Shown here piece by piece: positions 1 through 64,000 of a DNA stretch of 64,000 bases. The position numbers and the translations under genes were made by a program. The DNA is taken from positions 32,001 through 96,000 of the IMG/VR virus record IMGVR_UViG_3300021387_000299; one strand, written 5' to 3'. Each line of letters starts with the position of its first letter. Within the stretch, counting starts at the first letter, position 1. The DNA comes from a virus. Taxonomy: Duplodnaviria; Caudoviricetes. The notes beneath the pieces were generated by a model. The model had not been told where the DNA came from and ran no database searches. It saw nothing but the letters and a program-made list of their open reading frames with translations.

Positions 1-1
1 T

Positions 2-88
2 CCTGCAACAGATATTCCTTTATTGGGTAGAACGGCAGCTGGAAATATTGCAATTAAAGATAAGATACAATCCATTTCAAAAGTATAA
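2..88 (+). CDS. 3' end of a gene, possibly type II topoisomerase/gyrase A C-terminal repeat (partial)
   Basis: Frame 2 reads PATDIPLLGRTAAGNIAIKDKIQSISKV-TAA; IP..GR...G resembles the GyrA/ParC beta-pinwheel repeat. Confidence 0.4.
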   Translation, partial: PATDIPLLGRTAAGNIAIKDKIQSISKV

Positions 89-106
89 AGAAAAGGCAGA
101 AATGTC

Positions 107-135
107 TTTTCTTTATATAAAAAATATGATATAAT
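107..135 (+). promoter_or_regulatory. sigma70/sigA-type promoter (extended -10), overlapping a terminator-like hairpin
   Basis: TGATATAAT with -10 at 130-135; weak -35 (TTTTCT) lies in the 3' arm of AAGAAAAGGCAGAAATGTCTTTTCTT. Confidence 0.55.
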
Positions 136-160
136 AAATATAGGATGAAGGAGAAAAATT

Positions 161-427
161 ATGCATAACATAAATTATACAGTTTATCATTGCAGTAAGA
201 CAGAAAAGCAGATTTTAAAAGATTTGAACAAATGGGCATATTGTCCAGAAGAAACAACTGGTTATCATGGCAACATTACTTTTCATAGAAATTTAGTTTT
301 TAAGAATGAGGATGAAGCCCGTGAAGCTATTGACAAATTGGATAAAGGCTGGTATGATGATCATGCTGTAATGTTTAAAGAAGGAAGAAAGAAATTTTGG
401 TTAGTAAAAACGGAATATCATAGTTAA
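161..427 (+). CDS. hypothetical protein
   Basis: AAGGAG RBS, 88 aa, TAA stop. Confidence 0.75.
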   Translation: MHNINYTVYHCSKTEKQILKDLNKWAYCPEETTGYHGNITFHRNLVFKNEDEAREAIDKLDKGWYDDHAVMFKEGRKKFWLVKTEYHS

Positions 428-429
428 AT

Positions 430-2430
430 ATGGAAGCAACTAAAGAAAAGATTAAAGAATTAATAAAAAAATTAAATGCAGCTAGTTATGCATATTACAA
501 TTCAGATTCTCCGATTATGAGTGATGAAGAATATGATTATAATTTGGAACAACTTCAAAAACTCGAACAATCGTCAGGATTCATTTTCTCCAATAGTCCT
601 ACTCAAGTAGTAGGAGCGCCGATATTATCAGAATTGAAAAAAGTTCCTATTACACCAAAACCAATGCTCAGTCTTGACAAGTGCCACTCCGACGAGGAGG
701 TTGCGGCATTTGCGGGAACTCACTCAATGATTGCGATGGTTAAACTCGATGGTTTATCCGTTCGCATCAAATATAATAATGGTAAATTGATGTCCGCAAA
801 CACCCGCGGTAATGGAGTTGAAGGCACTGATATTACTGAGCATATTAAGCAATTCCAAAATGTTCCATTAGAAATTCCATATAAAGGCGAGTTTATAATT
901 GATGGTGAAGCGATAATTAAAATTCCAGACTTTGAAGAAATTAATAAAAATGGTGAATTTAAAAATCCAAGAAATGCGGCAGCTGGCGCATTAAATGTTC
1001 TTGATACCAAACTGGTAAAAGATAGAAAATTATCTTTTATTGCTTGGGATATTATTAAACAATTAGAAATTAATGCTTTTGGCGATACGTATGGGGATTT
1101 AGTCTATTTAAGTGATAGATTAAATTTTGCGCAAACGCTTGGATTTGAATCAGTATTTTTTATTACAAATATCCCATTGGATGAAATTCATTCTGTAAAT
1201 AATATAATTATGTCTTTTAAAGATGAATATCCTTGTGATGGGGTAGTCTGGAAATATAATAATTGCGATTATGGAGATTCTTTGGGACAGACTTCCCATC
1301 ACTTTAAAAATGGTATTGCTTGGAAACCAGAAGTAGAAACAGTTGAAACAAAATTAAAATTTATTGACTGGACTATGGGTAGAACTGGAGCATTAACTCC
1401 AGTTGCAGTATTTGAACCAGTAGAGTTAGATGGCTCTACTATTGAACGAGCAAGTCTTCATAATTATAGCATAATGCGCAAAGTATTAGGTGATTGCGCT
1501 TATGTTGGTGAAAATTTAACTATTTTTAAAGCGAATTTGATCATCCCTCAAATTTTAGAGGCCGGCCCATTTTATAATTATGGTGAGATTGTCGCGGCCG
1601 GCGGCGTCTCCGCACATGATGAACTAGAGTATTGTCCAGTTTGTCATGGAAAAGTAGAATTAGTAACGTCTGCTGATGGCGTTACTAATTATGTCTGCAT
1701 GAATCCAAATTGCCAAGGCAAATTGGTTAATAAATTAGATCACTTTTGTGGTAAAAAAGGTCTTGATATTAAAGGATTATCTAACGCAACCCTTGAGAAA
1801 TTAATTGATTGGGGTTGGATTGAAAAAATTAGTGACTTATATAATTTAAAATCTTATCGGAATGAATGGGTTTTAAAACCTGGTTTTGGAGCTAAATCAG
1901 TAGATAAGATACTTGCGGCAATTGAAGATTCAAAGCAAACAGATTTAGAATCTTTCATATCGGCTATTGGAATTCCATTAATTGGTAGAAATGTAGCAAA
2001 GGAAATTTGCAAACATGTAGATAGTTATGATGATTTTAGACAATTGGTTAAAGATAATTTTAAATTCTATCAGTGGGATTCTTTTGGTCCAGAAAAATCA
2101 GAAAGTTTATTGGCTTATAACTATGAAGATGCTGATTATATTTCAACTTTAATTACTTTTAAAAAGGAAGTGGTTGTATCAACTATTTCAAATTCATTAG
2201 AAAATTTAACCATATGCATTACTGGAAAACTATATAATTATAAAAATAGGGCAAGTCTTCAAAAAGATATTGAAGATAGAGGAGGAAAGGTTTCCAGTTC
2301 AGTGTCTTCAAAAACTAACTATTTAATTAATAATGATAATACAAGCACTTCAAGCAAGAATTTAACCGCTCAAAAGCTAGGAGTAAAAATTCTTACAGAA
2401 GAAGAATTTATTCAAAAATTCTTGCATTAA
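430..2430 (+). CDS. ligA: NAD-dependent DNA ligase
   Basis: KLDG adenylation motif, TRGNG.EG.DIT, NPRNAAAG, zinc finger CPVC..C, HhH region, C-terminal BRCT (ITGK..SSSVSSKTNYL). Confidence 0.97.
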   Translation: MEATKEKIKELIKKLNAASYAYYNSDSPIMSDEEYDYNLEQLQKLEQSSGFIFSNSPTQVVGAPILSELKKVPITPKPMLSLDKCHSDEEVAAFAGTHSMIAMVKLDGLSVRIKYNNGKLMSANTRGNGVEGTDITEHIKQFQNVPLEIPYKGEFIIDGEAIIKIPDFEEINKNGEFKNPRNAAAGALNVLDTKLVKDRKLSFIAWDIIKQLEINAFGDTYGDLVYLSDRLNFAQTLGFESVFFITNIPLDEIHSVNNIIMSFKDEYPCDGVVWKYNNCDYGDSLGQTSHHFKNGIAWKPEVETVETKLKFIDWTMGRTGALTPVAVFEPVELDGSTIERASLHNYSIMRKVLGDCAYVGENLTIFKANLIIPQILEAGPFYNYGEIVAAGGVSAHDELEYCPVCHGKVELVTSADGVTNYVCMNPNCQGKLVNKLDHFCGKKGLDIKGLSNATLEKLIDWGWIEKISDLYNLKSYRNEWVLKPGFGAKSVDKILAAIEDSKQTDLESFISAIGIPLIGRNVAKEICKHVDSYDDFRQLVKDNFKFYQWDSFGPEKSESLLAYNYEDADYISTLITFKKEVVVSTISNSLENLTICITGKLYNYKNRASLQKDIEDRGGKVSSSVSSKTNYLINNDNTSTSSKNLTAQKLGVKILTEEEFIQKFLH

Positions 2431-2450
2431 GAAAAAAAATTATGTATAAT
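2422..2450 (+). promoter_or_regulatory. sigA-type promoter
   Basis: TTGCAT-17-TATAAT. Confidence 0.75.
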
Positions 2451-2476
2451 ATAATCGTAAAAATTAGAGAACAGAT

Positions 2477-2671
2477 ATGGCAAGCAAGTCGTTAAAAAAG
2501 AAAATTGCCCGCAAGATTGCGGAAGCGGAGCGAATAATTCAGAATAGTCGAGACAAGCGAGCTGTAGAGTCAGCAGAAGAAGAAATCGTAAATCTAACTG
2601 TCAAATATAATTTGGGATTAGAAGACATGATCGACATAGATGATATGGTTCAAGGAATCTTAAAAAATTAA
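2477..2671 (+). CDS. hypothetical protein
   Basis: 64-aa ORF directly downstream of a promoter. Confidence 0.7.
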   Translation: MASKSLKKKIARKIAEAERIIQNSRDKRAVESAEEEIVNLTVKYNLGLEDMIDIDDMVQGILKN

Positions 2672-2672
2672 A

Positions 2673-2701
2673 TTGACTTAAATAAAAATTTGTGATATAA
2701 T
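2673..2701 (+). promoter_or_regulatory. sigA-type promoter
   Basis: TTGACT-17-TATAAT with TGn extended -10. Confidence 0.85.
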
Positions 2702-2735
2702 TTTTACATAAAATAAAATAAAGGAGAACGGAATT

Positions 2736-3002
2736 ATGGCAATGAAGGAAAATTCAAAGAAAGTATTAATGTATCTTAAGGAACACAATGGAGAAGATTT
2801 AACAGCTGCTGATGTTGCAGAAGCACTCGGTCTTGATAAGAGATCTGTAGATGGAATCTTTACATCTGCTATTCAGCGTAAGAAGCTTGGTGTTCGTACA
2901 CCTGCTGAGATTGAGCTTGAGAATGGAACTCATAAAGCTATCAAGCTTCTTAGCTTAAACGAAGCTGGTATGGCCTTCGATCCTGATGCAGATGCTGAGT
3001 AA
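2736..3002 (+). CDS. winged-helix/HTH DNA-binding protein
   Basis: LTAADVAEALGLDKRSVDG HTH-like segment; AAGGAG RBS. Confidence 0.7.
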   Translation: MAMKENSKKVLMYLKEHNGEDLTAADVAEALGLDKRSVDGIFTSAIQRKKLGVRTPAEIELENGTHKAIKLLSLNEAGMAFDPDADAE

Positions 3003-3027
3003 TTAAGTTAATTCGTAGCTATAAAAT

Positions 3028-3064
3028 AGGGGTAGGTAAAAATTAATCTACCCCTTCTTTTTTA
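3028..3064 (+). terminator. intrinsic terminator-like hairpin
   Basis: AGGGGTAG...CTACCCCT followed by T-rich run. Confidence 0.6.
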
Positions 3065-3074
3065 AGGAGTAAAT

Positions 3075-4055
3075 ATGATTTGAGTTTTATTAATAATTAT
3101 ATTGATATTAATAGGTATAATAGTATTTTTATTTCCCAAACATAAACTAGATCAAGAAATAGTTCAAAAAAATAATGAACTCAAAGAAAATTTAACAAAA
3201 TTAACTGCGGATATTGCATCTGCGGAAACTGAAAATCGCGCATTAGAAAAACAAAAAGATTCACTCAATGCTGACATTGAAACAATTAGCGCACAGGCTG
3301 TGGCAACTACAAATGAAATTTATCAAAAATCATATGATTTAATGCAAGAAAAATTTTCTCAGTCTGCTGAACTTGCGGCAAAACAATACCAAGAGACAGA
3401 AGAAAAATATCAGCAAGAGTATCTAGCAATAATGGCAGATAGTGTAAAAAGATTTTCTGATACTATCGAAATGAAACAGGCTGAATTAACAACTGTTACA
3501 GAAGCATTGAATATTTTGAAAGAAAAAGCCAAAGCAGCTATTGCCGCAGATAAGAGAAGAGTTTTGGAAGAAGAAGAAAAAAATTACTATAAAATTTCTA
3601 TTTCAGAAAATGCATTAGCAGATATACAAATTTTAAGAGAGGTTATTAAACAATTAAAATGTGATCCATTACCTATTAATAAAGTTATATGGGAAGTTTA
3701 TTATAAAAATCCTACAACAAATTTATTAGGACGGTTAGTTCCTACTGGAACTACTCATATTGGTATATATAAAATTACTAATATAGAAACAGGACAGTGC
3801 TATATTGGTCAATCTGTTGATCTTCGTTCAAGAATTCGAGATCATATTAAAGCTGGTTTAGGTATTAATTCGTCAAATAATAAATTTTATTCAGAAATGA
3901 AAAATATTGGCCCAGAAAAATTTATGTACGAAATCATTGAAGAATGTCCAAAAGAACAGTTAAATGAACGTGAACGCTACTGGATCAATTTTTATGAAAG
4001 TACTGATTGGGGCTATAATTCAACTATTGGAAATAAGGATAAGAGAAATGATTAA
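3075..4055 (+). CDS. membrane-anchored coiled-coil protein with C-terminal GIY-YIG endonuclease; TGA(Trp) at codon 3
   Basis: AAGGAG RBS precedes ATG at 3075 (ATG ATT TGA GTT...), in frame with the 3102 ORF; MI(W)VLLIIILILIGIIVFLF hydrophobic helix; GIYKITN..YIGQS..R..H..LNERERYWI motif. Confidence 0.8.
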
Positions 4056-4314
4056 AATTATTGGAGAGCCTGGTTCAGGCAAAACAAGACAGCTTATGGA
4101 GCGCTGTCAATTAGAAGATGCAACTTTTGTTTGCAGGAATCCGGAAGCAATGAGAGTAAAAGCTCATTCTTATGGATATAATATCAATATTATATCTTAT
4201 TTAGATTTTTTACAAACTTCAAAATATAATAAAAACAATGCATATCTTGATGATATTGATGAATTTCTCCCAATGATCGGATGTAATTGTAAAGGATTTG
4301 GAGGTAATTTATAA
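4048..4314 (+). CDS. small P-loop NTPase-like protein
   Basis: ATG at 4048 overlaps upstream stop; GEPGSGKT Walker A; YLDDID Walker B-like. Confidence 0.65.
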   Translation: MIKIIGEPGSGKTRQLMERCQLEDATFVCRNPEAMRVKAHSYGYNINIISYLDFLQTSKYNKNNAYLDDIDEFLPMIGCNCKGFGGNL

Positions 4315-5126
4315 TGAAATTTGGAAATGTTTCAGTAAATAATTTTGAAGGTGCCTTTAGAGGAATGCGCAATCCATTAAATAGTTGGAATAAGTCTGAT
4401 AGTGAATTTGGAATATATGATTATGACTATGAAACAGACGTTTTGGTAGGCTTAAGATGGGCACGTAATAGATATCCAGATTTAGATGAAGATTCTATAG
4501 AATTCACAGAAAAGCATGAAGCAGCCACGAATTGGTTGAAAGAAAATCAAACGTTTAAAAATTCTTATGAGCCATTCTTTATAGGTGCTTATATTGGTCC
4601 AAATGATATGGATCTTGCTCAACGTTTATGCAAAGCTGGACCAGAACATCGCAAATTTTTACGTCAAATTCAGGTGTGTGTAGATATTATTGCTCCATTA
4701 TATTGGTGGAAAGAATTTGATACTTATAAGATTGGAACTGTAGCTAATTCTACATCAACAATGCATAAATTAGCCTCAACTTCAATTACTATTGATTGTT
4801 TTGAAATAAGTGATTATGAAGATCGTCTCCAGCTTATTGATCCAGCAATTATTGATGTAAGAGTTAATAGTTTCCTAGATAGTCTAGAACAATTACGCCA
4901 GTTGTATAATCAGACAAAAGACAAACGCTATTGGAAAGAATTAGTTCGTTGGTTGCCAAGTGGATGGTTACAGACTCGAACAGTTACATTGAATTATGAA
5001 AATTTGCGCAGCATCTGCGCGCAGAGGGAAAATCATAAATTGACTGAATGGCATCAATTTGTTGATTGGGTGCATACGCTTCCTTATGCAAACGAACTTA
5101 TTTTCGACCAAGAGGTTGCCTTTTAA
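4314..5126 (+). CDS. ThyX-like (flavin-dependent thymidylate synthase fold) phage protein
   Basis: HRKFLRQI, APLYWWKEFDTYKIGT..NSTSTMHK, NYENLR....QR..HKL.EW motifs. Confidence 0.6.
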   Translation: MKFGNVSVNNFEGAFRGMRNPLNSWNKSDSEFGIYDYDYETDVLVGLRWARNRYPDLDEDSIEFTEKHEAATNWLKENQTFKNSYEPFFIGAYIGPNDMDLAQRLCKAGPEHRKFLRQIQVCVDIIAPLYWWKEFDTYKIGTVANSTSTMHKLASTSITIDCFEISDYEDRLQLIDPAIIDVRVNSFLDSLEQLRQLYNQTKDKRYWKELVRWLPSGWLQTRTVTLNYENLRSICAQRENHKLTEWHQFVDWVHTLPYANELIFDQEVAF

Positions 5127-5144
5127 CAAAAAATTTGTTATAAT
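5116..5144 (+). promoter_or_regulatory. sigA-type promoter
   Basis: TTGCCT-17-TATAAT. Confidence 0.75.
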
Positions 5145-5175
5145 ATAATTACAATGATTGAAAGGTAATTTAAAA

Positions 5176-5526
5176 ATGAAAGATGAGTTTTTAAAGTTTA
5201 TTGATGATTTAATTTCACATGATAAGGATTATGCAGATAGTATTATGACAGATGATGTAAAAGCATACCTTGAAATCTTACGAACTGGTGAGGATGGTTC
5301 TAAGCCAGAAATTACAGACAATGGAAAAGTCGTTTTACAGTATATGCAAGATAATAATATTAAAATGGCGAAATCTAAAGATATTGCGGAAGGACTAGGT
5401 ATTTCTTCAAGAGCAGTATCTGGTACGTTGCGTAAGCTCGTTAATGATGGATTTGCTGAAAAAATTGGAAAAGATCCTGTAATATATACATTAAGCGAAA
5501 AAGGAAAGAATTATAAAATTGATTAA
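5176..5526 (+). CDS. winged-helix DNA-binding protein
   Basis: SKDIAEGLGISSRAVSGTLRKLVNDGFAEKIG..P..Y.L wHTH; ATG at 5176 after AAAGGT. Confidence 0.75.
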   Translation: MKDEFLKFIDDLISHDKDYADSIMTDDVKAYLEILRTGEDGSKPEITDNGKVVLQYMQDNNIKMAKSKDIAEGLGISSRAVSGTLRKLVNDGFAEKIGKDPVIYTLSEKGKNYKID

Positions 5527-5537
5527 GGAGAATTAAG

Positions 5538-6518
5538 ATGAAGAAATTATTAAATTCAGCAAGAATTGAAGGAATTTTGTATCAGCATAGCCTTGAACTT
5601 AAGGTTTCTGGACCGAATTCCAAAAAGCCAGGTACAGAGTTTATCTCTGGCACAATCGACATCGCAACAAATGATAAGAAAACAAATATTGTTCCAGTTC
5701 ATTTCACATATGTAACTGCGGTAACTTCAAATGGAAAGGAAAATGCAACCTTTGGAACATTGAAGAATATTATTGATGGAAAGATTGGTTGCTATACAAA
5801 TCCAGAAGTTGGAGAAAATGCGGCAAAGGTTAGAGTTGATACCTCAATTGGATTGAATGAGTTCTATTCTGATAGAAATGGTACAGAACAGCTTGTTTCG
5901 GTTAAGAGAAACGAGGGTGGATTTGTTCATGTAGTTCAGTCTATTAGTGAAAATGAAAAGCAGAGAAGTACATTCGAAGTTGATATTGTAATTGTTGGAG
6001 TTAGAGAGAAAGATCCTGTTGAAGATGAGAGCGGAAATGTTATTGCTCCTGCAAAAGCAATTATTGATGGCAGAATCTTCAATGATTTTAGAAAAGAAAT
6101 TTTACCAGTAGAATTATCAGCAATTAATCCAAAGGCAATTGATTACTTTGTTGGATTGGAAGCTACATCAAAGCATCCTGTATTTACTAAGGTAAGAGGT
6201 CAGATTGTTTCTGAACAGATTACAAGACCGATTCATGAAGAGTCTGCGTTCGGTGAAGATTTTGTTAGAGAGGTTCAGACTTCAAATAGAGATTATGTAG
6301 TTACATGGGCAGCTCAGGAGCCATATGACTTTGGTTCAGAAGAGGTATTGACATTTGAAGATCTTCAGAAAATGGCTCAGACTCGTGAAAATATGTTGGC
6401 AACGTTAAAGGCTCGTAGAGAGGAATGGAAAGCAAGTCAGGGCAATGCGATTGGTTCAGCACCTAAGGCTACAACTTCTACTCCTGCGGCACCAGCAGTT
6501 GACGAATTTAATTTCTAA
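5538..6518 (+). CDS. putative single-stranded DNA-binding protein
   Basis: Beta-rich body, low-complexity linker, acidic/aromatic C-terminus (DEFNF), located in the replication operon. Confidence 0.5.
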   Translation: MKKLLNSARIEGILYQHSLELKVSGPNSKKPGTEFISGTIDIATNDKKTNIVPVHFTYVTAVTSNGKENATFGTLKNIIDGKIGCYTNPEVGENAAKVRVDTSIGLNEFYSDRNGTEQLVSVKRNEGGFVHVVQSISENEKQRSTFEVDIVIVGVREKDPVEDESGNVIAPAKAIIDGRIFNDFRKEILPVELSAINPKAIDYFVGLEATSKHPVFTKVRGQIVSEQITRPIHEESAFGEDFVREVQTSNRDYVVTWAAQEPYDFGSEEVLTFEDLQKMAQTRENMLATLKARREEWKASQGNAIGSAPKATTSTPAAPAVDEFNF

Positions 6519-6530
6519 TAGGGGGTAATT

Positions 6531-7502
6531 ATGGCGATAAATTTACTTAACTTACAACCTCATAAAGTTTCTCGTGATTTATCTGGCTATATTACCTATG
6601 TATATGGAATTCCGAAGGTAGGTAAAACTACCTTCGGGTCACAGTTCCCAGGTGCACTTATCCTTGCTTTCGAAAGAGGTTATAATGCATTACCAGGTGT
6701 TATGGCTCAAGATATCACAACTTGGGGCGAATTTAAACAGGTACTAAGAGAATTAAAGAAGCCAGAAGTTCAGGCGATTTATAAATCAATTATTGTAGAT
6801 ACTGTAGACGTTGCAGCATCGCTTTGTGAAAAATATATCTGTAATCAGCTTGGTATTGAAAATATTGGTGATGGCGGCTGGAGCACAAACGGTTGGAGTA
6901 AATATAAGAAAGAATTTGAAGACTCTTTCCGAACAATTACTCAACTTGGATATGCAGTTTGCTTTATTTCTCACTCTGCTGATAAGACCTTTAAGCGCAA
7001 AGATGGAACTGAATATAATCAGATGATTCCAACAGCACAAAGAAGCGTAAATGAAATTGTTAAGGGTATGGCAGATATTTATGCTTGCGCAGATATTGTA
7101 AATGGAGAAAGAAAATTGATTCTACGTTCTCTTGATGGAACGGTTGATACTGGGTGTAGATTTAAATATATTGAACCTGAAATTCCATTTAGCTATACAG
7201 ATCTTGTCGAGGCTTTAAACAAGGCTATTGATAAGGAAGCAACAGAAACTCAGAATAAGTTTGTTACTAATGATAGAGTTACTGAAGTAATCGCTCCAAC
7301 CTATGACTACGATGCGCTCATGAATGAATTCCAGCAAGTAACTGGAGACTTGATGAGAAAAGATATGTCAAACGGTCCAAAAATTACTCAGATTGTCGAT
7401 AAGTATCTTGGTAAGGGTAAAAAGGTTTCTGAAACAACCAGAGATCAAGCAGAATTTATCAACTTAATTGTCGACGAAATCAAAGATACTCTAATGAAAT
7501 AA
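6531..7502 (+). CDS. AAA_24/Sak4-like ATPase (recombination)
   Basis: YGIPKVGKTT Walker A, IIVDT Walker B, FISHS motif. Confidence 0.8.
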   Translation: MAINLLNLQPHKVSRDLSGYITYVYGIPKVGKTTFGSQFPGALILAFERGYNALPGVMAQDITTWGEFKQVLRELKKPEVQAIYKSIIVDTVDVAASLCEKYICNQLGIENIGDGGWSTNGWSKYKKEFEDSFRTITQLGYAVCFISHSADKTFKRKDGTEYNQMIPTAQRSVNEIVKGMADIYACADIVNGERKLILRSLDGTVDTGCRFKYIEPEIPFSYTDLVEALNKAIDKEATETQNKFVTNDRVTEVIAPTYDYDALMNEFQQVTGDLMRKDMSNGPKITQIVDKYLGKGKKVSETTRDQAEFINLIVDEIKDTLMK

Positions 7503-7509
7503 TAAAACG

Positions 7510-7554
7510 AAGTCAAGCGCAGAGCTTGACTTTTTTATTTTATTATGATATAAT
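7510..7554 (+). promoter_or_regulatory. terminator hairpin fused with sigA promoter
   Basis: AAGTCAAGC..GCTTGACTT + T-run; TTGACT (7526-7531)-17-TATAAT (7549-7554). Confidence 0.8.
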
Positions 7555-7571
7555 AATATAAAGGAGTTAAT

Positions 7572-8096
7572 ATGGCTCATTATGTAAAGTGTAGAATCTG
7601 CGGCGAGCGTTTTGATACTGATGTTGAACCAACTGAAAAGCATGGTAAAACTTGGTATGCACATAAAAAATGCTATGATGAACGAGAAGCCGCAAAAACC
7701 CAAGAAGAAAAAGATCTTGACCATTTAATGGAGTATTGTGCTCGACTATATGGAAAACTTTTTAATTATAACCAAACATTAAAACTGGCAAAATCGTACC
7801 ATGAAAAAAATAATCTATCTTTTTCTGGTATGGAACGAACTATGAAATATGTATATGAAATAAAAAAAGAGCCAATAGAGAAAGGTAATGGCTCTATTGG
7901 AATAGTTCCATATATGTATGATAAAGCATATAACTACTGGTATTCAATTTGGCTCGCAAATCAAAATAATGAAGTAAAAATTTTAGAACGATATGAACCA
8001 AAAGTAATTGAAATCAAAATACCAGAGCCTATGCGCAAAATAAGAAAAAGAAAATTATTTACATTTTTAGATGAGGAGAGTATAGATGGTGAGTAA
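7572..8096 (+). CDS. zinc-finger protein, putative helicase loader/replication accessory
   Basis: CRIC...HKKC; overlaps start of dnaB-like gene. Confidence 0.55.
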   Translation: MAHYVKCRICGERFDTDVEPTEKHGKTWYAHKKCYDEREAAKTQEEKDLDHLMEYCARLYGKLFNYNQTLKLAKSYHEKNNLSFSGMERTMKYVYEIKKEPIEKGNGSIGIVPYMYDKAYNYWYSIWLANQNNEVKILERYEPKVIEIKIPEPMRKIRKRKLFTFLDEESIDGE

Positions 8097-9615
8097 ATAT
8101 ATAGATACTACTGCAATTGTTCAAGTTATTGGAAGCGTATTTATAAAACCACAATTACTTGATGAAACTGATAAATATGTAATTACAGAAGAAGATTTTG
8201 TTTCAGATTTTCATAGAGTTGTATTTGGTGCAATTTATAAAGTATATGAACTTGGCGCAGAATCTGTTACAATAGAGAATGTATGCGATTTTTTATCAAC
8301 AAAACCAAAAAGTCAGGCTGTTTTTACAGTAAATAAAGGAGAAGAATGGCTAAAAAACATTTCAGAAAAAGCTCTTCCTTCTGCATTTGATTTTTACTAT
8401 AACAGAATGAAAAAGATGACTCTTTTGAGAGCATATGATTCATATGGTATTGATGTAAATTTCATTTATAATCCAGATGAAATTGATACAAAGAAACTTC
8501 AGCTTCAAGAAGAACAACTTGATAATATGAGTTTATCTCAAATTGCCGATAAAGTTGATGCAATTGTAGATGCGATTCGTCTTGATTGTGTAAGTGACAC
8601 TTTTGGAGATACTCATCAGGCTGGAGAGGGTATTGATGCTCTGATTGACCGATTAATGATGTATCCAGAAGTTGGTTCACCATTATATGGCAAGTTTATC
8701 AATAGAGTTACTCGCGGCGCAAGACTTAAAAAATTCTATTTGCGTTCTGCGCCTACTGGAGTTGGTAAATCTCGTTCAATGATTGCCGATTGTTGCTATA
8801 TTGGCGCCGATATGATTTATGATGATATGCTGGGTTGGATTGGAAATGGTATTGCAGAGCCTTGTCTATATATCTCAACCGAGCAGGAATTAGAAGAAAT
8901 TCAAACCATGATGCTTGCTTTTTTATCTTCAGTAAATGAGGAACATATCATCAATAATCAATATGAAGGTGATGAAGTTGAGCGTGTGCGCAAGGCCGCA
9001 GAAATTTTAAAAAGATCTCCAATATATGTAGAAGAGTTACCAGACTTTTCACTTCAAGATGTTGAAGATAAAATTAAAAAAGGAATTCGAGAACATGGAG
9101 TAAAATATGTATTCCATGATTATATTCATACTTCAATGAAGATTTTGGAAGAAGTTACTCGTCGTTCAGGCGGTGTAAGATTAAGAGAAGATAACGTATT
9201 ATTCATGTTATCTATCAGATTAAAAGATATTTGTAATAAGTATGGAATTTTCATTGAATCCGCAACTCAGTTAAACGCAGATTATCAAGAATCAGAAACT
9301 CCAGATCAAAATTTGCTTCGTGGTGCAAAAGCCATTGCGGATAAAATTGACTATGGTAGTATTCTATTACCAGTAAATCAAAAAGATTTGGATTCACTTG
9401 ATACTCTTTTAAAACAGAATATCTATGAAAAACCTAACTTGAAATTATCTGTTTATAAAAACCGTAGAGGTCAATATAAAGGTATTTATCTTTGGTGCAA
9501 GGCAGATTTGGGAACTTGTAGAGTCAATCCTATGTTTGCAACGGATTGGCGCTATCAGTTAATTGAAATGGATGATTATCAAATTAAAGTAGAGCCAGGG
9601 GCATTTGATGATTAA
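8086..9615 (+). CDS. dnaB: DnaB-like replicative helicase
   Basis: SAPTGVGKS Walker A, FHDYI, ATQLN, LRGAKAIADKID, KNRRG motifs. Confidence 0.9.
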   Translation: MVSKYIDTTAIVQVIGSVFIKPQLLDETDKYVITEEDFVSDFHRVVFGAIYKVYELGAESVTIENVCDFLSTKPKSQAVFTVNKGEEWLKNISEKALPSAFDFYYNRMKKMTLLRAYDSYGIDVNFIYNPDEIDTKKLQLQEEQLDNMSLSQIADKVDAIVDAIRLDCVSDTFGDTHQAGEGIDALIDRLMMYPEVGSPLYGKFINRVTRGARLKKFYLRSAPTGVGKSRSMIADCCYIGADMIYDDMLGWIGNGIAEPCLYISTEQELEEIQTMMLAFLSSVNEEHIINNQYEGDEVERVRKAAEILKRSPIYVEELPDFSLQDVEDKIKKGIREHGVKYVFHDYIHTSMKILEEVTRRSGGVRLREDNVLFMLSIRLKDICNKYGIFIESATQLNADYQESETPDQNLLRGAKAIADKIDYGSILLPVNQKDLDSLDTLLKQNIYEKPNLKLSVYKNRRGQYKGIYLWCKADLGTCRVNPMFATDWRYQLIEMDDYQIKVEPGAFDD

Positions 9616-9802
9616 ACGAAGAAAAATGCACCCAGAACCGCCCAAATGGTTTCATTTAGACAATGATTGCTGTTGGTGGTGTAAAAAGAATTATTCGTCT
9701 TGTAGCGGATGCGGCAGAATGCGAAAACGAATGAAAACTAAAAGGAGTATTGAACGTGATAAATTACGACAAGCAAGAAATAAAGGATGCTTTGACTACT
9801 AG
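9605..9802 (+). CDS. small basic Cys-rich protein
   Basis: CCWWC....CSGC cluster; fills the gap between helicase and primase, overlapping both. Confidence 0.5.
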   Translation: MMIKRRKMHPEPPKWFHLDNDCCWWCKKNYSSCSGCGRMRKRMKTKRSIERDKLRQARNKGCFDY

Positions 9803-10856
9803 TGATATATTCGATCTCCTTCTTGAATGGGGAGGAGATCCTCAATATGCCAGTTTTGGCATTCTTGCAGAAACTATAGACCATAATCCGCCAGGAGAAG
9901 GAAGTCGCAAACTATATTATTACGAAAATAGTGGACTTTTTAAATCATATACTGGTGGAGATGATACGTTTGATATATTTGAACTTGCAATGAAAGTATA
10001 TGAAATCCAAAAGAAGCAAATACTCAATTTAAATGATGCAATTAGATTGGTTGCTTTTAGATTTGGAATTTCTGGTTCATTTGTTCTTGAAGAAAAACAG
10101 GAATTAGAAGATTGGTCTATATTTAGTAATTATGATAGAATCCAACAGATTGAAGTAAAGAAATACGATGTTGTATTACAGCAATATAATAAAAATATAT
10201 TAAAAGTATTTAACTACGATTTAAAAATAGTTCCATGGCTAAATGAAAATATAACACAGGAAATATTAGATTTTAATAAAATCGGTTATTTCCCCGGCGG
10301 AAACCAGATTACAATTCCTCATTATGACCAGAATGGACGGCTCGTAGGTATCCGCGGCCGCACATTGAGTAAAGAAGATGGCGAAATTTATGGAAAATAT
10401 CGTCCATTGATTGTAAACAAAGTTATGTATAATCATCCTCTTGGAATGAATTTATATAACTTAAATAATTCTAAAAATAATATTAAAAATACTGGTCGTG
10501 CTATTATATTTGAAGGAGAGAAATCTTGTTTAAAATACCAGTCATATTTTGGAAATGAGAATGATGTTTCAGTAGCTTGCTGTGGTAGTAATATCTCTGG
10601 TTATCAGATAAATTTATTACTAGAGCTTGGCGCAAGAGAAATCATTGTAGCATTGGATCGTCAGTTTCAAGATATAGGCGATGATGAATTTAAAAAATTG
10701 ACAAAGAATTTAATAAAATTATATAATAAATATGGGAATTATGTAAAAATTACCTTTATATTTGATAAACATATGATAACTGGATATAAAGATTCTCCTA
10801 TTGATAATGGAAAAGAAAAATTCTTACAGCTATTAAAAGAAAGGATTTCATTATAA
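9756..10856 (+). CDS. dnaG: DNA primase (TOPRIM)
   Basis: IPHYD..GRLVGIRGR, IIFEGEKS, IIVALDRQ motifs; GTG at 9756 (or TTG 9750) after AAGGAG. Confidence 0.85.
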   Translation: MINYDKQEIKDALTTSDIFDLLLEWGGDPQYASFGILAETIDHNPPGEGSRKLYYYENSGLFKSYTGGDDTFDIFELAMKVYEIQKKQILNLNDAIRLVAFRFGISGSFVLEEKQELEDWSIFSNYDRIQQIEVKKYDVVLQQYNKNILKVFNYDLKIVPWLNENITQEILDFNKIGYFPGGNQITIPHYDQNGRLVGIRGRTLSKEDGEIYGKYRPLIVNKVMYNHPLGMNLYNLNNSKNNIKNTGRAIIFEGEKSCLKYQSYFGNENDVSVACCGSNISGYQINLLLELGAREIIVALDRQFQDIGDDEFKKLTKNLIKLYNKYGNYVKITFIFDKHMITGYKDSPIDNGKEKFLQLLKERISL

Positions 10857-11563
10857 TGGATAGAAAAGAACATATTCTTAATATAGAAAAAAAGTTTAAA
10901 TATGAACTTATCCAATGCTTTCTTGATAGCGTAATTTATACTAATTTTTCCCACTTTAAAGATAAAACAAAGGAGAAACATTGTCCAAATATACAAATAT
11001 TGGATAATATTGGTTCTATAGAAAGTATACCATATGGCACTGGTAAAATTGCACTATTAGTATTTGCTGATCCATATTTATGTGGTGGTTTATATTTCCA
11101 AGGCGCAACAACCCAAGAGGAAAGAATATGCGATGAAACCACTTTATATAATATTTTATTTAGATTTAAACGATTGGGATATTATAATTTAAACAGATGT
11201 ATTTGTGCGGCGGATCCTGTAGATTATAATAAAAATTGCATTTATATTCCTAATGTCAGAGTTTTATCTACAAACCAAAAAATTAATATCATTCACTGTG
11301 CAGCCCCAAATGCAGAAACTCAATTAAATACAAGTGTTGAAATGGCAAATCAAATTGCTTTAATACATAATGTTGCTTGTGAAAATGATATAAATACATT
11401 AATTTTGGGTATGTTTGGATGTGGGGCATTTGAAAACGATCCCAAAATGGTTGGAAGTATTTTTAAGAAAGAATTTGAAACAAGCCCTATAAATAAAATT
11501 ATATTTCCAATGTATGAAAGTGATGAATATAAAAAGAATGAATTTTTAAAAGGACTACTTTAA
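10856..11563 (+). CDS. TIGR02452/DUF2263-type macrodomain ADP-ribose glycohydrolase (bacterial PARG-like)
   Basis: FAD...GG....GATTQEERIC..TTLY, CAAPN and LILGMFGCGAFENDP signature motifs. Confidence 0.8.
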   Translation: MDRKEHILNIEKKFKYELIQCFLDSVIYTNFSHFKDKTKEKHCPNIQILDNIGSIESIPYGTGKIALLVFADPYLCGGLYFQGATTQEERICDETTLYNILFRFKRLGYYNLNRCICAADPVDYNKNCIYIPNVRVLSTNQKINIIHCAAPNAETQLNTSVEMANQIALIHNVACENDINTLILGMFGCGAFENDPKMVGSIFKKEFETSPINKIIFPMYESDEYKKNEFLKGLL

Positions 11564-11565
11564 TT

Positions 11566-13305
11566 ATGCAATATAAATTAATAAATGAAGAAAATACACA
11601 AGGTTCAGCCTTATATAGAGTTTTACGAAATAGAGGGATTAAAGACCCTTATCATTATTTAAATACAACAGATGAAGATATTATTGATCCAGCAACGATT
11701 CATAATATGCGAGAATCTGCTCAAAAGTTAATGCAGCATGTAGCTGCTGAACACGATATATTTATTAATGTGGATAGTGACTGTGATGGTTATACAAGTT
11801 CAGCATTTTTAATAAATTATCTATATCATATCTTTCCAAGTTTCTCAACATCACATATTACTTGGGGAATGCATACAGATAAAGGCCACGGATTATTAAT
11901 GGATCAGATTTTAGCAAAAAAACCACAATTAGTTATTTGTCCAGATGCAGGGAGTGAAGAATATGAAAAACATAAAGAACTTGTCGAAAACAAAATTGAC
12001 CTTATTATCATTGACCATCATAACGCTGATCATTACAGCGAATTCGGAACCGTCATTAATAATCAACTTGATGGTGGCTATCCCACAAAATCTCTCAGTG
12101 GCGTGGGGATGGTTTATAAATTCTGTTCCTACCTTGATCAGCTTGGGGAGACCTCATACGCCGATGAGTTGCTAGATATTGCGGCCCTTGGTCTTATTGC
12201 CGATGTAATGCCATTAAGGGATTATGAAACCAGAAGATTAATAGATAAAGGACTATCCAATATTGAAAATCCTTTTATCAAAGCAATGGTGGCTAAAAAC
12301 GAATATTCATTAAAGGGAAAAGTTACTCCAACTGGAGTTGCCTGGTATATTGCGCCGGCCGTTAATGCAGTAACAAGAGTTGGCACACAAAAAGAAAAGG
12401 AAATCTTATTTGAATCTTTCTTGAATCACAAAGCATATACTCTAATTTCTTCTACCAAAAGAGGGCATAAAGTTGGTGATACAGAAACCGTCGTTGAACA
12501 GGCATGCCGAGTTTGCAATAACGCTAAAAATAGACAGAATAAAACAAGAGACGCATTAGTAGAAAGTATTGATTTTCAGATTAAAAATGAACATCTTTTG
12601 GACAATAAAATCTTATTTGTTAAGATTGATGCGCCAACAGAGGATAGTAGAACTATTACAGGTTTAATTGCCAACAAATTAATGTCTACATATGGGCATC
12701 CTGTAATGCTGTTAAATAAAACTTTTGATGAAGAAACTGGCGAATTAACATGGTCTGGCTCAGGTAGGAATAATCCAACAGCTGGAGTTGAATCATTACA
12801 GCAATTGGCAAAAGATAGTGGTTATTTCACCCTTGCGCAAGGACATGACAACGCACTTGGTTTATCTATTCCTGATTCAAACGTTGAGAAATTCTTGGTT
12901 TATAGCAATGCACTATTGAAAGATTGTAAATTTACTCCAGTTTATAATGTAGATATTGAATTCTTGGCAAATAAAATTGATAAAGCAGATATACTTGAAT
13001 TGGCCGATGCAAACAGTGTTTGGGGACAAGAAGTAGATGAGCCTCTTGTTGCAATAAAGAATGTTTCAATTACTAAAAACAATTTAAATTTATTTGGTTC
13101 AACATTAAAGATTGGTTTACCAGATAATATTTCTATCGTCAAATTTAAGAGTTCTCAAGACGAATTTGATGCATTAAATCCTGGCGAAGGATGTATTATT
13201 ATTGATGTAGTTGGCAGATGCATGAGAAATACTGGCTGGGATAATGAACCTCAAATTATATTAGAAGATTATGAAATCGTGCGCAAACAAGAATATTATT
13301 TCTAA
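11566..13305 (+). CDS. recJ: RecJ-like ssDNA exonuclease (DHH family)
   Basis: DSDCDGYTS, IIDHH, LSGVGMVYK, GLIADVM, AQGHDNALG motifs. Confidence 0.92.
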   Translation: MQYKLINEENTQGSALYRVLRNRGIKDPYHYLNTTDEDIIDPATIHNMRESAQKLMQHVAAEHDIFINVDSDCDGYTSSAFLINYLYHIFPSFSTSHITWGMHTDKGHGLLMDQILAKKPQLVICPDAGSEEYEKHKELVENKIDLIIIDHHNADHYSEFGTVINNQLDGGYPTKSLSGVGMVYKFCSYLDQLGETSYADELLDIAALGLIADVMPLRDYETRRLIDKGLSNIENPFIKAMVAKNEYSLKGKVTPTGVAWYIAPAVNAVTRVGTQKEKEILFESFLNHKAYTLISSTKRGHKVGDTETVVEQACRVCNNAKNRQNKTRDALVESIDFQIKNEHLLDNKILFVKIDAPTEDSRTITGLIANKLMSTYGHPVMLLNKTFDEETGELTWSGSGRNNPTAGVESLQQLAKDSGYFTLAQGHDNALGLSIPDSNVEKFLVYSNALLKDCKFTPVYNVDIEFLANKIDKADILELADANSVWGQEVDEPLVAIKNVSITKNNLNLFGSTLKIGLPDNISIVKFKSSQDEFDALNPGEGCIIIDVVGRCMRNTGWDNEPQIILEDYEIVRKQEYYF

Positions 13306-13323
13306 TTTGAAAGTGCGATTAAG

Positions 13324-13388
13324 CTGCTCCGGCCGGCACTGGGTGTGTGCGCCGACAGCAGGAATAAAAATCCCTTTGGGAAATTTTG
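13324..13388 (+). other. GC-rich intergenic nested stem-loop (candidate structured RNA/DNA element)
   Basis: CTGCT-c-CGGC-cg-GCAC-tgggtgt-GTGC-GCCG-ac-AGCAG, then a small TCCC/GGGA hairpin; GC-rich in an AT-rich genome. Confidence 0.4.
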
Positions 13389-13397
13389 GAGGTAAAT

Positions 13398-13661
13398 ATG
13401 AGTAAAACGATAAATACCAATATTAAGTTTGGATATGGATCAGGGACAGGAGACTGGACTGGCATAGAAGATTCTAAAACATCTGAGCCATATTCTGGAG
13501 GTTGGTGGGGAATATACCCGCCCTATCCGCCATACTATGAAATATGTTGGCATAGACTACCTTGCGGTGATTGCCAATTGACTGGACGACCATGTACGCA
13601 TGATGGGTATTATACAACAAATACATACAAAATTACAAGCGATACAAAAACAGAGGATTAA
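13398..13661 (+). CDS. hypothetical Cys-containing protein
   Basis: GGAGG RBS, ATG 13398; CWHRLPCGDCQLTGRPC. Confidence 0.6.
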   Translation: MSKTINTNIKFGYGSGTGDWTGIEDSKTSEPYSGGWWGIYPPYPPYYEICWHRLPCGDCQLTGRPCTHDGYYTTNTYKITSDTKTED

Positions 13662-13700
13662 ATCCTCTTTTTTGTATTTTTGAATAAAATATGATATAAT
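13652..13700 (+). promoter_or_regulatory. terminator hairpin followed by sigA promoter
   Basis: AGAGGATT-a-AATCCTCT + T-run; TTGTAT (13672-13677)-17-TATAAT (13695-13700). Confidence 0.7.
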
Positions 13701-13727
13701 AAATATATAAAAAGAAAGGTAACAAAT

Positions 13728-14018
13728 ATGATAGAAATTAAGGGTTCAAAATATCAATTAGATAATTTAAAAGAAATAATTGAGAATGGATTAATGCACA
13801 CGCGAGATCCTTTGGGATGCGAACCATGCTGCAGATTAGATGAAGATGATCCTCATTATAATGATTGTAAATACTGTTTTCATAATTATGTAGACAATAT
13901 TCTTGAATGGTATAACTCAGATACTGAATGTATTCGACATGATGAAAATGGCAAATGGCGACAGTACCCAGCTGAAAAAATAAAGTGGAATAAAGGTGAT
14001 AATATATGGAAGATATAA
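13728..14018 (+). CDS. hypothetical protein
   Basis: 96-aa ORF after a promoter, overlapping the next gene. Confidence 0.65.
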   Translation: MIEIKGSKYQLDNLKEIIENGLMHTRDPLGCEPCCRLDEDDPHYNDCKYCFHNYVDNILEWYNSDTECIRHDENGKWRQYPAEKIKWNKGDNIWKI

Positions 14019-15211
14019 TCTTGACAGAAAAGCAAAAAATAGGGTTAGAATTGGCAGTAGAACGATATAATCAACATAAGCCATATACCTGTATATCAGG
14101 ATATGCCGGATCAGGAAAAAGCACACTTGTTAAATTTATAATTCAGGCATTAGGCATCGCGCCATATGATGTCTGTTTTATTGCATATACTGGCAAGGCC
14201 GCCTTGGTTTTAAAAGAAAAAGGTAATTTAAATGCAATGACCGCGCACAAGTTACTTTATCAATCCTATCCAAAATCAGATGGGACATTCTTTCATATGC
14301 CGCGCAAACCTCTTGAATATCCATATAAATTAATTGTAGTAGATGAAGTATCAATGCTACCAAAAGATATGTGGGAATTACTATTGAGCCATAAAATTTA
14401 TGTAATTGCGCTGGGTGATCCCGGACAGTTACCTCCTTTAACGGATGATAATGGTGTCTTACAGAAACCGCATGTTTTCTTAGATGAAATTATGCGCCAA
14501 GCCCAAGAGTCAGAAATTATTCGAGTATCTATGGATATTCGAGCTGGAAAATCTTTGCCTAAATTTAGAGGAAAAGAAGTTCAAATTATTGATAAAGAAG
14601 ATCTTGTCAGCGGAATGCTGCAATGGGCGGATCAAATCATTGTAGCAAAGAACACCACAAGACATTACTACAATGATCTAATGCGTGATTATATTTTTGG
14701 CGAGCATCCTAAAACTCCATTGGAAGGAGATAAGGTAATTTGTTTGCGCAATGACTGGAATACTATCACGCCTCTTGGAGATGTTTTAGTAAATGGATTA
14801 ACTGGATATCTTAGTAATATCACATATGAAGATAATCACTATATGCCAGCGCAAATTAGAAAGCAGATGCCAATGCTGATGTATGCCGACTTTATTCCAG
14901 ATCATTATGAAGATAATTCTCCGCAAGTGTTATATGGTGATGGAGTATTTGATCAAGTCAATATGGACTACAAATTATTCACAGAGTGGCAACCAACAGT
15001 GAATAAAGATAATTTTAGAAAGATCCCACAAAAGATGAAACCGCATGAATTTGACTATGGATATGCAATTACCGCACATAAATCTCAAGGTTCTGAATAT
15101 GATAAGGTTTTAGTTTTTGAAGAGGATTTCCCTCGTGGAGATGAACATAAACGTTGGTTATATACAGCGGTAACTAGAGCTAAAGAGAAATTAGTTATAG
15201 TGAGAAAGTAG
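14006..15211 (+). CDS. RecD/Dda-like SF1B helicase
   Basis: GYAGSGKS, IVVDEVSM, GDPGQLPP, MRQ, YAITAHKSQGSEY, LYTAVTRAK. Confidence 0.92.
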   Translation: MEDIILTEKQKIGLELAVERYNQHKPYTCISGYAGSGKSTLVKFIIQALGIAPYDVCFIAYTGKAALVLKEKGNLNAMTAHKLLYQSYPKSDGTFFHMPRKPLEYPYKLIVVDEVSMLPKDMWELLLSHKIYVIALGDPGQLPPLTDDNGVLQKPHVFLDEIMRQAQESEIIRVSMDIRAGKSLPKFRGKEVQIIDKEDLVSGMLQWADQIIVAKNTTRHYYNDLMRDYIFGEHPKTPLEGDKVICLRNDWNTITPLGDVLVNGLTGYLSNITYEDNHYMPAQIRKQMPMLMYADFIPDHYEDNSPQVLYGDGVFDQVNMDYKLFTEWQPTVNKDNFRKIPQKMKPHEFDYGYAITAHKSQGSEYDKVLVFEEDFPRGDEHKRWLYTAVTRAKEKLVIVRK

Positions 15212-15213
15212 CC

Positions 15214-15242
15214 TTGCCATTCAATAAAAATTATGGTATAAT
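15214..15242 (+). promoter_or_regulatory. sigA-type promoter
   Basis: TTGCCA-17-TATAAT with TGn. Confidence 0.8.
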
Positions 15243-15264
15243 AATATAAAGAGAGGTGTAAGAA

Positions 15265-18200
15265 ATGATTCCTCGTTTTGAAGTTCACTCACATAGTCAT
15301 TATAGTAATTTTAGAATTATTGATAGCATTAATAAGCCAAAAGATTTAATTAACCGAGCGATAGAGCTCGGTCTTTCTGGCATTGCATTAACCGACCATG
15401 AAACATTGGCTGGCGCACCGGAAATTAATCTTTATGCGCAAGAAATTCAGAAAACAAATCCGAATTTTAAAATCGCTATTGGTAATGAGATTTATCTTAC
15501 AGAAACAAGAGAAAAAGGTCAGAAGTATTATCATTTTATTTTAATTAGTAAAGATAAGATTGGTTGGAGAATGTTAAGAGAATTATCTTCTAATTCTTGG
15601 ATGCAAAGTTATTCTGATCGAGGATTGGAAAGAGTTCCAACTTTATATTCTGAACTTGAAGAAATTGTAAATAAATATGGTAAGGGTCATTTAATCGCGA
15701 CAAGTGCTTGTATTGGTGGAGAATTATCTTCAACAATTTTAGAACTTATTAAAGCAGAAAAAAAATGTAAAATTCAAAATGAATATGAAAATGTGTATAA
15801 TATAAAAACAAAAATACACTGGTTTATGACCTTTATGAACAGTTTATTTGGAGATGATTTTTATTGTGAAATTGCGCCAGGAATGTCCCCAGAACAGATT
15901 GCAGTTAACAATAGAATGATTTCAATTGCAAATGCGTATAATAAAAAGATTGTCATTGGAACTGATGCTCATTATCTTAAAAAAGAAGATAGATATGTTC
16001 ATGAAGCATATCTTAATTCAAAAGATGGTGAACGAGAGGTTGCATCATTTTATGAATATGCATATCTTCAATCAGAGGAAGATATTAGAAAACATTTAGA
16101 ACCAACTGAATTAGATTATGAAGAATTGTGTGAAAACTCAATAGAAATTTATAATAAAATTGAGAATTATTCAATTCAACATAAGCAAACAATTCCAAGA
16201 GTTAAAGTTAAAGATTATCCTAAAGTTACTTTTGATACATTTCCAGAGACACATCCAATATTAAATGAGATGTCTCATTCAGATGATATATATGAAAGAT
16301 ATTGGGTTTGGGAATGTGTTAATAAATTAGATCAAATAGGAAAATTTAACGAACAATATCTTTCACGACTGGAAGAAGAGGCTGATGTAAAGAAAACGAT
16401 TGGCGAAAAACTTGGAACAAATATGTTCTGTTATCCAATCACTCTTCAGCATTACATTGATATGTTCTGGGATTGTGGAAGTATGGTAGGCGCTGGTCGT
16501 GGTTCCTCATGCTCTGGTTTAAATCATTATTTATTAGGAGTAACCCAACTTGATCCAATCAAATGGAATCTTCCATTCTTTAGATATTTAAATAAAGAAA
16601 GAGTCGAATTGGGTGATATTGATATTGATTTATGTCCATCGAAGCGTCCAATGATTATTGAAAAAATTAAAGAAGAAAGAGGTCAGCATTTTAATCCAGA
16701 TGTTAGTGATTTAGCTCGAAAAAATCTTGGTTGTACTTTAATTGCGACATATGGAACAGAGTCAACAAAAAGCGCAATTTTAACAGCTTGTAGAGGTTAT
16801 AGATCTGAAGAATTTAAGAATGGAATTGACGTTGATCAAGCACAATATTTGTCAGCATTAGTTCCATCAGAAAGAGGATTCGTCTGGCCTTTGGAAGATG
16901 TTGTATATGGAAATGCGGAAAAAGATCGTCAGCCAATTACTCAATTCGTTAATGAAGTAAATAATTATCCAGGTTTGCTTGATATTATGATGGGTATCCA
17001 AGGATTAGTTAAGCAGAGAGGTTCTCATGCTTCTGGTGTTATTTTCTTTGACGAAGATCCGTATGAGTTCGGTGCATTTATGAAAACACCTGGTGGAGAT
17101 ATTATTACACAATTTGATCTTCATATGTGCGAAAGTCTTGGAATGACAAAATTCGATTTCTTAGTCACCGATGTTCAGGATAAATTAGTTGAAACAATTA
17201 ATTTGTTACAGAAGAATGGAGAAATTGAATCTGATTTATCTTTAAGACAAATTTATGATAAATATTTCCATCCAGAAATAATTCCATTAGATTATAAACC
17301 GGCATGGGATGCGATTGAAACTGGTGGTGTAATTAATATTTTCCAGTTTGATTCAGCAGTAGGAGCACAGGCCGCAAAGAAAATTCAGCCAAAAACAATT
17401 CTTGAGTTGGCGGATGCAAATGGTTTGATGAGACTTATGACGGCAGAAAAGGGTGCAGAAACACCAATGGATAAATATGTTCGTTATAAGAAAAATATTG
17501 GTTTATGGTATGAAGAAATGCGTAAAGCTGGATTAAGTCCAGAAGAACAAAAAACTTTAGAGCCATATTTCTTATCTTCATATGGAGTGCCACCAAGCCA
17601 AGAGCAGTTAATGAGAATGTTGATGGATGAAAATATCTGCGGTTTTGGTCTCGCGGAAGCAAACGCCGCACGTAAGATCGTTGGTAAAAAACAGATGAAT
17701 AAAATTCCAGCGTTGAGAGAAAAAGTTTTAACTCAGGCAAAGAGTCCTCAGTTAGGCAGATATGTCTGGCAGTATGGAGTCGGTCCGCAGATGGGTTATT
17801 CATTCTCAATTATTCATGCATTAGCTTATTCATTCATTGGTTATCAAACAGCATATATTGGAACAAGATTTAATCCGATTTATTGGAATACAGCTTGTTT
17901 AACAGTTAATAGTGGATCTATTGGTGGCGGATCAACAGATTATAAAAAGATGGCAAAGGCTCTTGGTGATATTATGAGCGCAGGCATTAAGGTAAGTCTT
18001 GTAGATATTAATAAATCAGCATTGGGTTTTGAACCAGATATTGAAAATAATCAGATTTTGTTTGGTTTAAAGAGTATGTTAAATGTTGGTGATGATGTCA
18101 TTGAGAGAACAATTGCAATGCGTCCATATGCTTCACCGAAAGATTATTTGTTAAGAGTAAAACCGAATAAACAGGCAATGATTAGTTTGATTAAGGGTGG

Positions 18201-19170
18201 TGCGTTCGATCAAATGATTGATCGTAAACTCTTAATGGCTTGGTATATTTGGGAAACTTGTGATAAGAAAAAGAGAATAACTCTTCAGAATATGGCAGGA
18301 TTGATTAAATATCATGTTTTGCCAGAAAACACAGAGGAGCAGGTAACTGCAAGAAGAATCTTTGAGTTTACAAGATATTTAAAGAAATTGTGTTTAAGTC
18401 CAGATAAAACTTATTATATCTTAACTGATAGAGCATTACAGTTCTTATCAGAAATGGGATATGAAGATATAATCATAAGTAGAAATAATAAATATCTGAT
18501 TGTTGGAAAAAATTGGGATAAAATTTATCAACATTGGATGAATGTTCTTAGAAAATGGATTACGGAAGATAAGGATCAAATTTTGCAAAATTTAAATGAT
18601 AAAATTTTCATAGAAGATTGGGAGAAATATGCAAGTGGAACAATCTCTTCTTGGGAAATGGAAGTATTATGTTTCTATTATCATGAGCATGAATTAGCAA
18701 AATTGAATATGAAGAAATATGGATATGCAAATTTCTATGATCTTCCAGAAAGTCCAGTAGTAGTAAGTGCATTTAAGACAAAGAATGGACATACAATTAG
18801 AAAATATCAGCTCCATGTAATTTGCGGAACTTGTATTGCAAAAGATAAAACAAAATCAACTGTAACTTTATTAACAACTGATGGCGTTGTCGATGTAAAG
18901 TTTAGAAAAGATTATTTTGCATTATTTGACAAACAGATTTCTGCTCTTGGCGCAGATGGCGTTAAGCATGTTATTGAAAAGAGTTGGTTTAATAGAGGAA
19001 ATATGATTGTTGTTCAAGGAATAAGAATGGATGACGCTTTTATTCCAAAGAAATATGCAAATACAGGAATGCCCCATCAATTATATAAAATCACAGAAAT
19101 CTCAGAAGATGGAAGTGAAATTGTGCTACAGTCAACAAGAGCACAGGGGGAATATGACGAAGAAGATTAA
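15265..19170 (+). CDS. dnaE: DNA polymerase III alpha subunit (family C)
   Basis: PHP domain (HSHSHYS, ALTDH, GTDAHY), GAGRGS, DIDID catalytic motif, HASGV, KFDFL, YSFS..HA.AYS; 20 Trp, all TGG. Confidence 0.97.
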   Translation: MIPRFEVHSHSHYSNFRIIDSINKPKDLINRAIELGLSGIALTDHETLAGAPEINLYAQEIQKTNPNFKIAIGNEIYLTETREKGQKYYHFILISKDKIGWRMLRELSSNSWMQSYSDRGLERVPTLYSELEEIVNKYGKGHLIATSACIGGELSSTILELIKAEKKCKIQNEYENVYNIKTKIHWFMTFMNSLFGDDFYCEIAPGMSPEQIAVNNRMISIANAYNKKIVIGTDAHYLKKEDRYVHEAYLNSKDGEREVASFYEYAYLQSEEDIRKHLEPTELDYEELCENSIEIYNKIENYSIQHKQTIPRVKVKDYPKVTFDTFPETHPILNEMSHSDDIYERYWVWECVNKLDQIGKFNEQYLSRLEEEADVKKTIGEKLGTNMFCYPITLQHYIDMFWDCGSMVGAGRGSSCSGLNHYLLGVTQLDPIKWNLPFFRYLNKERVELGDIDIDLCPSKRPMIIEKIKEERGQHFNPDVSDLARKNLGCTLIATYGTESTKSAILTACRGYRSEEFKNGIDVDQAQYLSALVPSERGFVWPLEDVVYGNAEKDRQPITQFVNEVNNYPGLLDIMMGIQGLVKQRGSHASGVIFFDEDPYEFGAFMKTPGGDIITQFDLHMCESLGMTKFDFLVTDVQDKLVETINLLQKNGEIESDLSLRQIYDKYFHPEIIPLDYKPAWDAIETGGVINIFQFDSAVGAQAAKKIQPKTILELADANGLMRLMTAEKGAETPMDKYVRYKKNIGLWYEEMRKAGLSPEEQKTLEPYFLSSYGVPPSQEQLMRMLMDENICGFGLAEANAARKIVGKKQMNKIPALREKVLTQAKSPQLGRYVWQYGVGPQMGYSFSIIHALAYSFIGYQTAYIGTRFNPIYWNTACLTVNSGSIGGGSTDYKKMAKALGDIMSAGIKVSLVDINKSALGFEPDIENNQILFGLKSMLNVGDDVIERTIAMRPYASPKDYLLRVKPNKQAMISLIKGGAFDQMIDRKLLMAWYIWETCDKKKRITLQNMAGLIKYHVLPENTEEQVTARRIFEFTRYLKKLCLSPDKTYYILTDRALQFLSEMGYEDIIISRNNKYLIVGKNWDKIYQHWMNVLRKWITEDKDQILQNLNDKIFIEDWEKYASGTISSWEMEVLCFYYHEHELAKLNMKKYGYANFYDLPESPVVVSAFKTKNGHTIRKYQLHVICGTCIAKDKTKSTVTLLTTDGVVDVKFRKDYFALFDKQISALGADGVKHVIEKSWFNRGNMIVVQGIRMDDAFIPKKYANTGMPHQLYKITEISEDGSEIVLQSTRAQGEYDEED

Positions 19171-19741
19171 ATTAATTGCTTTAATTGGCAAGGCTGGTGC
19201 TGGTAAAGACTTTTGGTTAAGAAAAATCTGTGATAATGATGAGTCGATGCATGAAATTATTTCATGCACGACTCGTCCCCCAAGGGCTAATGAAGTAAAT
19301 GGTATAAATTATCATTTTTTAACAGAAGAACAATTTCAAAATGAAACTTTTGTAGAATGGTGTTGTTTTAATAATTGGTATTATGGCACACGATGTTCTG
19401 ATTTAGATGAGAACAAAATAAATATTGGAGTTTTTAATTTAAATGGAGTTGAAAGTTTATTAAAATCTGCCGATGTTGATTTATCAGTTATTTATTTCAC
19501 CGCAGAGGATAAGGTTCGTTTGATACGTCAACTTGAAAGAGACGCATCTAATATTGAAGAAATATTCAGAAGATACTTTACAGATAAAGAAGATTTTAAA
19601 GCAACAAGACTTAATAAGATTGAAATTTCACTCCCAAACAATTATTGGGTTATTGATAATTCAATAAATGATTCATATGATAATGATTATTTTATACTAC
19701 AAGAGATAGATGAAATAATTAAAAAGGTCAAAAATAAATAA
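19154..19741 (+). CDS. gmk: guanylate kinase-like nucleoside monophosphate kinase
   Basis: GKAGAGKD, SCTTRPPRANEVNGINYHF, WYYGT; ATG at 19154 overlapping the dnaE end. Confidence 0.8.
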   Translation: MTKKIKLIALIGKAGAGKDFWLRKICDNDESMHEIISCTTRPPRANEVNGINYHFLTEEQFQNETFVEWCCFNNWYYGTRCSDLDENKINIGVFNLNGVESLLKSADVDLSVIYFTAEDKVRLIRQLERDASNIEEIFRRYFTDKEDFKATRLNKIEISLPNNYWVIDNSINDSYDNDYFILQEIDEIIKKVKNK

Positions 19742-19772
19742 ATTATATATTACAAAAGTTAAATAATATTGA
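19726..19772 (+). promoter_or_regulatory. copy of conserved GGNCARA-TAA-GA upstream motif (putative phage-specific promoter)
   Basis: GGTCAAAAATAAATAA...GTTAAATAATATTGA aligns position-for-position with the copy at 58632-58678. Confidence 0.55.
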
Positions 19773-19819
19773 GTCGTAAAGACTCCTTAACATATATAAA
19801 TAATTAGGAGGAGAACGAT

Positions 19820-22048
19820 ATGTTATTAATTATTAAACGAGATGGATCAATCGCAGAATTTGACAAAGAAAAAATTAAGCACGCAGTATTAGCTGCTTTT
19901 GATGAGGTTGATGGTGAAATCACTGATTATGCAATTTCAAAGGCTGACAATATTGCAGAGTTTGTTGAAGAAAAAGCCGATGAATCCGACCATGAATTAA
20001 CAGTTGAAGAAATTCAGGATTTGGTTGAAAATGGACTAATGTCATGCAAGCGCAAGGATGTTGCTAGAGCATATATCCAATATCGCTATGAGCGCACAAA
20101 AGTAAGAGAACATAATACAAAATTCATGCAGGAAGTCGCTCGTAAACTGGATGCTAGTGATGTTCAAAATCAAAACGCGAATGTTGATGAACATTCTTTT
20201 GGCGGTCGTATGGGCGAAGCCAATAGAGCATTAACTAAAAAGTTTGCGCTTGATTATTGCATGTCTGAAATGTCAAGAAATAACCATTTGAATAATTACA
20301 TTTATATCCATGATTTAGATTCATATGCTGTTGGAATGCATAACTGCTTAACAATTCCTTTTGATAAATTGCTTGCGGAAGGATTTAATACTCGTCAAAC
20401 AGATGTGCGCCCGGCCAATTCAGTGAATACAGCATTCCAGCTTGTTGCTGTAATTTTCCAGCTTCAGTCTTTGCAACAGTTTGGCGGCGTTAGTGCAAGT
20501 CATATTGACTGGACTATGGTGCCTTATGTAAGAAAATCGTTTTGTAAACATTATAAAGATGCTGAAAAATACATTTTTGATGATGGTAAAGTTAAAAATT
20601 ACGACGGCCCTATAGATGATAGTTCTTATAAAGAAAATAAAAAAGCCTATGAATATGCTATGGATATGACAAGAAAAGAAATCCATCAAGCTGTTGAAGG
20701 TATGTATCATAATTTAAATACCTTACAGTCTCGTTCTGGTAATCAGTTACCATTTACCAGTATCAACTATGGAACTTGCACGCTTCCAGAAGGCAGAATG
20801 GTCACTGAAGAAATCTTGAATGTTTCTATTGAGGGTCTTGGTAGATTACATAAAACATCTATTTTCCCTTGCGGCATTTTCCAATGTATGAAAGGTGTAA
20901 ATAGAAAACCAGGAGAACCAAATTATGATTTATTCCAGCTTGCGTTAAGATCAACTGCGCAAAGATTATATCCAAACTATGTTAATGTAGATTGGTCTAC
21001 AAACGCTGGTTATGATCGCAATGATCCAACTACATATGTCAGCACAATGGGATGCCGTACGTACAATGGCGTAGATATTAACGCTGAACCTGGCACAAAT
21101 CCGCAGACAAAGGATGGTCGTGGCAATTTAGCACCAGTTACAATTCTACTTCCTTTCTTAGCAATGGAAGCTAGAGAAAATGCAAAAAAGAATAATTCTG
21201 ATGCTATTGATGAGTTCATGAAACTATTGGATATTAAACTTTTTGAAGCAAGAGATATGTTAAAAGAACGCTATGAATGGATGTGCTCTCAATCTCCAGA
21301 TTCAGCTAAATTTATGTATGAGAATGGCACAATGCTTGGTTATAAACCAGAAGAGGGAATTAGAAGTGCGCTTAAGCATGGAACTCTTGTAATCGGTCAG
21401 TTGGGAATGGCTGAAACGTTACAAGCATTAATTGGTTGTGATCATACTGATGAAAGAGGAATGGCTTTAGCAAAGCGCATTGAACAGTTATTTAAAGATA
21501 GATGCACTCAATTCAAGCAGGAAGAGCATTTGAATTTTGGAGTTTATTATACTCCAGCAGAAAATTTATGCTATACTGCAATGAAAGCATTTAAAAAGAA
21601 ATATGGAGTAATTCCAAGAGTATCTGAACATGAATTCTTTACAAATAGTATTCATGTTCCAGTTTGGAAACAAATGTCTCCATTTGAAAAGATTGATATT
21701 GAATCTCAGTTAACTGGATATTCAAATGCTGGATGTATTACATATGTTGAACTTGATGCTAGTGCAAAAAATAATTTACAAGCATTAGAACAAATTGTTA
21801 ATTATGCAATGGATAAAGATATTCCTTACTTTGCTATTAATGTGCCAAATGATACTTGTCTTGATTGTGGATATACTGATGATATGAATGGAGTTTGTCC
21901 TATTTGCGGCAGCCATCATATCCAAGAGTTAAGAAGAGTTACAGGTTATTTAACAGGAGATTATAAAACTGCTTTTAATGAAGGAAAGCAGCAAGAAGTT
22001 GAATTGCGCTATAAGCATTCAAATTCATTAAATAATTGGAGGAGATAA
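19820..22048 (+). CDS. nrdD: anaerobic (class III) ribonucleoside-triphosphate reductase
   Basis: N-terminal ATP cone, IHDLD, MGCRT, TPAENL, C..CG...CP.CG zinc site, RRVTGYL glycyl-radical motif. Confidence 0.97.
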   Translation: MLLIIKRDGSIAEFDKEKIKHAVLAAFDEVDGEITDYAISKADNIAEFVEEKADESDHELTVEEIQDLVENGLMSCKRKDVARAYIQYRYERTKVREHNTKFMQEVARKLDASDVQNQNANVDEHSFGGRMGEANRALTKKFALDYCMSEMSRNNHLNNYIYIHDLDSYAVGMHNCLTIPFDKLLAEGFNTRQTDVRPANSVNTAFQLVAVIFQLQSLQQFGGVSASHIDWTMVPYVRKSFCKHYKDAEKYIFDDGKVKNYDGPIDDSSYKENKKAYEYAMDMTRKEIHQAVEGMYHNLNTLQSRSGNQLPFTSINYGTCTLPEGRMVTEEILNVSIEGLGRLHKTSIFPCGIFQCMKGVNRKPGEPNYDLFQLALRSTAQRLYPNYVNVDWSTNAGYDRNDPTTYVSTMGCRTYNGVDINAEPGTNPQTKDGRGNLAPVTILLPFLAMEARENAKKNNSDAIDEFMKLLDIKLFEARDMLKERYEWMCSQSPDSAKFMYENGTMLGYKPEEGIRSALKHGTLVIGQLGMAETLQALIGCDHTDERGMALAKRIEQLFKDRCTQFKQEEHLNFGVYYTPAENLCYTAMKAFKKKYGVIPRVSEHEFFTNSIHVPVWKQMSPFEKIDIESQLTGYSNAGCITYVELDASAKNNLQALEQIVNYAMDKDIPYFAINVPNDTCLDCGYTDDMNGVCPICGSHHIQELRRVTGYLTGDYKTAFNEGKQQEVELRYKHSNSLNNWRR

Positions 22049-22049
22049 T

Positions 22050-22541
22050 ATGTTACGCTATGCCGGATTAGTTAAAAATGATATTGCTGATGGACCTGGC
22101 GTGTGCGTTTCATTTTGGACCCAGGGATGTCCTCATAAATGTCCTGGATGTCATAACCCAGAAACTTGGGATTTTGAAGGTGGGAAAGAACTTCCAAACA
22201 ATATACTTGATCAAATAGATGAAGCAATTGTCGCGAATGGGATTCAAAGAAATTTTTCTATCTTAGGCGGAGAACCTCTTTGTATAGAAAATATTTCTTT
22301 AGTGTTTATTCTAGTTGATCATATACGAAAAAAATTTCCAGACATTAAAATTTCAATTTGGACTGGATATACCTTAGAGCAATTAAAACAGTTAGATTAT
22401 TATAAGCCATTTATCAAACCGATACTAGCATTAATAGATGTTTTAATTGATGGACCATATATCGCAGAACAGCGAGATATTACGCTACCACTTAGGGGTA
22501 GCCGCAATCAAAGAATTTTATATAAAAATAAAGATTTTTAA
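22050..22541 (+). CDS. nrdG: class III RNR activase (radical SAM)
   Basis: DGPG...WTQGCPHKCPGCHNPETW, LGGEP, DG.Y, GSRNQR. Confidence 0.95.
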   Translation: MLRYAGLVKNDIADGPGVCVSFWTQGCPHKCPGCHNPETWDFEGGKELPNNILDQIDEAIVANGIQRNFSILGGEPLCIENISLVFILVDHIRKKFPDIKISIWTGYTLEQLKQLDYYKPFIKPILALIDVLIDGPYIAEQRDITLPLRGSRNQRILYKNKDF

Positions 22542-22550
22542 GGAGGATTT

Positions 22551-22793
22551 ATGTCTAAAACATTGAGTTGTGAAATAAATCCTTTCTGAAAACAACAAAC
22601 TTTAACAGATAATTATACAGGAAAAGAGTATCTGGTAACAACAAAAGAGATACCAGATACTCTTTATTTTTTGTTTTCAAAAGGAGACGTTGAAAAAGTT
22701 CAACTAACAGGAGCCTATTTTGATTGCTTTGATATAATATATAAGTTTGAAAATAGATTCCCAAAATGTAAATTAGAATTCGAGGTATTATAA
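22551..22793 (+). CDS. hypothetical protein with one TGA(Trp); probable paralog of 23733-23990
   Basis: AGGAGG RBS; TGA at 22587-22589 in frame; readthrough gives 80 aa ending at TAA. Confidence 0.7.
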
Positions 22794-22794
22794 T

Positions 22795-22959
22795 ATGAAT
22801 TTAATAATAGTATCACAAATAATAAAAATAATACTCGCAGCGATCGCGGGAACTTTAAGTTTATTAAAATTCAATGAAAAAGATGAGCGCATTTGCGTTT
22901 ATTGGCTTTTAGTAACTTTCTACTGGATCATTAACTTTTTGCAAGGACTTCCATTATAA
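22795..22959 (+). CDS. small membrane protein
   Basis: 54 aa, two hydrophobic segments, GAGG RBS. Confidence 0.5.
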   Translation: MNLIIVSQIIKIILAAIAGTLSLLKFNEKDERICVYWLLVTFYWIINFLQGLPL

Positions 22960-22993
22960 AGTCCTTGCATTTTTTTTATTTTTATGATATAAT
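22940..22993 (+). promoter_or_regulatory. terminator hairpin fused with sigA promoter
   Basis: TGCAAGGACTT..AAGTCCTTGCA + T-run; TTGCAT (22965-22970)-17-TATAAT (22988-22993). Confidence 0.75.
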
Positions 22994-22999
22994 AATTAT

Positions 23000-23233
23000 A
23001 TGAATGAAAAAGATAAACAAATAGAACGCTTTTTATTAAGTTTAGTAGCAGTTCATACTAGAGATGTTTTAGATTTAGATAATAACATTAAAGTGTCAAT
23101 TGAAGATTCTGAACTTAATAAAGATAGTGTAAAGAGAAGAGTAATTATAGATTTTCCTAGCATTGAATCTTGGGGTCAAGCAACAAATATGTGGGCATCA
23201 TGGAAAAATGCTTATAAGCATCGTAAGAGGTAG
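23000..23233 (+). CDS. hypothetical protein (probably leaderless mRNA)
   Basis: ATG is 7 nt after the -10 box. Confidence 0.6.
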   Translation: MNEKDKQIERFLLSLVAVHTRDVLDLDNNIKVSIEDSELNKDSVKRRVIIDFPSIESWGQATNMWASWKNAYKHRKR

Positions 23234-23235
23234 CT

Positions 23236-23742
23236 ATGCTAAAAATAAAAGATTTAAAAACATTGATGAAACTAAGAGCCAACAATAAGAATGGAGAAAC
23301 GGCTCTTGTAGAAGAAACAAAAACCTTATATAAGTGGGATGGAGAGAACTGGAATATTTATAAGCCAGAAGGTGGCATTAAGGCTAATCTATATGAATTA
23401 AATCAAGGAGCAATGACCGCAGCTCCAGCCATGGAGACAGAAGCTATCGAAACCGCAAAAAAGAAAATTGCTGATTTCGTTGCTGTATGTAATTCAAAAT
23501 ATTTTATGTTATTAAATAAAGAACGCAGTTATTATACAGTGTTTAATATTGGATATGATACTGGTACAGATTTCAATTATCACAAAATCGAAGATGAAGT
23601 AATTGAATGCTTAGAAAGTCAAGGTATTATTAAAGATATTGATAATGTTGAAAATGGTATTGAATGCTGGATTACAATAGATGATAATTCATATGTTTAT
23701 TACTTGTTTGATTATCAAGGAGGTGTTATAAGATGCCAATAA
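23236..23742 (+). CDS. hypothetical phage protein
   Basis: 168-aa ORF with RBS, in operon. Confidence 0.75.
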   Translation: MLKIKDLKTLMKLRANNKNGETALVEETKTLYKWDGENWNIYKPEGGIKANLYELNQGAMTAAPAMETEAIETAKKKIADFVAVCNSKYFMLLNKERSYYTVFNIGYDTGTDFNYHKIEDEVIECLESQGIIKDIDNVENGIECWITIDDNSYVYYLFDYQGGVIRCQ

Positions 23743-23990
23743 TTACTTGTGGATTAAATATTTTTGATTATGATCAAACCGTTTATCTAATGAAAGATGA
23801 TAAAACGATGGAGCCTTTGGGTAAATCAACTTTGGAAAATTTAGATCATTTTATTGTTACTTGTTGCGGTAAATATGATATAAATAAAGTAAGATTGGTT
23901 GGATTGCAGCAATACACCCAGCCGTTAAAAAATAGAATTGAAAAAGAAAGTGTTGCTCGATATAGCAAAAAGATTGAGGTAGAAATTTAA
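23733..23990 (+). CDS. hypothetical protein
   Basis: GGAGG RBS, overlaps neighbouring genes. Confidence 0.7.
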   Translation: MPIITCGLNIFDYDQTVYLMKDDKTMEPLGKSTLENLDHFIVTCCGKYDINKVRLVGLQQYTQPLKNRIEKESVARYSKKIEVEI

Positions 23991-24244
23991 TGAGTAAGTT
24001 TTTAGTTAGTACAGTGGAAACATATCGTGTTGATTCCGATGAGGAAGCAAAAAATTTAATTGAAGAAGCAAAAAAATCTTCTATGTTCGAATTAGGCAAA
24101 TATAGTTCTGAATATAAGACAAGAAGCGCAAAAGGTGAAATTGTTGATGAATATTATAAAGTTGTTCTCACAAAGACATTTAATGATATTAAAGAGCCTG
24201 ATCGACATATTAAAGTTGATTATGATGTAGATTATAATATGTAA
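23990..24244 (+). CDS. hypothetical phage protein
   Basis: TAATG coupling to upstream gene, 84 aa. Confidence 0.75.
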   Translation: MSKFLVSTVETYRVDSDEEAKNLIEEAKKSSMFELGKYSSEYKTRSAKGEIVDEYYKVVLTKTFNDIKEPDRHIKVDYDVDYNM

Positions 24245-24254
24245 GGAGTTTTAA

Positions 24255-24800
24255 ATGAGTAAATTTGAAGTAGTAAGTAAATATATTGGAGAAAACGGTA
24301 ATACAGCTATTCATCTTCCAGTTCGTGCAACTGAACATAGTGCAGGATATGATTTTGCAGCTGCGCAGGATGTTATCATTCCATCAATGAGAGAAATTAT
24401 GAATACATTTGAAGACTATGTTGCAAAAAAGATTCCTTATTCATATGAAGATATTAAGGCTGTAACAAAAGCAACAGGATTTAGACCTACTTTAATTCCT
24501 ACTGGAATTAAGTGTCAACTTGATGTTGGTAAGTATCTTGAAATTTCTGTTAGAAGTTCTACTCCTCTTAATGGTTGGGTCATTCTTGCTAATGGAGTAG
24601 GCATTATTGATGGAGATTATTACAACAATCCAGATAATGAAGGCGAAATTTTCTTCCAGGTTATTAACCTCTCTCCAGTAGATATTGTGATTAACGCTGG
24701 AGATAAAATTGGTCAAGGTATTATTAAATCATATGACAAAGTTGAAGGAGACGATGTCACAACCAAGAGAATTGGAGGCTTAGGCTCTACTAATGCCTAA
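24255..24800 (+). CDS. dut: trimeric dUTPase
   Basis: SAGYD, PTGI, RSS, GIIDGDYY..NEGEI, IGQGI, RIGGLGST motifs. Confidence 0.95.
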   Translation: MSKFEVVSKYIGENGNTAIHLPVRATEHSAGYDFAAAQDVIIPSMREIMNTFEDYVAKKIPYSYEDIKAVTKATGFRPTLIPTGIKCQLDVGKYLEISVRSSTPLNGWVILANGVGIIDGDYYNNPDNEGEIFFQVINLSPVDIVINAGDKIGQGIIKSYDKVEGDDVTTKRIGGLGSTNA

Positions 24801-25311
24801 TATCTTGGCTCTTGACCAAGCTTCACGCGTCTCTGGATGATCGGTCTTTATAGATGGAGAATTAAAAGACTGAGGACATTTAACAACAAATCAAGAGGAC
24901 GTAGGTGAACGTCTTCTTGATATTCATAATTTTATCATTAAAAAAGTCCAAGAGTGAAATATAGATACAATTGCTTTTGAAGATATACAATTGCAGTCGT
25001 CAGTTGGGAACAACGTAAAAACATTCAAAGTATTAGCAAATGTTTACGGTGTAGTTCAAATGACTGCTGTACAGCTTAATAAAAATTACAAGGTGATACC
25101 ATCTTCAACGTGAAAATCTAAATTACAAATTAAAGGACGAACAAGACCTGAGCAAAAACGCAATGCCCAACAATATGTGCTCCAAAAGTATGGAGTTAAA
25201 GCGACGCAGGATGAATGCGATGCCATATGCATCGGTACTTGCGCAAGCCTGGTTCAGGGATCGGATGAGCGAATCGCCGCAAATGAAAATGGATTTGATT
25301 GGTCAGAATAA
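24793..25311 (+). CDS. ruvC: RuvC-like Holliday junction resolvase, 4 in-frame TGA(Trp)
   Basis: MPNILALDQASRVSG(W)SVF...IAFEDI...PSST(W)KSKL...DECDAICIG; TGA at 24838, 24871, 24955, 25111; TAA at 25309; missing from the supplied ORF track. Confidence 0.88.
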
Positions 25312-25346
25312 TTAAAGGTGCTATGCACCTTTTTTATTTTATAAGA
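25301..25346 (+). promoter_or_regulatory. copy of GGNCARA-TAA-GA motif (putative late promoter)
   Basis: GGTCAGAATAATTAA...TTTTTATTTTATAAGA upstream of 25369. Confidence 0.5.
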
Positions 25347-25368
25347 AATAATAAAGGGGGATTTTAAC

Positions 25369-25959
25369 ATGACAATTACCGCAGATGCAGTTTTAACATA
25401 CATCCTTGTTGCTGTTGGTGGCTTTTTAGTAAAGGTAATACTTGATAAAATTAAACAATCAGCAGAAGATAAAACAGATAAGGCTCGTAGATTTGAAGAA
25501 CAGTCATGGAAAACAGAAATTACAAAAATTGTTAGAGAAGAAAACTTATCATTAAAAAAAGAATTAAGTAATAGAATTGAAGAAATTCAAAAAGAAAATA
25601 GAAAAAATTATGATTATTGGCAAAAAATGTATTGGGATGCCGTTGATCGTTTAGAAAAAGTTCAGAAAAAATTTGAAAATCTTGAAAAACAAGATATTAT
25701 TTTTTACAGAAATTTGTTAATTGATACTTGTAAAGAATATATAGCAAAGGGTGAACTCACAGAATATCAATTCGATAGATTAACAGAGTGGTATAAGATT
25801 TATAAAGAACTTGGTGGAAACCATCAAGGTGATTTATATTATAAGAAAGCAGTTGCTTTACCAATTATTCCAGATAAGCATTCTGAAGAAGATCAAAAAA
25901 TGCATAGTATCTTTGACTACGAAGATTTAGTTGAATCAGAAAACAAAAATAAGGGATAA
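25369..25959 (+). CDS. membrane-anchored coiled-coil phage protein (lysis-region family with Y..LGGN motif)
   Basis: N-terminal hydrophobic helix, YKELGGN motif. Confidence 0.6.
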   Translation: MTITADAVLTYILVAVGGFLVKVILDKIKQSAEDKTDKARRFEEQSWKTEITKIVREENLSLKKELSNRIEEIQKENRKNYDYWQKMYWDAVDRLEKVQKKFENLEKQDIIFYRNLLIDTCKEYIAKGELTEYQFDRLTEWYKIYKELGGNHQGDLYYKKAVALPIIPDKHSEEDQKMHSIFDYEDLVESENKNKG

Positions 25960-25990
25960 CCTATAATTTAGGTTATCCCTTATTTTTTTT
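25945..25990. terminator. bidirectional terminator where the two arms converge
   Basis: AAAAATAAGGGATAACCTA-taatt-TAGGTTATCCCTTATTTTT perfect inverted repeat. Confidence 0.85.
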
Positions 25991-26390
25991 ATGCTTGTCT
26001 TGTAAACTTAATTACATTTACCTGCTCTTGGATTAATTGAGAAATATAGAAGTCAAGATCTGTATAAACTTCAGTTAAGACCTTCTGCATTTCCTCAGTT
26101 AATAAAGCTTTAATTGCATCAAATGTCTTATGATAAGCAATATCATGTTCTTCTGGGCCAAATCTACCCTGTTCTTTTAATTCATCAACGTAGGTTTGAT
26201 TTGTAGCAATAACGCAAGTTTCAACAATTCCCATTAACATATCTGAATACTTGTTAAATAATTCATTTTGTGAATTATCTTGCATTTCTTTAACCTTCTT
26301 CCGCATAAAAGCAATACCATAAGTGCAAAGAATACCAATTAAAGGTAATAAACAAGTAAAGAAAATTTCTTGTAATAGCGCAGCTGTCAT
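25989..26390 (-). CDS. LL-H family holin-like protein
   Basis: Start MTAALLQE at 26390 with AAGGAG RBS; one N-terminal TM helix; IATNQTYVDELK..G.F motif. Confidence 0.6.
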   Translation of the reverse strand: MTAALLQEIFFTCLLPLIGILCTYGIAFMRKKVKEMQDNSQNELFNKYSDMLMGIVETCVIATNQTYVDELKEQGRFGPEEHDIAYHKTFDAIKALLTEEMQKVLTEVYTDLDFYISQLIQEQVNVIKFTRQA

Positions 26391-26411
26391 TATCTTTCTC
26401 CTTAATAAAAA

Positions 26412-26506
26412 TGGCGGGGGATGTAGGACTCGAACCCACACCCGCGGCTATGGACACCGCTACCCTGGTTTTGAAGACCAGTGTGCTACCATTACACTAA
26501 TCCCCC
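26412..26506 (-). tRNA. tRNA-Trp-type opal (UGA) suppressor, anticodon UCA, 25-nt variable region
   Basis: GGGGGAT/ATCCCCC acceptor, G73, encoded CCA; D arm GTGT/GCAC; anticodon arm CTGGT-CT[TCA]AA-ACCAG; T arm GTGGG-TTCGAGT-CCTAC; GGTCT.CAAAACC and GGTGTGGGTTCGA.TCCTAC match Firmicutes tRNA-Trp as I recall it. Confidence 0.93.
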
Positions 26507-26533
26507 ATAAGGGTAGAGAACTTTCGCACTCTA

Positions 26534-26905
26534 CTATGCTTTAGTAACTGTTAATTTAGTTACTTCTGGCTCTTTTTTAAATAAATTAATATAAAGCAAT
26601 CCATCTTTAACTTCATATGTTACAGACTTAAACATGTCTGCTTTAATATCAAATTTAGAGCTTACTTTATAATCATAGTTTAAAAGATCATTATGAGTGA
26701 CGCCTTCAATCACCAATCTATCACGACCATCCTCATTAACAATATCTACCTTAACATCATCTTCTTTAACACCAACGATATTATGGACAAGAACAACTCT
26801 ATCTTCAAGAGTTTTAATTGAATAAGGCTTCATGTCATGAACAGGACGGCTAAAAGTATACGCTGGTTTATCCCAGTCGAAAAAAGAATCTAAATCAAAC
26901 ATCAT
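26534..26905 (-). CDS. Hsp20/alpha-crystallin small heat-shock protein
   Basis: GVKEDDVKVDI..LVIEG..YEVKDGLLYINL pattern; GGAGG RBS. Confidence 0.75.
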   Translation of the reverse strand: MMFDLDSFFDWDKPAYTFSRPVHDMKPYSIKTLEDRVVLVHNIVGVKEDDVKVDIVNEDGRDRLVIEGVTHNDLLNYDYKVSSKFDIKADMFKSVTYEVKDGLLYINLFKKEPEVTKLTVTKA

Positions 26906-26919
26906 ATTAAAAAATCCTC

Positions 26920-27141
26920 CTAAAAAGTTTCTAAAATAAGACCCTGAGCTAAATCATTATAAACAGTTTTATAATTAAAACGCTCTGTTATCATCCAAGT
27001 AGGTTTTCCATTTTCCAAAAAACTCTCTTGACGTGGATCTTGAACTATAATTTGCAAGGTAAAAGATTCTGGATATATAAATCTAAACAAGAAGTTCTCT
27101 ACCTTTTTTAATTGTTCATAGTTATCTACTCTTAATTCCAT
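26920..27141 (-). CDS. hypothetical protein
   Basis: AAGGAG RBS; first gene after a sigA promoter. Confidence 0.7.
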   Translation of the reverse strand: MELRVDNYEQLKKVENFLFRFIYPESFTLQIIVQDPRQESFLENGKPTWMITERFNYKTVYNDLAQGLILETF

Positions 27142-27164
27142 CTATCTTTCTCCTTACAATTGTT

Positions 27165-27193
27165 ATTATACAAAAATTTTCTAGTGAAGTCAA
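27165..27193 (-). promoter_or_regulatory. sigA-type promoter for the 27141-Hsp20-tRNA(UCA)-holin-like operon
   Basis: TTGACT-17-TATAAT on the - strand. Confidence 0.8.
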
Positions 27194-27194
27194 T

Positions 27195-27230
27195 AAAAAA
27201 AAAGAGGATTAATTAAAAATTAATCCTCTT
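27195..27230 (-). terminator. intrinsic terminator after the holin
   Basis: AAGAGGATTAAT..ATTAATCCTCTT followed by T-run on the - strand. Confidence 0.75.
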
Positions 27231-27531
27231 CTATGCTGTTATTTTGTTGAAATTGTCTTCAAGAGGTTAACTGACCATATAATTCAAACATATAGTTAGA
27301 GCCTCTTGATAAAATTATTGCAGTAGCAATTATACCAATAATGGGCCATTGTTCAACAAAACCTAACATTACAAAGAAATTAAGACTCATATCATAGCAA
27401 AGTAAGCCACTTAAAATCAAAGCAACAATAATTTGTCATTGAATAGAACCATTTTTATAAATTTGTTGTCCATATGAAATTAAGCCTTCAATAAGAATAG
27501 CTACAGCAATGAATGGAAAAAAACCGCTCAT
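27220..27531 (-). CDS. holin (3 TM, SRGSN family) with 2 TGA(Trp)
   Basis: MSGFFPFIAVAILIEGLISY..GSIQ(W)QIIVAL...IIGIIATAIILSRGSNYMFEL..; TGA at 27436-27438 and 27259-27261; directly downstream of the endolysin. Confidence 0.8.
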
Positions 27532-27567
27532 AATATTTAACCCCTTTATTCTTATTTACATTTATTT

Positions 27568-28293
27568 TCAATTGCCAATAAATCTACCATTTTTATCAAA
27601 CATGACAGGGACAGTATGCTTGCCAATAAATAAGGCACCGTTCTTTCCGAAGAAATACCAGTTCCCATCAAGTTTGCACCAACGAGATGAGGCCATAACC
27701 CCATGATCAAGAACAAATCTCTTAACGCCATCGTCATTAATCCATGCATGTTTCTGCATATAACCTTCAGCGTCAGTATGATATGTCTTGCCATCAACTG
27801 TAACCCATTGATTTCTTACCCAAGAATCACCGAGTTTGCATCTCTGTCCTTTACTATCCTTCACCCATACAGCTTTCTGATCTTGCAATGCGTTAAATCT
27901 GAAGGCTCCAAGAATATCTAACTTCAATTTAACTGTGCAGTATCCGCCATTGCCGCCTTGGTTCTGCCCGAAGATGTATGCATATCCATCCTCTTCGGCG
28001 TATCTTACAAGCATACCGACATGAGAAGAAGGACATGAGCTACCCATTGCCCAGAAGAGCCAATCGCCCGGTTCTAGCTTTTTCTTGTCTGTAATAAATT
28101 TTGCATACGCTGAATATTCAATTCTGTTATACCAGTATCCATCTGCCCAACCAGTTTTTGTAGGTAATACTGGAACTTTAATATACCAACAGAAACGTTT
28201 GAATGCATCAACGCACTGTGCCCCATAGACACCATCATAGTCATCGACTTTCCCATTATATTGGTTAATAAAATCTTGCACTATTTTATTCAT
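27568..28293 (-). CDS. endolysin: CHAP domain plus cell-wall/choline-binding-type repeats
   Basis: DGVYGAQCVD, SHVG, FGQNQG; C-terminal W..DG.WY.F...G repeats; 11 Trp, all TGG. Confidence 0.9.
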   Translation of the reverse strand: MNKIVQDFINQYNGKVDDYDGVYGAQCVDAFKRFCWYIKVPVLPTKTGWADGYWYNRIEYSAYAKFITDKKKLEPGDWLFWAMGSSCPSSHVGMLVRYAEEDGYAYIFGQNQGGNGGYCTVKLKLDILGAFRFNALQDQKAVWVKDSKGQRCKLGDSWVRNQWVTVDGKTYHTDAEGYMQKHAWINDDGVKRFVLDHGVMASSRWCKLDGNWYFFGKNGALFIGKHTVPVMFDKNGRFIGN

Positions 28294-28336
28294 AACATTT
28301 CCCTCCTTTTATTAAAAACAAAGGAGGAAAATAAAA

Positions 28337-28894
28337 TTAACAACACTCCTTTGTTTTTTTACAATATTCTTTATATTTTTTATCTTGATCTGATATTATT
28401 GAATTAATATCAAAATCTGTTGTTTTTCTTTTTACATAAAGTGATTCAGCTCCAGCCAATTCTTCGTCTACATCACAAATCAAGCATCCAAGGAATTGTG
28501 CATCAGCAACTTCGCCCATATTCATTAATTCAATATACATTTTTTGATATAAGGTTTTTGTGCTACGCTCTCAATCTATTCATTTTTCTAAACCTGTTTT
28601 TACCGCATTTCTTTTTGTTGTAGCATCAACATCTTTGCGTTCATATGCATACCAAGAGTTAGGAATTACTTTTGGATCATCTACCGATTTAGTTTTTATT
28701 AATTTATTATGATGTCGTAAATAATATCTATTAATTTCCATATAATTTTGACTTTCGGATAAATAATGATATCTATGACATTCTGCATAACCTTTTAAAT
28801 TTAAAAAACAGTAATAATTAGACATTTGATCGTGAATCATCAAACCTTTTATCATATGTGCACTTAATTCAGAATAAATTTCTTCAAGTGTCAT
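28337..28894 (-). CDS. ferritin-like four-helix protein, 2 TGA(Trp)
   Basis: ORFs 28580-28894 and 28337-28540 are in frame via GLEK(W)ID(W)ERSTKTLYQ; L.GY...H.Y.Y..E and D.D.E.. ferritin-like pattern. Confidence 0.7.
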
Positions 28895-28895
28895 A

Positions 28896-29306
28896 TTAGA
28901 TTCTTACTGCGGTAACATCAATTGTGCTATAAGTAGCTTCAATTCCCGCATTTCTTAAATCAATTGTTGTTGTTGTAGAACAAGGGCAATTTATATTATT
29001 ATTATCTGGAACTTGAACTAAAGTTGTAAAACTGAATGGAATTTGTGAAGTGGCATCTGCGGCAGTAATTAAAGAAACTGCTTGTGGCTGAATTACACCG
29101 TTCTTCTCTAATTGAACAATAATTTCTCCAGCCGCACTTCCAATTACACTACCAGAAACTGAAACTTCATAAACTCCACATTTATTAAATTGAATTGTTG
29201 AAGTACCCAATAATTGAGTGCTTGTACCCTTTAATAAAGCAACGGTTGTTAATGGAATAATTCCATTAGCGGCAACATTAACATTTTTAGAATATACTTC
29301 TAACAT
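28896..29306 (-). CDS. beta-sandwich protein, BclA C-terminal-like
   Basis: GVYEVSVSG..IVQLEKNG..SFTTLVQV pattern; GGAGG RBS. Confidence 0.5.
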   Translation of the reverse strand: MLEVYSKNVNVAANGIIPLTTVALLKGTSTQLLGTSTIQFNKCGVYEVSVSGSVIGSAAGEIIVQLEKNGVIQPQAVSLITAADATSQIPFSFTTLVQVPDNNNINCPCSTTTTIDLRNAGIEATYSTIDVTAVRI

Positions 29307-29346
29307 TTAATCATTCCTCCTAAACTTTTCCTTTTGATTAAAAATA

Positions 29347-29374
29347 AAAAGGGCAACTAAATAGTTACCCTTTT
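29347..29374 (-). terminator. terminator-like hairpin
   Basis: AAAAGGGTAACTA..TAGTTGCCCTTTT followed by T-rich tract. Confidence 0.55.
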
Positions 29375-29379
29375 ATTTA

Positions 29380-30045
29380 CTAAAGTGTTGCTCCACCACA
29401 AGCGCAGAACGGATTTGTTCCTGCGTAGTAAGTGCTTGCACTTGGGTAGCGAACTACACCAGCAACTGCCTGTTGAAGCTGTAACTGGTTAATTTGACTC
29501 TGCATATCTGCCATACGATTACCTGTAATAGCATCAAGAATCTTCTGAGTTTGTGCTGTTGTATTTTCGTTAATTGCGGCAGTATTAATTGCATTTGCAT
29601 AATTTACGCCATCAATTGCGCGAAGTGTCTGGCAGCAACATTCATTTTCTTTTGCTAATAAATTAGCCTGACCAACAGCTAAACCACCAATATCTCTGGC
29701 AAGTTCGCTGTATTTATCACTTAAAGCATTAAGTGTGTCGTGGAATGTCTGATTAGTCGCGGCTACTGCTTGCGCAGTTCCAGCGTTGACGGCTGCGAGA
29801 GTCTCTCTCTGATTTGCCATCATATTCTGAGTATCAAATCCACGATCTACTTGTGATTGTGTCGCCAGATTTTCATAACCGATTGCATTAGCGAAGCCGT
29901 TATTACCCCAGCCGCTAAAGCCACCGCCAGCGAGAATCAATAAAGCAAAAATCCACATCATGGAGTTGCCGCCCCACATATCACCATAACCATTACGATC
30001 GCTCAATAAAGCAACATCACTAGCTGATAAACTTCCATTTTCCAT
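29380..30045 (-). CDS. conserved Gly/Asn-rich phage protein with CCC motif and N-terminal hydrophobic helix
   Basis: WIFALLILAGGGFSGWG, ECCCQT, C-terminal CACGG; GGAGG RBS. Confidence 0.75.
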   Translation of the reverse strand: MENGSLSASDVALLSDRNGYGDMWGGNSMMWIFALLILAGGGFSGWGNNGFANAIGYENLATQSQVDRGFDTQNMMANQRETLAAVNAGTAQAVAATNQTFHDTLNALSDKYSELARDIGGLAVGQANLLAKENECCCQTLRAIDGVNYANAINTAAINENTTAQTQKILDAITGNRMADMQSQINQLQLQQAVAGVVRYPSASTYYAGTNPFCACGGATL

Positions 30046-30101
30046 TTTAAATTCCTCCTAATTAGTAAATTAATAGTCAAAGTTTTACCAATTAGGATTC
30101 T

Positions 30102-30341
30102 TTATTTTAACATATCCAAAATTGAATTTGGATCTATTCCTTTTTGTTGCGCTAAAGCATAAAAAGCTGTTTTTGGATTACCCCCATATTGATTAATCAA
30201 TCCAGTAACTTGAGGGTTTTGCGCTAATAAATTATTTAATAAAGCTTGAGGATTAGGCGAGTTTTTTAACATTGAAATCATATTATTGTTTGTTGATGAC
30301 TTTGATTGGTTTAGCATCTGAAGCATCGGATTTCCTTGCAT
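30102..30341 (-). CDS. small Gln/Asn-rich helical protein
   Basis: NPQALL..L..QNPQ..GGNPK.AFY.LA.QKGID; GGAGG RBS. Confidence 0.7.
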   Translation of the reverse strand: MQGNPMLQMLNQSKSSTNNNMISMLKNSPNPQALLNNLLAQNPQVTGLINQYGGNPKTAFYALAQQKGIDPNSILDMLK

Positions 30342-30660
30342 TGAACGCCTCCTCTAATTTAGTTATTCTTTCCTCTAAAGCAGAATAATCTACACTCGCC
30401 GTGTTTGTAGTTTGAGTTTCAATAGGAGTAATTGTATATCCAGTTACTGTTGGATATGATGCTCCATCTGTTGTTTTTAATCAAACAACTGGTGCTGTCT
30501 CATCTAAAAGTAGTATACTACTATTGGGCGCCATTTGATAAGCATTTGCACCATTTCGCCCATTCACTCTGATAACTTCTTGTCGTTGTAAATAATTTTG
30601 TTGGCCCATAACTCCATAATTTGGGTATGTTGGAGCAGGGTATCCTGAATAATTCATCAT
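30283..30660 (-). CDS. conserved hypothetical protein, 1 TGA(Trp)
   Basis: AAGGAG RBS; VNGRNGANAYQMAPNSSILLLDETAPVV(W)LKTTDGASYP; TGA at 30481-30483. Confidence 0.75.
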
Positions 30661-30716
30661 AAATAAACTCCTTCCATTTTAGTAAAACTTTTCCTATTTT
30701 AGTACCTTTCCATCGG

Positions 30717-30763
30717 TACATTACTAATAAAAAACGTGATAATAAAATTATCACGTTTTGTCC
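30717..30763 (-). promoter_or_regulatory. copy of GGNCARA-TAA motif (putative late promoter)
   Basis: GGACAAAACGTGATAA...; contains palindrome AAAACGTGATAA/TTATCACGTTTT. Confidence 0.5.
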
Positions 30764-30768
30764 ATTTT

Positions 30769-31320
30769 TTATTTAGCTCTTTTTCAGCTATTTCCATCCT
30801 TTACATAAATTGCAGATACTGTTTTTCAGACTCCATTAACATTAACATATGCGGTATTAATTGTTTTTCAGCTTCCATTAATATTAACATGACTTGAATA
30901 AGTTATTGTAGAAGGTGCTGTCTTAAAGTTTACATCAATGGTCATTTTTCCCATTTTTTCTCCATTTATGTAAATTCAATCTGCTGAATTAGTGCTGTCT
31001 GCTCCGGTATTTGCTTCTCCATGCACTGTATATGTAGTGTTAGCACTTAATCCTGTTAAATTAATAGATCCTAACGGAAAATCATAGCTATCTCCTCCAT
31101 ATACTGTACCTTGGCAAGCAGTTGTGCCAGAGTTACTTGGAGATCCTGTGCTTCTTTTAATTAATCATTTTACATTATTTGCATTAATGCTAGCAAAAAT
31201 ACCAGGAGCTGTTATTCTTAAATATACTGTTGCAGTAGCTGATGATTGAGTAATATTAGAAAAATCAACAACAACAGAAAAAACTTGTAAGCCATCACTT
31301 GTTGATCATGTACTTGCCAT
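30769..31320 (-). CDS. tail-associated protein with C-terminal (YV)NVNGxWK repeats; 6 TGA(Trp)
   Basis: 183 aa when TGA=W; ends VNINGS(W)KT..YVNVNGV(W)KT..YVKDGNS(W)KRAK-TAA. Confidence 0.75.
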
Positions 31321-31335
31321 ATAATATCTCCTATA

Positions 31336-33459
31336 TTAATCAGTATATTTTAATCAAACATCACCATTTACTCCGCCAGAAGGATTCGAAGTACTTGCAA
31401 AAATATTTCTTAAAGATCCTAATTTTTGATTATTACCTGGATTTAATAATGGAATACCAGCAGAACTAATAATTTGTACTGCACTGGTGCCGTCTGTAAA
31501 ATTAACATTTCGAATCTTTGTATAAGAATTTGTTGTAGATTTATTGTATACACTATAATCAGTATAGGTAGCACCATAACTACTAAAAGCATTTTCTATT
31601 TCACTAAAAAGTCTATTATTACTATCATTAGTTACTAATAATTTATAGGTTTCAGTTTCTGATGGATCTGTAGAACTTAATGCAAAAGAGCTTTTTGTTA
31701 TTAAACCACCAGGAACGGTAATTTTCCCAGTGGACAAATTATAGGTTGCTCTATTTGCAGTTGTTTTTGGAATCTGCCCATAGAGATCATTATAACTAGT
31801 CTCTCCTGTTGGTGCGGTAGGACTAGTACTCCCAGTACTACCACCAATTAAAGGTAATTCTGCATTTGTTGCATACGCCTTGTAGGTTCTCATTAAAGTG
31901 TTGGTATTGTCATTATGATCAGCATTAGTTAAAATTCAATAAGTTCCATTATAAACAAAAACACTGATTGAATCTTTATGTAATTCGTTAGCATGTGTTA
32001 AATTATTGTTCGCATGATTATACAATTTCTTAATACTTTTTGCTCCAGTATTATTAACATTTAATGTTAAACTACCAACTGTTCCGGTATTTGTATTAGT
32101 AAATTTAACAATCATAGTATCACCAACTTGCATTGACGTATAATCCTCACAAGTAACCACTTTTGCTGTCGTAGCTGCTGCTGTTGAACATGTTCCATAA
32201 AAAATTCTAGCATTACCATTGTCTACTTGAACTCCGCCAGAACTACTTACAGTTGCCCATGATGGTACTCCATTTGCAAGTGTTAATACTTGTCCATTAC
32301 TACCTTTAGCCAATCTTTCTGGAGTTCCAGAAGCACTTCAATATATAATATCACCTGCTGCTGTGCCAATAGATTTAGCAACATAGTCATCTGTAGAAGC
32401 TGTTGCCATACTTCCAAATTGACCTAATTTACAGTAAGCCAAATTAGAATTAGAACTATTATATTTACCATTTCAAAAAGCTAATGTATTTATCGTTGGA
32501 ATATCTATATCAGTTGCTTTTGCCGTTCAACCTAAATCTCCATTATTAGTTATATTTTTAATAGTTCTTGTGCCAATAGCATTAGTACCATTTCCAATTA
32601 ATAATTCACCAGAAGTAAAAGTAGTTGCCCCAGTTCCACCCGCGGCAACAGGAATAGTTCCCGCAGCAAGAACTCCATCGGTAGTTGTATATACGCCCTT
32701 ATTAGCAGCCGTTCCAATAGCGCCAGCATTAGTTATATTTCCATGGACATGATTGCCTGCTGCCGCATTTGAAGCTTCTGTGCCAATCGTTAAAATTGTC
32801 GGTTTATTTTGAATATAACTTCAATCTAAATTGCCTGTAAATGTCGCTGTATTATTTTGATCTATAGAAATAATAGTTTTTCCAGTTCCAGCATTATTTT
32901 TAGCATAAAGTCCTTTATTACCGGTTGCAGAACCAGCAGATCATAAATAAATATCTCCAGCCAAAGCTCTAGCCATAACTTCTTTTTCGCTAGTATTAGT
33001 AGTTGAATTTCCTGCAATAACATGACCACCTGTTACAACATTTCCACCGTCACAATTTAAATTTAAAGCTGCTGTTGTAGTTCCAGTGGCTTTAGCTTGA
33101 ATTTCATTTCCATCTAACTCCAAATGGGCTGCAGTTGCGGCTCCACCAACAATTAAAGCCGGATTATTATTTGCGGTTCCACTAGCATCTTGACTTCTAG
33201 ATAAAACCAGCGTACCAGTAACAGTTCCGCCAGACAATGGCAAATAATTATCATGAGTATGGCTTGTTGTGGCGTAATTAGCAGTATCTAAAGTTCAAGC
33301 ATTTTCCGCGGTCTTTTTTAAAATTCCAGATGTTCCACTTAATTCTTCAATTGCTTTTAAATTATCAGCATCTGTTAAATCATCCAATGGAACATCTCCA
33401 TATATTGTACCAGTGACGCTTAAATCACCAGTTACTATTGTATCTTTCAATTGCGCCAT
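31336..33459 (-). CDS. tail fibre-like protein (707 aa, TGA=Trp)
   Basis: MAQLKDTIVTGDL start with AAGGAGG; ORFs at 32941, 31936 and 31354 share one frame and each ends at TGA; ends PSGGVNGDV(W)LKYTD-TAA. Confidence 0.8.
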
Positions 33460-33480
33460 ATATCTGGCACCTCCTTATTA

Positions 33481-33608
33481 AAAAAATAAAGCAAAAAGAT
33501 GGAGATTTTCCAGCAAATATATTCCAATCCATTTTTTAAACTTTTCATCTGGATTCAATCCATCTCTTTGCTAAATATATTATATCAAAAAATATTTTTT
33601 GTTGTCAA
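33481..33608 (-). promoter_or_regulatory. sigA promoter plus ~90-nt structured leader/small RNA closed by a 14-bp stem and U-tract
   Basis: TTGACA-18-TATAAT (33608-33579); AGCAAAGAGATGGA (33572-33559) pairs with TCCATCTTTTTGCT (33503-33490), then TTATTTTTT. Confidence 0.65.
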
Positions 33609-33616
33609 AAAAATTT

Positions 33617-35440
33617 TTAGAAAAAATTTGCACCATCAATTTGAACTCAGTCTTCTTCTTGAGGAGAATTGGGTCATGCTTTATTTATATAAACATATGC
33701 AGTTTCCAAATCATCTCCATTATAAATATAAATATTTGATGGAGATTTTCAATGAGCATATAAATTTATTTCAGCCTCTTCTCCTTGATAATCTCAAGTA
33801 TAAACAGTAAGATCTTCAGTTGTAGGTGGATCTGAATAAAATTTTACATTACCTTCATCTAATACTTCTTCAGTTCCAATGCTCGAAGTTGAAGAAAAAT
33901 ATAATCCATCACCAACGGCTTTTGCCGCAGATGGGGTGATCGTGCTATATCAAGCATTATCATATGGTTCATAAACTTTTCTTCCATTATTATCAAAATA
34001 TCCTAAAAATGCTCAACCTTTTGGATGTTTTGGTTGACCTCTATATGCATAAATATATGATCCACCCGTATAAGTCGCACTTTTAGGACCGATGTCAGTA
34101 GTATCATTACCAAAATATCCGCCATTTGCATATAAATTTACCGTTGTTTCAATTTGAGCATATTGAGCTTGAAATGTAAAAACTGTTTCTCCAAACTTAC
34201 CTAAATAATAAGTGTCACCCGTTTGATACATTTTATTATCATTTGTACATTTCCAACCAACAAAACGTTTGCCTGTAGGGGTATAATCTTCAAAATTCGC
34301 AGGTGGAGTAATAATAAAATCAGTTCATTCTGATACGTTATCATTGCCTCTATTAGTAATATTTACTGTTGAGTTATCCCCAAATTGGAAACTAGTAGTA
34401 AAAAAAGTACCTCGAAATGCTCATAAGGCATATAAATGAAGCGATTCTGTTAATCCACCTTTTCATGAAGGAATATTAGGAAGAGGATTAATTACTGTTC
34501 CAGAATTTTCTGTGGCCCATGTGGTTGTAGAAAGAGTTCCAGTAGCTGGCCCGAAAAAGTCAGTATTTTCTACTGCCACAGTAGCATAATTTTGAATACT
34601 GGAATCACTATTTTTTAAATATTCTTCATTATATTGATATAAATCATAAATTTTGACAGCATTTTCAAAAGTTGGAGTAGTATAATATCCTTTAAAAGAT
34701 TTTAATTGATCAGTATTTTCAATTAAAGGAGTTCCTCTAATTCCATATTTAGTTCCGCTATCATCCGGATATGCATGTGCTACAATCTGTAAAGTTTGAT
34801 CATGAGCAAATACTCGGCCATTTCCATCTAAGATAACTACTGGGCCGCTATCTTTTCATTGAGCGGTAAGTGTTAAATTTGCATTAACATTATAGGTATC
34901 TCCTCCAGAATAAGAATGATTATTATTTCCTTGTCAATGATCAAATTCTTTTCCAACTGGCGCAGAAAAGCTAAAAGAATTAATTCCTTTAATTGTATAA
35001 TTTTTATTATATTCTTTACTTTCATTTCTAGAAGATCCTGTTCCAGAACCTGGTTTATATGTAATAGTATAAGTTGAAGCAGGAACGCTAACAGAAGTAC
35101 TATTACTTGCTGTTGGTGCATGTCCTGAGGTTTTTCCACAAGCAATTCTTATGGGGATATCTGCTGCGTTTCCGGCTCCGAGATTTACTGTTCCATTATT
35201 AATAAGAAAGTCTTTTGTTTCATATCCAGAATAATCACTACCGTCTACTGCATCAACAACTCTTGTTCCATTTATTTCTAAATAATATCAAAAAGTACTA
35301 TTCATTCAACGCTGATAATTACTTGCATCAGCATAATATTGTCTAACATAAAAATTTCAATTAATAGTTCTTGCGGAAGCATTAACTGTATAGTCTACAT
35401 ATACGCCACCATTATATTCAAAAGCCGTAAGTGTTGCCAT
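33617..35440 (-). CDS. virion protein with Listeria-Bacteroides (InlB B-type) repeats (607 aa, TGA=Trp)
   Basis: YTITY.PGSG..GKEFDH(W)..NLTLTAQ(W)K and LYAH(W)K repeat signatures; GGAGG RBS. Confidence 0.75.
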
Positions 35441-35463
35441 ATTCTTAATTTACCTCCCCACTC

Positions 35464-37827
35464 TTATTTTTCTATAAATTTATTAGCATAAATTTTTAAA
35501 TCTTTTGCTATTCTAGCCAATCCATAAACGCGTATATATAAATCAATATATCCAGTAGATATATTAGAATTTGGGAAACCCGGTATTTGATTTGTTTGAT
35601 ACACAGTTCAAGAACCTAATGCTCCATATCAATTACCCGAATTAGTATTTGCAATAGACATACGCGTACCAGTAGCTCTTCTTCATAATCCACCCATAGT
35701 GCTATTTGTATATCCAGAAGAAGTGTTATAAGTAACAGTTCCTGGTTTAACATCTTCTCATACAGCATCATTTGGATTTATATTTTGTGTTCAACGATAT
35801 TTTTGTTCTGTTGCGGTAGAGGTTGTTTTTTGTTTAACCATAAATTCATAAGTTGGCATATAAGGTATTTGCTCTACATTATATCATTTATTTTCATTTA
35901 TATAAACACCATGTTCTCAATCTGCGCTTTGCGCAAAATATCCACTTGTAGTGGGATCATTATGATGGAAAATTCTTATTCAAGTACTGCCATCTGGCTC
36001 TTCATAAATATTAGTATCATATTTTATAAATGGGTTCTCAAAAATTTCACCTGTTTTTACTTGTCCGTTTTTATTAATGGAGTTTTCTTGATTTTCTACA
36101 AATTCAAAACCATGAATACCATTTAAATTATCAATATTTGCAGGGGTATTATATAAAGCTAATACATCTTCTGCGGAAAGTGCGGTTGCATAAATTCTAA
36201 AATCTGACATTTCTCCTTTGTATGGGGTATTGTCTCCAGATCGAGTATCTCTACCAATTCTAAATGTAGTAGGAAATGTTAATGTATTATGCGCAGCAGT
36301 CGAAGCTCATTTTTGAGTTCCATTAATATAAACTTTAATATCATTAGAACCATTTTTTACAATACAAATATGTTGCCATACTCCATCAGAAATTGTTGCC
36401 CCAGTACATGTTTCATCTGGAGATCCATTTCATCATAATCTAAGTAAATTTGTAGTAGTTTTTTCTATTGACCATGATATCCCTGGATAGCTTCCAAAGT
36501 AAACAGAACGAACATTATTTTCTCCATTTGGTTTAATTCAAAATGAATATGTAACAGAGCTATTTATTATATTTGAAATATTTAAATGTTCAACTAAAAC
36601 GCCATCATCAATTCCATCAAAGCTAGTAACGACACCATATTTTCCAGAATTTGATGATATCGTAATTGGTAAACTTATTATATTACCATTGTGTTCATAA
36701 CCAGAAGAGTCTTTTATAGTATCTTTAGCATCCCCAAAATACGCCCTAATATTTGAAATAGTGAAAGAAGCACCTTCATTTGAAGTATTTAGTCTTACTC
36801 TTATTCTTGATTGATAAGTTAATGCATATGTAGCTTGTGCGGCAGTAACTTTAAAAGTACCTTTATGATGACCAGAAGGCGTATTTGTTAATGTTGTATA
36901 ATCTATACGATCAGAAGGAGAAACAATGGTTGTATTAAGCTGAGAATATAAATATGAAGTACTTGCGGTTACTCCGGTAACACTGTAATCATATTCTACA
37001 GTAATTGTTGTACCTTCTGTTATAGCATGAGTATATTTAGTATCTATATATCAAAAACCGGTATAAACAGCCGTTGATCCAGAGGCAATTGTAGCTGTTT
37101 TAGAAGCAACTGAAGTGAGAATATTTGGTTGAACTCCTTCATCTAATTTATAATGCAGTATTAATCCCTGACTTATTTCTTTTACTTCTAAAGCAGATAA
37201 ACAATGATCATAAATACGGACATCATTAAGATAGCCATTTAATCTATAATTCCCATGTAGAGCATTACCAGAGGTTCCATTAAAAGATCAAGCAAAAATT
37301 CCAATATAATCTTCTGGAACAGACATTACTCCAATGTTATGAATTCCATCGACCTTTCCATTTACATATAAAGTTGCTATAGATCCATTGTATGTAAATC
37401 CAACATGATATCAAGTATTTGCTGATAATAATGTGCTTCCACAATAAGTATTAAATGTTCTGCTTGAACCTGTACCAGTATTTATAGATAAATATCCTGT
37501 TGTGGTAGATACATGTTTTATTGTAAGTCCCATTCCCGTATTATTTCCATAACGATGTTGAGTAATCATTGCTCCACCTAAATTAGAACCACTTGTTAAA
37601 GAAGTAAATTTTACTCAGCAAAACATTGATTGATTTATACCTAAACCAATAGTTTTTGAAGAAACTAATCCGCCTCCAGTACTTGAATTATTACCATAAC
37701 AACTACCTATTTTTCCATTAGCATTTTCTGTAGTGCTAGTTGTATTTGCCATAGAAAAAGTAATACTTCTATCAGTTCCTATATTTTTAAGATCACCATT
37801 AAGCGGCAACCATATTTTTAATGCCAT
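35464..37827 (-). CDS. LamG/concanavalin A-like domain tail protein (787 aa, TGA=Trp)
   Basis: MALKIWLPLNGD, (W)YHVGFTYNG...LYVNG, GYLNDVRIYDHCLS..EV, MSDFRIYATALS. Confidence 0.8.
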
Positions 37828-37850
37828 AATAGCAACCTCCTTTTTCTCTT

Positions 37851-37893
37851 ATTATATCATAAAAGTTAAAGGAGAGTCAAATTGACTCTCCTT
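37851..37893 (-). promoter_or_regulatory. terminator hairpin fused with sigA promoter
   Basis: AAGGAGAGTCAA/TTGACTCTCCTT hairpin; TTGACT-18-TATAAT upstream of 37827. Confidence 0.7.
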
Positions 37894-37894
37894 A

Positions 37895-40800
37895 TTATGC
37901 AAATATAAAATCTAATGATTCTGTTGTTGAATTGTAATGAAGGGTTGCGTTATCAGCCAAAGTAATATCATTTACTTTATCCACATTTCCTGTTTTATCT
38001 ACAGAGAAAATATTCTTTCGAGCTGCGATGCCTCCACCTCCAATAACAAAAGAATGTGGCTTATCTGTAGTATCAGGTTCGTTGCTTTGTCCAATGATAA
38101 AAGTTCTCTTAGTATTAACATTTTTTAAATTGGCACCAAACATTACTACATCATCTTTATTATTAGTGTTATTTAAAAATGATCCATATAAAAAATTACC
38201 TCAACCATTAGTAGCTGAAGGTCCACCATTTCCAAAACAAACATTATACTGTCCTCCAGTTATATTTGCCATGATTCCACCTATATTAAAGTCTCCTAGT
38301 ATGGTTGCACCAGCTATCGCAAAATTTTTTGAAGATGATAACGCTGCTGAAGATAAAGTTGTATCAGTTGTTATTTTAGGATAAGCCCCACTAGTATCTA
38401 CATTAGTAATAGTTGCGCAGAAAGTATGAGTTGTTCTATTTATTACTTTTTTCCCAATTCAAGCCTCAAGTCCAGGATAACTACTAGTTGGTCAATTTTC
38501 CACTGTATAAATTGTTGCATTAGCGGCCCCTGTTAAAGTTATTGGCGTAGTACCAGAAGTAAGAACTAAATTATGACTACCTTCAATATAACCTGTTGAA
38601 CCACTTAATATCAATGAATTTCTTCCGCTAATATAACCATTTCCAAAAGCAATAGAATAATTTCCTGTAACTTCTGTTGGAATATCAATACCTGGTTCTG
38701 AATTTCTATCTAAATACATTGAATTGGTTCCAGTTCCTCTTATAAGAGGTAAATTATTGCCCAATTCAGTTTTTGTTGCATATGTTGAAGTAATGACGTT
38801 GCCATCGCCATCTTTTTCTGCATTACCAATTAAATTACCAGTAAAGGTTGGCGCGGTAACTGTTCCCTTAAATGTAGCATTACCCGTTGTATGATTTAAA
38901 ATAAGTGCATTTACAGAATAAGTTGTTTGCAAAGTAGAGTTTCAATTAGATCTAAGATAAAGATTCCCTCCACTATTTGCTATTTGCCAAGAGGCATTGG
39001 TTCCTCTTCATAATTCAAGTGCTACAGCTTCACCAGCGCCACTATCACTAGAACTAATAATTAATTGAGATGATTTGTTCGTTGTTGTAGCTGCATCTGC
39101 ATCTCTTCCAAGCCAAATATTTTTTGCTACAGCAAAACCTGAAGCAGTTCTTACTCCAGCTGTAGTTGAACCAGTTGCTTTTGTAGTAGGACCAAAATAT
39201 ACATCTCCACCATCATTATTAATGCATAAAGTTGCTGTTGAAGTTCCGTCTGTTTTAGCTTGAATTTCATTTGAATCAAATTCAAGATGTGTGGAAGTGG
39301 GTTGTCCGCCAACAATTAAAGCAGGTCTCCTATCTACAGTACCACTAGCATCTTGAGTTCTGGATAGAATTAAAGTGCCAGTAACAATTCCTCCGCTAAG
39401 AGGTAAGTAATCATGCGTATGATTACCCGCTGCTGCAGTGGTTGAAGTTGTGCCTAAGGTTAAAATAGTTGGTTTATTTTGAATATAGCTTCAATCTAAA
39501 TTACCATATAATGTTACATCATTATTTTGATCTATCTTAAGAATAGATTTGCCTGTTCCATCATGATTCTTTGCATAAATACCCTTATCACCAGTTGCAG
39601 AACTAGCAGATCATAAATAAATAGATCCAGCTAAAGTTCTAGCTATAACATCTTTTTCACTATCGGCGGATTCAGAGCCAGCAATAATACTTCCACCTGC
39701 AGTAATAGTTCCATTTGTAATTAACTTTGCCGGGAATGTCGTATTTAATTCAACATCTCAATCATAAATATGATTTTTTTCAACCATATTATTAGGTGCA
39801 GTTCAAGCACTCATACCATAAAAACGAATATCTGAGACATAAGCCGATCCATAATTTGCATTTATTGCAGTTTGTTTAAATGTTAATCTATATTTATAGT
39901 AATGGTCTGTTTGATTAGTAGTGCCACCAAAATGAGCTTGAGGAAAATATCTAATATTATTATTAGGTCATCCATCAAGTAATTGATTTGTAAATATAGT
40001 AACAAAAGTTTCTTTTGCTGCAATTGTAGAACATTCTAAGTCCATTTTTACCGTATTAGCAGAATCGGACAGTCAAACATAAACAGAATCCATACTAGTA
40101 TATCTGTCTGTTGGTTCAATTGTGACTCTTAATTGATTATTAATATTATTGTTTGCTTTTGCACTAGCTTTTCCTAAATAAAAATTTTTACCTTTTGTTT
40201 CAGAAAATAACGCTACTTTTTCAGCATTTGTTGCGCCATAATCTGTTCAAGTATTGCCACCATCAGTAGAATATTCTACAGTAATAGCTTCTGCTGGCAA
40301 ATTAAAAGTTTTATTACTTGCCGCACTTCCAACTAATGGTCGTGTAATGTGATCTAAACTACCATGTCTAGCATCTGTATCTTTTCCAATTTCCAAACGG
40401 CTATGGGTATGATTAACTGTTGCATATGTTGAAGTGATAATATTACCATCGCCATCTTTACCGGCTTTTAAATCAGCAGTTGCAATTTTAACTGGTTCAC
40501 CATTTGTATTAAAATAAACAGCTTCAGAACTAGACCCCTTAGAAGCTCAAAGTGGTGCATAAGTATGATCTCCAGCTGTATTATTATAAATAATTCAGGT
40601 TGATTTAGTTCTATCATAAAGTCCTCTATTAGTAGAAGCTAAAATAGAAACAGTTCCATTATCATTAACAGCTTTTATTTCAGCGCCATTAGTTCCACTT
40701 GCAGTAGTTATTAAATTATGTGTACTTGGATTATAAGTCAATCCAGATAATTTATTAACACTACCAGTTTCTTCATTGGCGTTGGCCGATAACCCACCCA

Positions 40801-41227
40801 ACAAATTAAAAGAACCATTTGTTGTAATTGCTGCATTTTGATGAATTGAATATTCATTATAATCAGTTATGACTCAATTAGTACCGTCATAAATAAATAA
40901 TATAACTGCGCCAGCCCTCCAGGCGGTTCCGCTAGCATTTCCAGCTTTAGTTGAACCATAAGCCATAATTGACTTAGCAGCAATAAGATTTGTTGTATTT
41001 GCATTTCTTTGTATTGTTAAAGTTGGATTAGCTACTGTATTACCATTAGTAAATTTTACCGCTAATAACATTCCAGTTATTAAAGTTGCAGAATCTGGTG
41101 TGGCATCAGCCAATTTAACTATTTTAGCAGCTGTACCTGCAGCTGTAGTACAAGTGCCATAAAAAGTTGAAGTAACTAAATGGGTTCCACCCCCAGCAGT
41201 TACTTTTCCTATAACTCCATTTGCCAT
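37895..41227 (-). CDS. tail fibre protein (1110 aa, TGA=Trp)
   Basis: ORFs at 40874, 40595, 38492 and 37895 share one frame separated by TGA; C-terminal YNSTTESLDFIF; shares modules with 31336-33459. Confidence 0.78.
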
Positions 41228-41240
41228 TTAATTACCTCCT

Positions 41241-44200
41241 TTAATTTATCGCTCCAGTAGCAACTGTAGTATTTGTTACTGAAATATTTGGAATTGTTCT
41301 TGATGTATGTTGCAATGTAGCTGCAGTTCCTGGTGTAACATTAACACTATCTCCAGTAGATAATGTTAAAACACCACTAGCATAACTAGCGCTAGTTACA
41401 ACGGTTTTTTCTTCTACTACAGTTGGAGTATTTGGTATCCAGTCTGTAATGTCATCTGCTGATATTGCCGTTCCTGCACTCGCACTACCAATAGAAGTAG
41501 TTACTAGTGATCCAGTTGTTCCTGCCGTCACATGACCAAATTTATCTGTTGTAATTGTTCTAATTAATTTACCTGCATTATTAGTTCCACCATTATAAGT
41601 TGTGGCTGATGCTCCTTCTGATGATGCATGTGTAATAGTTCGAGTTCCTGATGTAGTTATTGCTGATGTGCTATCAACAGTAATACCTTCACCGCCCTTA
41701 ATTGTAATACTTGTAACAGTACCAGTATTTGTAGTATAACCTTGATTAACAGCGCCAGTTACTCTACCATATTTATCAACAGTAATTCCTTGATAAGTTC
41801 CTGCAGTTACAGCTGATGTCGGGAATCTTTCTACTGCTACGGTACCAGAAGCCAAATTTGAAGCATTTAAACTAGTTAAACTTGCACCGTTACCAGCAAA
41901 TGAAGTTGCCGTTAGCTTTCCTGCGGTTGTATCAAGATAAACCCCAGTATCTGCAACCGCCGTGACGCCTTGCGCAGTTGATGTTGGAGTTGTTGAAGTT
42001 CCAAGTAAATATGCTTTTGTTGTTGTAGCAAGAGTTACATTTACTTTTGTATCACTATTAGTTACAGTTTCTGTGCCTGTTGTGTATCCAGTAATATGAC
42101 CATAATCATCAGTAGTAATAGTTTGTAAATATGTTCTTCCGGTTGAACCTTTAGATCCAGCAGAGGCTCCAGAAGGTACTGTATGTGCGACACTTAAATT
42201 TCCACTACTATCACTAGTTACACCTATTACGTTAGCGCCACTAATTTTATGTGCGCTTCTAACAGCCCCATTTTCAATTATATTATAATAAACATTTCCA
42301 TTAGTTAATGCAGATGTTGTTTGTGAAGTTTTCGTAGCTGAATTAGTTACAATACCTTTTGCTTGATGATGAGTATCAGTAACTGTTTCTGTTCCTGTTG
42401 TATAACCAGTTACATGCCCAAATTGATCTGTTGTAATGGTTTGGATATAAGTTCTACCAGTAGTTCCTTTTGTGCTTGCGGAAGCACCAGAAGGAACAGC
42501 ATGGGCAATTGTTCTTGATCCAGAAGTAGTAATAGCTGTTCCAGAATTTGAAATAGTAATACCATCTCCTTGGTCTAGTGTTACGCTAGTAACTGTACCA
42601 GTATTTTTAGTATATCCAGCATAATATAAAGTTCTTGCTGTAATTAGATTAGTGTCAGTAGAAGTTACCGCTTTTGATGCGCTATTATCTGTAATACCAA
42701 CAGATAAAGCACCTGTGATATGACCTTGATCATCAAATTTTATTTTATATAAGTCTTCTGTTGTAATAGCAGTTATACTATTACTATGGCCTATTGTTAT
42801 ATTCCCTGAAGTTCCACCGCCAGTTAATCCAGCTCCAGCAGTAACTCCTGTAATCGTACCTACATTAGAAGTTTTACTAGCCGCTAAATCATATGCTTTT
42901 TTAACTGCATTTGCGGTTGCTGCCAATGATGTAGATGTACTGTTGATCGCATCCGATAATTTCGTTGTGCCATAAACTCCAGTTGTAGCAGTTCCAATAG
43001 AAGCAGATGAACTTGTTTTTCCTCCTACGCTAATGGTGAATTGTGGCGCTGCTGACGAAGTTCCACCGGTCATATTAATTGTAGGATTGATATTTACCGC
43101 TTTAACCTTTCCTACAGTCCCATCAGCTAATAGCATGTATCCATCGGTAAATGTATTAATGCCTTTAAATAATCCATTATCTAAATTGGTTTGAACAACT
43201 ATTCAGTCGCTATCTTCTGCGGTTGCGCCACTTCCCTTTTCATGAACGCAAATTAATAAATCGCCTGTTTCACATATTTTTCCTACATAAGTACCAGTTG
43301 TTTCTATTTTATAAGTTCATCCAGCATCATATGGAGGATTAGGAATATCAGTTTGTGATGTAATAGTTCCTTTAAATATCATGGCATCATTTAATGCCAA
43401 TAAGTCATTTAATTCTGCTTTTGTCGCATAGGTTGAAGTAATTGTATTTCCTTCACTATCTTTTCCAGCTTGAATATCGGCTACAGATGTTTGACCTGTA
43501 CCGCCTCTTGCAACTGAAAGGGTTCCAGAGGTAACTTGACTTGCCGCAATAGCAATATTACCAAAGGTTGCAGAAACCTTTCCATTTGTTTGACTAAAAG
43601 CTGTTAATGTTTTTGCCGCACTTGGAGTACCAGATATTGTTCCATCTAAGGTATTAATAGCTGTTCATACTCCTTTTGGAGTTGCCGCAAGTCCTTCTTC
43701 AGTGGTACTGCTTGTATTAGATAATTTAGTTACACCATAAACACCAGTAGTAGCGGTATTTAAAGATTGCGCTGTTCCACTGTTGCCAGCAACAGTCACA
43801 TTAATTTTCGGCGCACCTGAATTATCTCCAGAAGTAACTGTAATACTAGGATTAAATAAAGCTCTGCTTACAGCAATTTTACCATTACTTTCTGAAACTG
43901 CTGATACATATTTGGTACTGTCTGCACTGTCTGAAATATTTAAAGTATTAATTGCATTGGTGACTGCAGTGTTAACACCTTTCGGAGTTGCAGCTAGACC
44001 TTCTTCAGTAGAGCTTACTGTGCTAGAAAGTTTTGTTGCACCATAAACTCCGGTTGTAGCGGTATTCATTGTTGATTCAGTACTAGTTTTACCTCCAACT
44101 GAAATTTTAAATTTTGGCGCTACAGATGAGGTTCCAGCAGTTAAAGTTAATGCAGGATTAATAGCAACTGATTTAACCTTTCCATCAGTGCCATCTGCGA

Positions 44201-45197
44201 GTAACATATGTTCATTAGTAAAAGTATTTTCATCTTTAAATAATGCATTATTAACATTTTTTTGAATAACAATTCAATCATCGTCATCTGCGGTTGTTCC
44301 ATCAACAACGCAAATAACTAAATCTCCAATTTCACATTTTTCTCCCGCATAAGTACCAGCGGTAGCGACCTTGTATGTTCAGCCAGCTTCATGAATATCG
44401 GGTATATCTGTTGCGGAGGTAATAATTCCTTTATATATCATTGCATTATTATCTGATAATGAATCTGATATACTATCTGCAATAGTGTCATGCAAAACTT
44501 TTGCTGTAATTACGCGTCCAGTTGTTGCTGTACCGGCGGTAGCTTCAGTTTGAGACATAACAGAAAATGTACTATTATAGTCTAAGCCAAAAGCAATTCA
44601 ATAAGTTCCATTGTACACAAATGGAATTATGCTATTTTCAACTAATTCGTTTACATGTGTTAAATTGTTTATAGCCCTATTATAATATTTTTTTATAGAT
44701 TTTGCGCCTGTATTATTAACATTCAAAGTTAAACTATCGACAGTTCCGCTATTAGTATTATCAAAAGAAACAAGAATAACACTCCCTTTAACCAAGTCAT
44801 TAGATGTGAACTCTGCACAAGTTACTTTTTTTGCTGTTGTTGCACCTGCAGTTGAGCACTGGCCAATAAAAATTTTGCCATTACCTAATCCTAAATTAGA
44901 ACGTGCGGTAGAGGCTGTTGTACCACCGGTGCCGCCATGATCTATTCCAATAACTCCACTTACGTTTTGAGCAATATTGGCTTGTTCTGCATATTCAGCC
45001 TGAGTGCTCATAACAATACGATCTGTCCCGCCTGATATGGTAGGAGCATCATATACAATTTTGCCTAAATGATTTGATGTGTCTATAGCAAAATATACTG
45101 TTCCTTTTTCCAATGAAACTACTGGTGTACCATTACTATTTTTTTCTTCTAGTTTTGATATTGTGCCAGTTTTCATTTTTATTAAAGTATCTGCCAT
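41241..45197 (-). CDS. long tail fibre protein with fibre repeats (1318 aa, TGA=Trp)
   Basis: MADTLIKMK start with AGGAG; ORFs at 44598, 43665 and 41241 in one frame; ATTGVYG.TKLS and ITTD.FGHVT repeats; internal duplication. Confidence 0.8.
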
Positions 45198-45258
45198 CTG
45201 TGCTCTCCTTTCTCCTATATTATACAAAAAATTATCTCTAAAGAGATAATAAAATTTC

Positions 45259-45305
45259 TCTAAAGTAATTGAAAAAATAATTAGTTTATTTAGTGGTATT
45301 TGGCC
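45259..45305 (-). promoter_or_regulatory. copy of GGNCARA-TAA-GA motif (putative late promoter)
   Basis: GGCCAAATACCACTAA...TTCAATTACTTTAGA directly after a terminator. Confidence 0.55.
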
Positions 45306-45340
45306 AAAAAAAAAGAACCTCCCTTAAAAGGAGGTTCTTA
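45306..45340 (-). terminator. intrinsic terminator
   Basis: AAGAACCTCC..GGAGGTTCTT + long T-run on the - strand. Confidence 0.75.
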
Positions 45341-46136
45341 ATGTTTGAGCAGTTGCGTTTTCAAGACCATCTGAATAATCTTCTACATCATCTGTTTGTG
45401 TTTGATTGTAATTATTTGTCAACGTAGGAATATCATAGCTTGGTAAATCAGTCCAATAAATAGTAGAATCTGCTTGATCTAACTTGTAATTAATTTGTTC
45501 TACCAAATTAGCCATCAAATCTACATCTAAATCTGCCTCAAGAGTAGTTTCATCCATTCCTTGAAGCACTTGCGCGACTGCTGTTTGCGTTCTTAAATTA
45601 TAAATAAAATTCTTATTTTCTTCATCTAATTGATAAAATCTAATAGCAAATTGAACTGGTCCAGATCCTTTTGTCGCAGTGCCTTCAATACATCAAGGAA
45701 TAAGCATTTTTGCTTCATGCGCATTGCCATCATCATCTATATAATATGGATATGATGTTATATCATAAAAAGGCACTATATAATATCCGCCTTCACCTTC
45801 TGCATTGATGAACTCAATTAAACAAGAAGTCTGAGATAAATCTTTATATTCATAGTATCTATCTACTAAAAAATAAATTGTTTCTGCTCTGTGGTCTTTA
45901 GAAACGCTTAAAAAAGTTGGAACTGAGATTGTTCTAGAATCTAAATCAACCTCAAATGTTTTTTCATCAGTTGGTAAAATAACAGATAAAATTGGCTGGT
46001 TATTATACGGATTTACTAAATGCATAATAACTTCATTATTTTCATCATATTGTATATTACCATTATCATCTAAAAGAGGTTCTCATTTTTCAATCCCCCA
46101 TAGATATTTAGCATATTCTTCAGGAGTTGTAATCAT
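45324..46136 (-). CDS. BppU-like baseplate protein (270 aa, 2 TGA)
   Basis: DHRAETIYFLVDRYY..DL, LIP(W)CIEG.AT..SG.VQFAIRFY; GGAGG RBS. Confidence 0.7.
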
Positions 46137-46157
46137 TAATATTTACCTCCTTTCAGA

Positions 46158-48299
46158 TTATTGTGCTTCAACGTAAATTACGCCATAATTTATTGCTGAA
46201 TTAACAAATACACTTGCACCATTTAATTGATTTTCAAGAATTAAATAATATCTACCATTTGTTAAAGGCTTAAATGGAATAGAAGCTGCGCCATTTACAA
46301 ATGTAAGTTCTCCAGTAGCTTGTAACATATTTTCTGTAGCAATTGGATCTTCATCTTCTACGTCCGCAGAAATCTTATGCCACTCATAAGTTACTTTATC
46401 ATGATCGCCAACAGTAACATTTAAATCTGGAATATTTACTCTGCCTGCAACGATTGTTTCTTCCCATTCTGTCCAATTAATAACTGGAACTTCTGGCATT
46501 GCAGTAACACGACATACTCCTGCATCCAATAGTTCAGTTTCTGTATCATCATTATTAAAGTGATTATTAATTTTTACTGCATAGCAACCTGGCGCACTTG
46601 CTTCATAAGTAGCCTCTGTTGCTCCTTCAATCATGGCTGCATTCGCCATATTAACATCATAAATATCATCTGATTTATACCATTGATAACTTAAATTTTC
46701 AGTCTGATCTGCGCTATTTCCATCACTAGCAGTTGCGGTTGGTGCTAATGTAACAGTAGCAGGGCCAGTTGACTCAATATTATATTCAATATTACTTGTT
46801 GCAGCTGCGCCACTTTGACGAGTTTCTGGATTAATAAATTTAGTGTAATCAACCTGGTTAATAACGAAACGTTGAGGTTTATCTACATTTTCCTCATCCT
46901 GATGCATTGTGCGAGTAATTTCTGGCTTTGCTGCATAAGGAATATATAATGTAAAGCTATTTGCTGAATTTGTTTTAAATCCTGTAGCTCTATTTCTAGC
47001 ATTTACTCTATAATAACCAGGTTTTGTAATAACTGCTGATGCAGTTCTTTCATAAATCTGAACATTTCCATCTAAATTAGCAATATCTGTTTGTGTAACT
47101 GGTTGGAAAACATCATTTTCTTTTTTGATATAATATAATCTATTTGCATCACTATGATCTGAAACTTCAATAAAATTATAATTTTCAGTCTGAAGACCTT
47201 CAACACCACTATCTTCAGTAGCTTTATAATTAAATTGATACCAAATACTTCCACTATCATTAGTATATGCTTCAGCAATTAGTTTTAATAAACCAGCTGG
47301 CTGGTTCTTTGCGCCACCTTCTAAATTACGTGTATATGTTTCTTCTGCTAACAATGTTGCGTCAACATCTAAATTGCGTACAAATATAGGCTTTGCAGCA
47401 GGAGTTAGCGCACTAGCTGTTTCAGAGTCTGGATCTGAATTTTCAAAAATTCCACGCATTGTGGCAATAGCTGAAGAACTATTTAAAGTATTATATTTTA
47501 ATTCTTCATCATCCTCAAATAAAGTATAATGTAATGAGTCAGAAACTGTGATAGTTGCTGGTAATGAACTAAAACTATACAATAATTGGGCATTAGTATT
47601 AGCTTCATCACCTCTATCAGTCCATTCAACGAATCTAACTGCAAATCTAATTGTTCCTGTCTGTGCAGTTAAAACATCGTCAATTAACCAACCAAAAATA
47701 ATTTTGTCTTTTTCTGATTGAGTGTCTCTTAAGAAATCTCTTGATATACCCCTTGTGCCATCAGGCAATTCCCACTCAATATAAATATGACGAGTGTCTA
47801 AATCAACGGCATCAAAATATCTGTCAATTCTAAAGAAAACAACTTCTGCAAACTTATCTCCAACGACGCCTATTTGACTTAATTCTCCTGGAACTGTAAT
47901 TCCACGAGTATTTGCATTAATTTCAAAATAAGGCTCATCAAGAGGAAGTCTTAAAAAATAAGGATCTGACCCAGTTCTTCCATCTCCAATAGCTAACTCT
48001 GAGAGTGCTTCAATATTTTGGAAATATTCATTTAAAGTATTAATTCCAGTTGAAATAACACGTTCATTATTTTTTACGATTAAAAAATTGCCATTTTCAT
48101 CAAAATCGCTATCTTCACAAGGAACTAAATCCCAGCCACCGCCAGCAACTGAAACATACTTATAATTTTCAATAATTGGAGTTCCATCTGGATTAAATCC
48201 AACTTCTTTTTTAACTGGAGCTAAACCCAATTTTGCAGAGGCCATATCAAACAATACAGTATAGTTTTGTTTGTTATCACTATTAATATAAGTAATCAT
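46158..48299 (-). CDS. BppU-like/Ig-like domain structural protein (no TGA)
   Basis: FFRIDRYFDAVDL, IIFGW.I...T...G.IRFAVRF; Ig-like YQWYK..IEGAT..Y. Confidence 0.7.
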   Translation of the reverse strand: MITYINSDNKQNYTVLFDMASAKLGLAPVKKEVGFNPDGTPIIENYKYVSVAGGGWDLVPCEDSDFDENGNFLIVKNNERVISTGINTLNEYFQNIEALSELAIGDGRTGSDPYFLRLPLDEPYFEINANTRGITVPGELSQIGVVGDKFAEVVFFRIDRYFDAVDLDTRHIYIEWELPDGTRGISRDFLRDTQSEKDKIIFGWLIDDVLTAQTGTIRFAVRFVEWTDRGDEANTNAQLLYSFSSLPATITVSDSLHYTLFEDDEELKYNTLNSSSAIATMRGIFENSDPDSETASALTPAAKPIFVRNLDVDATLLAEETYTRNLEGGAKNQPAGLLKLIAEAYTNDSGSIWYQFNYKATEDSGVEGLQTENYNFIEVSDHSDANRLYYIKKENDVFQPVTQTDIANLDGNVQIYERTASAVITKPGYYRVNARNRATGFKTNSANSFTLYIPYAAKPEITRTMHQDEENVDKPQRFVINQVDYTKFINPETRQSGAAATSNIEYNIESTGPATVTLAPTATASDGNSADQTENLSYQWYKSDDIYDVNMANAAMIEGATEATYEASAPGCYAVKINNHFNNDDTETELLDAGVCRVTAMPEVPVINWTEWEETIVAGRVNIPDLNVTVGDHDKVTYEWHKISADVEDEDPIATENMLQATGELTFVNGAASIPFKPLTNGRYYLILENQLNGASVFVNSAINYGVIYVEAQ

Positions 48300-48385
48300 C
48301 TATTTTCCTCCTTCTTATAAAAAGAAGGGAGAAGAAGTCATCTCTCCTCCCTTAACTATTATATTTAATTTTTTATTAAATTAAA

Positions 48386-48604
48386 TTATTTGGAACTGAC
48401 CACGTTATATACTTCTTTCCAATCATCAACATCATCTGCAAAAACTGTTATCATTTTAACAAAACTTTTATTATCTTTTGTTAAAAATTTATTAGTATCA
48501 GCTTCTAAACGATATTTTACAATAGAAGGAATTCCTTCAAGATGAACTGGAGAAGTAATTATTCCATTAGTTCCAACATATGTATAAATAGGTGTTTTGG
48601 TCAT
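48386..48604 (-). CDS. small phage structural-region protein
   Basis: GGAGG RBS, 72 aa. Confidence 0.7.
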   Translation of the reverse strand: MTKTPIYTYVGTNGIITSPVHLEGIPSIVKYRLEADTNKFLTKDNKSFVKMITVFADDVDDWKEVYNVVSSK

Positions 48605-48621
48605 AAAAAATCCTCCAAATT

Positions 48622-51600
48622 TTAATTAGCTGCAATATAAGTTTTAGTCTCAATATTAGAGAAATAACTTTCAATCAATGCAAATCCTTCATATTGAGTT
48701 TGAGATTTATAATAGAAAGTCATATTTGAAGTTTTTCCACTACTATGATTATATACTTGCCCACTAACAGTACCGCTATTATCTAATAAGTTTCTACTAC
48801 TTACTAAATATAGATTAGATCCTTCTGTAAGAGATCCAATTTCAAATTGTTCAACTGAGCAAAGCTGATTACCAAAGCATAAACTTCCAATTTTTACAAC
48901 AGAAGCTGGTACTTTAACCAAATCTAATGTAATAGTACGTGCAAATCCACTATTAAATGCGGAATCGCCAATTCTGGCAAGAGTAGAAGGTAAAATAATA
49001 CTATTTTCTTTTGGAGCGTCTGTAATTGGAGTAATTGTTTCAATACTTTCAAAACTCATAAAATATCTATTTCCAATTACACGTAATCCTTCAGGTAATT
49101 CAATATATTTTAAATGCATCGCAGTATAACTTGCAGGAGTAGAAGAAGATTCTAACATTCTTAATTTGCAAGGCTCTGCTTCGCTACTCTTTCAGAAAAT
49201 ATGAGTAATTTCTTTTGAATCTCCTCTGCTATTACTATTATTAAATGTTGAGCCTAACGTAATAATAGGTAAACCATTATAATAACTAGGCAAAGTTATT
49301 TTTCCAGTTAACTTATATCCATTTTTAATATTAATAGTATATCCATTTGATACATTATAAGCAGAATTTCAATAAGCTTCTGGTATAACAACTTCACTAA
49401 CACCTTCAACATATGAAGTTGGGGTAAAATCAAAGCAATTTACATCAGTGGATTCATCATAAACAGATTGCTTCATATAAACTGCGTAAATTCTAATATC
49501 TTCTTCTGTTACTGAAGTAGCATCTAATTTTAAAAGAATAGAACTTAAACGGTTTTTATTTGTTGGTAAAGCATCTGCTTGATTTCTAGTATATCCTTTA
49601 AAAGAATAGATTTCTGTTAAACCTAAATTACCTGGGTCATATACCGGTAATTCTTGAGGATCTGGAATTGGTTTACCATAAGTTGTTTTTCTTGTGGTAA
49701 TTTCAACACCATCTGGATTTATATAATGAATTGTATATAAAGTTTGAGTAAATACTGCGTATAATTTAATAACTGTTTGCTCGGCTGAGAACACTTTGCT
49801 TAAACCCAATGAAGTCCAAGAGCTAGTTTCTGCATTATATGCAAGTTTAGATTCTACATCTAAGTCAGTTGGATTTACATACTCAAAAGCCCATCCTCTA
49901 AAATCATAAGTTTGTGGAGCAGAAATAACCTTTTGCGGTAAATCTTGAACTGGTTGTCCAGTAACAGCATCAGGAGAGTATCTAAATGTTTCAATTTCAA
50001 CTTCTTTGCCAGTATTCATATCAACTTGAACATATTTTCCTAAATATGCTTCATTGATATATCTTGCAGTAATCTTTAGTTTATTCCAATACTTATTATA
50101 TTTTGAAGTTAATTGATCTTCATCAATCTTGTGGTCTTCATCATTATTAACATATAATTCACCAGTAATTGCTGGAACAGAAGCTGAAATAGTGCCAACT
50201 GCATTATTAATAAATTGGTTAACATTATTACCTGTTACTGCTTCTCTATCAGCAATAAAATTATCTAATAAATCCAAATTGGTAATCATATCTTTATTTA
50301 ATGAATCATCATATGTATAAATTCTACCATTTAATGTATTGTTTAATCAATCATTAATATTATTATTTGTATATGGCTCATATGTACTATGATCTGTTAA
50401 ATAATAATAATCAATACCTGTTAATTGACTTTCACCATATTCAACTTGAGTATAAGGAGTCCATTTTACATTAAGAAGATTAGCTTTTAATCTATTTCCT
50501 ACACCAGTACCATATTTCAAATTATAAAGATTCTGTAAAATTTCATAAGAATCATAACCTAAAGCGTCACCTTCAAAATCAATGGTATTAATTAATGAAC
50601 CAGTTCCTGCTTTTGAAGAATCATAATCAGTTAAACCTTCAACATATAAACCTTTATATGTTTCTTTATCTCGATAAACAGCTTTTCCATCTACCATATC
50701 TAAGATAACTGGTTTTTCTCTTAAAATTCTTGTTAAGTTTTTATTTTCTACTAACTTTAAACTTTCAACAGTGTTTGGTAAATGAACAATATCTAAAGGT
50801 GCGCCATCTGCAAATGTAACACCCTGTAACTTAGTACCAAGAGCTCTAAATTCTTGTAATTTTCCAGCACCAGTTGCATCAATCTTACGATCTAATGAAC
50901 GAAGATTTGATAGAATAATTTTTTGTAACAATGGTTTCTTTTCTTCATTTGTATCTTCATCTCTTTCAGTATGTAATTCAAATGGATCGAGAGTCTCATT
51001 ATTAAAATATTCTGGAACATCACTGCCTAATGTAATATCAAGTAAATGTGGTGCATTAGCATATTTAATCTGATTAGGATACTTTGTGCTTAAATCACCT
51101 AAACTTGAAATATAAGGAGAACCTGCAAAATAGTTTAATTGTTGATCTACTGAACCAGATTTAAACGATTCTAAAATAGAAGGCGAAATAACCGTAGGAA
51201 TACCATTTGGATATTTTGCAGCATCATAAGATTCATTTGTTTTATATAAAATTTCATCTACAAATGTTGTTACATAGAAGTCTAAGAATGGAGTTACATA
51301 GAACTCAGGAGTTGCATCAATATAAGGAACTGGGTATGTTGCCACAACCTGACCTGCCGCAGGTGTACTACTATCAATATATTTATCAGATGTGGCAATC
51401 TGTTGGTTTGCAGTAACACGGAACATAATGCCAGCCATACCACCAGTAGAAATGGTAAAATCACCACCACTTCATTTAGAATCCATATAAAGAAGTCTAT
51501 TATTAATTAATAATTCTCTAGAAAGAATTCTATCACCTTGACATGCATATAAATAATCTGCTGTAGAATAAGTACCATCTTGATGCTTCCATCTCTGAAT

Positions 51601-54600
51601 TGTCGGTAATACATACTTATAATATTCATCAAGTCCAATAGCAATAATTGGTCTCTTACCTCTCATTGCATAAGAAGATCTAAATACATCAGGATCACAG
51701 GTATAAGCACCTTCAATACGTTGATATGTTAATTTACTGCGTCTTAAAGCTTGATAAGTAGAAATAATTTCTGATTTAAACAAATCATAGAAGTTAGTCC
51801 ATAATACACTTGTTCCAGTAGAGAATGTACGGTTTTCAGTACAATCTTCATTATAATCTCATAATCAAGCTCCAACGTTATTTAAACCTAATTGAGTATC
51901 AACATCATAAAAGATAGGATACCAAATATAATCCCCACCTTTTTTGTGCGGTCCAAATGTTGCCATCATCATATTTTTACCACGTGAATCATAGCAAAGC
52001 AACAATTCAGTCATAATGAAATAAATAGTGCAATAATGTTTATCAAAGTGATCATTAAACTCAGAATAGAATTTCTGTTTTCTATATTCAACAGTATCTG
52101 CTGAGAATTCACCATATAATATTACTGAATTTGCGCCAGCATCAAATCATTGACCTTCTGCATATTGATACCAAGATCCTCTTTGATTAGTAACATTTTC
52201 TGTTACTTCATAATGACCTACTGGTAATGTACCAACAACAGTTGGTTTCTTATTTTTTGGATCATCTTCTGATAAAGGAGCGTCAACCAAATCGACTGGA
52301 GTAGTAATATTAATAGAATAAACATAAGAAGCTGTTGGATCATCTGATTCTCTCGAAACAATATATCTAATAGGCTCATCGAATGTATTATTTGTTGCTG
52401 ATGTGCCATCTGTTGAATCTAATCAATTAAATACACGTTCAAAATTAGCGAATTTAGCACGCAAATAATTACAAATTGCAGCATTACTTTCGTTTGCAAT
52501 ATATTGAGGAACGAAACTCTTTCCATCATCATCTGTTGTCTTATATTTTTGAGCAGCCTCAATTTGATCTGCTTCAACGTTATAACGAGGTTCAAAATGT
52601 AATGAGACTTCCAATTTAGGATTTGTTGCATCAGAATCTTCTGTTAAAGCACCAAAACCAGCTGCGCGCATCTGCTCATTTGGATATCTAAACGAACACC
52701 AAGTACCTTGATTATCTCTTAATTCTCAACATTCTGCTACATCTTTTATATAAGGATGCTCATGAGTTGCAGCAATTGTTTCGCCATCATCCTCATATTC
52801 ATATCAAGTTTTATCTACATATGGATGTTCAATCTCTTCTTCGAATCCATAATATTCATTTGAACTCTTATCAAGGTTCATATTATATCTACCAATATAT
52901 GTATATTCATTTTCAGCAGTTTTATGGAAAACTAACATTGGGAATCCATAAACACTTGTTCGATATACTGAACTATCCAAATCTCTTAAATTTAAATCTT
53001 CAAGAGGATGTTTGTCATAAATACCATTACCCATAAGATTAGCAAAACCAGTATTGTAAGAACCAGAAGATTCCATATAGTCAATCTTTCAAGTAAATTT
53101 ATTAGTACCTAAAGTTTCACTATCCATATGTCATTTTTTAGAAATTTTTTCACCAGTTTCAAGCGTAGCTCCATCAGCGATAGGTTTTCCTGCTAAAGAA
53201 CCTTGCGTATAAACTCAAGTCTTTTTTGCGCTCTTAAATTTGGTTTTAAAATTACGTCTTGGATAAATCTGTGAAGATGTACCTTGTACATTCAAGTCAA
53301 CATTATCTGCTGTAAAACTAGGACAATGTGTATAATATTCATACTCAGAAATTCCACCCTTTTCTGGACCAAGGCTCAATAAATAATCCGCTGTCGGATT
53401 AACAAATTCAATTGTTACATTTTTATTGCCGCCTTTAAAATGTGGTAACTCTCTATCGGCCTCAGATAATTTTGTCATATCAATAACTGCATATGGCATT
53501 GTAGGAGCATCTGGATGCTCAGCATTATACTGAACCAATAATTCATATGATAATTTAGTATCGTCATTTTTATCAGTTAATAAATTTTCATCATAAAGTG
53601 CAATACTCTTTAAGTCAGAAAGATAATTGTGAATTACTTCTGGCATTGTAAGAGCAATTTCATAAAATCTTAATTTATATAAATCAAAATCACAATATTC
53701 TGAATTAATTAAGAATGGAATGTTTACCATATCAATTGCGGCAACGTTACTTAAATTAACAGCGCCTGATAAAATACCATTCAAATAAATAGATAATGTT
53801 TTTCTAATACTATCTATTACAAATGAAATATTAATGATTTCGTTTTCTTTATAACGTACGTTAACTGTTTTCCCAGAAGTTCTAAAGTAAGCTTCTTGAG
53901 TACCAATACAGAATCCTTCATTATTTTCATTAAGATACTTCATGGCAACATTATTTTTAGTTTCAACAACTTTATCTGTTGTATCTTTTTCATTCATAAC
54001 AGGGTTGCCATCACCATCTCTATATAATGTTCCACCTCTAGCTGCAATCTGATCTAAAGTTAATGGAGCACCAGTTGCTTCAACTTTATTTCCAGATTCA
54101 TCAACATAATCAATACCAATGATTTTTCCATCTTGATCAATTCAACCATATTTAGGAATTTCTGTAACTAATGTGCCATATTTTTTAGCATTTCTTACTC
54201 TAAATCTAATTTCAAAACTATGTCCAACGCTACCAGTATTCATCGTAACTGTTTTAAATGGAATTTCTACGCTTGCGCCATTAGCAACAGATAAGAAAGA
54301 ACCAAAACCATCTTGATTATCTTGTCATCCATTGTTATACCAGTTAAAATTATTTAATTGTGCAGTATATGTCCCTTTAATTGTAGATTCCCAAACGCCT
54401 CTTGTTGTTTTAACTTCTCTACTAGAACGTCCTGCCGCATCAAAATTAAGAGCTAATGAAGAAATATTCTTTAAAGATAAATCTCTTGAACCTTCATCTG
54501 TAATATTAATAATAACTTCTTTACTTGAAACACCACAAGCAATAGTAAATCTATTTTCTCCTAATTGGTATAAAGATGTAACATCCCAATACAATCATCC

Positions 54601-55839
54601 ATCATCATGATATCTTTCTTCTGCTTCTCCAACTTTTACACCATTTCTATAAAAGATAATTTCAGTATCAGTTGCCCCTGCCTTTGGATCAAATATCATA
54701 TATGGAATTACAGCGTTTTCATATTGGATAACAGTCTCTGGAACATCGCCAATCCAAATAATTGGAACTTCTTCTCCGCTTCTTGCTCAAGCAGCTTCAT
54801 AACTAATAAATGAAGAAGTTAATTCTACTCCTCCAATTTCTGCACTTAGGCTTAAATCAATTGTATGAGTACCATGAGACTGTTCTGGAATACTAACATA
54901 TGAAGAAGTTCCATTTAAATCATTCGCACTCAATGTTTTTGAAAGAGATTCTACTTCATTGTTATCAATCATAACATGTAAGGTTGCTCTAGATAAACCT
55001 AAACCATAAGGAGCATATTTTAACTGTAAATCTCCAGCAGTTGTAATAGAAATATAGTTATTCGGATTATTTGGATCTACTGGTTTTTCAAGATGCATGT
55101 CAATAAAACGAATATTGCTAAAAATACGAGTAGCAGGAGTTTCTGCCATTGCAGATTCGGCTGTAATTCTTACATACATTCCTGTTCCAACATAATCTAC
55201 ACTACCAAAATCAACCGCAAATTGTTCTCCAATTGGAACTATATTTTTAATAGTAGCAACTGGCTCTTGCTTTAAGTCGGATGATGCAAAAAATTCTACT
55301 GTAACATTTGCTTCATCGTCTTCTGTCGTGGAAGTAATTGTAAAAAGAACATTAAAATGTTGTTTAGAGATGTAAGAATAACTACCAGTAATAGTAGAAG
55401 TATCTGGAATAATAGTTAAAGCAGAAACTTTAGTTCCTCCACCACCACTACCAGAGCCACTAACAGCAAGTAATGATGCTACTATAATTTTTTCAGCTGA
55501 ATTAACTGATTCTACTCTAAAGAATCTACCATCTGAATTAAGAATTAATGCATCTCTTTGAGGTTCAACTGCTGCATTATCTAAAGCGTCCATACTAATA
55601 AAATAAGTTGTATCGCTATCATCTTCAGATTTTTTTCTAATTTGTTCTTCCGTTCCATCCGCATAAACAATACCTGAACCTGTGGCTCCGCCACCGCTCA
55701 TTATATGCTTAGAACCATTTACATCAAGAATAATTTGATTAGTATCATATGCAAAATAAATTTTACCATCATAATAATCTTGTTCCATGATTTGATCATA
55801 AGTCCCACGGATAGGCCAGAACTTAATTTTATCAGCCAT
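48622..55839 (-). CDS. giant (2405 aa, TGA=Trp) protein with LamG-like, CotH-like kinase and leucine-rich-repeat regions
   Basis: Nine track ORFs share one frame separated by TGA; QGTSS..YPRRNFK, T(W)KIDYMESSG, GRYNMNLDK, DSRGKNMM..IWYPIFYDVDT motifs; C-terminal BspA-like LPEGLRVIG/LPSTLARIG. Confidence 0.78.
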
Positions 55840-55909
55840 ATATTTTCTCCTTTCTCTTAATATAAAAAATAGGGAGAAGGAATAACCTTCTCCCCTATGT
55901 TATTATCCT

Positions 55910-55955
55910 TCAGATAACCTAAAGGATAAGAAAGTTTTATTATCCTATTTTGTCC
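55910..55955 (-). promoter_or_regulatory. copy of GGNCARA-TAA-GA motif (putative late promoter)
   Basis: GGACAAAATAGGATAA...TTTAGGTTATCTGA upstream of 55839. Confidence 0.5.
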
Positions 55956-55960
55956 TTAGA

Positions 55961-57709
55961 TTAAAATGATCCTCAAACAAAATTAGCCGTAATTGCAGTT
56001 CCAGATGCGGTTACTGTTAAATTATCAGACCCAAGACTAAATCCTAAAGTGTCACGATTAATTTCAACATTATTCTCATCTTGAAGAACAATAGTTGAAG
56101 CAACTGTTGCAACGTTATTAGATGCAGATACTTCTGTTTTTGTATTTGTAGTATCAATCTTAGAAACAGTATCAACTACCTTAATAGGAGTAATAGTTGT
56201 CCCTGTTACGTGTCCATTATCTGTAGTAATGCCAGTTACAACATTAAATGTTTTCTCGTCATGAACATTCTGAGTATTTTCTGCTGTTGCGCTTGCAGCT
56301 GGAATATTTGCATTACCATTTGTAGAATTAGAAATAGTACCATGCGCAACTGTAACTACTGCTTGGCTACCAGTACTACCTGAATGTGTTGAACTAACAG
56401 AAACTTGATTGCCCGCTTCAATTTCAATAGATGCTAAAGTAGTATTGGTTTTATCTTTAATTTCAATGCCATTTCCAGTATTATTAGCACCTAATCCATA
56501 ATAAACTGTTACTTCATCACCTGCTGGAATTACATCATATTTAATTGCGCTTCCAGTGAATGGTTCTGTTGCTCCATTTGTTTTATTAGCATTAGATACA
56601 ATTAAAATATCACCCGTCTTAACATGAATCACTTCATTAGGATCAGTAGCAGTAGCAGAATTTGCTGCATATAAATCGAAATCTTCAGCTGCTTTAAATG
56701 TATCGCCAACATATACGCCATTAGTTTGATTTATAAGATCGTCACCAACAATTGTGCCTTTGTATACCATGGCATCAACATCACTCATTAAAGTGTCAAC
56801 TTCAGTTTTAGTATAAACCGGTAAATTTGCTACTCCACTAGCAAAAGCAATTTCATCTGCGCTTGCAGTGTGGTTTCCTAAAGTAATTTTAGGATTAATT
56901 GTTCCAGTATTTCCGTTATTTTCGCTATCCTTAACTGTAATATCAAAACCTGATACTGCATTATTACCAGCAGAAACTGAAGAAGGGGTTAAAGTCGTAT
57001 CTTTTGCCGCAATCACAATATTATCTGCTGTTCCAGTAATTGTTACATTATCACCTGCGGAAACTGTAATAGCGCCAACATCAGTTAATGTTCCAGAAGC
57101 ACTACTTTTACTCTGAAGCTTTACTGTTGCTCGATTACTATCTTGAGCAACTGCCGCAGAATGCATTTCATACGCTGTTCCAGTAATAGTAATATCTGTA
57201 CCAGAATTTGAAACATTTACTCCATTCGCACCAGTCATTGTAATAGCTGGAGTTGTAGTATTATCGTTCTGCTTAATGACATTATTATTTTGATCACACA
57301 TTGTCCATGTAATGGTAGCAACCCCATTATTTGTTGCAATGCTAGGAGTAAAATTTTTAATTGCTCTAGAGTCTGGAGCGTTAATTTGTGTCCATTGATT
57401 ATTATATTTGACCGCTAAAATATTGCCATTTGTAACATACGCAAAATCACCATCATTATACTTGGCTGCAAGAGTTGTGCCAGCAGTATCTTCTAATTCA
57501 GAAACATTTGTAACGACCGCAATGTTACTATTAACTGGTAAGGCTTTATTTGAGGCAGTACCAATATACAATCTACTGGTCTCTTTTTGATCATCAATAG
57601 TTAAATAAAAAGTACCTTCTTCAATAGCACCAACACCGTTATTAGCAGTTTTTAATGCATTAAGACCAGCTAACGTACCTTTTTTAAAATTAATTAAATT
57701 GAAAGCCAT
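55961..57709 (-). CDS. tail/fibre structural protein (582 aa), single TGA four codons from the end
   Basis: Track ORF ends at TGA 55973; readthrough gives ...ANFV(W)GSF-TAA. Confidence 0.78.
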
Positions 57710-57727
57710 ATATTATCTCCTTTCTTT

Positions 57728-58606
57728 TTATTCTTCTCCCAATTCATGCCATCTGAGTCTATCATTAATTTCAGTTACACTAGAATTGAGATAAGTAATT
57801 GCAGAACCTACATCTAAGAAGCTTCCTTCTACTGGAGTAAAGGTTCCCATTGTAGTTTCAAGAGAAGAAACTCTATCTTCTAGTCCGTCAACATTTTCAG
57901 TTCCATTTAAAGCATCTTCTAAAGCTGCTACTTTCGTTTGTAGCACTGTGATGTTTGAATTCATTGTCGCAGCATCATTAGGATGATCTTGAATTCAATC
58001 AGCAATTTCCTGCAAAGTATCTAAACTTTCAGATGCATCTTCTGGAATTAATAATTCTGCTACCTGTTCTGCCACAATAGTAGCAACAGATTTATTTGTA
58101 TCTGTGCCTATTAATGTGGCAACCTGAGTTTGGAGTAAAGTAATATCTGCTCTATCCTGTGCCGACATTTCAGCAGTTACTGTTGCCCAACTTCCATCTC
58201 CTCTTAAGAATTTTAGTTGGTCTCCTGCTACTGGAACTGGAACTAGTCCACTAATTCCATCTGTAGAAGCGGTTGCGCCAGTCATTACTGGAACTTGTAG
58301 AGCTTCAGTGACTGGCTTATTTACTCAAGCTCCTTCGCCATTTTCACCTGCAGTAGGATCATAAACGAGTAAATCGCCATCAGCTAAAGTTTCATTGTTG
58401 ACAATGATATCAGCAACATCATTGATACTAATATCGCCACTTGGATTAGAAGAAGATCCAGAAATTAATTTATTTCCAAGATATAGCTTACCAGTTTCAG
58501 CATTTGCACTTTCATATATAAAATATAAAGTATCTTGATCTTTAGTAGCTAAACTGTCATATAAAGCTTGCGTACCACGCATAAACTTTACATAATTAAT
58601 TGCCAT
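57728..58606 (-). CDS. fibre/collar-like structural protein (292 aa, 2 TGA)
   Basis: Three ORFs in frame: GEGA(W)VNK, LDTLQEIAD(W)IQDHP; GLVP.P.AG....FLRGDG.W motif. Confidence 0.78.
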
Positions 58607-58631
58607 ATTTTTATCCCTCCTTTTTCTTTTT

Positions 58632-58678
58632 TCTATACTATTTAAATTTTATATTAAAAAAATTAATAGTTTTTGTCC
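58632..58678 (-). promoter_or_regulatory. copy of GGNCARA-TAA-GA motif (putative late promoter)
   Basis: GGACAAAAACTATTAA...TTTAAATAGTATAGA just after a terminator and before an AGGAGG RBS. Confidence 0.6.
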
Positions 58679-58680
58679 TT

Positions 58681-58722
58681 AAAAATAAAGAAGCAAGAAT
58701 CTTTAATTTTCTTGCTTCTTTA
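58681..58722 (-). terminator. intrinsic terminator
   Basis: AAAGAAGCAAGAA..TTCTTGCTTCTTT + TATTTTT. Confidence 0.7.
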
Positions 58723-61700
58723 TTTGAATTATTGGAGCATTATCTGAATAAATGGTAAATATTTGCTCAGTAGGATCTCAATTAAATGAAATTGAATTTT
58801 CTGTCTCACTATAGGCTAAAGGATGATTATTATGTTTAATAGATGAATTATTTACTTCTAATACATTTATAGGAACTGTAAGATCATATGAAAGTGGAGT
58901 TATAGTATAATTAAATACTCCTGCATTTCCGCTTCCGCCTCCTCCACCTGATCGTTGATATTCAATAGTAATTTTTGCTATCTTGGTATTCTTTAATCAA
59001 GTTCTATTATTATAGGTTGTTTCAAAATCTCCGACCTCTCCATTTCAAAAAATTCTATCAATTATATTATTACTGTTATCATAAAAAGTGAAAATAAAAG
59101 GCATATTTCCGCCATATACATAAGATCCACTAAAAGAAACAATCTCTTCTGCAATATTTGCTTTAATAGACAATCCACTAAACACAGATATATTTGCGCT
59201 ATCTTGTAAATTTGAACCACTATAAATCGTTTGAGGGTTTGTCGGTACCTTTTCTTGCGCAAACGTAAAGCCTTCTCCTCGGATTTCAACATTTTTATTA
59301 TCATAAGCAAGAATTTTTCCAGTTGTATTTTCTTCGTCATCCAAGAACGAAAGCATAGTGTTTAATTGATCTCTAATAGGTACAACATATTTTCTATATT
59401 GTTCTGGTAAATCTAAATTAATTTCATCTCCATCTAAAGACAACTCAATACTATTTTCAGCAGATTTTAATTTAATTGCAGATTCTGAACTTTGAGCAGT
59501 AAGTGTTTGAGTTACCCCATCTTTATCTCTAATATTAACGATTCCATAAGCATAACCCTTATCTTCTAATTGAGCCAATACATCTCTACATTGATTTATC
59601 ATACCTTGAATAGTATTAGAATCTCTAATATATTCATTATCTGACTGCAATATTTGAGATGTTTTTAATATCAATCCATACATTGTATTAAAATCTTCGC
59701 CCAATCCTTTAATTTCTTTAGCTGTCCAGGTTAAATTTCTAGATCCTAAAATACCATTAGTTGGAACGCTCTCTTCATTTCATTCCATTCCATTTGGTCA
59801 CTTTGGTTCGCTATCGCCAATAATATTACCAATACGTTCATAATAAACACCACTATCAGTATATTTAGTAACTTTTTGTTGTCCTGTTGTATCAATATAA
59901 TATGTATTTGGTGCAAATCAACGACATTGTTCTAATGGAATTTCTTGGAAATTTACGTTTAAAATACGAGTTTCGCCAACTAAAGGTCCGCCATTTTCTG
60001 TTAAATTAGCTTCATTAGGATCTGTTAAATGAAGTGCCGGATAATACTTATAATCTCCTTCAACTGTTAGATAATAAGAACCTCCAATAGAGAAGAAGAA
60101 TTTTTTTCTCGCATTAAAATCGACAATTCTGTAATATACTAATGACTCGCTACGATTTCTACCTTGAGAAGTTTTTAACCTTTCTAAATTTTCTAATACA
60201 AAAATTGTTTCTCCACCATAAAAATAAAAGTATTCTCCTTCTACAAAATCTTGCAATGAACTAAATCTAGAGCTTTCTACTCCAGCTAATACTTCTGCGG
60301 TGCCACCAGTAGGATTTCAATACTGATATAGTTTTACTTGCTGCGGTGTTGTTTTAGTTAAATTATTTCTACTTATTTCATCTAAAGTATAATATCCGCC
60401 TTCATCGCACAAATACATCGAAGCGTAATAATAAATTGGTGTCTCTTCTTGTAGATCGCTAAATTCAATTAAAGGTTGATTATAATAAGTTCCATTAGTA
60501 ATTCTTTCAACAATAGTAGTTTTATTACTATTTGTAAAAATTGTTAATATTCCCGAATTTCCTTCTTTAGAATACTCGTATCTATTTGCTGGTACTTCCA
60601 TACGCTTTTTTGCTTGACGAATAGGATCTGTTATATAAGCGCCTACTGTTCCCTGGGTAGGTTCTGCTTCTTTATAAAAAACATATCTACCATTTTCAGA
60701 ATATTCTCACTGAGAATTTCCAGTAATCGCTTTTAATGTAGCTTCCGTTGCCAAACGAGTTAATCCTGTTTGATTATCTTTAACATAATAAACATCTGGA
60801 ATATAAAAAGGTTTATCTATTTGATAATTAGCATAATCTGTTAAATCATAATAAATACCTTTTTTTGCAGAAAGATTATCATTATCTTTAATATAACAAA
60901 CAGTATTTACACCATATTGCTTAGAAGTATCATAATAATAATAAGAATGACCATCTTCTTTTTTATCTTGAGATTGACCAGCTTTTCATATTGGTGCATT
61001 TGTAATAAATCCATATGTTGCACCTTCAATAATGTCACTAGAATCTTTAACTTTTATATAATTGTTATACCCAGTTTTAAAAGCATCAACATAATCTTCA
61101 TCATAAGTTTCTTCATCCAATATTTCTGGATATTCTTCGGCAGTTTTTCTATAAAGATAAGAATATATATTATACTCTCCTTCATCTTCACCAACTATTA
61201 CCGGTATTTTATCAACCAAAAATTGTTTCGTATATTTTCCATTTTGATCAGGCTCTTCATCAATCATATATAATTTTTCATTAGAAAAATCTGAAACTAT
61301 ATCTGTTGGTAAAGTATAAATTTGTCTATAAGCATCAGCATTACTTACTATTGCATTGGTCTCATATTTTGTTCAATTATACTCTTTATTTTTTATATAG
61401 TATTTTCCATCAACAAAATAAATTTTTGCAGGATCTCAATTTTCAACGTTATCTAAAGAATCATATGATCTAATAATCATACCCATTAAATCATGTGCAG
61501 AATTAATAGTTCCAGCCATTGTTTTTAATGCATCATGATCAAGTACCTTATTACCAGCTACTTTTGTATACGCTCTTAATCCTTGAGTTGAGTTTCAGTA
61601 TGTATCAATATTTCTAAATCCTCTATTTTCTGCTTTAGACGCAAAAGCACTAGCCGTTTGATCTGTTAAATCATCAGGATTTTTATAATATAAACGAAGA

Positions 61701-62827
61701 CCATCGGTATTATAATAACGATTTTCTCCATAAATTAAATCTCAAATTTTAGAAATAGTTTCGCCAATAGATGGCAGCATAATACTTAACTCATACATAT
61801 CTGGAGCCATATCGGAAACACCACTTAATAAATCTTTATAAATTTTTCCGGATTTACCAGTAGGAGTAATAGAAATAAAATTCTTTGCTTTTCCATTTTC
61901 ATTAATGGCAGTTTTTTCACTTGTCTTTAACGAATCTAATGCATTAGAAGCACTAATAAATTTATTAAAGCCCTTCTTATTATAATAAATCGCTAAAGGA
62001 GAAGAACTAGAATCTCCTTCCAACGTATCATATCCACCTATTACATCAGAAGGATAATAATTTAAATCTTCTGAATAAGTAGCATTAACCTCTCTGCCAT
62101 TTATATATTTCTGAAGAGTTAAAGGAACTGCTCTTTTTACTCGCATACCCCAATTAGGTTGCATATGCAATCTATAAAAATTAATTGTAGAATCTGCTCC
62201 AAAATAAGGACTGCTTGGAATTACTGTCGGAGCGTCTATCCCTAAAGAAAAAGCAGGACTAAGTGCATTTAACTCGGCAATCATTATATATCTAGCTTTT
62301 CCGCCTTGATATGTTTTTTGCCATACGGTAGAATCTCATCCTCTACCAATATTCGTATATTGTTGTCCATCAACAATTAAATTCTTTTCATATGTAGAAT
62401 AATTTGCTGATACTTCATTACCAGATGTATAACTTATCTCTTGTGATAAAGATGGATAACGATACATTTTAGGAATCGTATATGAGGTATATTCATTATT
62501 ACTATTATACTCTCCAATAACTGTAATAATATCTCCATCTGAAATTGGAACTCCGCCATCTCCAAATGGAATATCTAAAGCCGCCATAATAGTTCCATTA
62601 ATTTTGTATCCAATTCTAACAGTTTTATCTATAACGTCGCCTTCGTGATAATCAACTAAAACATATCTACCATTTAATACTGGTTCAAGTTTTTCTGAGC
62701 CATCTTCTGTAATATAGTAGCCAAGCTCAGCCTCTTGGTCCATTGTTGCTCTATTGGGGAATATTCTATCAAATTGAAAATTTATTTTTTGTAATTTAGA
62801 TAAACTTCCATAAAATCCGTTACTCAT
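58703..62827 (-). CDS. large structural/tail protein (1374 aa, TGA=Trp)
   Basis: MSNGFYG start; six track ORFs share one frame separated by TGA; TAA at 58703. Confidence 0.75.
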
Positions 62828-62828
62828 A

Positions 62829-63164
62829 TTATGCCCCCTCTCCATATAAAATATCTACTATAAGATAATTATTTTGTTCTTTTTCAATTCTACTTAAACT
62901 AGAAGGATCAAAATCTAGTTTTCCAATTCTTAAAGTTCCAGTAGACATTAAATCATAAATTCCACTATTTCCCATAATAATCGGAAATACAGAATCATTT
63001 AAATAAAATTTGACTCCAGGGATTGTTTGCACACCCAACTGCATTATTGGCAAATAATTATAAAAAGCTTCTCCCGTTGATAATGATTCTTTTGTTAATT
63101 CTCTAGGAAAATTACGTTCATCGCCATCACCAAAATATCTCAATTGTATAAGATTTTTAGCCAT
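62829..63164 (-). CDS. hypothetical structural-region protein
   Basis: AAGGAG RBS; LGVQTIPGVKFYLN..I.MG..GIY.L pattern. Confidence 0.7.
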   Translation of the reverse strand: MAKNLIQLRYFGDGDERNFPRELTKESLSTGEAFYNYLPIMQLGVQTIPGVKFYLNDSVFPIIMGNSGIYDLMSTGTLRIGKLDFDPSSLSRIEKEQNNYLIVDILYGEGA

Positions 63165-63178
63165 ATCTCCTTTCCCTC

Positions 63179-64000
63179 CTAATATATACGTTTTGTTGTC
63201 TGAATAGCACTAATATTCATTTGAGAATTAAGACCTAGCTGTATTGAAAATTTTTGTAAAATATATTCTCCAACCGCGCCAGTCTTCTTATCGTTCAAAT
63301 ATATTAATGTATTTGGAGATAAATAATATATTGGAATAGAATTAAAGGAAATAGTATTAATTGGATAAGCATATTGATATAAATAATCTTCAATTACATC
63401 CATAGCATTTTTTCCTCTTGTACTTAAAGTAAATATTCCTTTATAAATATTTGGAATTTTTATATAAGAATATCCTGGTTTTAACCATTTCTTTTGTACA
63501 TCTTCATCCCCAAAATCAAAAATAACATTCGGCGTTTCTCTAAAATAAATAGATTTTATTGCTGTATCATTTGCGGCTTTTGTCCTTTGACCTATAATAT
63601 TAACCCCATATTTATTAATATTATTACCATCGCCCGCATCCAAAAAATCAAATCAAAAATTTAAAAGTTCTGGATTATTTAAAATATTTATATTTCATCC
63701 ATCGCTATTAAAAGTGAAATTTCCATCAGATTTAAGCCATCTCTTAGGATCTTTTGTAGGCTCTGACTTATTGTTATTAGCTAAAGATAAATATACATTA
63801 GTTTCATCTTTATCAGATTTATATTGAACATAATCGCCTTTTTTATAACCTTCAGTATTATCTTCATCTCAAAAAGAATAACTATCATCTTTTATAAAAG
63901 CTGTTTTTCCACCTTCTTGAATAGTATATCTTCCAGTAGAAAATTCACCAGCATCGTTAATAGCATCTGGATTATATAACTCTCTCCAATATGCGACAAC
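63179..64000 (-). CDS. minor tail/baseplate hub-like protein, C-terminal part (TGA=Trp; start outside window)
   Basis: Frame open to the window edge if TGA=W (e.g. NF(W)FDFLD); ends PIYYL.PN..I...D...G..GEY....FSI.L..MNISA-TAG. Confidence 0.65.

Follow-up and report, generated by a model that had tools for sequence, protein, structure and literature searches.

Phages in which UGA has been reassigned from stop to tryptophan encode a tRNA with the anticodon UCA, confine the recoding to structural and lysis genes, carry the tRNA next to the lysis cassette and presumably rely on the tryptophanyl-tRNA synthetase (TrpRS) of the host for charging (Borges et al., bioRxiv 10.1101/2021.08.26.457843; Seki et al., PMC12636597). 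All 13 of the 13 phage tRNA(UCA) that were tested in E. coli extract inserted Trp (Seki et al., PMC12636597). Bacterial TrpRS identifies its tRNA by the anticodon and by G73, with A1-U72 as another mark (PMC9976931). Borges et al. (bioRxiv 10.1101/2021.08.26.457843) proposed reliance on host TrpRS and left the mechanism open, so that an open question from their work is how host synthetases that read the anticodon accept a suppressor whose anticodon has been changed. The phage tRNA(UCA) that we describe here resembles these suppressors in its anticodon, in the set of recoded genes, in its position and in its presumed charging by host TrpRS, and differs by a second arm that is described in neither paper: the word 'variable' refers in Borges et al. 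only to the consistency of replication-gene recoding, and in Seki et al. it is never said of a tRNA arm.

A structural parallel is found among the engineered allo-tRNAs of Mukai 2020 (PMC7590224), in which a copy of an anticodon stem-loop sits at the variable-arm position while the other anticodon decodes a stop codon. In that work, the pseudo-anticodon engineered into the variable arm improved charging through an anticodon-binding domain that matched it. Those molecules are synthetic, have His identity and are served by a HisRS fused to an extra binding domain, whereas the tRNA reported here is natural, has Trp identity and would presumably be charged by an unmodified host enzyme. By its hairpin of 5 bp and 7 nt, with a loop of the form N-U-CCA-A-N, the tRNA resembles the engineered pseudo-anticodon-arm tRNAs in structure, and its arm may likewise raise aminoacylation through the anticodon-binding domain of the synthetase.

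Mycoplasma-type tRNA-Trp(UCA) has a short variable loop. Like the tRNA of this phage, the tRNA-Trp(UCA) of code-4 bacteria (Mycoplasmatales; Eggerthellaceae, PMC13462651) combines Trp identity with a UCA anticodon and coexists with a tRNA-Trp(CCA); a second arm is unmentioned in the Eggerthellaceae paper, yet two such genomes carry it. Hairpins that copy a cognate anticodon loop and are bound by the synthetase are also known from the E. coli thrS operator and from viral tRNA-like structures (PMC9976931). These mimics lie in mRNAs or viral genomes, where they regulate or tag, unlike the hairpin reported here, which would lie inside a working tRNA.

A tRNA gene with two anticodon-like arms

The window, by which we mean the whole 64,000-nt stretch of DNA that was analysed, comprises bases 32001-96000 of a 177,819-bp virus record with 34% G+C and ~95% completeness (CheckV). 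The only tRNA gene that ARAGORN called in the window (26412-26506, minus strand) has the anticodon tca, is 95 nt long and encodes its CCA end. The Rfam tRNA model (RF00005) matched this gene with 62 bits (E 5e-11, cut-off 29 bits) and placed a 22-nt insertion in the variable region, and the minimum free energy (MFE) structure from RNAfold contained both a UCA and a CCA hairpin. An earlier reading made from the letters without database searches (hereafter the sequence-only reading) had described a 95-nt tRNA with a UCA anticodon, a Trp-type body and a CCA-centred 5-bp/7-nt hairpin; the ARAGORN call coincides with it, and all of its coordinates and strings turned out to be right, the strand being minus. 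The label 'SeC' given by ARAGORN follows from the UCA anticodon alone, and we rejected it as a statement of identity.

From the 5' end, a 7-bp acceptor stem and a 4-bp D arm with a 7-nt loop lead to A26. The decoding arm lies directly 3' of A26 (26465-26481, minus strand; CUGGU/CUUCAAA/ACCAG, anticodon UCA at 26474-26472), is aligned by Rfam as the anticodon arm, and has a loop with the canonical C32, U33, A37 and A38. It is joined by the inter-arm linker GGUA (26461-26464), the sole element without a counterpart in a class I tRNA-Trp, to a second, putative pseudo-anticodon arm (26444-26460; GCGGU/GUCCAUA/GCCGC), which appears in the MFE fold, has homologous arms in other tRNAs and displays CCA at 26453-26451. 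Four nucleotides, GGGU (26440-26443), separate the second arm from the T stem; they have the length and type of a normal tRNA-Trp variable loop, the phage's own tRNA-Trp(CCA) having the 4-nt GGAU at this place. The T arm, the 3' acceptor strand, G73 and CCA occupy 26412-26439. Outside the anticodon, the marks of bacterial Trp identity are G73, G2-C71 to G5-C68 and A1-U72; in the acceptor stem of this tRNA, pairs 2-71 to 5-68 are G-C, and pair 1-72 is G-C and not the A-U found in most members of the class defined below.

When either arm is removed together with the GGUA linker, a canonical 74-nt class I tRNA-Trp is left. Two readings of the molecule are thus equivalent: a CCA arm added to a tRNA-Trp(UCA) before its variable loop, or a UCA arm added to a tRNA-Trp(CCA) after position 26. 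In a global alignment, the anticodon arm of the phage's own tRNA-Trp(CCA) falls on the second arm of the suppressor.

UGA is almost certainly read as tryptophan in the late genes

The plus-strand half of the window holds replication genes, and the minus-strand half holds virion and lysis genes. Under translation table 11 this late block (27220-62845, minus strand, delimited by code 4 ORFs and codon counts) is fragmented, whereas table 4 yields genes that reach 2405 aa and contain as many as 17 in-frame TGA. The late block contains 107 in-frame TGA against 60 TGG, compared with 6 TGA against 87 TGG in the early block, and the genes stop with TAA or TAG in every case. Only one early-block ORF, at 24793-25311 on the plus strand, has several in-frame TGA, four in all. 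Recoding may reach this gene, which lies outside the late block, or the ORF may arise artefactually from reading past stop codons.

To read the codon through homologues, a 787-aa structural protein (35464-37827) was aligned, with its 16 TGA codons as X, to 120 database homologues. At the 16 X positions, 654 of 1271 homologue cells (51%) are W, compared with 2.1% W in the background. W is the most frequent residue at 12 of these positions and Y at 3, the latter in keeping with the exchange of W for other aromatic residues, and S makes up 3.5% of the cells. UGA is thus near certain, as far as codon counts and alignments can tell, to mean Trp in the late genes, with the tRNA(UCA) as an opal suppressor on which the block at 27220-62845 is predicted to depend. 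The sequence-only reading had taken the tRNA for an opal suppressor with a Trp-like body; the code 4 ORFs, the codon counts and the W at TGA positions bear this out and show the phage to be TGA-recoded.

The SeC label, G73 and the long variable region invite a different assignment, to a tRNA-Sec or a serine-accepting class II tRNA, with UGA meaning Sec or Ser; tRNA-Sec, Ser, Leu and Tyr are likewise ~95 nt long and have a further hairpin between their anticodon and T arms, and Sec and Ser share G73. The bodies tell against this. tRNA-Sec has an 8-bp acceptor, a 5-bp T stem and a 6-bp D stem with a 4-nt loop, and the window tRNA a 7-bp acceptor, a 5-bp T stem and a 4-bp D stem with a 7-nt loop. 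The Ser, Leu, Tyr and Sec tRNAs of the same loci have 3-5-nt loops, 5' linkers mostly of 0-2 nt and 3' linkers mostly of 1 nt (Tyr mostly 3), so that the window tRNA is set apart from class II (187 Ser, Leu and Tyr controls) by its 7-nt loop and two 4-nt linkers, as well as by a class I D arm and acceptor and by Trp at UGA. The remaining long-arm UCA tRNAs in our viral scan are genuine tRNA-Sec, with other bodies, 8-bp acceptors and 3-5-nt variable loops. With W so far ahead of S at the TGA positions, and 107 UGA codons in one block being unlike selenoprotein usage, a Sec or Ser assignment is very hard to credit.

Genomic context of the suppressor gene

Among the 29 tRNA genes of the phage genome is an ordinary tRNA-Trp(CCA) (genome coordinates 4485-4560), part of a cluster that lies ~54 kb from the suppressor. 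We found no gene of the TrpRS/TyrRS family (PF00579) in the 177.8-kb genome, itself ~95% complete, and the host enzyme would consequently have to charge the tRNA(UCA). That host is likely a member of the Bacillota, because the 1301-aa DNA polymerase resembles, at ~40% identity, the polymerases of Enterococcus and SPbeta-like Bacillus phages.

The suppressor gene lies near the end of the late block, ~1.05 kb downstream of the endolysin gene (27562-28293, minus strand; PHROG endolysin families), which contains one in-frame TGA, and 18 nt upstream of the holin gene (25989-26393, minus strand; PHROG phrog_13712, E 3e-23). The order along the minus strand is a terminator-like hairpin (27200-27232), a candidate sigma-70-like promoter (27165-27193; TTGACT-17-TATAAT, 11/12 consensus), two small ORFs (26920-27141 and 26534-26905), the tRNA, the holin gene and a 19-bp perfect hairpin with A and T runs on both flanks (25945-25987), which is a candidate bidirectional terminator and sits exactly at the convergence of the two gene blocks. 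The two small ORFs (26534-27141 together) have no PHROG match and lie upstream of the tRNA in the same apparent unit. Both the first hairpin and the promoter candidate come from a consensus scan; the site at 27193-27165 offers a weak hint of a promoter that could drive the small ORFs, the tRNA and the holin gene, promoter-like sites in the scan showing no enrichment over shuffles.

Codons were counted in the small ORF at 26534-26905, which has no in-frame TGA, and in the holin gene, which has zero TGG and zero TGA. Since both are free of TGA, the tRNA unit could be translated before the code change takes effect; 'code change modules' with the same no-TGA property have been described (Borges et al., bioRxiv 10.1101/2021.08.26.457843). 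The holin gene begins 18 nt past the CCA end of the tRNA, and 3' processing of the tRNA would create the 5' end of the holin mRNA.

The CCA arm is conserved among phage tRNA(UCA)

To place the second arm in a comparative setting, we scanned IMG/VR with a pattern in which a Trp-type anticodon arm and the T loop were fixed and the variable region was left free, and used the identical pattern with CCA as a control. An arm was counted when it had a 7-nt loop with CCA centred and at least 4 of 5 flanking stem pairs. Of 72 distinct viral UCA tRNAs, 36 have such a CCA arm, whereas none of 118 tRNA-Trp(CCA) has one (Fisher p = 5e-19), nor does any of the 226 other long-arm tRNAs (Ser, Leu, Tyr and others) of the same loci. 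The sequence-only reading had cautioned that a centred CCA has a chance probability of about 1/64; chance is excluded by this comparison across tRNAs, and not from the window sequence alone. Another 19 distinct UCA tRNAs, some of them with Trp-type bodies, are without the arm, and it is therefore not universally needed. Three of the 118 viral tRNA-Trp(CCA) (L225, L228 and L239) have a variable region of ~11-14 nt with no CCA loop, which is a different thing.

The class as analysed below has 40 members, including the window tRNA and 3 loci from a genome scan selected for TCCAAA. Their second loops are GUCCAAA (20), CUCCAAA (14), UUCCAAA (2), UUCCAAC (2) and GUCCAUA (2, the window and L040), while the anticodon loop of the control tRNA-Trp is CUCCAAA in 117 of 118 cases. 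Across 35 distinct arms, U33, C34, C35 and A36 are invariant and A37 and A38 are kept in at least 90%, with all 5 stem pairs altered on both sides. The covariation score of 1.05, compared with 0.27 for shuffles, was reached by 0 of 500 shuffles, and sliding the pairing by a single column makes the score collapse. The 95% of paired positions is a partly circular figure, the set having been picked for a paired CCA arm, which does not apply to the stem diversity or the invariance of U33. Homologues thus keep the CCA while the stem covaries, and the arm is what the sequence-only reading had taken it for, a look-alike of the Trp anticodon arm. The loss of CCA among homologues, which that reading had named as grounds for giving it up, is not what the comparison shows.

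The tRNA bodies that carry the arm are diverse, forming 22 clusters at 90% identity and 14 at 80%, some of them with a Sec-like 6-bp D stem. G73 is shared by all 40 members and A1-U72 by 31 of them. The 3' linker is 4 nt long in 34 of 40 (NGGU in Trp-type bodies), and the 5' linker has 3-6 nt and is purine-rich. This diversity bears on the proposal that the arm is no more than a leftover of a duplicated anticodon arm, evolving neutrally and now functionless; a relic of such a duplication was also among the possibilities named in the sequence-only reading. The alignment of the phage's own tRNA-Trp(CCA) anticodon arm to the second arm is compatible with an origin by duplication; neutrality is excluded by four invariant loop positions over five stem pairs changed on both sides, in 35 arms on 14-22 body lineages, and we leave the relic next to no probability.

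A true two-anticodon decoder, in which the arms swap and both UGA and UGG are read on the ribosome, would accord with the canonical 74-nt tRNA-Trp that remains after removal of either arm and GGUA, and with the junctions, the UCA arm having a normal A26 junction and the CCA arm a normal 4-nt junction to the T stem. However, 22 of 40 members have G at position 32 of the second loop, a base that stands there in 5 of 1220 (0.4%) real anticodon loops, and the window loop has U37 where 98% of real anticodon loops have a purine, so that both bases are indeed as atypical as the earlier reading had remarked; moreover, the phage already has a normal tRNA-Trp(CCA). Dual decoding therefore seems to us quite improbable. 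By its pattern of conservation, the second loop is constrained at positions 33-36, where a synthetase would read it, and not as a decoding loop.

Several observations from the scan stand apart from this comparison. A relative of the phage (L152, with neighbouring proteins 50-76% identical) has a CCA-arm tRNA(UCA) overlapping 8228-8276 with a very different body, including a Sec-like 6-bp D stem and the loop UUCCAAC; by all appearances the arm design was kept here though the tRNA itself was replaced. A kissing pair between the CCA loop and a UGG in the D loop was considered and rejected, as D loops of class members are often without UGG (e.g., AAAGGCA, AAUGCUA). A crude recoding index per tRNA class, based on ORF length with TGA open versus closed, was dropped because it is confounded by G+C. 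A scan with one narrow pattern for a glutamine counterpart on amber suppressors gave no match to that pattern.

The same design in bacterial genomes

In a scan for variable regions with TCCAAA, in which each prokaryotic species was represented by one genome, the two-armed tRNA(UCA) turned up in four bacterial metagenome-assembled genomes (MAGs). An identical two-armed tRNA occurs in two related ~1.1 Mb MAGs of Coriobacteriia/Eggerthellaceae, L328 (4024-4119, assembly JAUNQF01) and L316 (4597-4692), where its neighbours are a glycosyltransferase / UDP-galactopyranose mutase pair and glutamate symporter and formiminotransferase genes. These neighbour genes swap TGA with TGG between the two genomes. 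Both MAGs belong to the Eggerthellaceae lineage that was recently reported to use UGA as Trp, and whose tRNA-Trp(UCA) was noted with the variable region unmentioned (PMC13462651). The two-armed design thus serves as chromosomal UGA decoder and general elongator in code-4 Eggerthellaceae. A pattern search for the arm in 301 Eggerthellaceae genomes returned only the two known genomes; other code-4 Eggerthellaceae may use a different tRNA sequence.

With the arm removed, the tRNA of these two MAGs is 81-85% identical to phage members and 66% identical to the tRNA-Trp(CCA) of the same genome; likewise, the window tRNA shares 86-89% identity with the class and 61% with the tRNA-Trp(CCA) of its own phage. 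This pattern of identities marks the two-armed tRNA as a distinct, mobile lineage and suggests that it was transferred between phages and the code-4 lineage.

Among the other two matches, one lies on a phage-like contig of a Bacilli MAG (L337) and is one of only four CCA-arm members with the GGUA linker of the window tRNA, and one lies on a 3-kb contig in a Treponema MAG (L330). The same scan returned ~22 tRNA-Sec with TCCAAA in the variable region (L317-L342: Caulobacteraceae, Skermanella, Bryobacteraceae and others), which at first sight seemed to contradict the pattern and were rejected. There the UCC is paired in a 6-8-bp stem with a 4-5-nt loop, so that the match is a pattern coincidence in another register, and a trap for motif searches of two-armed tRNAs.

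A proposed handle for the host synthetase

We propose that the UCA arm reads UGA as Trp in the late virion and lysis genes, and that the change of C34 to U that made this possible would strip one TrpRS identity mark from the tRNA. The second 5-bp/7-nt hairpin, which shows U-CCA-A and would be a copy of the tRNA-Trp anticodon loop, could compensate for the lost C34 from its place after the decoding arm and ahead of a 4-nt variable loop that is otherwise normal. In such an arrangement the anticodon-binding domain of host TrpRS would read the pseudo-anticodon and the ribosome the UCA arm, with access for TrpRS given either by a flexible tether or by the two arms exchanging places under the D stem. 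We regard this reading as a whole, that is, a host-charged opal suppressor with the CCA arm as a TrpRS pseudo-anticodon, as fairly probable. The single step in which the CCA arm is bound as a handle by host TrpRS is, in itself, probable to much the same degree.

Help with charging by host TrpRS was among the functions raised in the sequence-only reading. The comparative data favour it, with an arm found on UCA tRNAs only, G73 in every member and no phage TrpRS; the function itself is what we infer from them. Two other roles raised in that reading, a decoy for anticodon nucleases and a processing switch, find no support in these data. Two features count against a handle: the window loop carries U37 and G32, and an arm at the variable position would be off the expected anticodon site of TrpRS, so that the tether or the arm exchange would be needed.

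Conservation shows that the U-CCA-A loop is read, not by what, and a partner other than TrpRS has to be weighed here. The arm could serve in competition with release factor 2, in EF-Tu or ribosome binding, as a decoy for a tRNA-Trp nuclease, or through a Trp-sensing RNA such as a T-box leader; regulation would also go well with the location of the tRNA in the lysis cassette, where the holin gene follows after 18 nt. What speaks against such partners is that the arm is restricted to UCA tRNAs with G73 and mostly A1-U72, and that a decoy or a regulator need not be in cis on the suppressor. The same design is also the housekeeping UGA decoder of a code-4 bacterium, which argues against phage-only roles such as nuclease decoy and lysis timing, phage defence and lysis timing being inapplicable there. 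We consider a partner other than TrpRS unlikely.

The TrpRS handle can also be carried further, into a two-state tRNA. With the canonical position-26 junction retained by the UCA arm and the canonical 4-nt T-stem junction by the CCA arm, either of them could stack under the D stem; TrpRS would then read CCA and the ribosome UCA, and a lineage of such tRNAs spread by phages would have enabled the cellular change of UGA to Trp. We offer this extension tentatively and hold it to be doubtful.

The CCA arm is real and strongly conserved, and undescribed so far as we searched, the full-text literature searched holding no description of a natural CCA arm. What is new here is its use in a chromosomal UGA decoder of code-4 Eggerthellaceae, together with the frequent G32, which argues that the arm itself is not a decoder. 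If the handle is true, a suppressor that carries the original anticodon arm along as a copy would solve the synthetase problem simply and generally, and would set a natural precedent for a design known so far from laboratory constructs only. The tRNA would then be the first known natural one in which synthetase and ribosome read separate anticodons, and could supply parts for genetic code expansion. Its occurrence in code-4 Eggerthellaceae ties phage suppressors to the evolution of the cellular genetic code.

A phage locus without the arm may represent an alternative solution. At L127 (4402-5524), a tRNA(UCA) with a short variable loop, A73 and no arm lies 70 nt upstream of a phage TrpRS gene, whose product is 47% identical to a Bacilli TrpRS; it is the only UCA tRNA among the examined loci that adjoins a phage TrpRS gene. 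Here the phage would bring its own synthetase and the CCA arm is absent, a single anecdote that points the same way as the proposed handle.

What the first reader, a model, noticed from the sequence alone, without database searches (positions are those of the whole stretch)
27220..64000. TGA-to-Trp recoding concentrated in late/structural genes while replication genes are code-neutral
Seen: - strand ORFs break at TGA, in frame, at Trp motif positions (NGV(W)K repeats, YNGTY(W), LTAQ(W)K, NGDV(W)LKY, K(W)ID(W)E). Fused genes have SD-preceded starts and TAA/TAG ends. The + strand replication genes end in TAA/TAG and use only TGG (DnaE: 20 of 20), which is unlikely in an AT-rich genome if TGA were freely usable. 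Established: stop-codon recoding biased toward late/lysis genes is known in gut phages. Inference: the phage infects a standard-code host (its CHAP endolysin implies a cell wall) and switches code during infection using its own tRNA, so late proteins cannot be made prematurely.
Basis: partly seen in the sequence, partly recalled or inferred. Interest (0 to 1): 0.85.

Follow-up and report, generated by a model that had tools for sequence, protein, structure and literature searches.

The report
Phage late genes read TGA as tryptophan
A 178-kb rumen phage spells most tryptophans in its tail, fibre and other late genes with the stop codon TGA, while its early genes avoid TGA or still end on it. 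This two-code layout is already published for gut phages; here it is run by an unusual UGA-reading tRNA beside the lysis genes.

Summary
In window 27220-63164 the minus-strand genes hold 107 in-frame TGA against 59 TGG. Coding density on that arm rises from 0.52 to 0.96 when TGA is read through. TGA columns align with Trp (TGG) in standard-code relatives. The plus-strand replication arm has 7 TGA against 101 TGG, and 4 of the 7 lie in a RuvC-like resolvase.

Beyond the window, 12 of 79 small early genes end on TGA. Two of them have orthologues that end at or within three residues of the same place on TAA or TAG. So one genome uses TGA with two meanings.

The phage encodes no release factor and no TrpRS. 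It has one tRNA(UCA) at 26412-26506, in a TGA-free unit with the holin, behind a conserved promoter of the type that heads the structural arm.

The recoded phages form one clade nested among standard-code relatives. One complete standard-code relative lacks such a tRNA.

This is the pattern of Borges et al. (Agate-type phages), so it is a new member of a known kind. Whether it acts as a timing lock is unproven: holin and endolysin are effectively TGA-free, and TGA share tracks gene divergence.

Side finding: this tRNA carries a decoy Trp anticodon arm, which the scan has already noted on other DNA. Sibling phages carry an intron-split tRNA(UCA) at the same locus.

The parts
27220..64000 (-). 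Late (lysis-proximal, tail and tail-fibre) arm read with TGA = Trp. It continues to window 99600 (genome 131600).
   Evidence: 107 TGA against 59 TGG in the genes 27220-63164. Coverage 0.52 under code 11 and 0.96 under code 4. SD plus ATG at all 21 starts. Domains: Laminin_G_3, Phage_fiber_2, Phage_tail_C, LRR_5.
35464..37827 (-). Laminin_G_3 tail-fibre-like protein, 787 aa, 16 TGA and 3 TGG.
   Evidence: The query was translated with X at TGA and compared with 120 homologues. W is the top residue in 12 of 16 TGA columns, for example 112 of 119 cells at column 139.
33617..35440 (-). Fibre-like protein, 607 aa, 14 TGA and 2 TGG.
   Evidence: 8 of 14 TGA columns are W in every homologue, including homologues at 28-31% identity.
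37895..41227 (-). 1110-aa late protein, 15 TGA and 3 TGG.
48622..55839 (-). 2405-aa late protein with a weak LRR_5 match, 17 TGA and 14 TGG.
58703..62845 (-). About 1375-aa late protein, 14 TGA and 3 TGG.
46158..48299 (-). 713-aa gene inside the fibre block with 0 TGA and 9 TGG. It is an exception within the late arm.
   Evidence: Orthologues in G001 and G002 are at 43-45% identity.
27562..28293 (-). Endolysin with C-terminal choline-binding repeats. It has 11 TGG and one TGA two codons before the TAA, so it is functional under either code.
27200..27232 (-). Terminator hairpin that closes the structural transcript.
   Evidence: In 6 relatives the stem differs in sequence but stays paired.
27165..27193 (-). 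Promoter of the tRNA-holin unit: TTGACT, 17 nt, TGTATAAT.
   Evidence: 11 of 12 consensus matches. Conserved in 6 relatives. It shares TAGAAAATTT..TATAAT.ACAATTGTAA with the promoter at the head of the late arm, genome 131667.
26534..27141 (-). Two TGA-free small genes (73 aa; 123 aa, weakly Hsp20-like) upstream of the tRNA.
26412..26506 (-). tRNA(UCA), 95 nt, with a 7/5 cloverleaf, G73 and an encoded CCA. Its roughly 25-nt variable region forms a 5-bp stem with the 7-nt loop GUCCAUA, a look-alike of the Trp anticodon arm.
   Evidence: ARAGORN. Rfam tRNA at 62 bits. Comparison across the tRNA family.
25989..26390 (-). Holin, 133 aa, no TGA. It is followed by a bidirectional terminator at 25945-25987.
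   Evidence: PHROG holin match at 2.6e-23. Terminator.
24793..25311 (+). RuvC-like Holliday-junction resolvase at the end of the replication arm, 4 TGA and 1 TGG.
   Evidence: PHROG match at 1.3e-16 and Pfam RuvC, both spanning the TGAs. The TGAs are kept in G001 and G002.
1..25959 (+). Replication and nucleotide-metabolism arm: LigA, Sak4-like protein, DnaB, RecJ, Dda-like helicase, DnaE, NrdD. It is essentially TGA-free and all stops are TAA or TAG.
   Evidence: Annotation. 7 TGA against 101 TGG, stops 28 TAA and 2 TAG.
15265..19170 (+). DnaE-type DNA polymerase, 1301 aa, 0 TGA and 20 TGG.

Best explanation
This is a virulent-looking 178-kb rumen phage (IMG/VR record, about 95% complete) that uses TGA with two meanings.

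Shown:
- In structural, fibre and tropism genes, a second lysin, an HNH endonuclease and a RuvC resolvase, TGA stands where relatives have Trp.
- In replication genes TGA is absent.
- In the promoter-dense block of small early genes TGA is a working stop.
- The genome has one tRNA with anticodon UCA and no release factor or TrpRS.
- The tRNA sits in a TGA-free transcription unit: terminator, conserved sigma-A-like promoter, two small ORFs, tRNA, holin, terminator.
- The promoter and operator-like sequence of this unit recurs only at the head of the structural arm.

Inferred:
- The host reads TGA as stop through RF2.
- Early proteins are made under the standard code.
- When the late-class promoters fire, the tRNA accumulates, is charged with Trp by the host TrpRS, and outcompetes RF2, so TGA-rich late genes become translatable. 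The hairpin in its variable arm copies the CCA anticodon loop and probably serves as the recognition handle for TrpRS.

Open: whether this is a selected timing gate, or the tolerated result of TGG-to-TGA drift in a 34% GC genome once a suppressor exists.
For: TGA = Trp.

Partition by gene class, with p = 3e-68:
- late arm 190 TGA / 120 TGG
- LRR/tail-fibre block 17 / 7
- replication arm 7 / 101
- right early block 7 / 174

TGA-bearing genes outside the arm all have late-type functions: LRR_5, tail fibre, HNH, Amidase_2, RuvC and Mtd_N.

TGA as a true stop: 12 of 79 right-block genes end on TGA. Genes at genome 146591-146980 and 163327-164067 have G001/G002 orthologues that end at or within three residues of the same place on TAA or TAG.

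Family context:
- 22 contigs at 71% mean identity or more across the aligned late genes use TGA in frame, and about 50 more distant ones use none.
- Late genes of the standard-code relatives end on TGA in 38 of 287 cases.
- The recoded contigs form one clade, support 96/87, nested in standard-code relatives.
- The complete standard-code relative G010 has 21 tRNAs, none with UCA, and 16 of 176 stops are TGA.

tRNA and its unit.

No RF-1, PCRF or class Ib synthetase domain in six frames.

Published precedent: Borges et al. preprint 10.1101/2021.08.26.457843. In a cell-free screen, 13 of 13 phage tRNA(UCA) inserted Trp (PMC12636597).
Against: - There are no expression, proteomic or charging data.
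- The host is unidentified. Relatives are binned into many unrelated MAGs.
- The holin has no TGA and the endolysin only a terminal one, so lysis timing cannot hinge on recoding here.
- The tRNA shares its promoter type with the late arm, so recoding may add little control beyond transcription.
- TGA share follows divergence: 72% in fibre genes at 25-50% identity to siblings, 35% in head genes at about 65-96% identity, and 0 in the major capsid protein.
- The base after sense TGA shows no avoidance of strong RF2 contexts.
- The record is linear and about 95% complete, so a missing factor cannot be excluded.
Confidence: 0.82

Rival explanations
1. Permissive drift, not regulation. Once the clade acquired a suppressor tRNA, AT-biased mutation turned TGG into TGA wherever translation happens after the tRNA is present and occasional termination is cheap. 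The early/late split would then be a by-product with no gating role.
For: TGA share rises with divergence and falls with presumed abundance: fibre genes 72%, head genes 35%, major capsid protein 0 of 3. Holin and endolysin are TGA-free. Gene 46158-48299 has 0 TGA and 9 TGG inside the fibre block. TGA and TGG interchange freely between siblings. Borges et al. propose the same evolutionary route.
Against: RuvC, HNH and the second amidase are embedded in early modules yet recoded, and the RuvC TGAs are conserved in siblings. The tRNA sits next to the holin in all 12 clade members examined, counting this phage. None of this excludes drift, because tolerance is also set by timing.
Confidence: 0.4
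2. The host itself uses code 4 (a Mycoplasma-like organism) and the phage simply follows it.
For: Low GC (34%). Some related contigs are binned with 'Mollicutes', 'Tenericutes' or 'Bacilli' MAGs.
Against: Early and replication genes use TGG for about 96% of Trp codons. My arithmetic: 0 of 20 in DnaE has a probability of about 1e-9 at the late-arm rate. TGA terminates 12 early genes, and orthologues of two of them end on TAA or TAG at or within three residues of the same place. The phage carries its own tRNA(UCA). It has two peptidoglycan hydrolases with choline-binding repeats. Sister lineages use the standard code. Binning of phage contigs into MAGs is unreliable.
Confidence: 0.03
3. TGA encodes something other than Trp (Sec, Cys, Gly or Ser), as the ARAGORN label 'tRNA-SeC' and the long variable arm might suggest.
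For: ARAGORN labels the tRNA SeC. The long variable arm and G73 resemble tRNA-Ser and tRNA-Sec. One ORF showed TGA aligned with Cys.
Against: W dominates TGA columns in standard-code homologues. The Cys signal came from an antisense ORF artefact. The cloverleaf is 7/5 with a 4-bp D stem, not the Sec type. True tRNA-Sec found in the same scan lack the UCCA loop.
Confidence: 0.02
4. The TGA breaks are pseudogenes or assembly or sequencing errors.
For: None beyond the broken ORFs under code 11.
Against: The breaks are only TGA, always in frame, and shared by 22 independent contigs from many samples. The read-through ORFs match full-length domain models.
Confidence: 0.01

Closest known systems
TGA-to-Trp recoded 'Agate' phages and the other recoded clades of Borges et al. 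(bioRxiv 10.1101/2021.08.26.457843)
   Same: Large low-GC gut or rumen phages. TGA = Trp in structural and lysis modules spread over the genome. Replication genes are in standard code. A suppressor tRNA is present. A recoded homing-type endonuclease lies in an early module. Close standard-code relatives exist. A standard-code host and a mid-infection switch are predicted.
   Different: Clade membership by terminase tree was not tested. Here the holin and endolysin are not recoded. Early genes demonstrably end on TGA. The tRNA type and its promoter are described.
'Code change module' of TGA-recoded Jade phages: tRNA(UCA), TrpRS and RF1 upstream of the lysis cassette (Borges et al., Fig. S6)
   Same: The suppressor tRNA sits in a standard-code unit directly next to lysis genes.
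   Different: No TrpRS and no RF1 here. The unit holds two small ORFs, the tRNA and the holin. Dependence on the host TrpRS is inferred.
TAG-to-Gln (and TGA) recoded crAss-like and Lak phages (Peters et al., PMC9523058; cited)
   Same: Late-gene-biased stop-codon reassignment, with proteomic support in those systems.
   Different: Different codon and amino acid, Bacteroidota hosts, unrelated phage lineage.
Phage suppressor tRNA(UCA) with a decoy Trp anticodon arm, noted by this scan on other genomes (e1-5618491, e1-5349151, e1-4092069 and others)
   Same: This phage's tRNA is of that type. All 36 distinct non-Sec long-arm tRNA(UCA) sequences collected here have a covarying 5-bp stem and an N-U-C-C-A-A/U-N loop.
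   Different: Here it occupies a locus where all 11 sibling contigs carry a different tRNA: class I and intron-split.
Group I intron in the anticodon loop of cyanobacterial and plastid tRNA-Leu(UAA), inserted after U34 (my own knowledge)
   Same: The sibling phages' tRNA(UCA) is interrupted after U34 by 196-322 nt. This stretch matches the Rfam group I intron model end to end (22.7 bits, E = 8e-4 in a 351-nt search). Removing it in silico restores a 73-75-nt cloverleaf.
   Different: The score is below Rfam's gathering score. Splicing is untested. It is not present in this window's tRNA.

Membership tests
Stop-codon-recoded phage, code 4 type (Borges et al.) | In-frame TGA in conserved genes aligns with Trp in homologues | tested here: met
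Stop-codon-recoded phage, code 4 type (Borges et al.) | Coding density and ORF length recover under code 4 but not under code 11 | tested here: met
   Minus arm 0.52 to 0.96. Whole genome 0.80 to 0.92.
Stop-codon-recoded phage, code 4 type (Borges et al.) | Phage-encoded suppressor tRNA with anticodon UCA | tested here: met
Stop-codon-recoded phage, code 4 type (Borges et al.) | Recoding concentrated in structural and lysis genes, with replication genes in standard code | tested here: met
   Caveat: the holin and endolysin in the window are not recoded, while a second amidase is.
Stop-codon-recoded phage, code 4 type (Borges et al.) | The host uses the standard code | tested here: inconclusive
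   Only internal evidence is available: TGA stops in early genes, standard-code sister lineages and cell-wall lysins. No host was identified.
Stop-codon-recoded phage, code 4 type (Borges et al.) | The code changes during the infection cycle | not testable with these tools
The only hint is a promoter shared between the tRNA unit and the head of the late arm.
Agate clade (Borges et al.) | Placement inside the Agate clade on the large-terminase tree | not tested
The resemblance rests on genome size, habitat, codon and layout.
Bacterial tRNA-Sec | 8/5 acceptor/T branch and a 6-bp D stem | tested here: not met
   7/5 branch and a 4-bp D stem.
tRNA(UCA) with decoy Trp anticodon arm (scan-internal class) | Variable arm with a 5-bp stem and a 7-nt loop with U-C-C-A at loop positions 2-5 | tested here: met
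   Loop GUCCAUA on stem GCGGU/GCCGC.

The most novel reading that the evidence does not exclude
The code switch in this clade is run by interchangeable suppressor cassettes at one fixed locus, just upstream of the holin and behind a late-class promoter. Eleven sibling contigs carry a class-I tRNA(UCA) whose anticodon is split after U34 by a self-splicing group I intron, so decoding would need splicing. This phage instead carries an intron-less tRNA(UCA) whose variable arm is a copy of the Trp CCA anticodon hairpin, serving as a handle for the host TrpRS. Both would be devices that set when and how efficiently UGA is read. I found no published description of either in the searched library.
Probability: 0.35. 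Interest if true: 0.75.

Novelty: new member of a known kind. Interest (0 to 1): 0.42.

Why it matters
The finding adds a nearly complete, well-partitioned example of a dual-code phage. One genome shows both meanings of TGA: Trp in late genes and stop in early genes. That is the sharpest sequence-only argument for a standard-code host and a mid-infection switch.

It also shows a single origin of recoding within a large rumen phage family. The suppressor tRNA is tied to the holin and to a late-class promoter. Together these give concrete handles for testing whether recoding gates late translation: promoter, tRNA, intron and decoy arm.

For annotation, such contigs must be called with code 4 in the late arm but not in the early block, where TGA still terminates genes.

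Tried and rejected
1. A TGA-to-Cys signal suggesting Sec or Cys, in an ORF at genome 120717-121535 (+). It proved to be an antisense artefact of two minus-strand genes.
2. The nucleotide after sense TGA compared with TGG. A is enriched and C depleted (chi-square p = 0.005), with no depletion of T. This is not a pattern of RF2 avoidance.
3. RF-1, PCRF and tRNA-synt_1b domains in six frames of the genome: none found.
4. An exact 21-nt pattern from the tRNA in IMG/VR gave 0 hits. BLAST of the tRNA against siblings also gave 0 hits. The explanation is that the siblings carry a different, intron-split tRNA.
5. Rfam at E of 0.01 or better on six sibling loci found nothing. The group I intron match appeared only in a narrow search and stays below the gathering score.
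6. Host assignment from genome contigs. Major capsid protein relatives sit in MAGs labelled Treponema, Clostridia, Bacilli, Mollicutes, Prevotella and Methanobrevibacter, among others, so the binning is uninformative.
7. CHAP domain. There is no Pfam, NCBIfam or PDB sequence support for the endolysin N-terminus.
9. Five literature searches for a variable-arm anticodon mimic in tRNA(UCA) found no description. The library is incomplete.
10. My first greedy ORF caller fused or mis-stranded some small genes. I replaced it with a codon-score caller that lets TGA be either stop or sense.
Full report
**Source.** The window is bases 32001-96000 of a single 177,819-bp contig with 34% GC. It is an IMG/VR virus record rated about 95% complete.

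- Under code 11 the minus strand from 27220 onward breaks into many short ORFs. Reading TGA through gives long ORFs.
- ORFs of 100 aa or more cover 52% of the minus arm (27220-64000) under code 11 and 96% under code 4. The plus arm (1-25959) changes only from 85% to 89%.
- All 21 minus-strand genes in the window begin on ATG behind a GGAGG-like SD.
- A codon-score gene caller that lets each TGA be either a stop or a sense codon gives 107 TGA against 59 TGG for the genes in 27220-63164. It gives 190 against 120 for the whole late arm (to genome 131600) and 7 against 101 for the replication arm.
- DnaE has 0 TGA and 20 TGG.
- Late-type against all other genes gives Fisher p = 3e-68.

**TGA means Trp.**
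- I translated gene 35464-37827 with X at TGA and compared it with 120 database homologues. W fills 52% of 1324 cells at the 16 TGA columns and is the top residue in 12 of them. The rest are mostly Y or variable.
- In gene 33617-35440, 8 of 14 TGA columns are W in every homologue, down to 28% identity.
- For the head genes I collected 74 related IMG/VR contigs around the capsid gene. This phage's TGA columns there align with TGG in 54% and TGA in 22% of cells, and conserved columns are almost purely TGG or TGA.
- A TGA-to-Cys signal in one ORF was an antisense artefact.

**Family context.**
- The 22 contigs at 71% mean identity or more across the aligned late genes use in-frame TGA for 15-57% of Trp codons. 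About 50 more distant contigs use essentially none.
- Late genes of those distant relatives end on TGA in 38 of 287 cases.
- On a capsid-protein tree the recoded contigs form one clade (support 96/87) nested among standard-code relatives.
- A complete standard-code relative with terminal repeats (G010, 175,638 bp) has 21 tRNAs, none with anticodon UCA, and 16 of 176 stops on TGA.
- Recoding is therefore derived and arose once in this family.

**The partition follows gene class, not strand.** The plus-arm genes are LigA, a Sak4-like protein, DnaB, RecJ, a Dda-like helicase, DnaE and NrdD. TGA-bearing genes outside the late arm are:
- the RuvC-like resolvase at window 24793-25311, with 4 TGA and 1 TGG;
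- an HNH endonuclease;
- an Amidase_2 lysin with 5 TGA;
- an LRR and tail-fibre block at genome 13.5-19.9 kb;
- an Mtd_N tropism-type gene near the right end.

All of these are functions expected to act late.

**Exceptions inside the late arm.** The holin has no TGA. The endolysin has 11 TGG and one TGA two codons before its TAA. Gene 46158-48299 has 0 TGA and 9 TGG.

**TGA share by module.** TGA makes up 72% of Trp codons in the tail and fibre genes, which are only 25-50% identical to sibling phages. It makes up 35% in the head genes, which are about 65-96% identical to those siblings. It is 0 in the major capsid protein.

**TGA is still a stop in early genes.**
- The right-hand block (genome 131.6-177.8 kb) is packed with TTGACA-N17-TATAAT promoters and small genes.
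- There, 12 of 79 genes end on TGA, followed by non-coding sequence.
- For two of them (genome 146591-146980 and 163327-164067) the orthologues in two nearly complete siblings end at or within three residues of the same place on TAA or TAG.
- Trp in the early and replication regions is TGG in about 96% of cases.
- This is the strongest sequence-only evidence that early translation follows the standard code and that the host is not a code-4 organism.
- The host itself could not be named. Relatives are binned into many unrelated MAGs.
- The CHAP call was not confirmed. Choline-binding repeats and the second amidase still point to a walled host.

**Machinery.**
- The genome has no RF-1, PCRF or TrpRS/TyrRS-type domain.
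- It has 29 tRNAs, including a normal tRNA-Trp(CCA) and one tRNA(UCA) at window 26412-26506.
- The tRNA(UCA) lies in its own unit. The order is: terminator 27232-27200, promoter 27193-27165 (TTGACT, 17 nt, TGTATAAT), two TGA-free small ORFs, the tRNA, the holin (25989-26390), and a bidirectional terminator.
- The promoter is conserved in 6 relatives while the terminator stem covaries.
- Its distinctive sequence, TAGAAAATTT..TATAAT.ACAATTGTAA, recurs only once in the genome, upstream of the first gene of the structural arm.
- This suggests that the tRNA and the late genes are switched on together. That step is an inference.

**The tRNA itself.**
- It has a 7/5 cloverleaf, a Trp-like body, G73 and an encoded CCA.
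- It also has a roughly 25-nt variable region that folds into a 5-bp stem with the 7-nt loop GUCCAUA.
- A pattern scan that did not constrain the variable region returned 49 distinct long-armed tRNA(UCA) sequences from IMG/VR. Thirteen are tRNA-Sec-like. All other 36 have a covarying 5-bp stem and a loop N-U-C-C-A-A/U-N, which has the geometry and sequence of a Trp anticodon arm. In mononucleotide-shuffled controls, UCCA appears in 7% of the variable regions.
- I reached this reading before consulting the scan's notes. The notes show the same feature reported on several other genomes and on this window.
- Five literature searches found no description.
- A cell-free screen reports Trp insertion by 13 of 13 phage tRNA(UCA) (PMC12636597).

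**Sibling phages carry a different tRNA.**
- The 11 sibling contigs holding the same holin locus do not carry this tRNA.
- Each has a class-I tRNA(UCA) interrupted after U34 by 196-322 nt.
- The insert matches the Rfam group I intron model end to end at 22.7 bits, below the gathering score.
- Removing it restores a clean 73-75-nt cloverleaf with anticodon UCA in all 11.
- The locus is therefore fixed while the suppressor cassette has been exchanged.

**Comparison with the literature.**
- Borges et al. (bioRxiv 10.1101/2021.08.26.457843) describe TGA-to-Trp recoding in large gut and rumen phages, including cattle-derived Agate phages.
- They report recoded structural and lysis modules scattered through the genome, standard-code replication genes, a recoded intron endonuclease in an early module, close standard-code relatives, and a proposed switch during infection.
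- This genome adds four things: TGA stops in early genes backed by orthologues; a single nested origin of recoding; the tRNA-holin unit with a late-class promoter; and two alternative tRNA designs at one locus.

**What remains open.**
- The purpose is not settled. The timing-gate reading and the permissive-drift reading both fit the distribution.
- The unrecoded holin and endolysin, the abundance and divergence gradient, and the lack of any RF2-avoidance context lean somewhat toward drift, or toward a weak gate.
- No expression data could be obtained.

Noticed in passing
L176-L186 (e.g. L177:3689-3960); syntenic with window 26412-26506: All 11 sibling contigs carry, just upstream of the holin, a class-I tRNA(UCA) split after U34 by a 196-322-nt insert. 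The insert matches the Rfam group I intron model end to end (22.7 bits, below gathering). Removing it in silico gives a clean 73-75-nt cloverleaf. Plain ARAGORN misses these genes, which may help explain why many recoded phages seem to lack a suppressor tRNA.
   Followed up: partly
window 27165-27195 (-) and genome 131636-131667 (-) = window 99636-99667: Two promoters share TTGAC-N5-TAGAAAATTT-N3/4-TATAAT followed by the palindrome-containing ACAATTGTAA. One drives the tRNA-holin unit and the other the first gene of the structural arm. This may be a late promoter and operator class. G001 has three similar sites.
   Followed up: partly
L001:4405-4479 (genome 4405-4479), also in G001 and G002: A 75-77-nt tRNA with anticodon CAA (labelled Leu) has a short variable loop instead of the long arm of bacterial tRNA-Leu. 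It lies next to tRNA-His and tRNA-Trp or tRNA-Cys. Its identity is unclear.
   Followed up: no
L008:14794-15159 (genome 174794-175159): A small gene with an Mtd_N (major tropism determinant) domain and one in-frame TGA, next to a 435-aa gene. This may be a target of a diversity-generating retroelement. I did not look for a reverse transcriptase.
   Followed up: no
genome 135.5-152 kb (beyond the window): About 37 near-consensus TTGACA-N17-TATAAT promoters on both strands lie among very small genes. This looks like an immediate-early block read by the host RNA polymerase, and it is where TGA-terminated genes cluster.
   Followed up: partly
window 46158-48299 (-): A 713-aa gene with no family match, 0 TGA and 9 TGG sits in the middle of TGA-rich fibre genes. 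It may be a recent acquisition or under different constraints.
   Followed up: no
P0121 (= window 33617-35440): The public protein collection already holds this phage's 607-aa fibre protein translated straight through its 14 TGAs, on a contig of 178,171 bp. Some pipeline has therefore already called this genome with code 4.
   Followed up: no
L027 (IMGVR_UViG_3300037455_000058): This contig falls outside the recoded clade on the capsid tree, yet it shows 3 in-frame TGA against 29 TGG in the aligned late genes. It may be an early stage of recoding or an independent case.
   Followed up: no
L002:7374-7967 (genome 22374-22967): An HNH endonuclease with 2-3 in-frame TGAs lies inside an otherwise TGA-free early module. 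This parallels the recoded intron endonuclease that Borges et al. report in Agate phages.
   Followed up: partly
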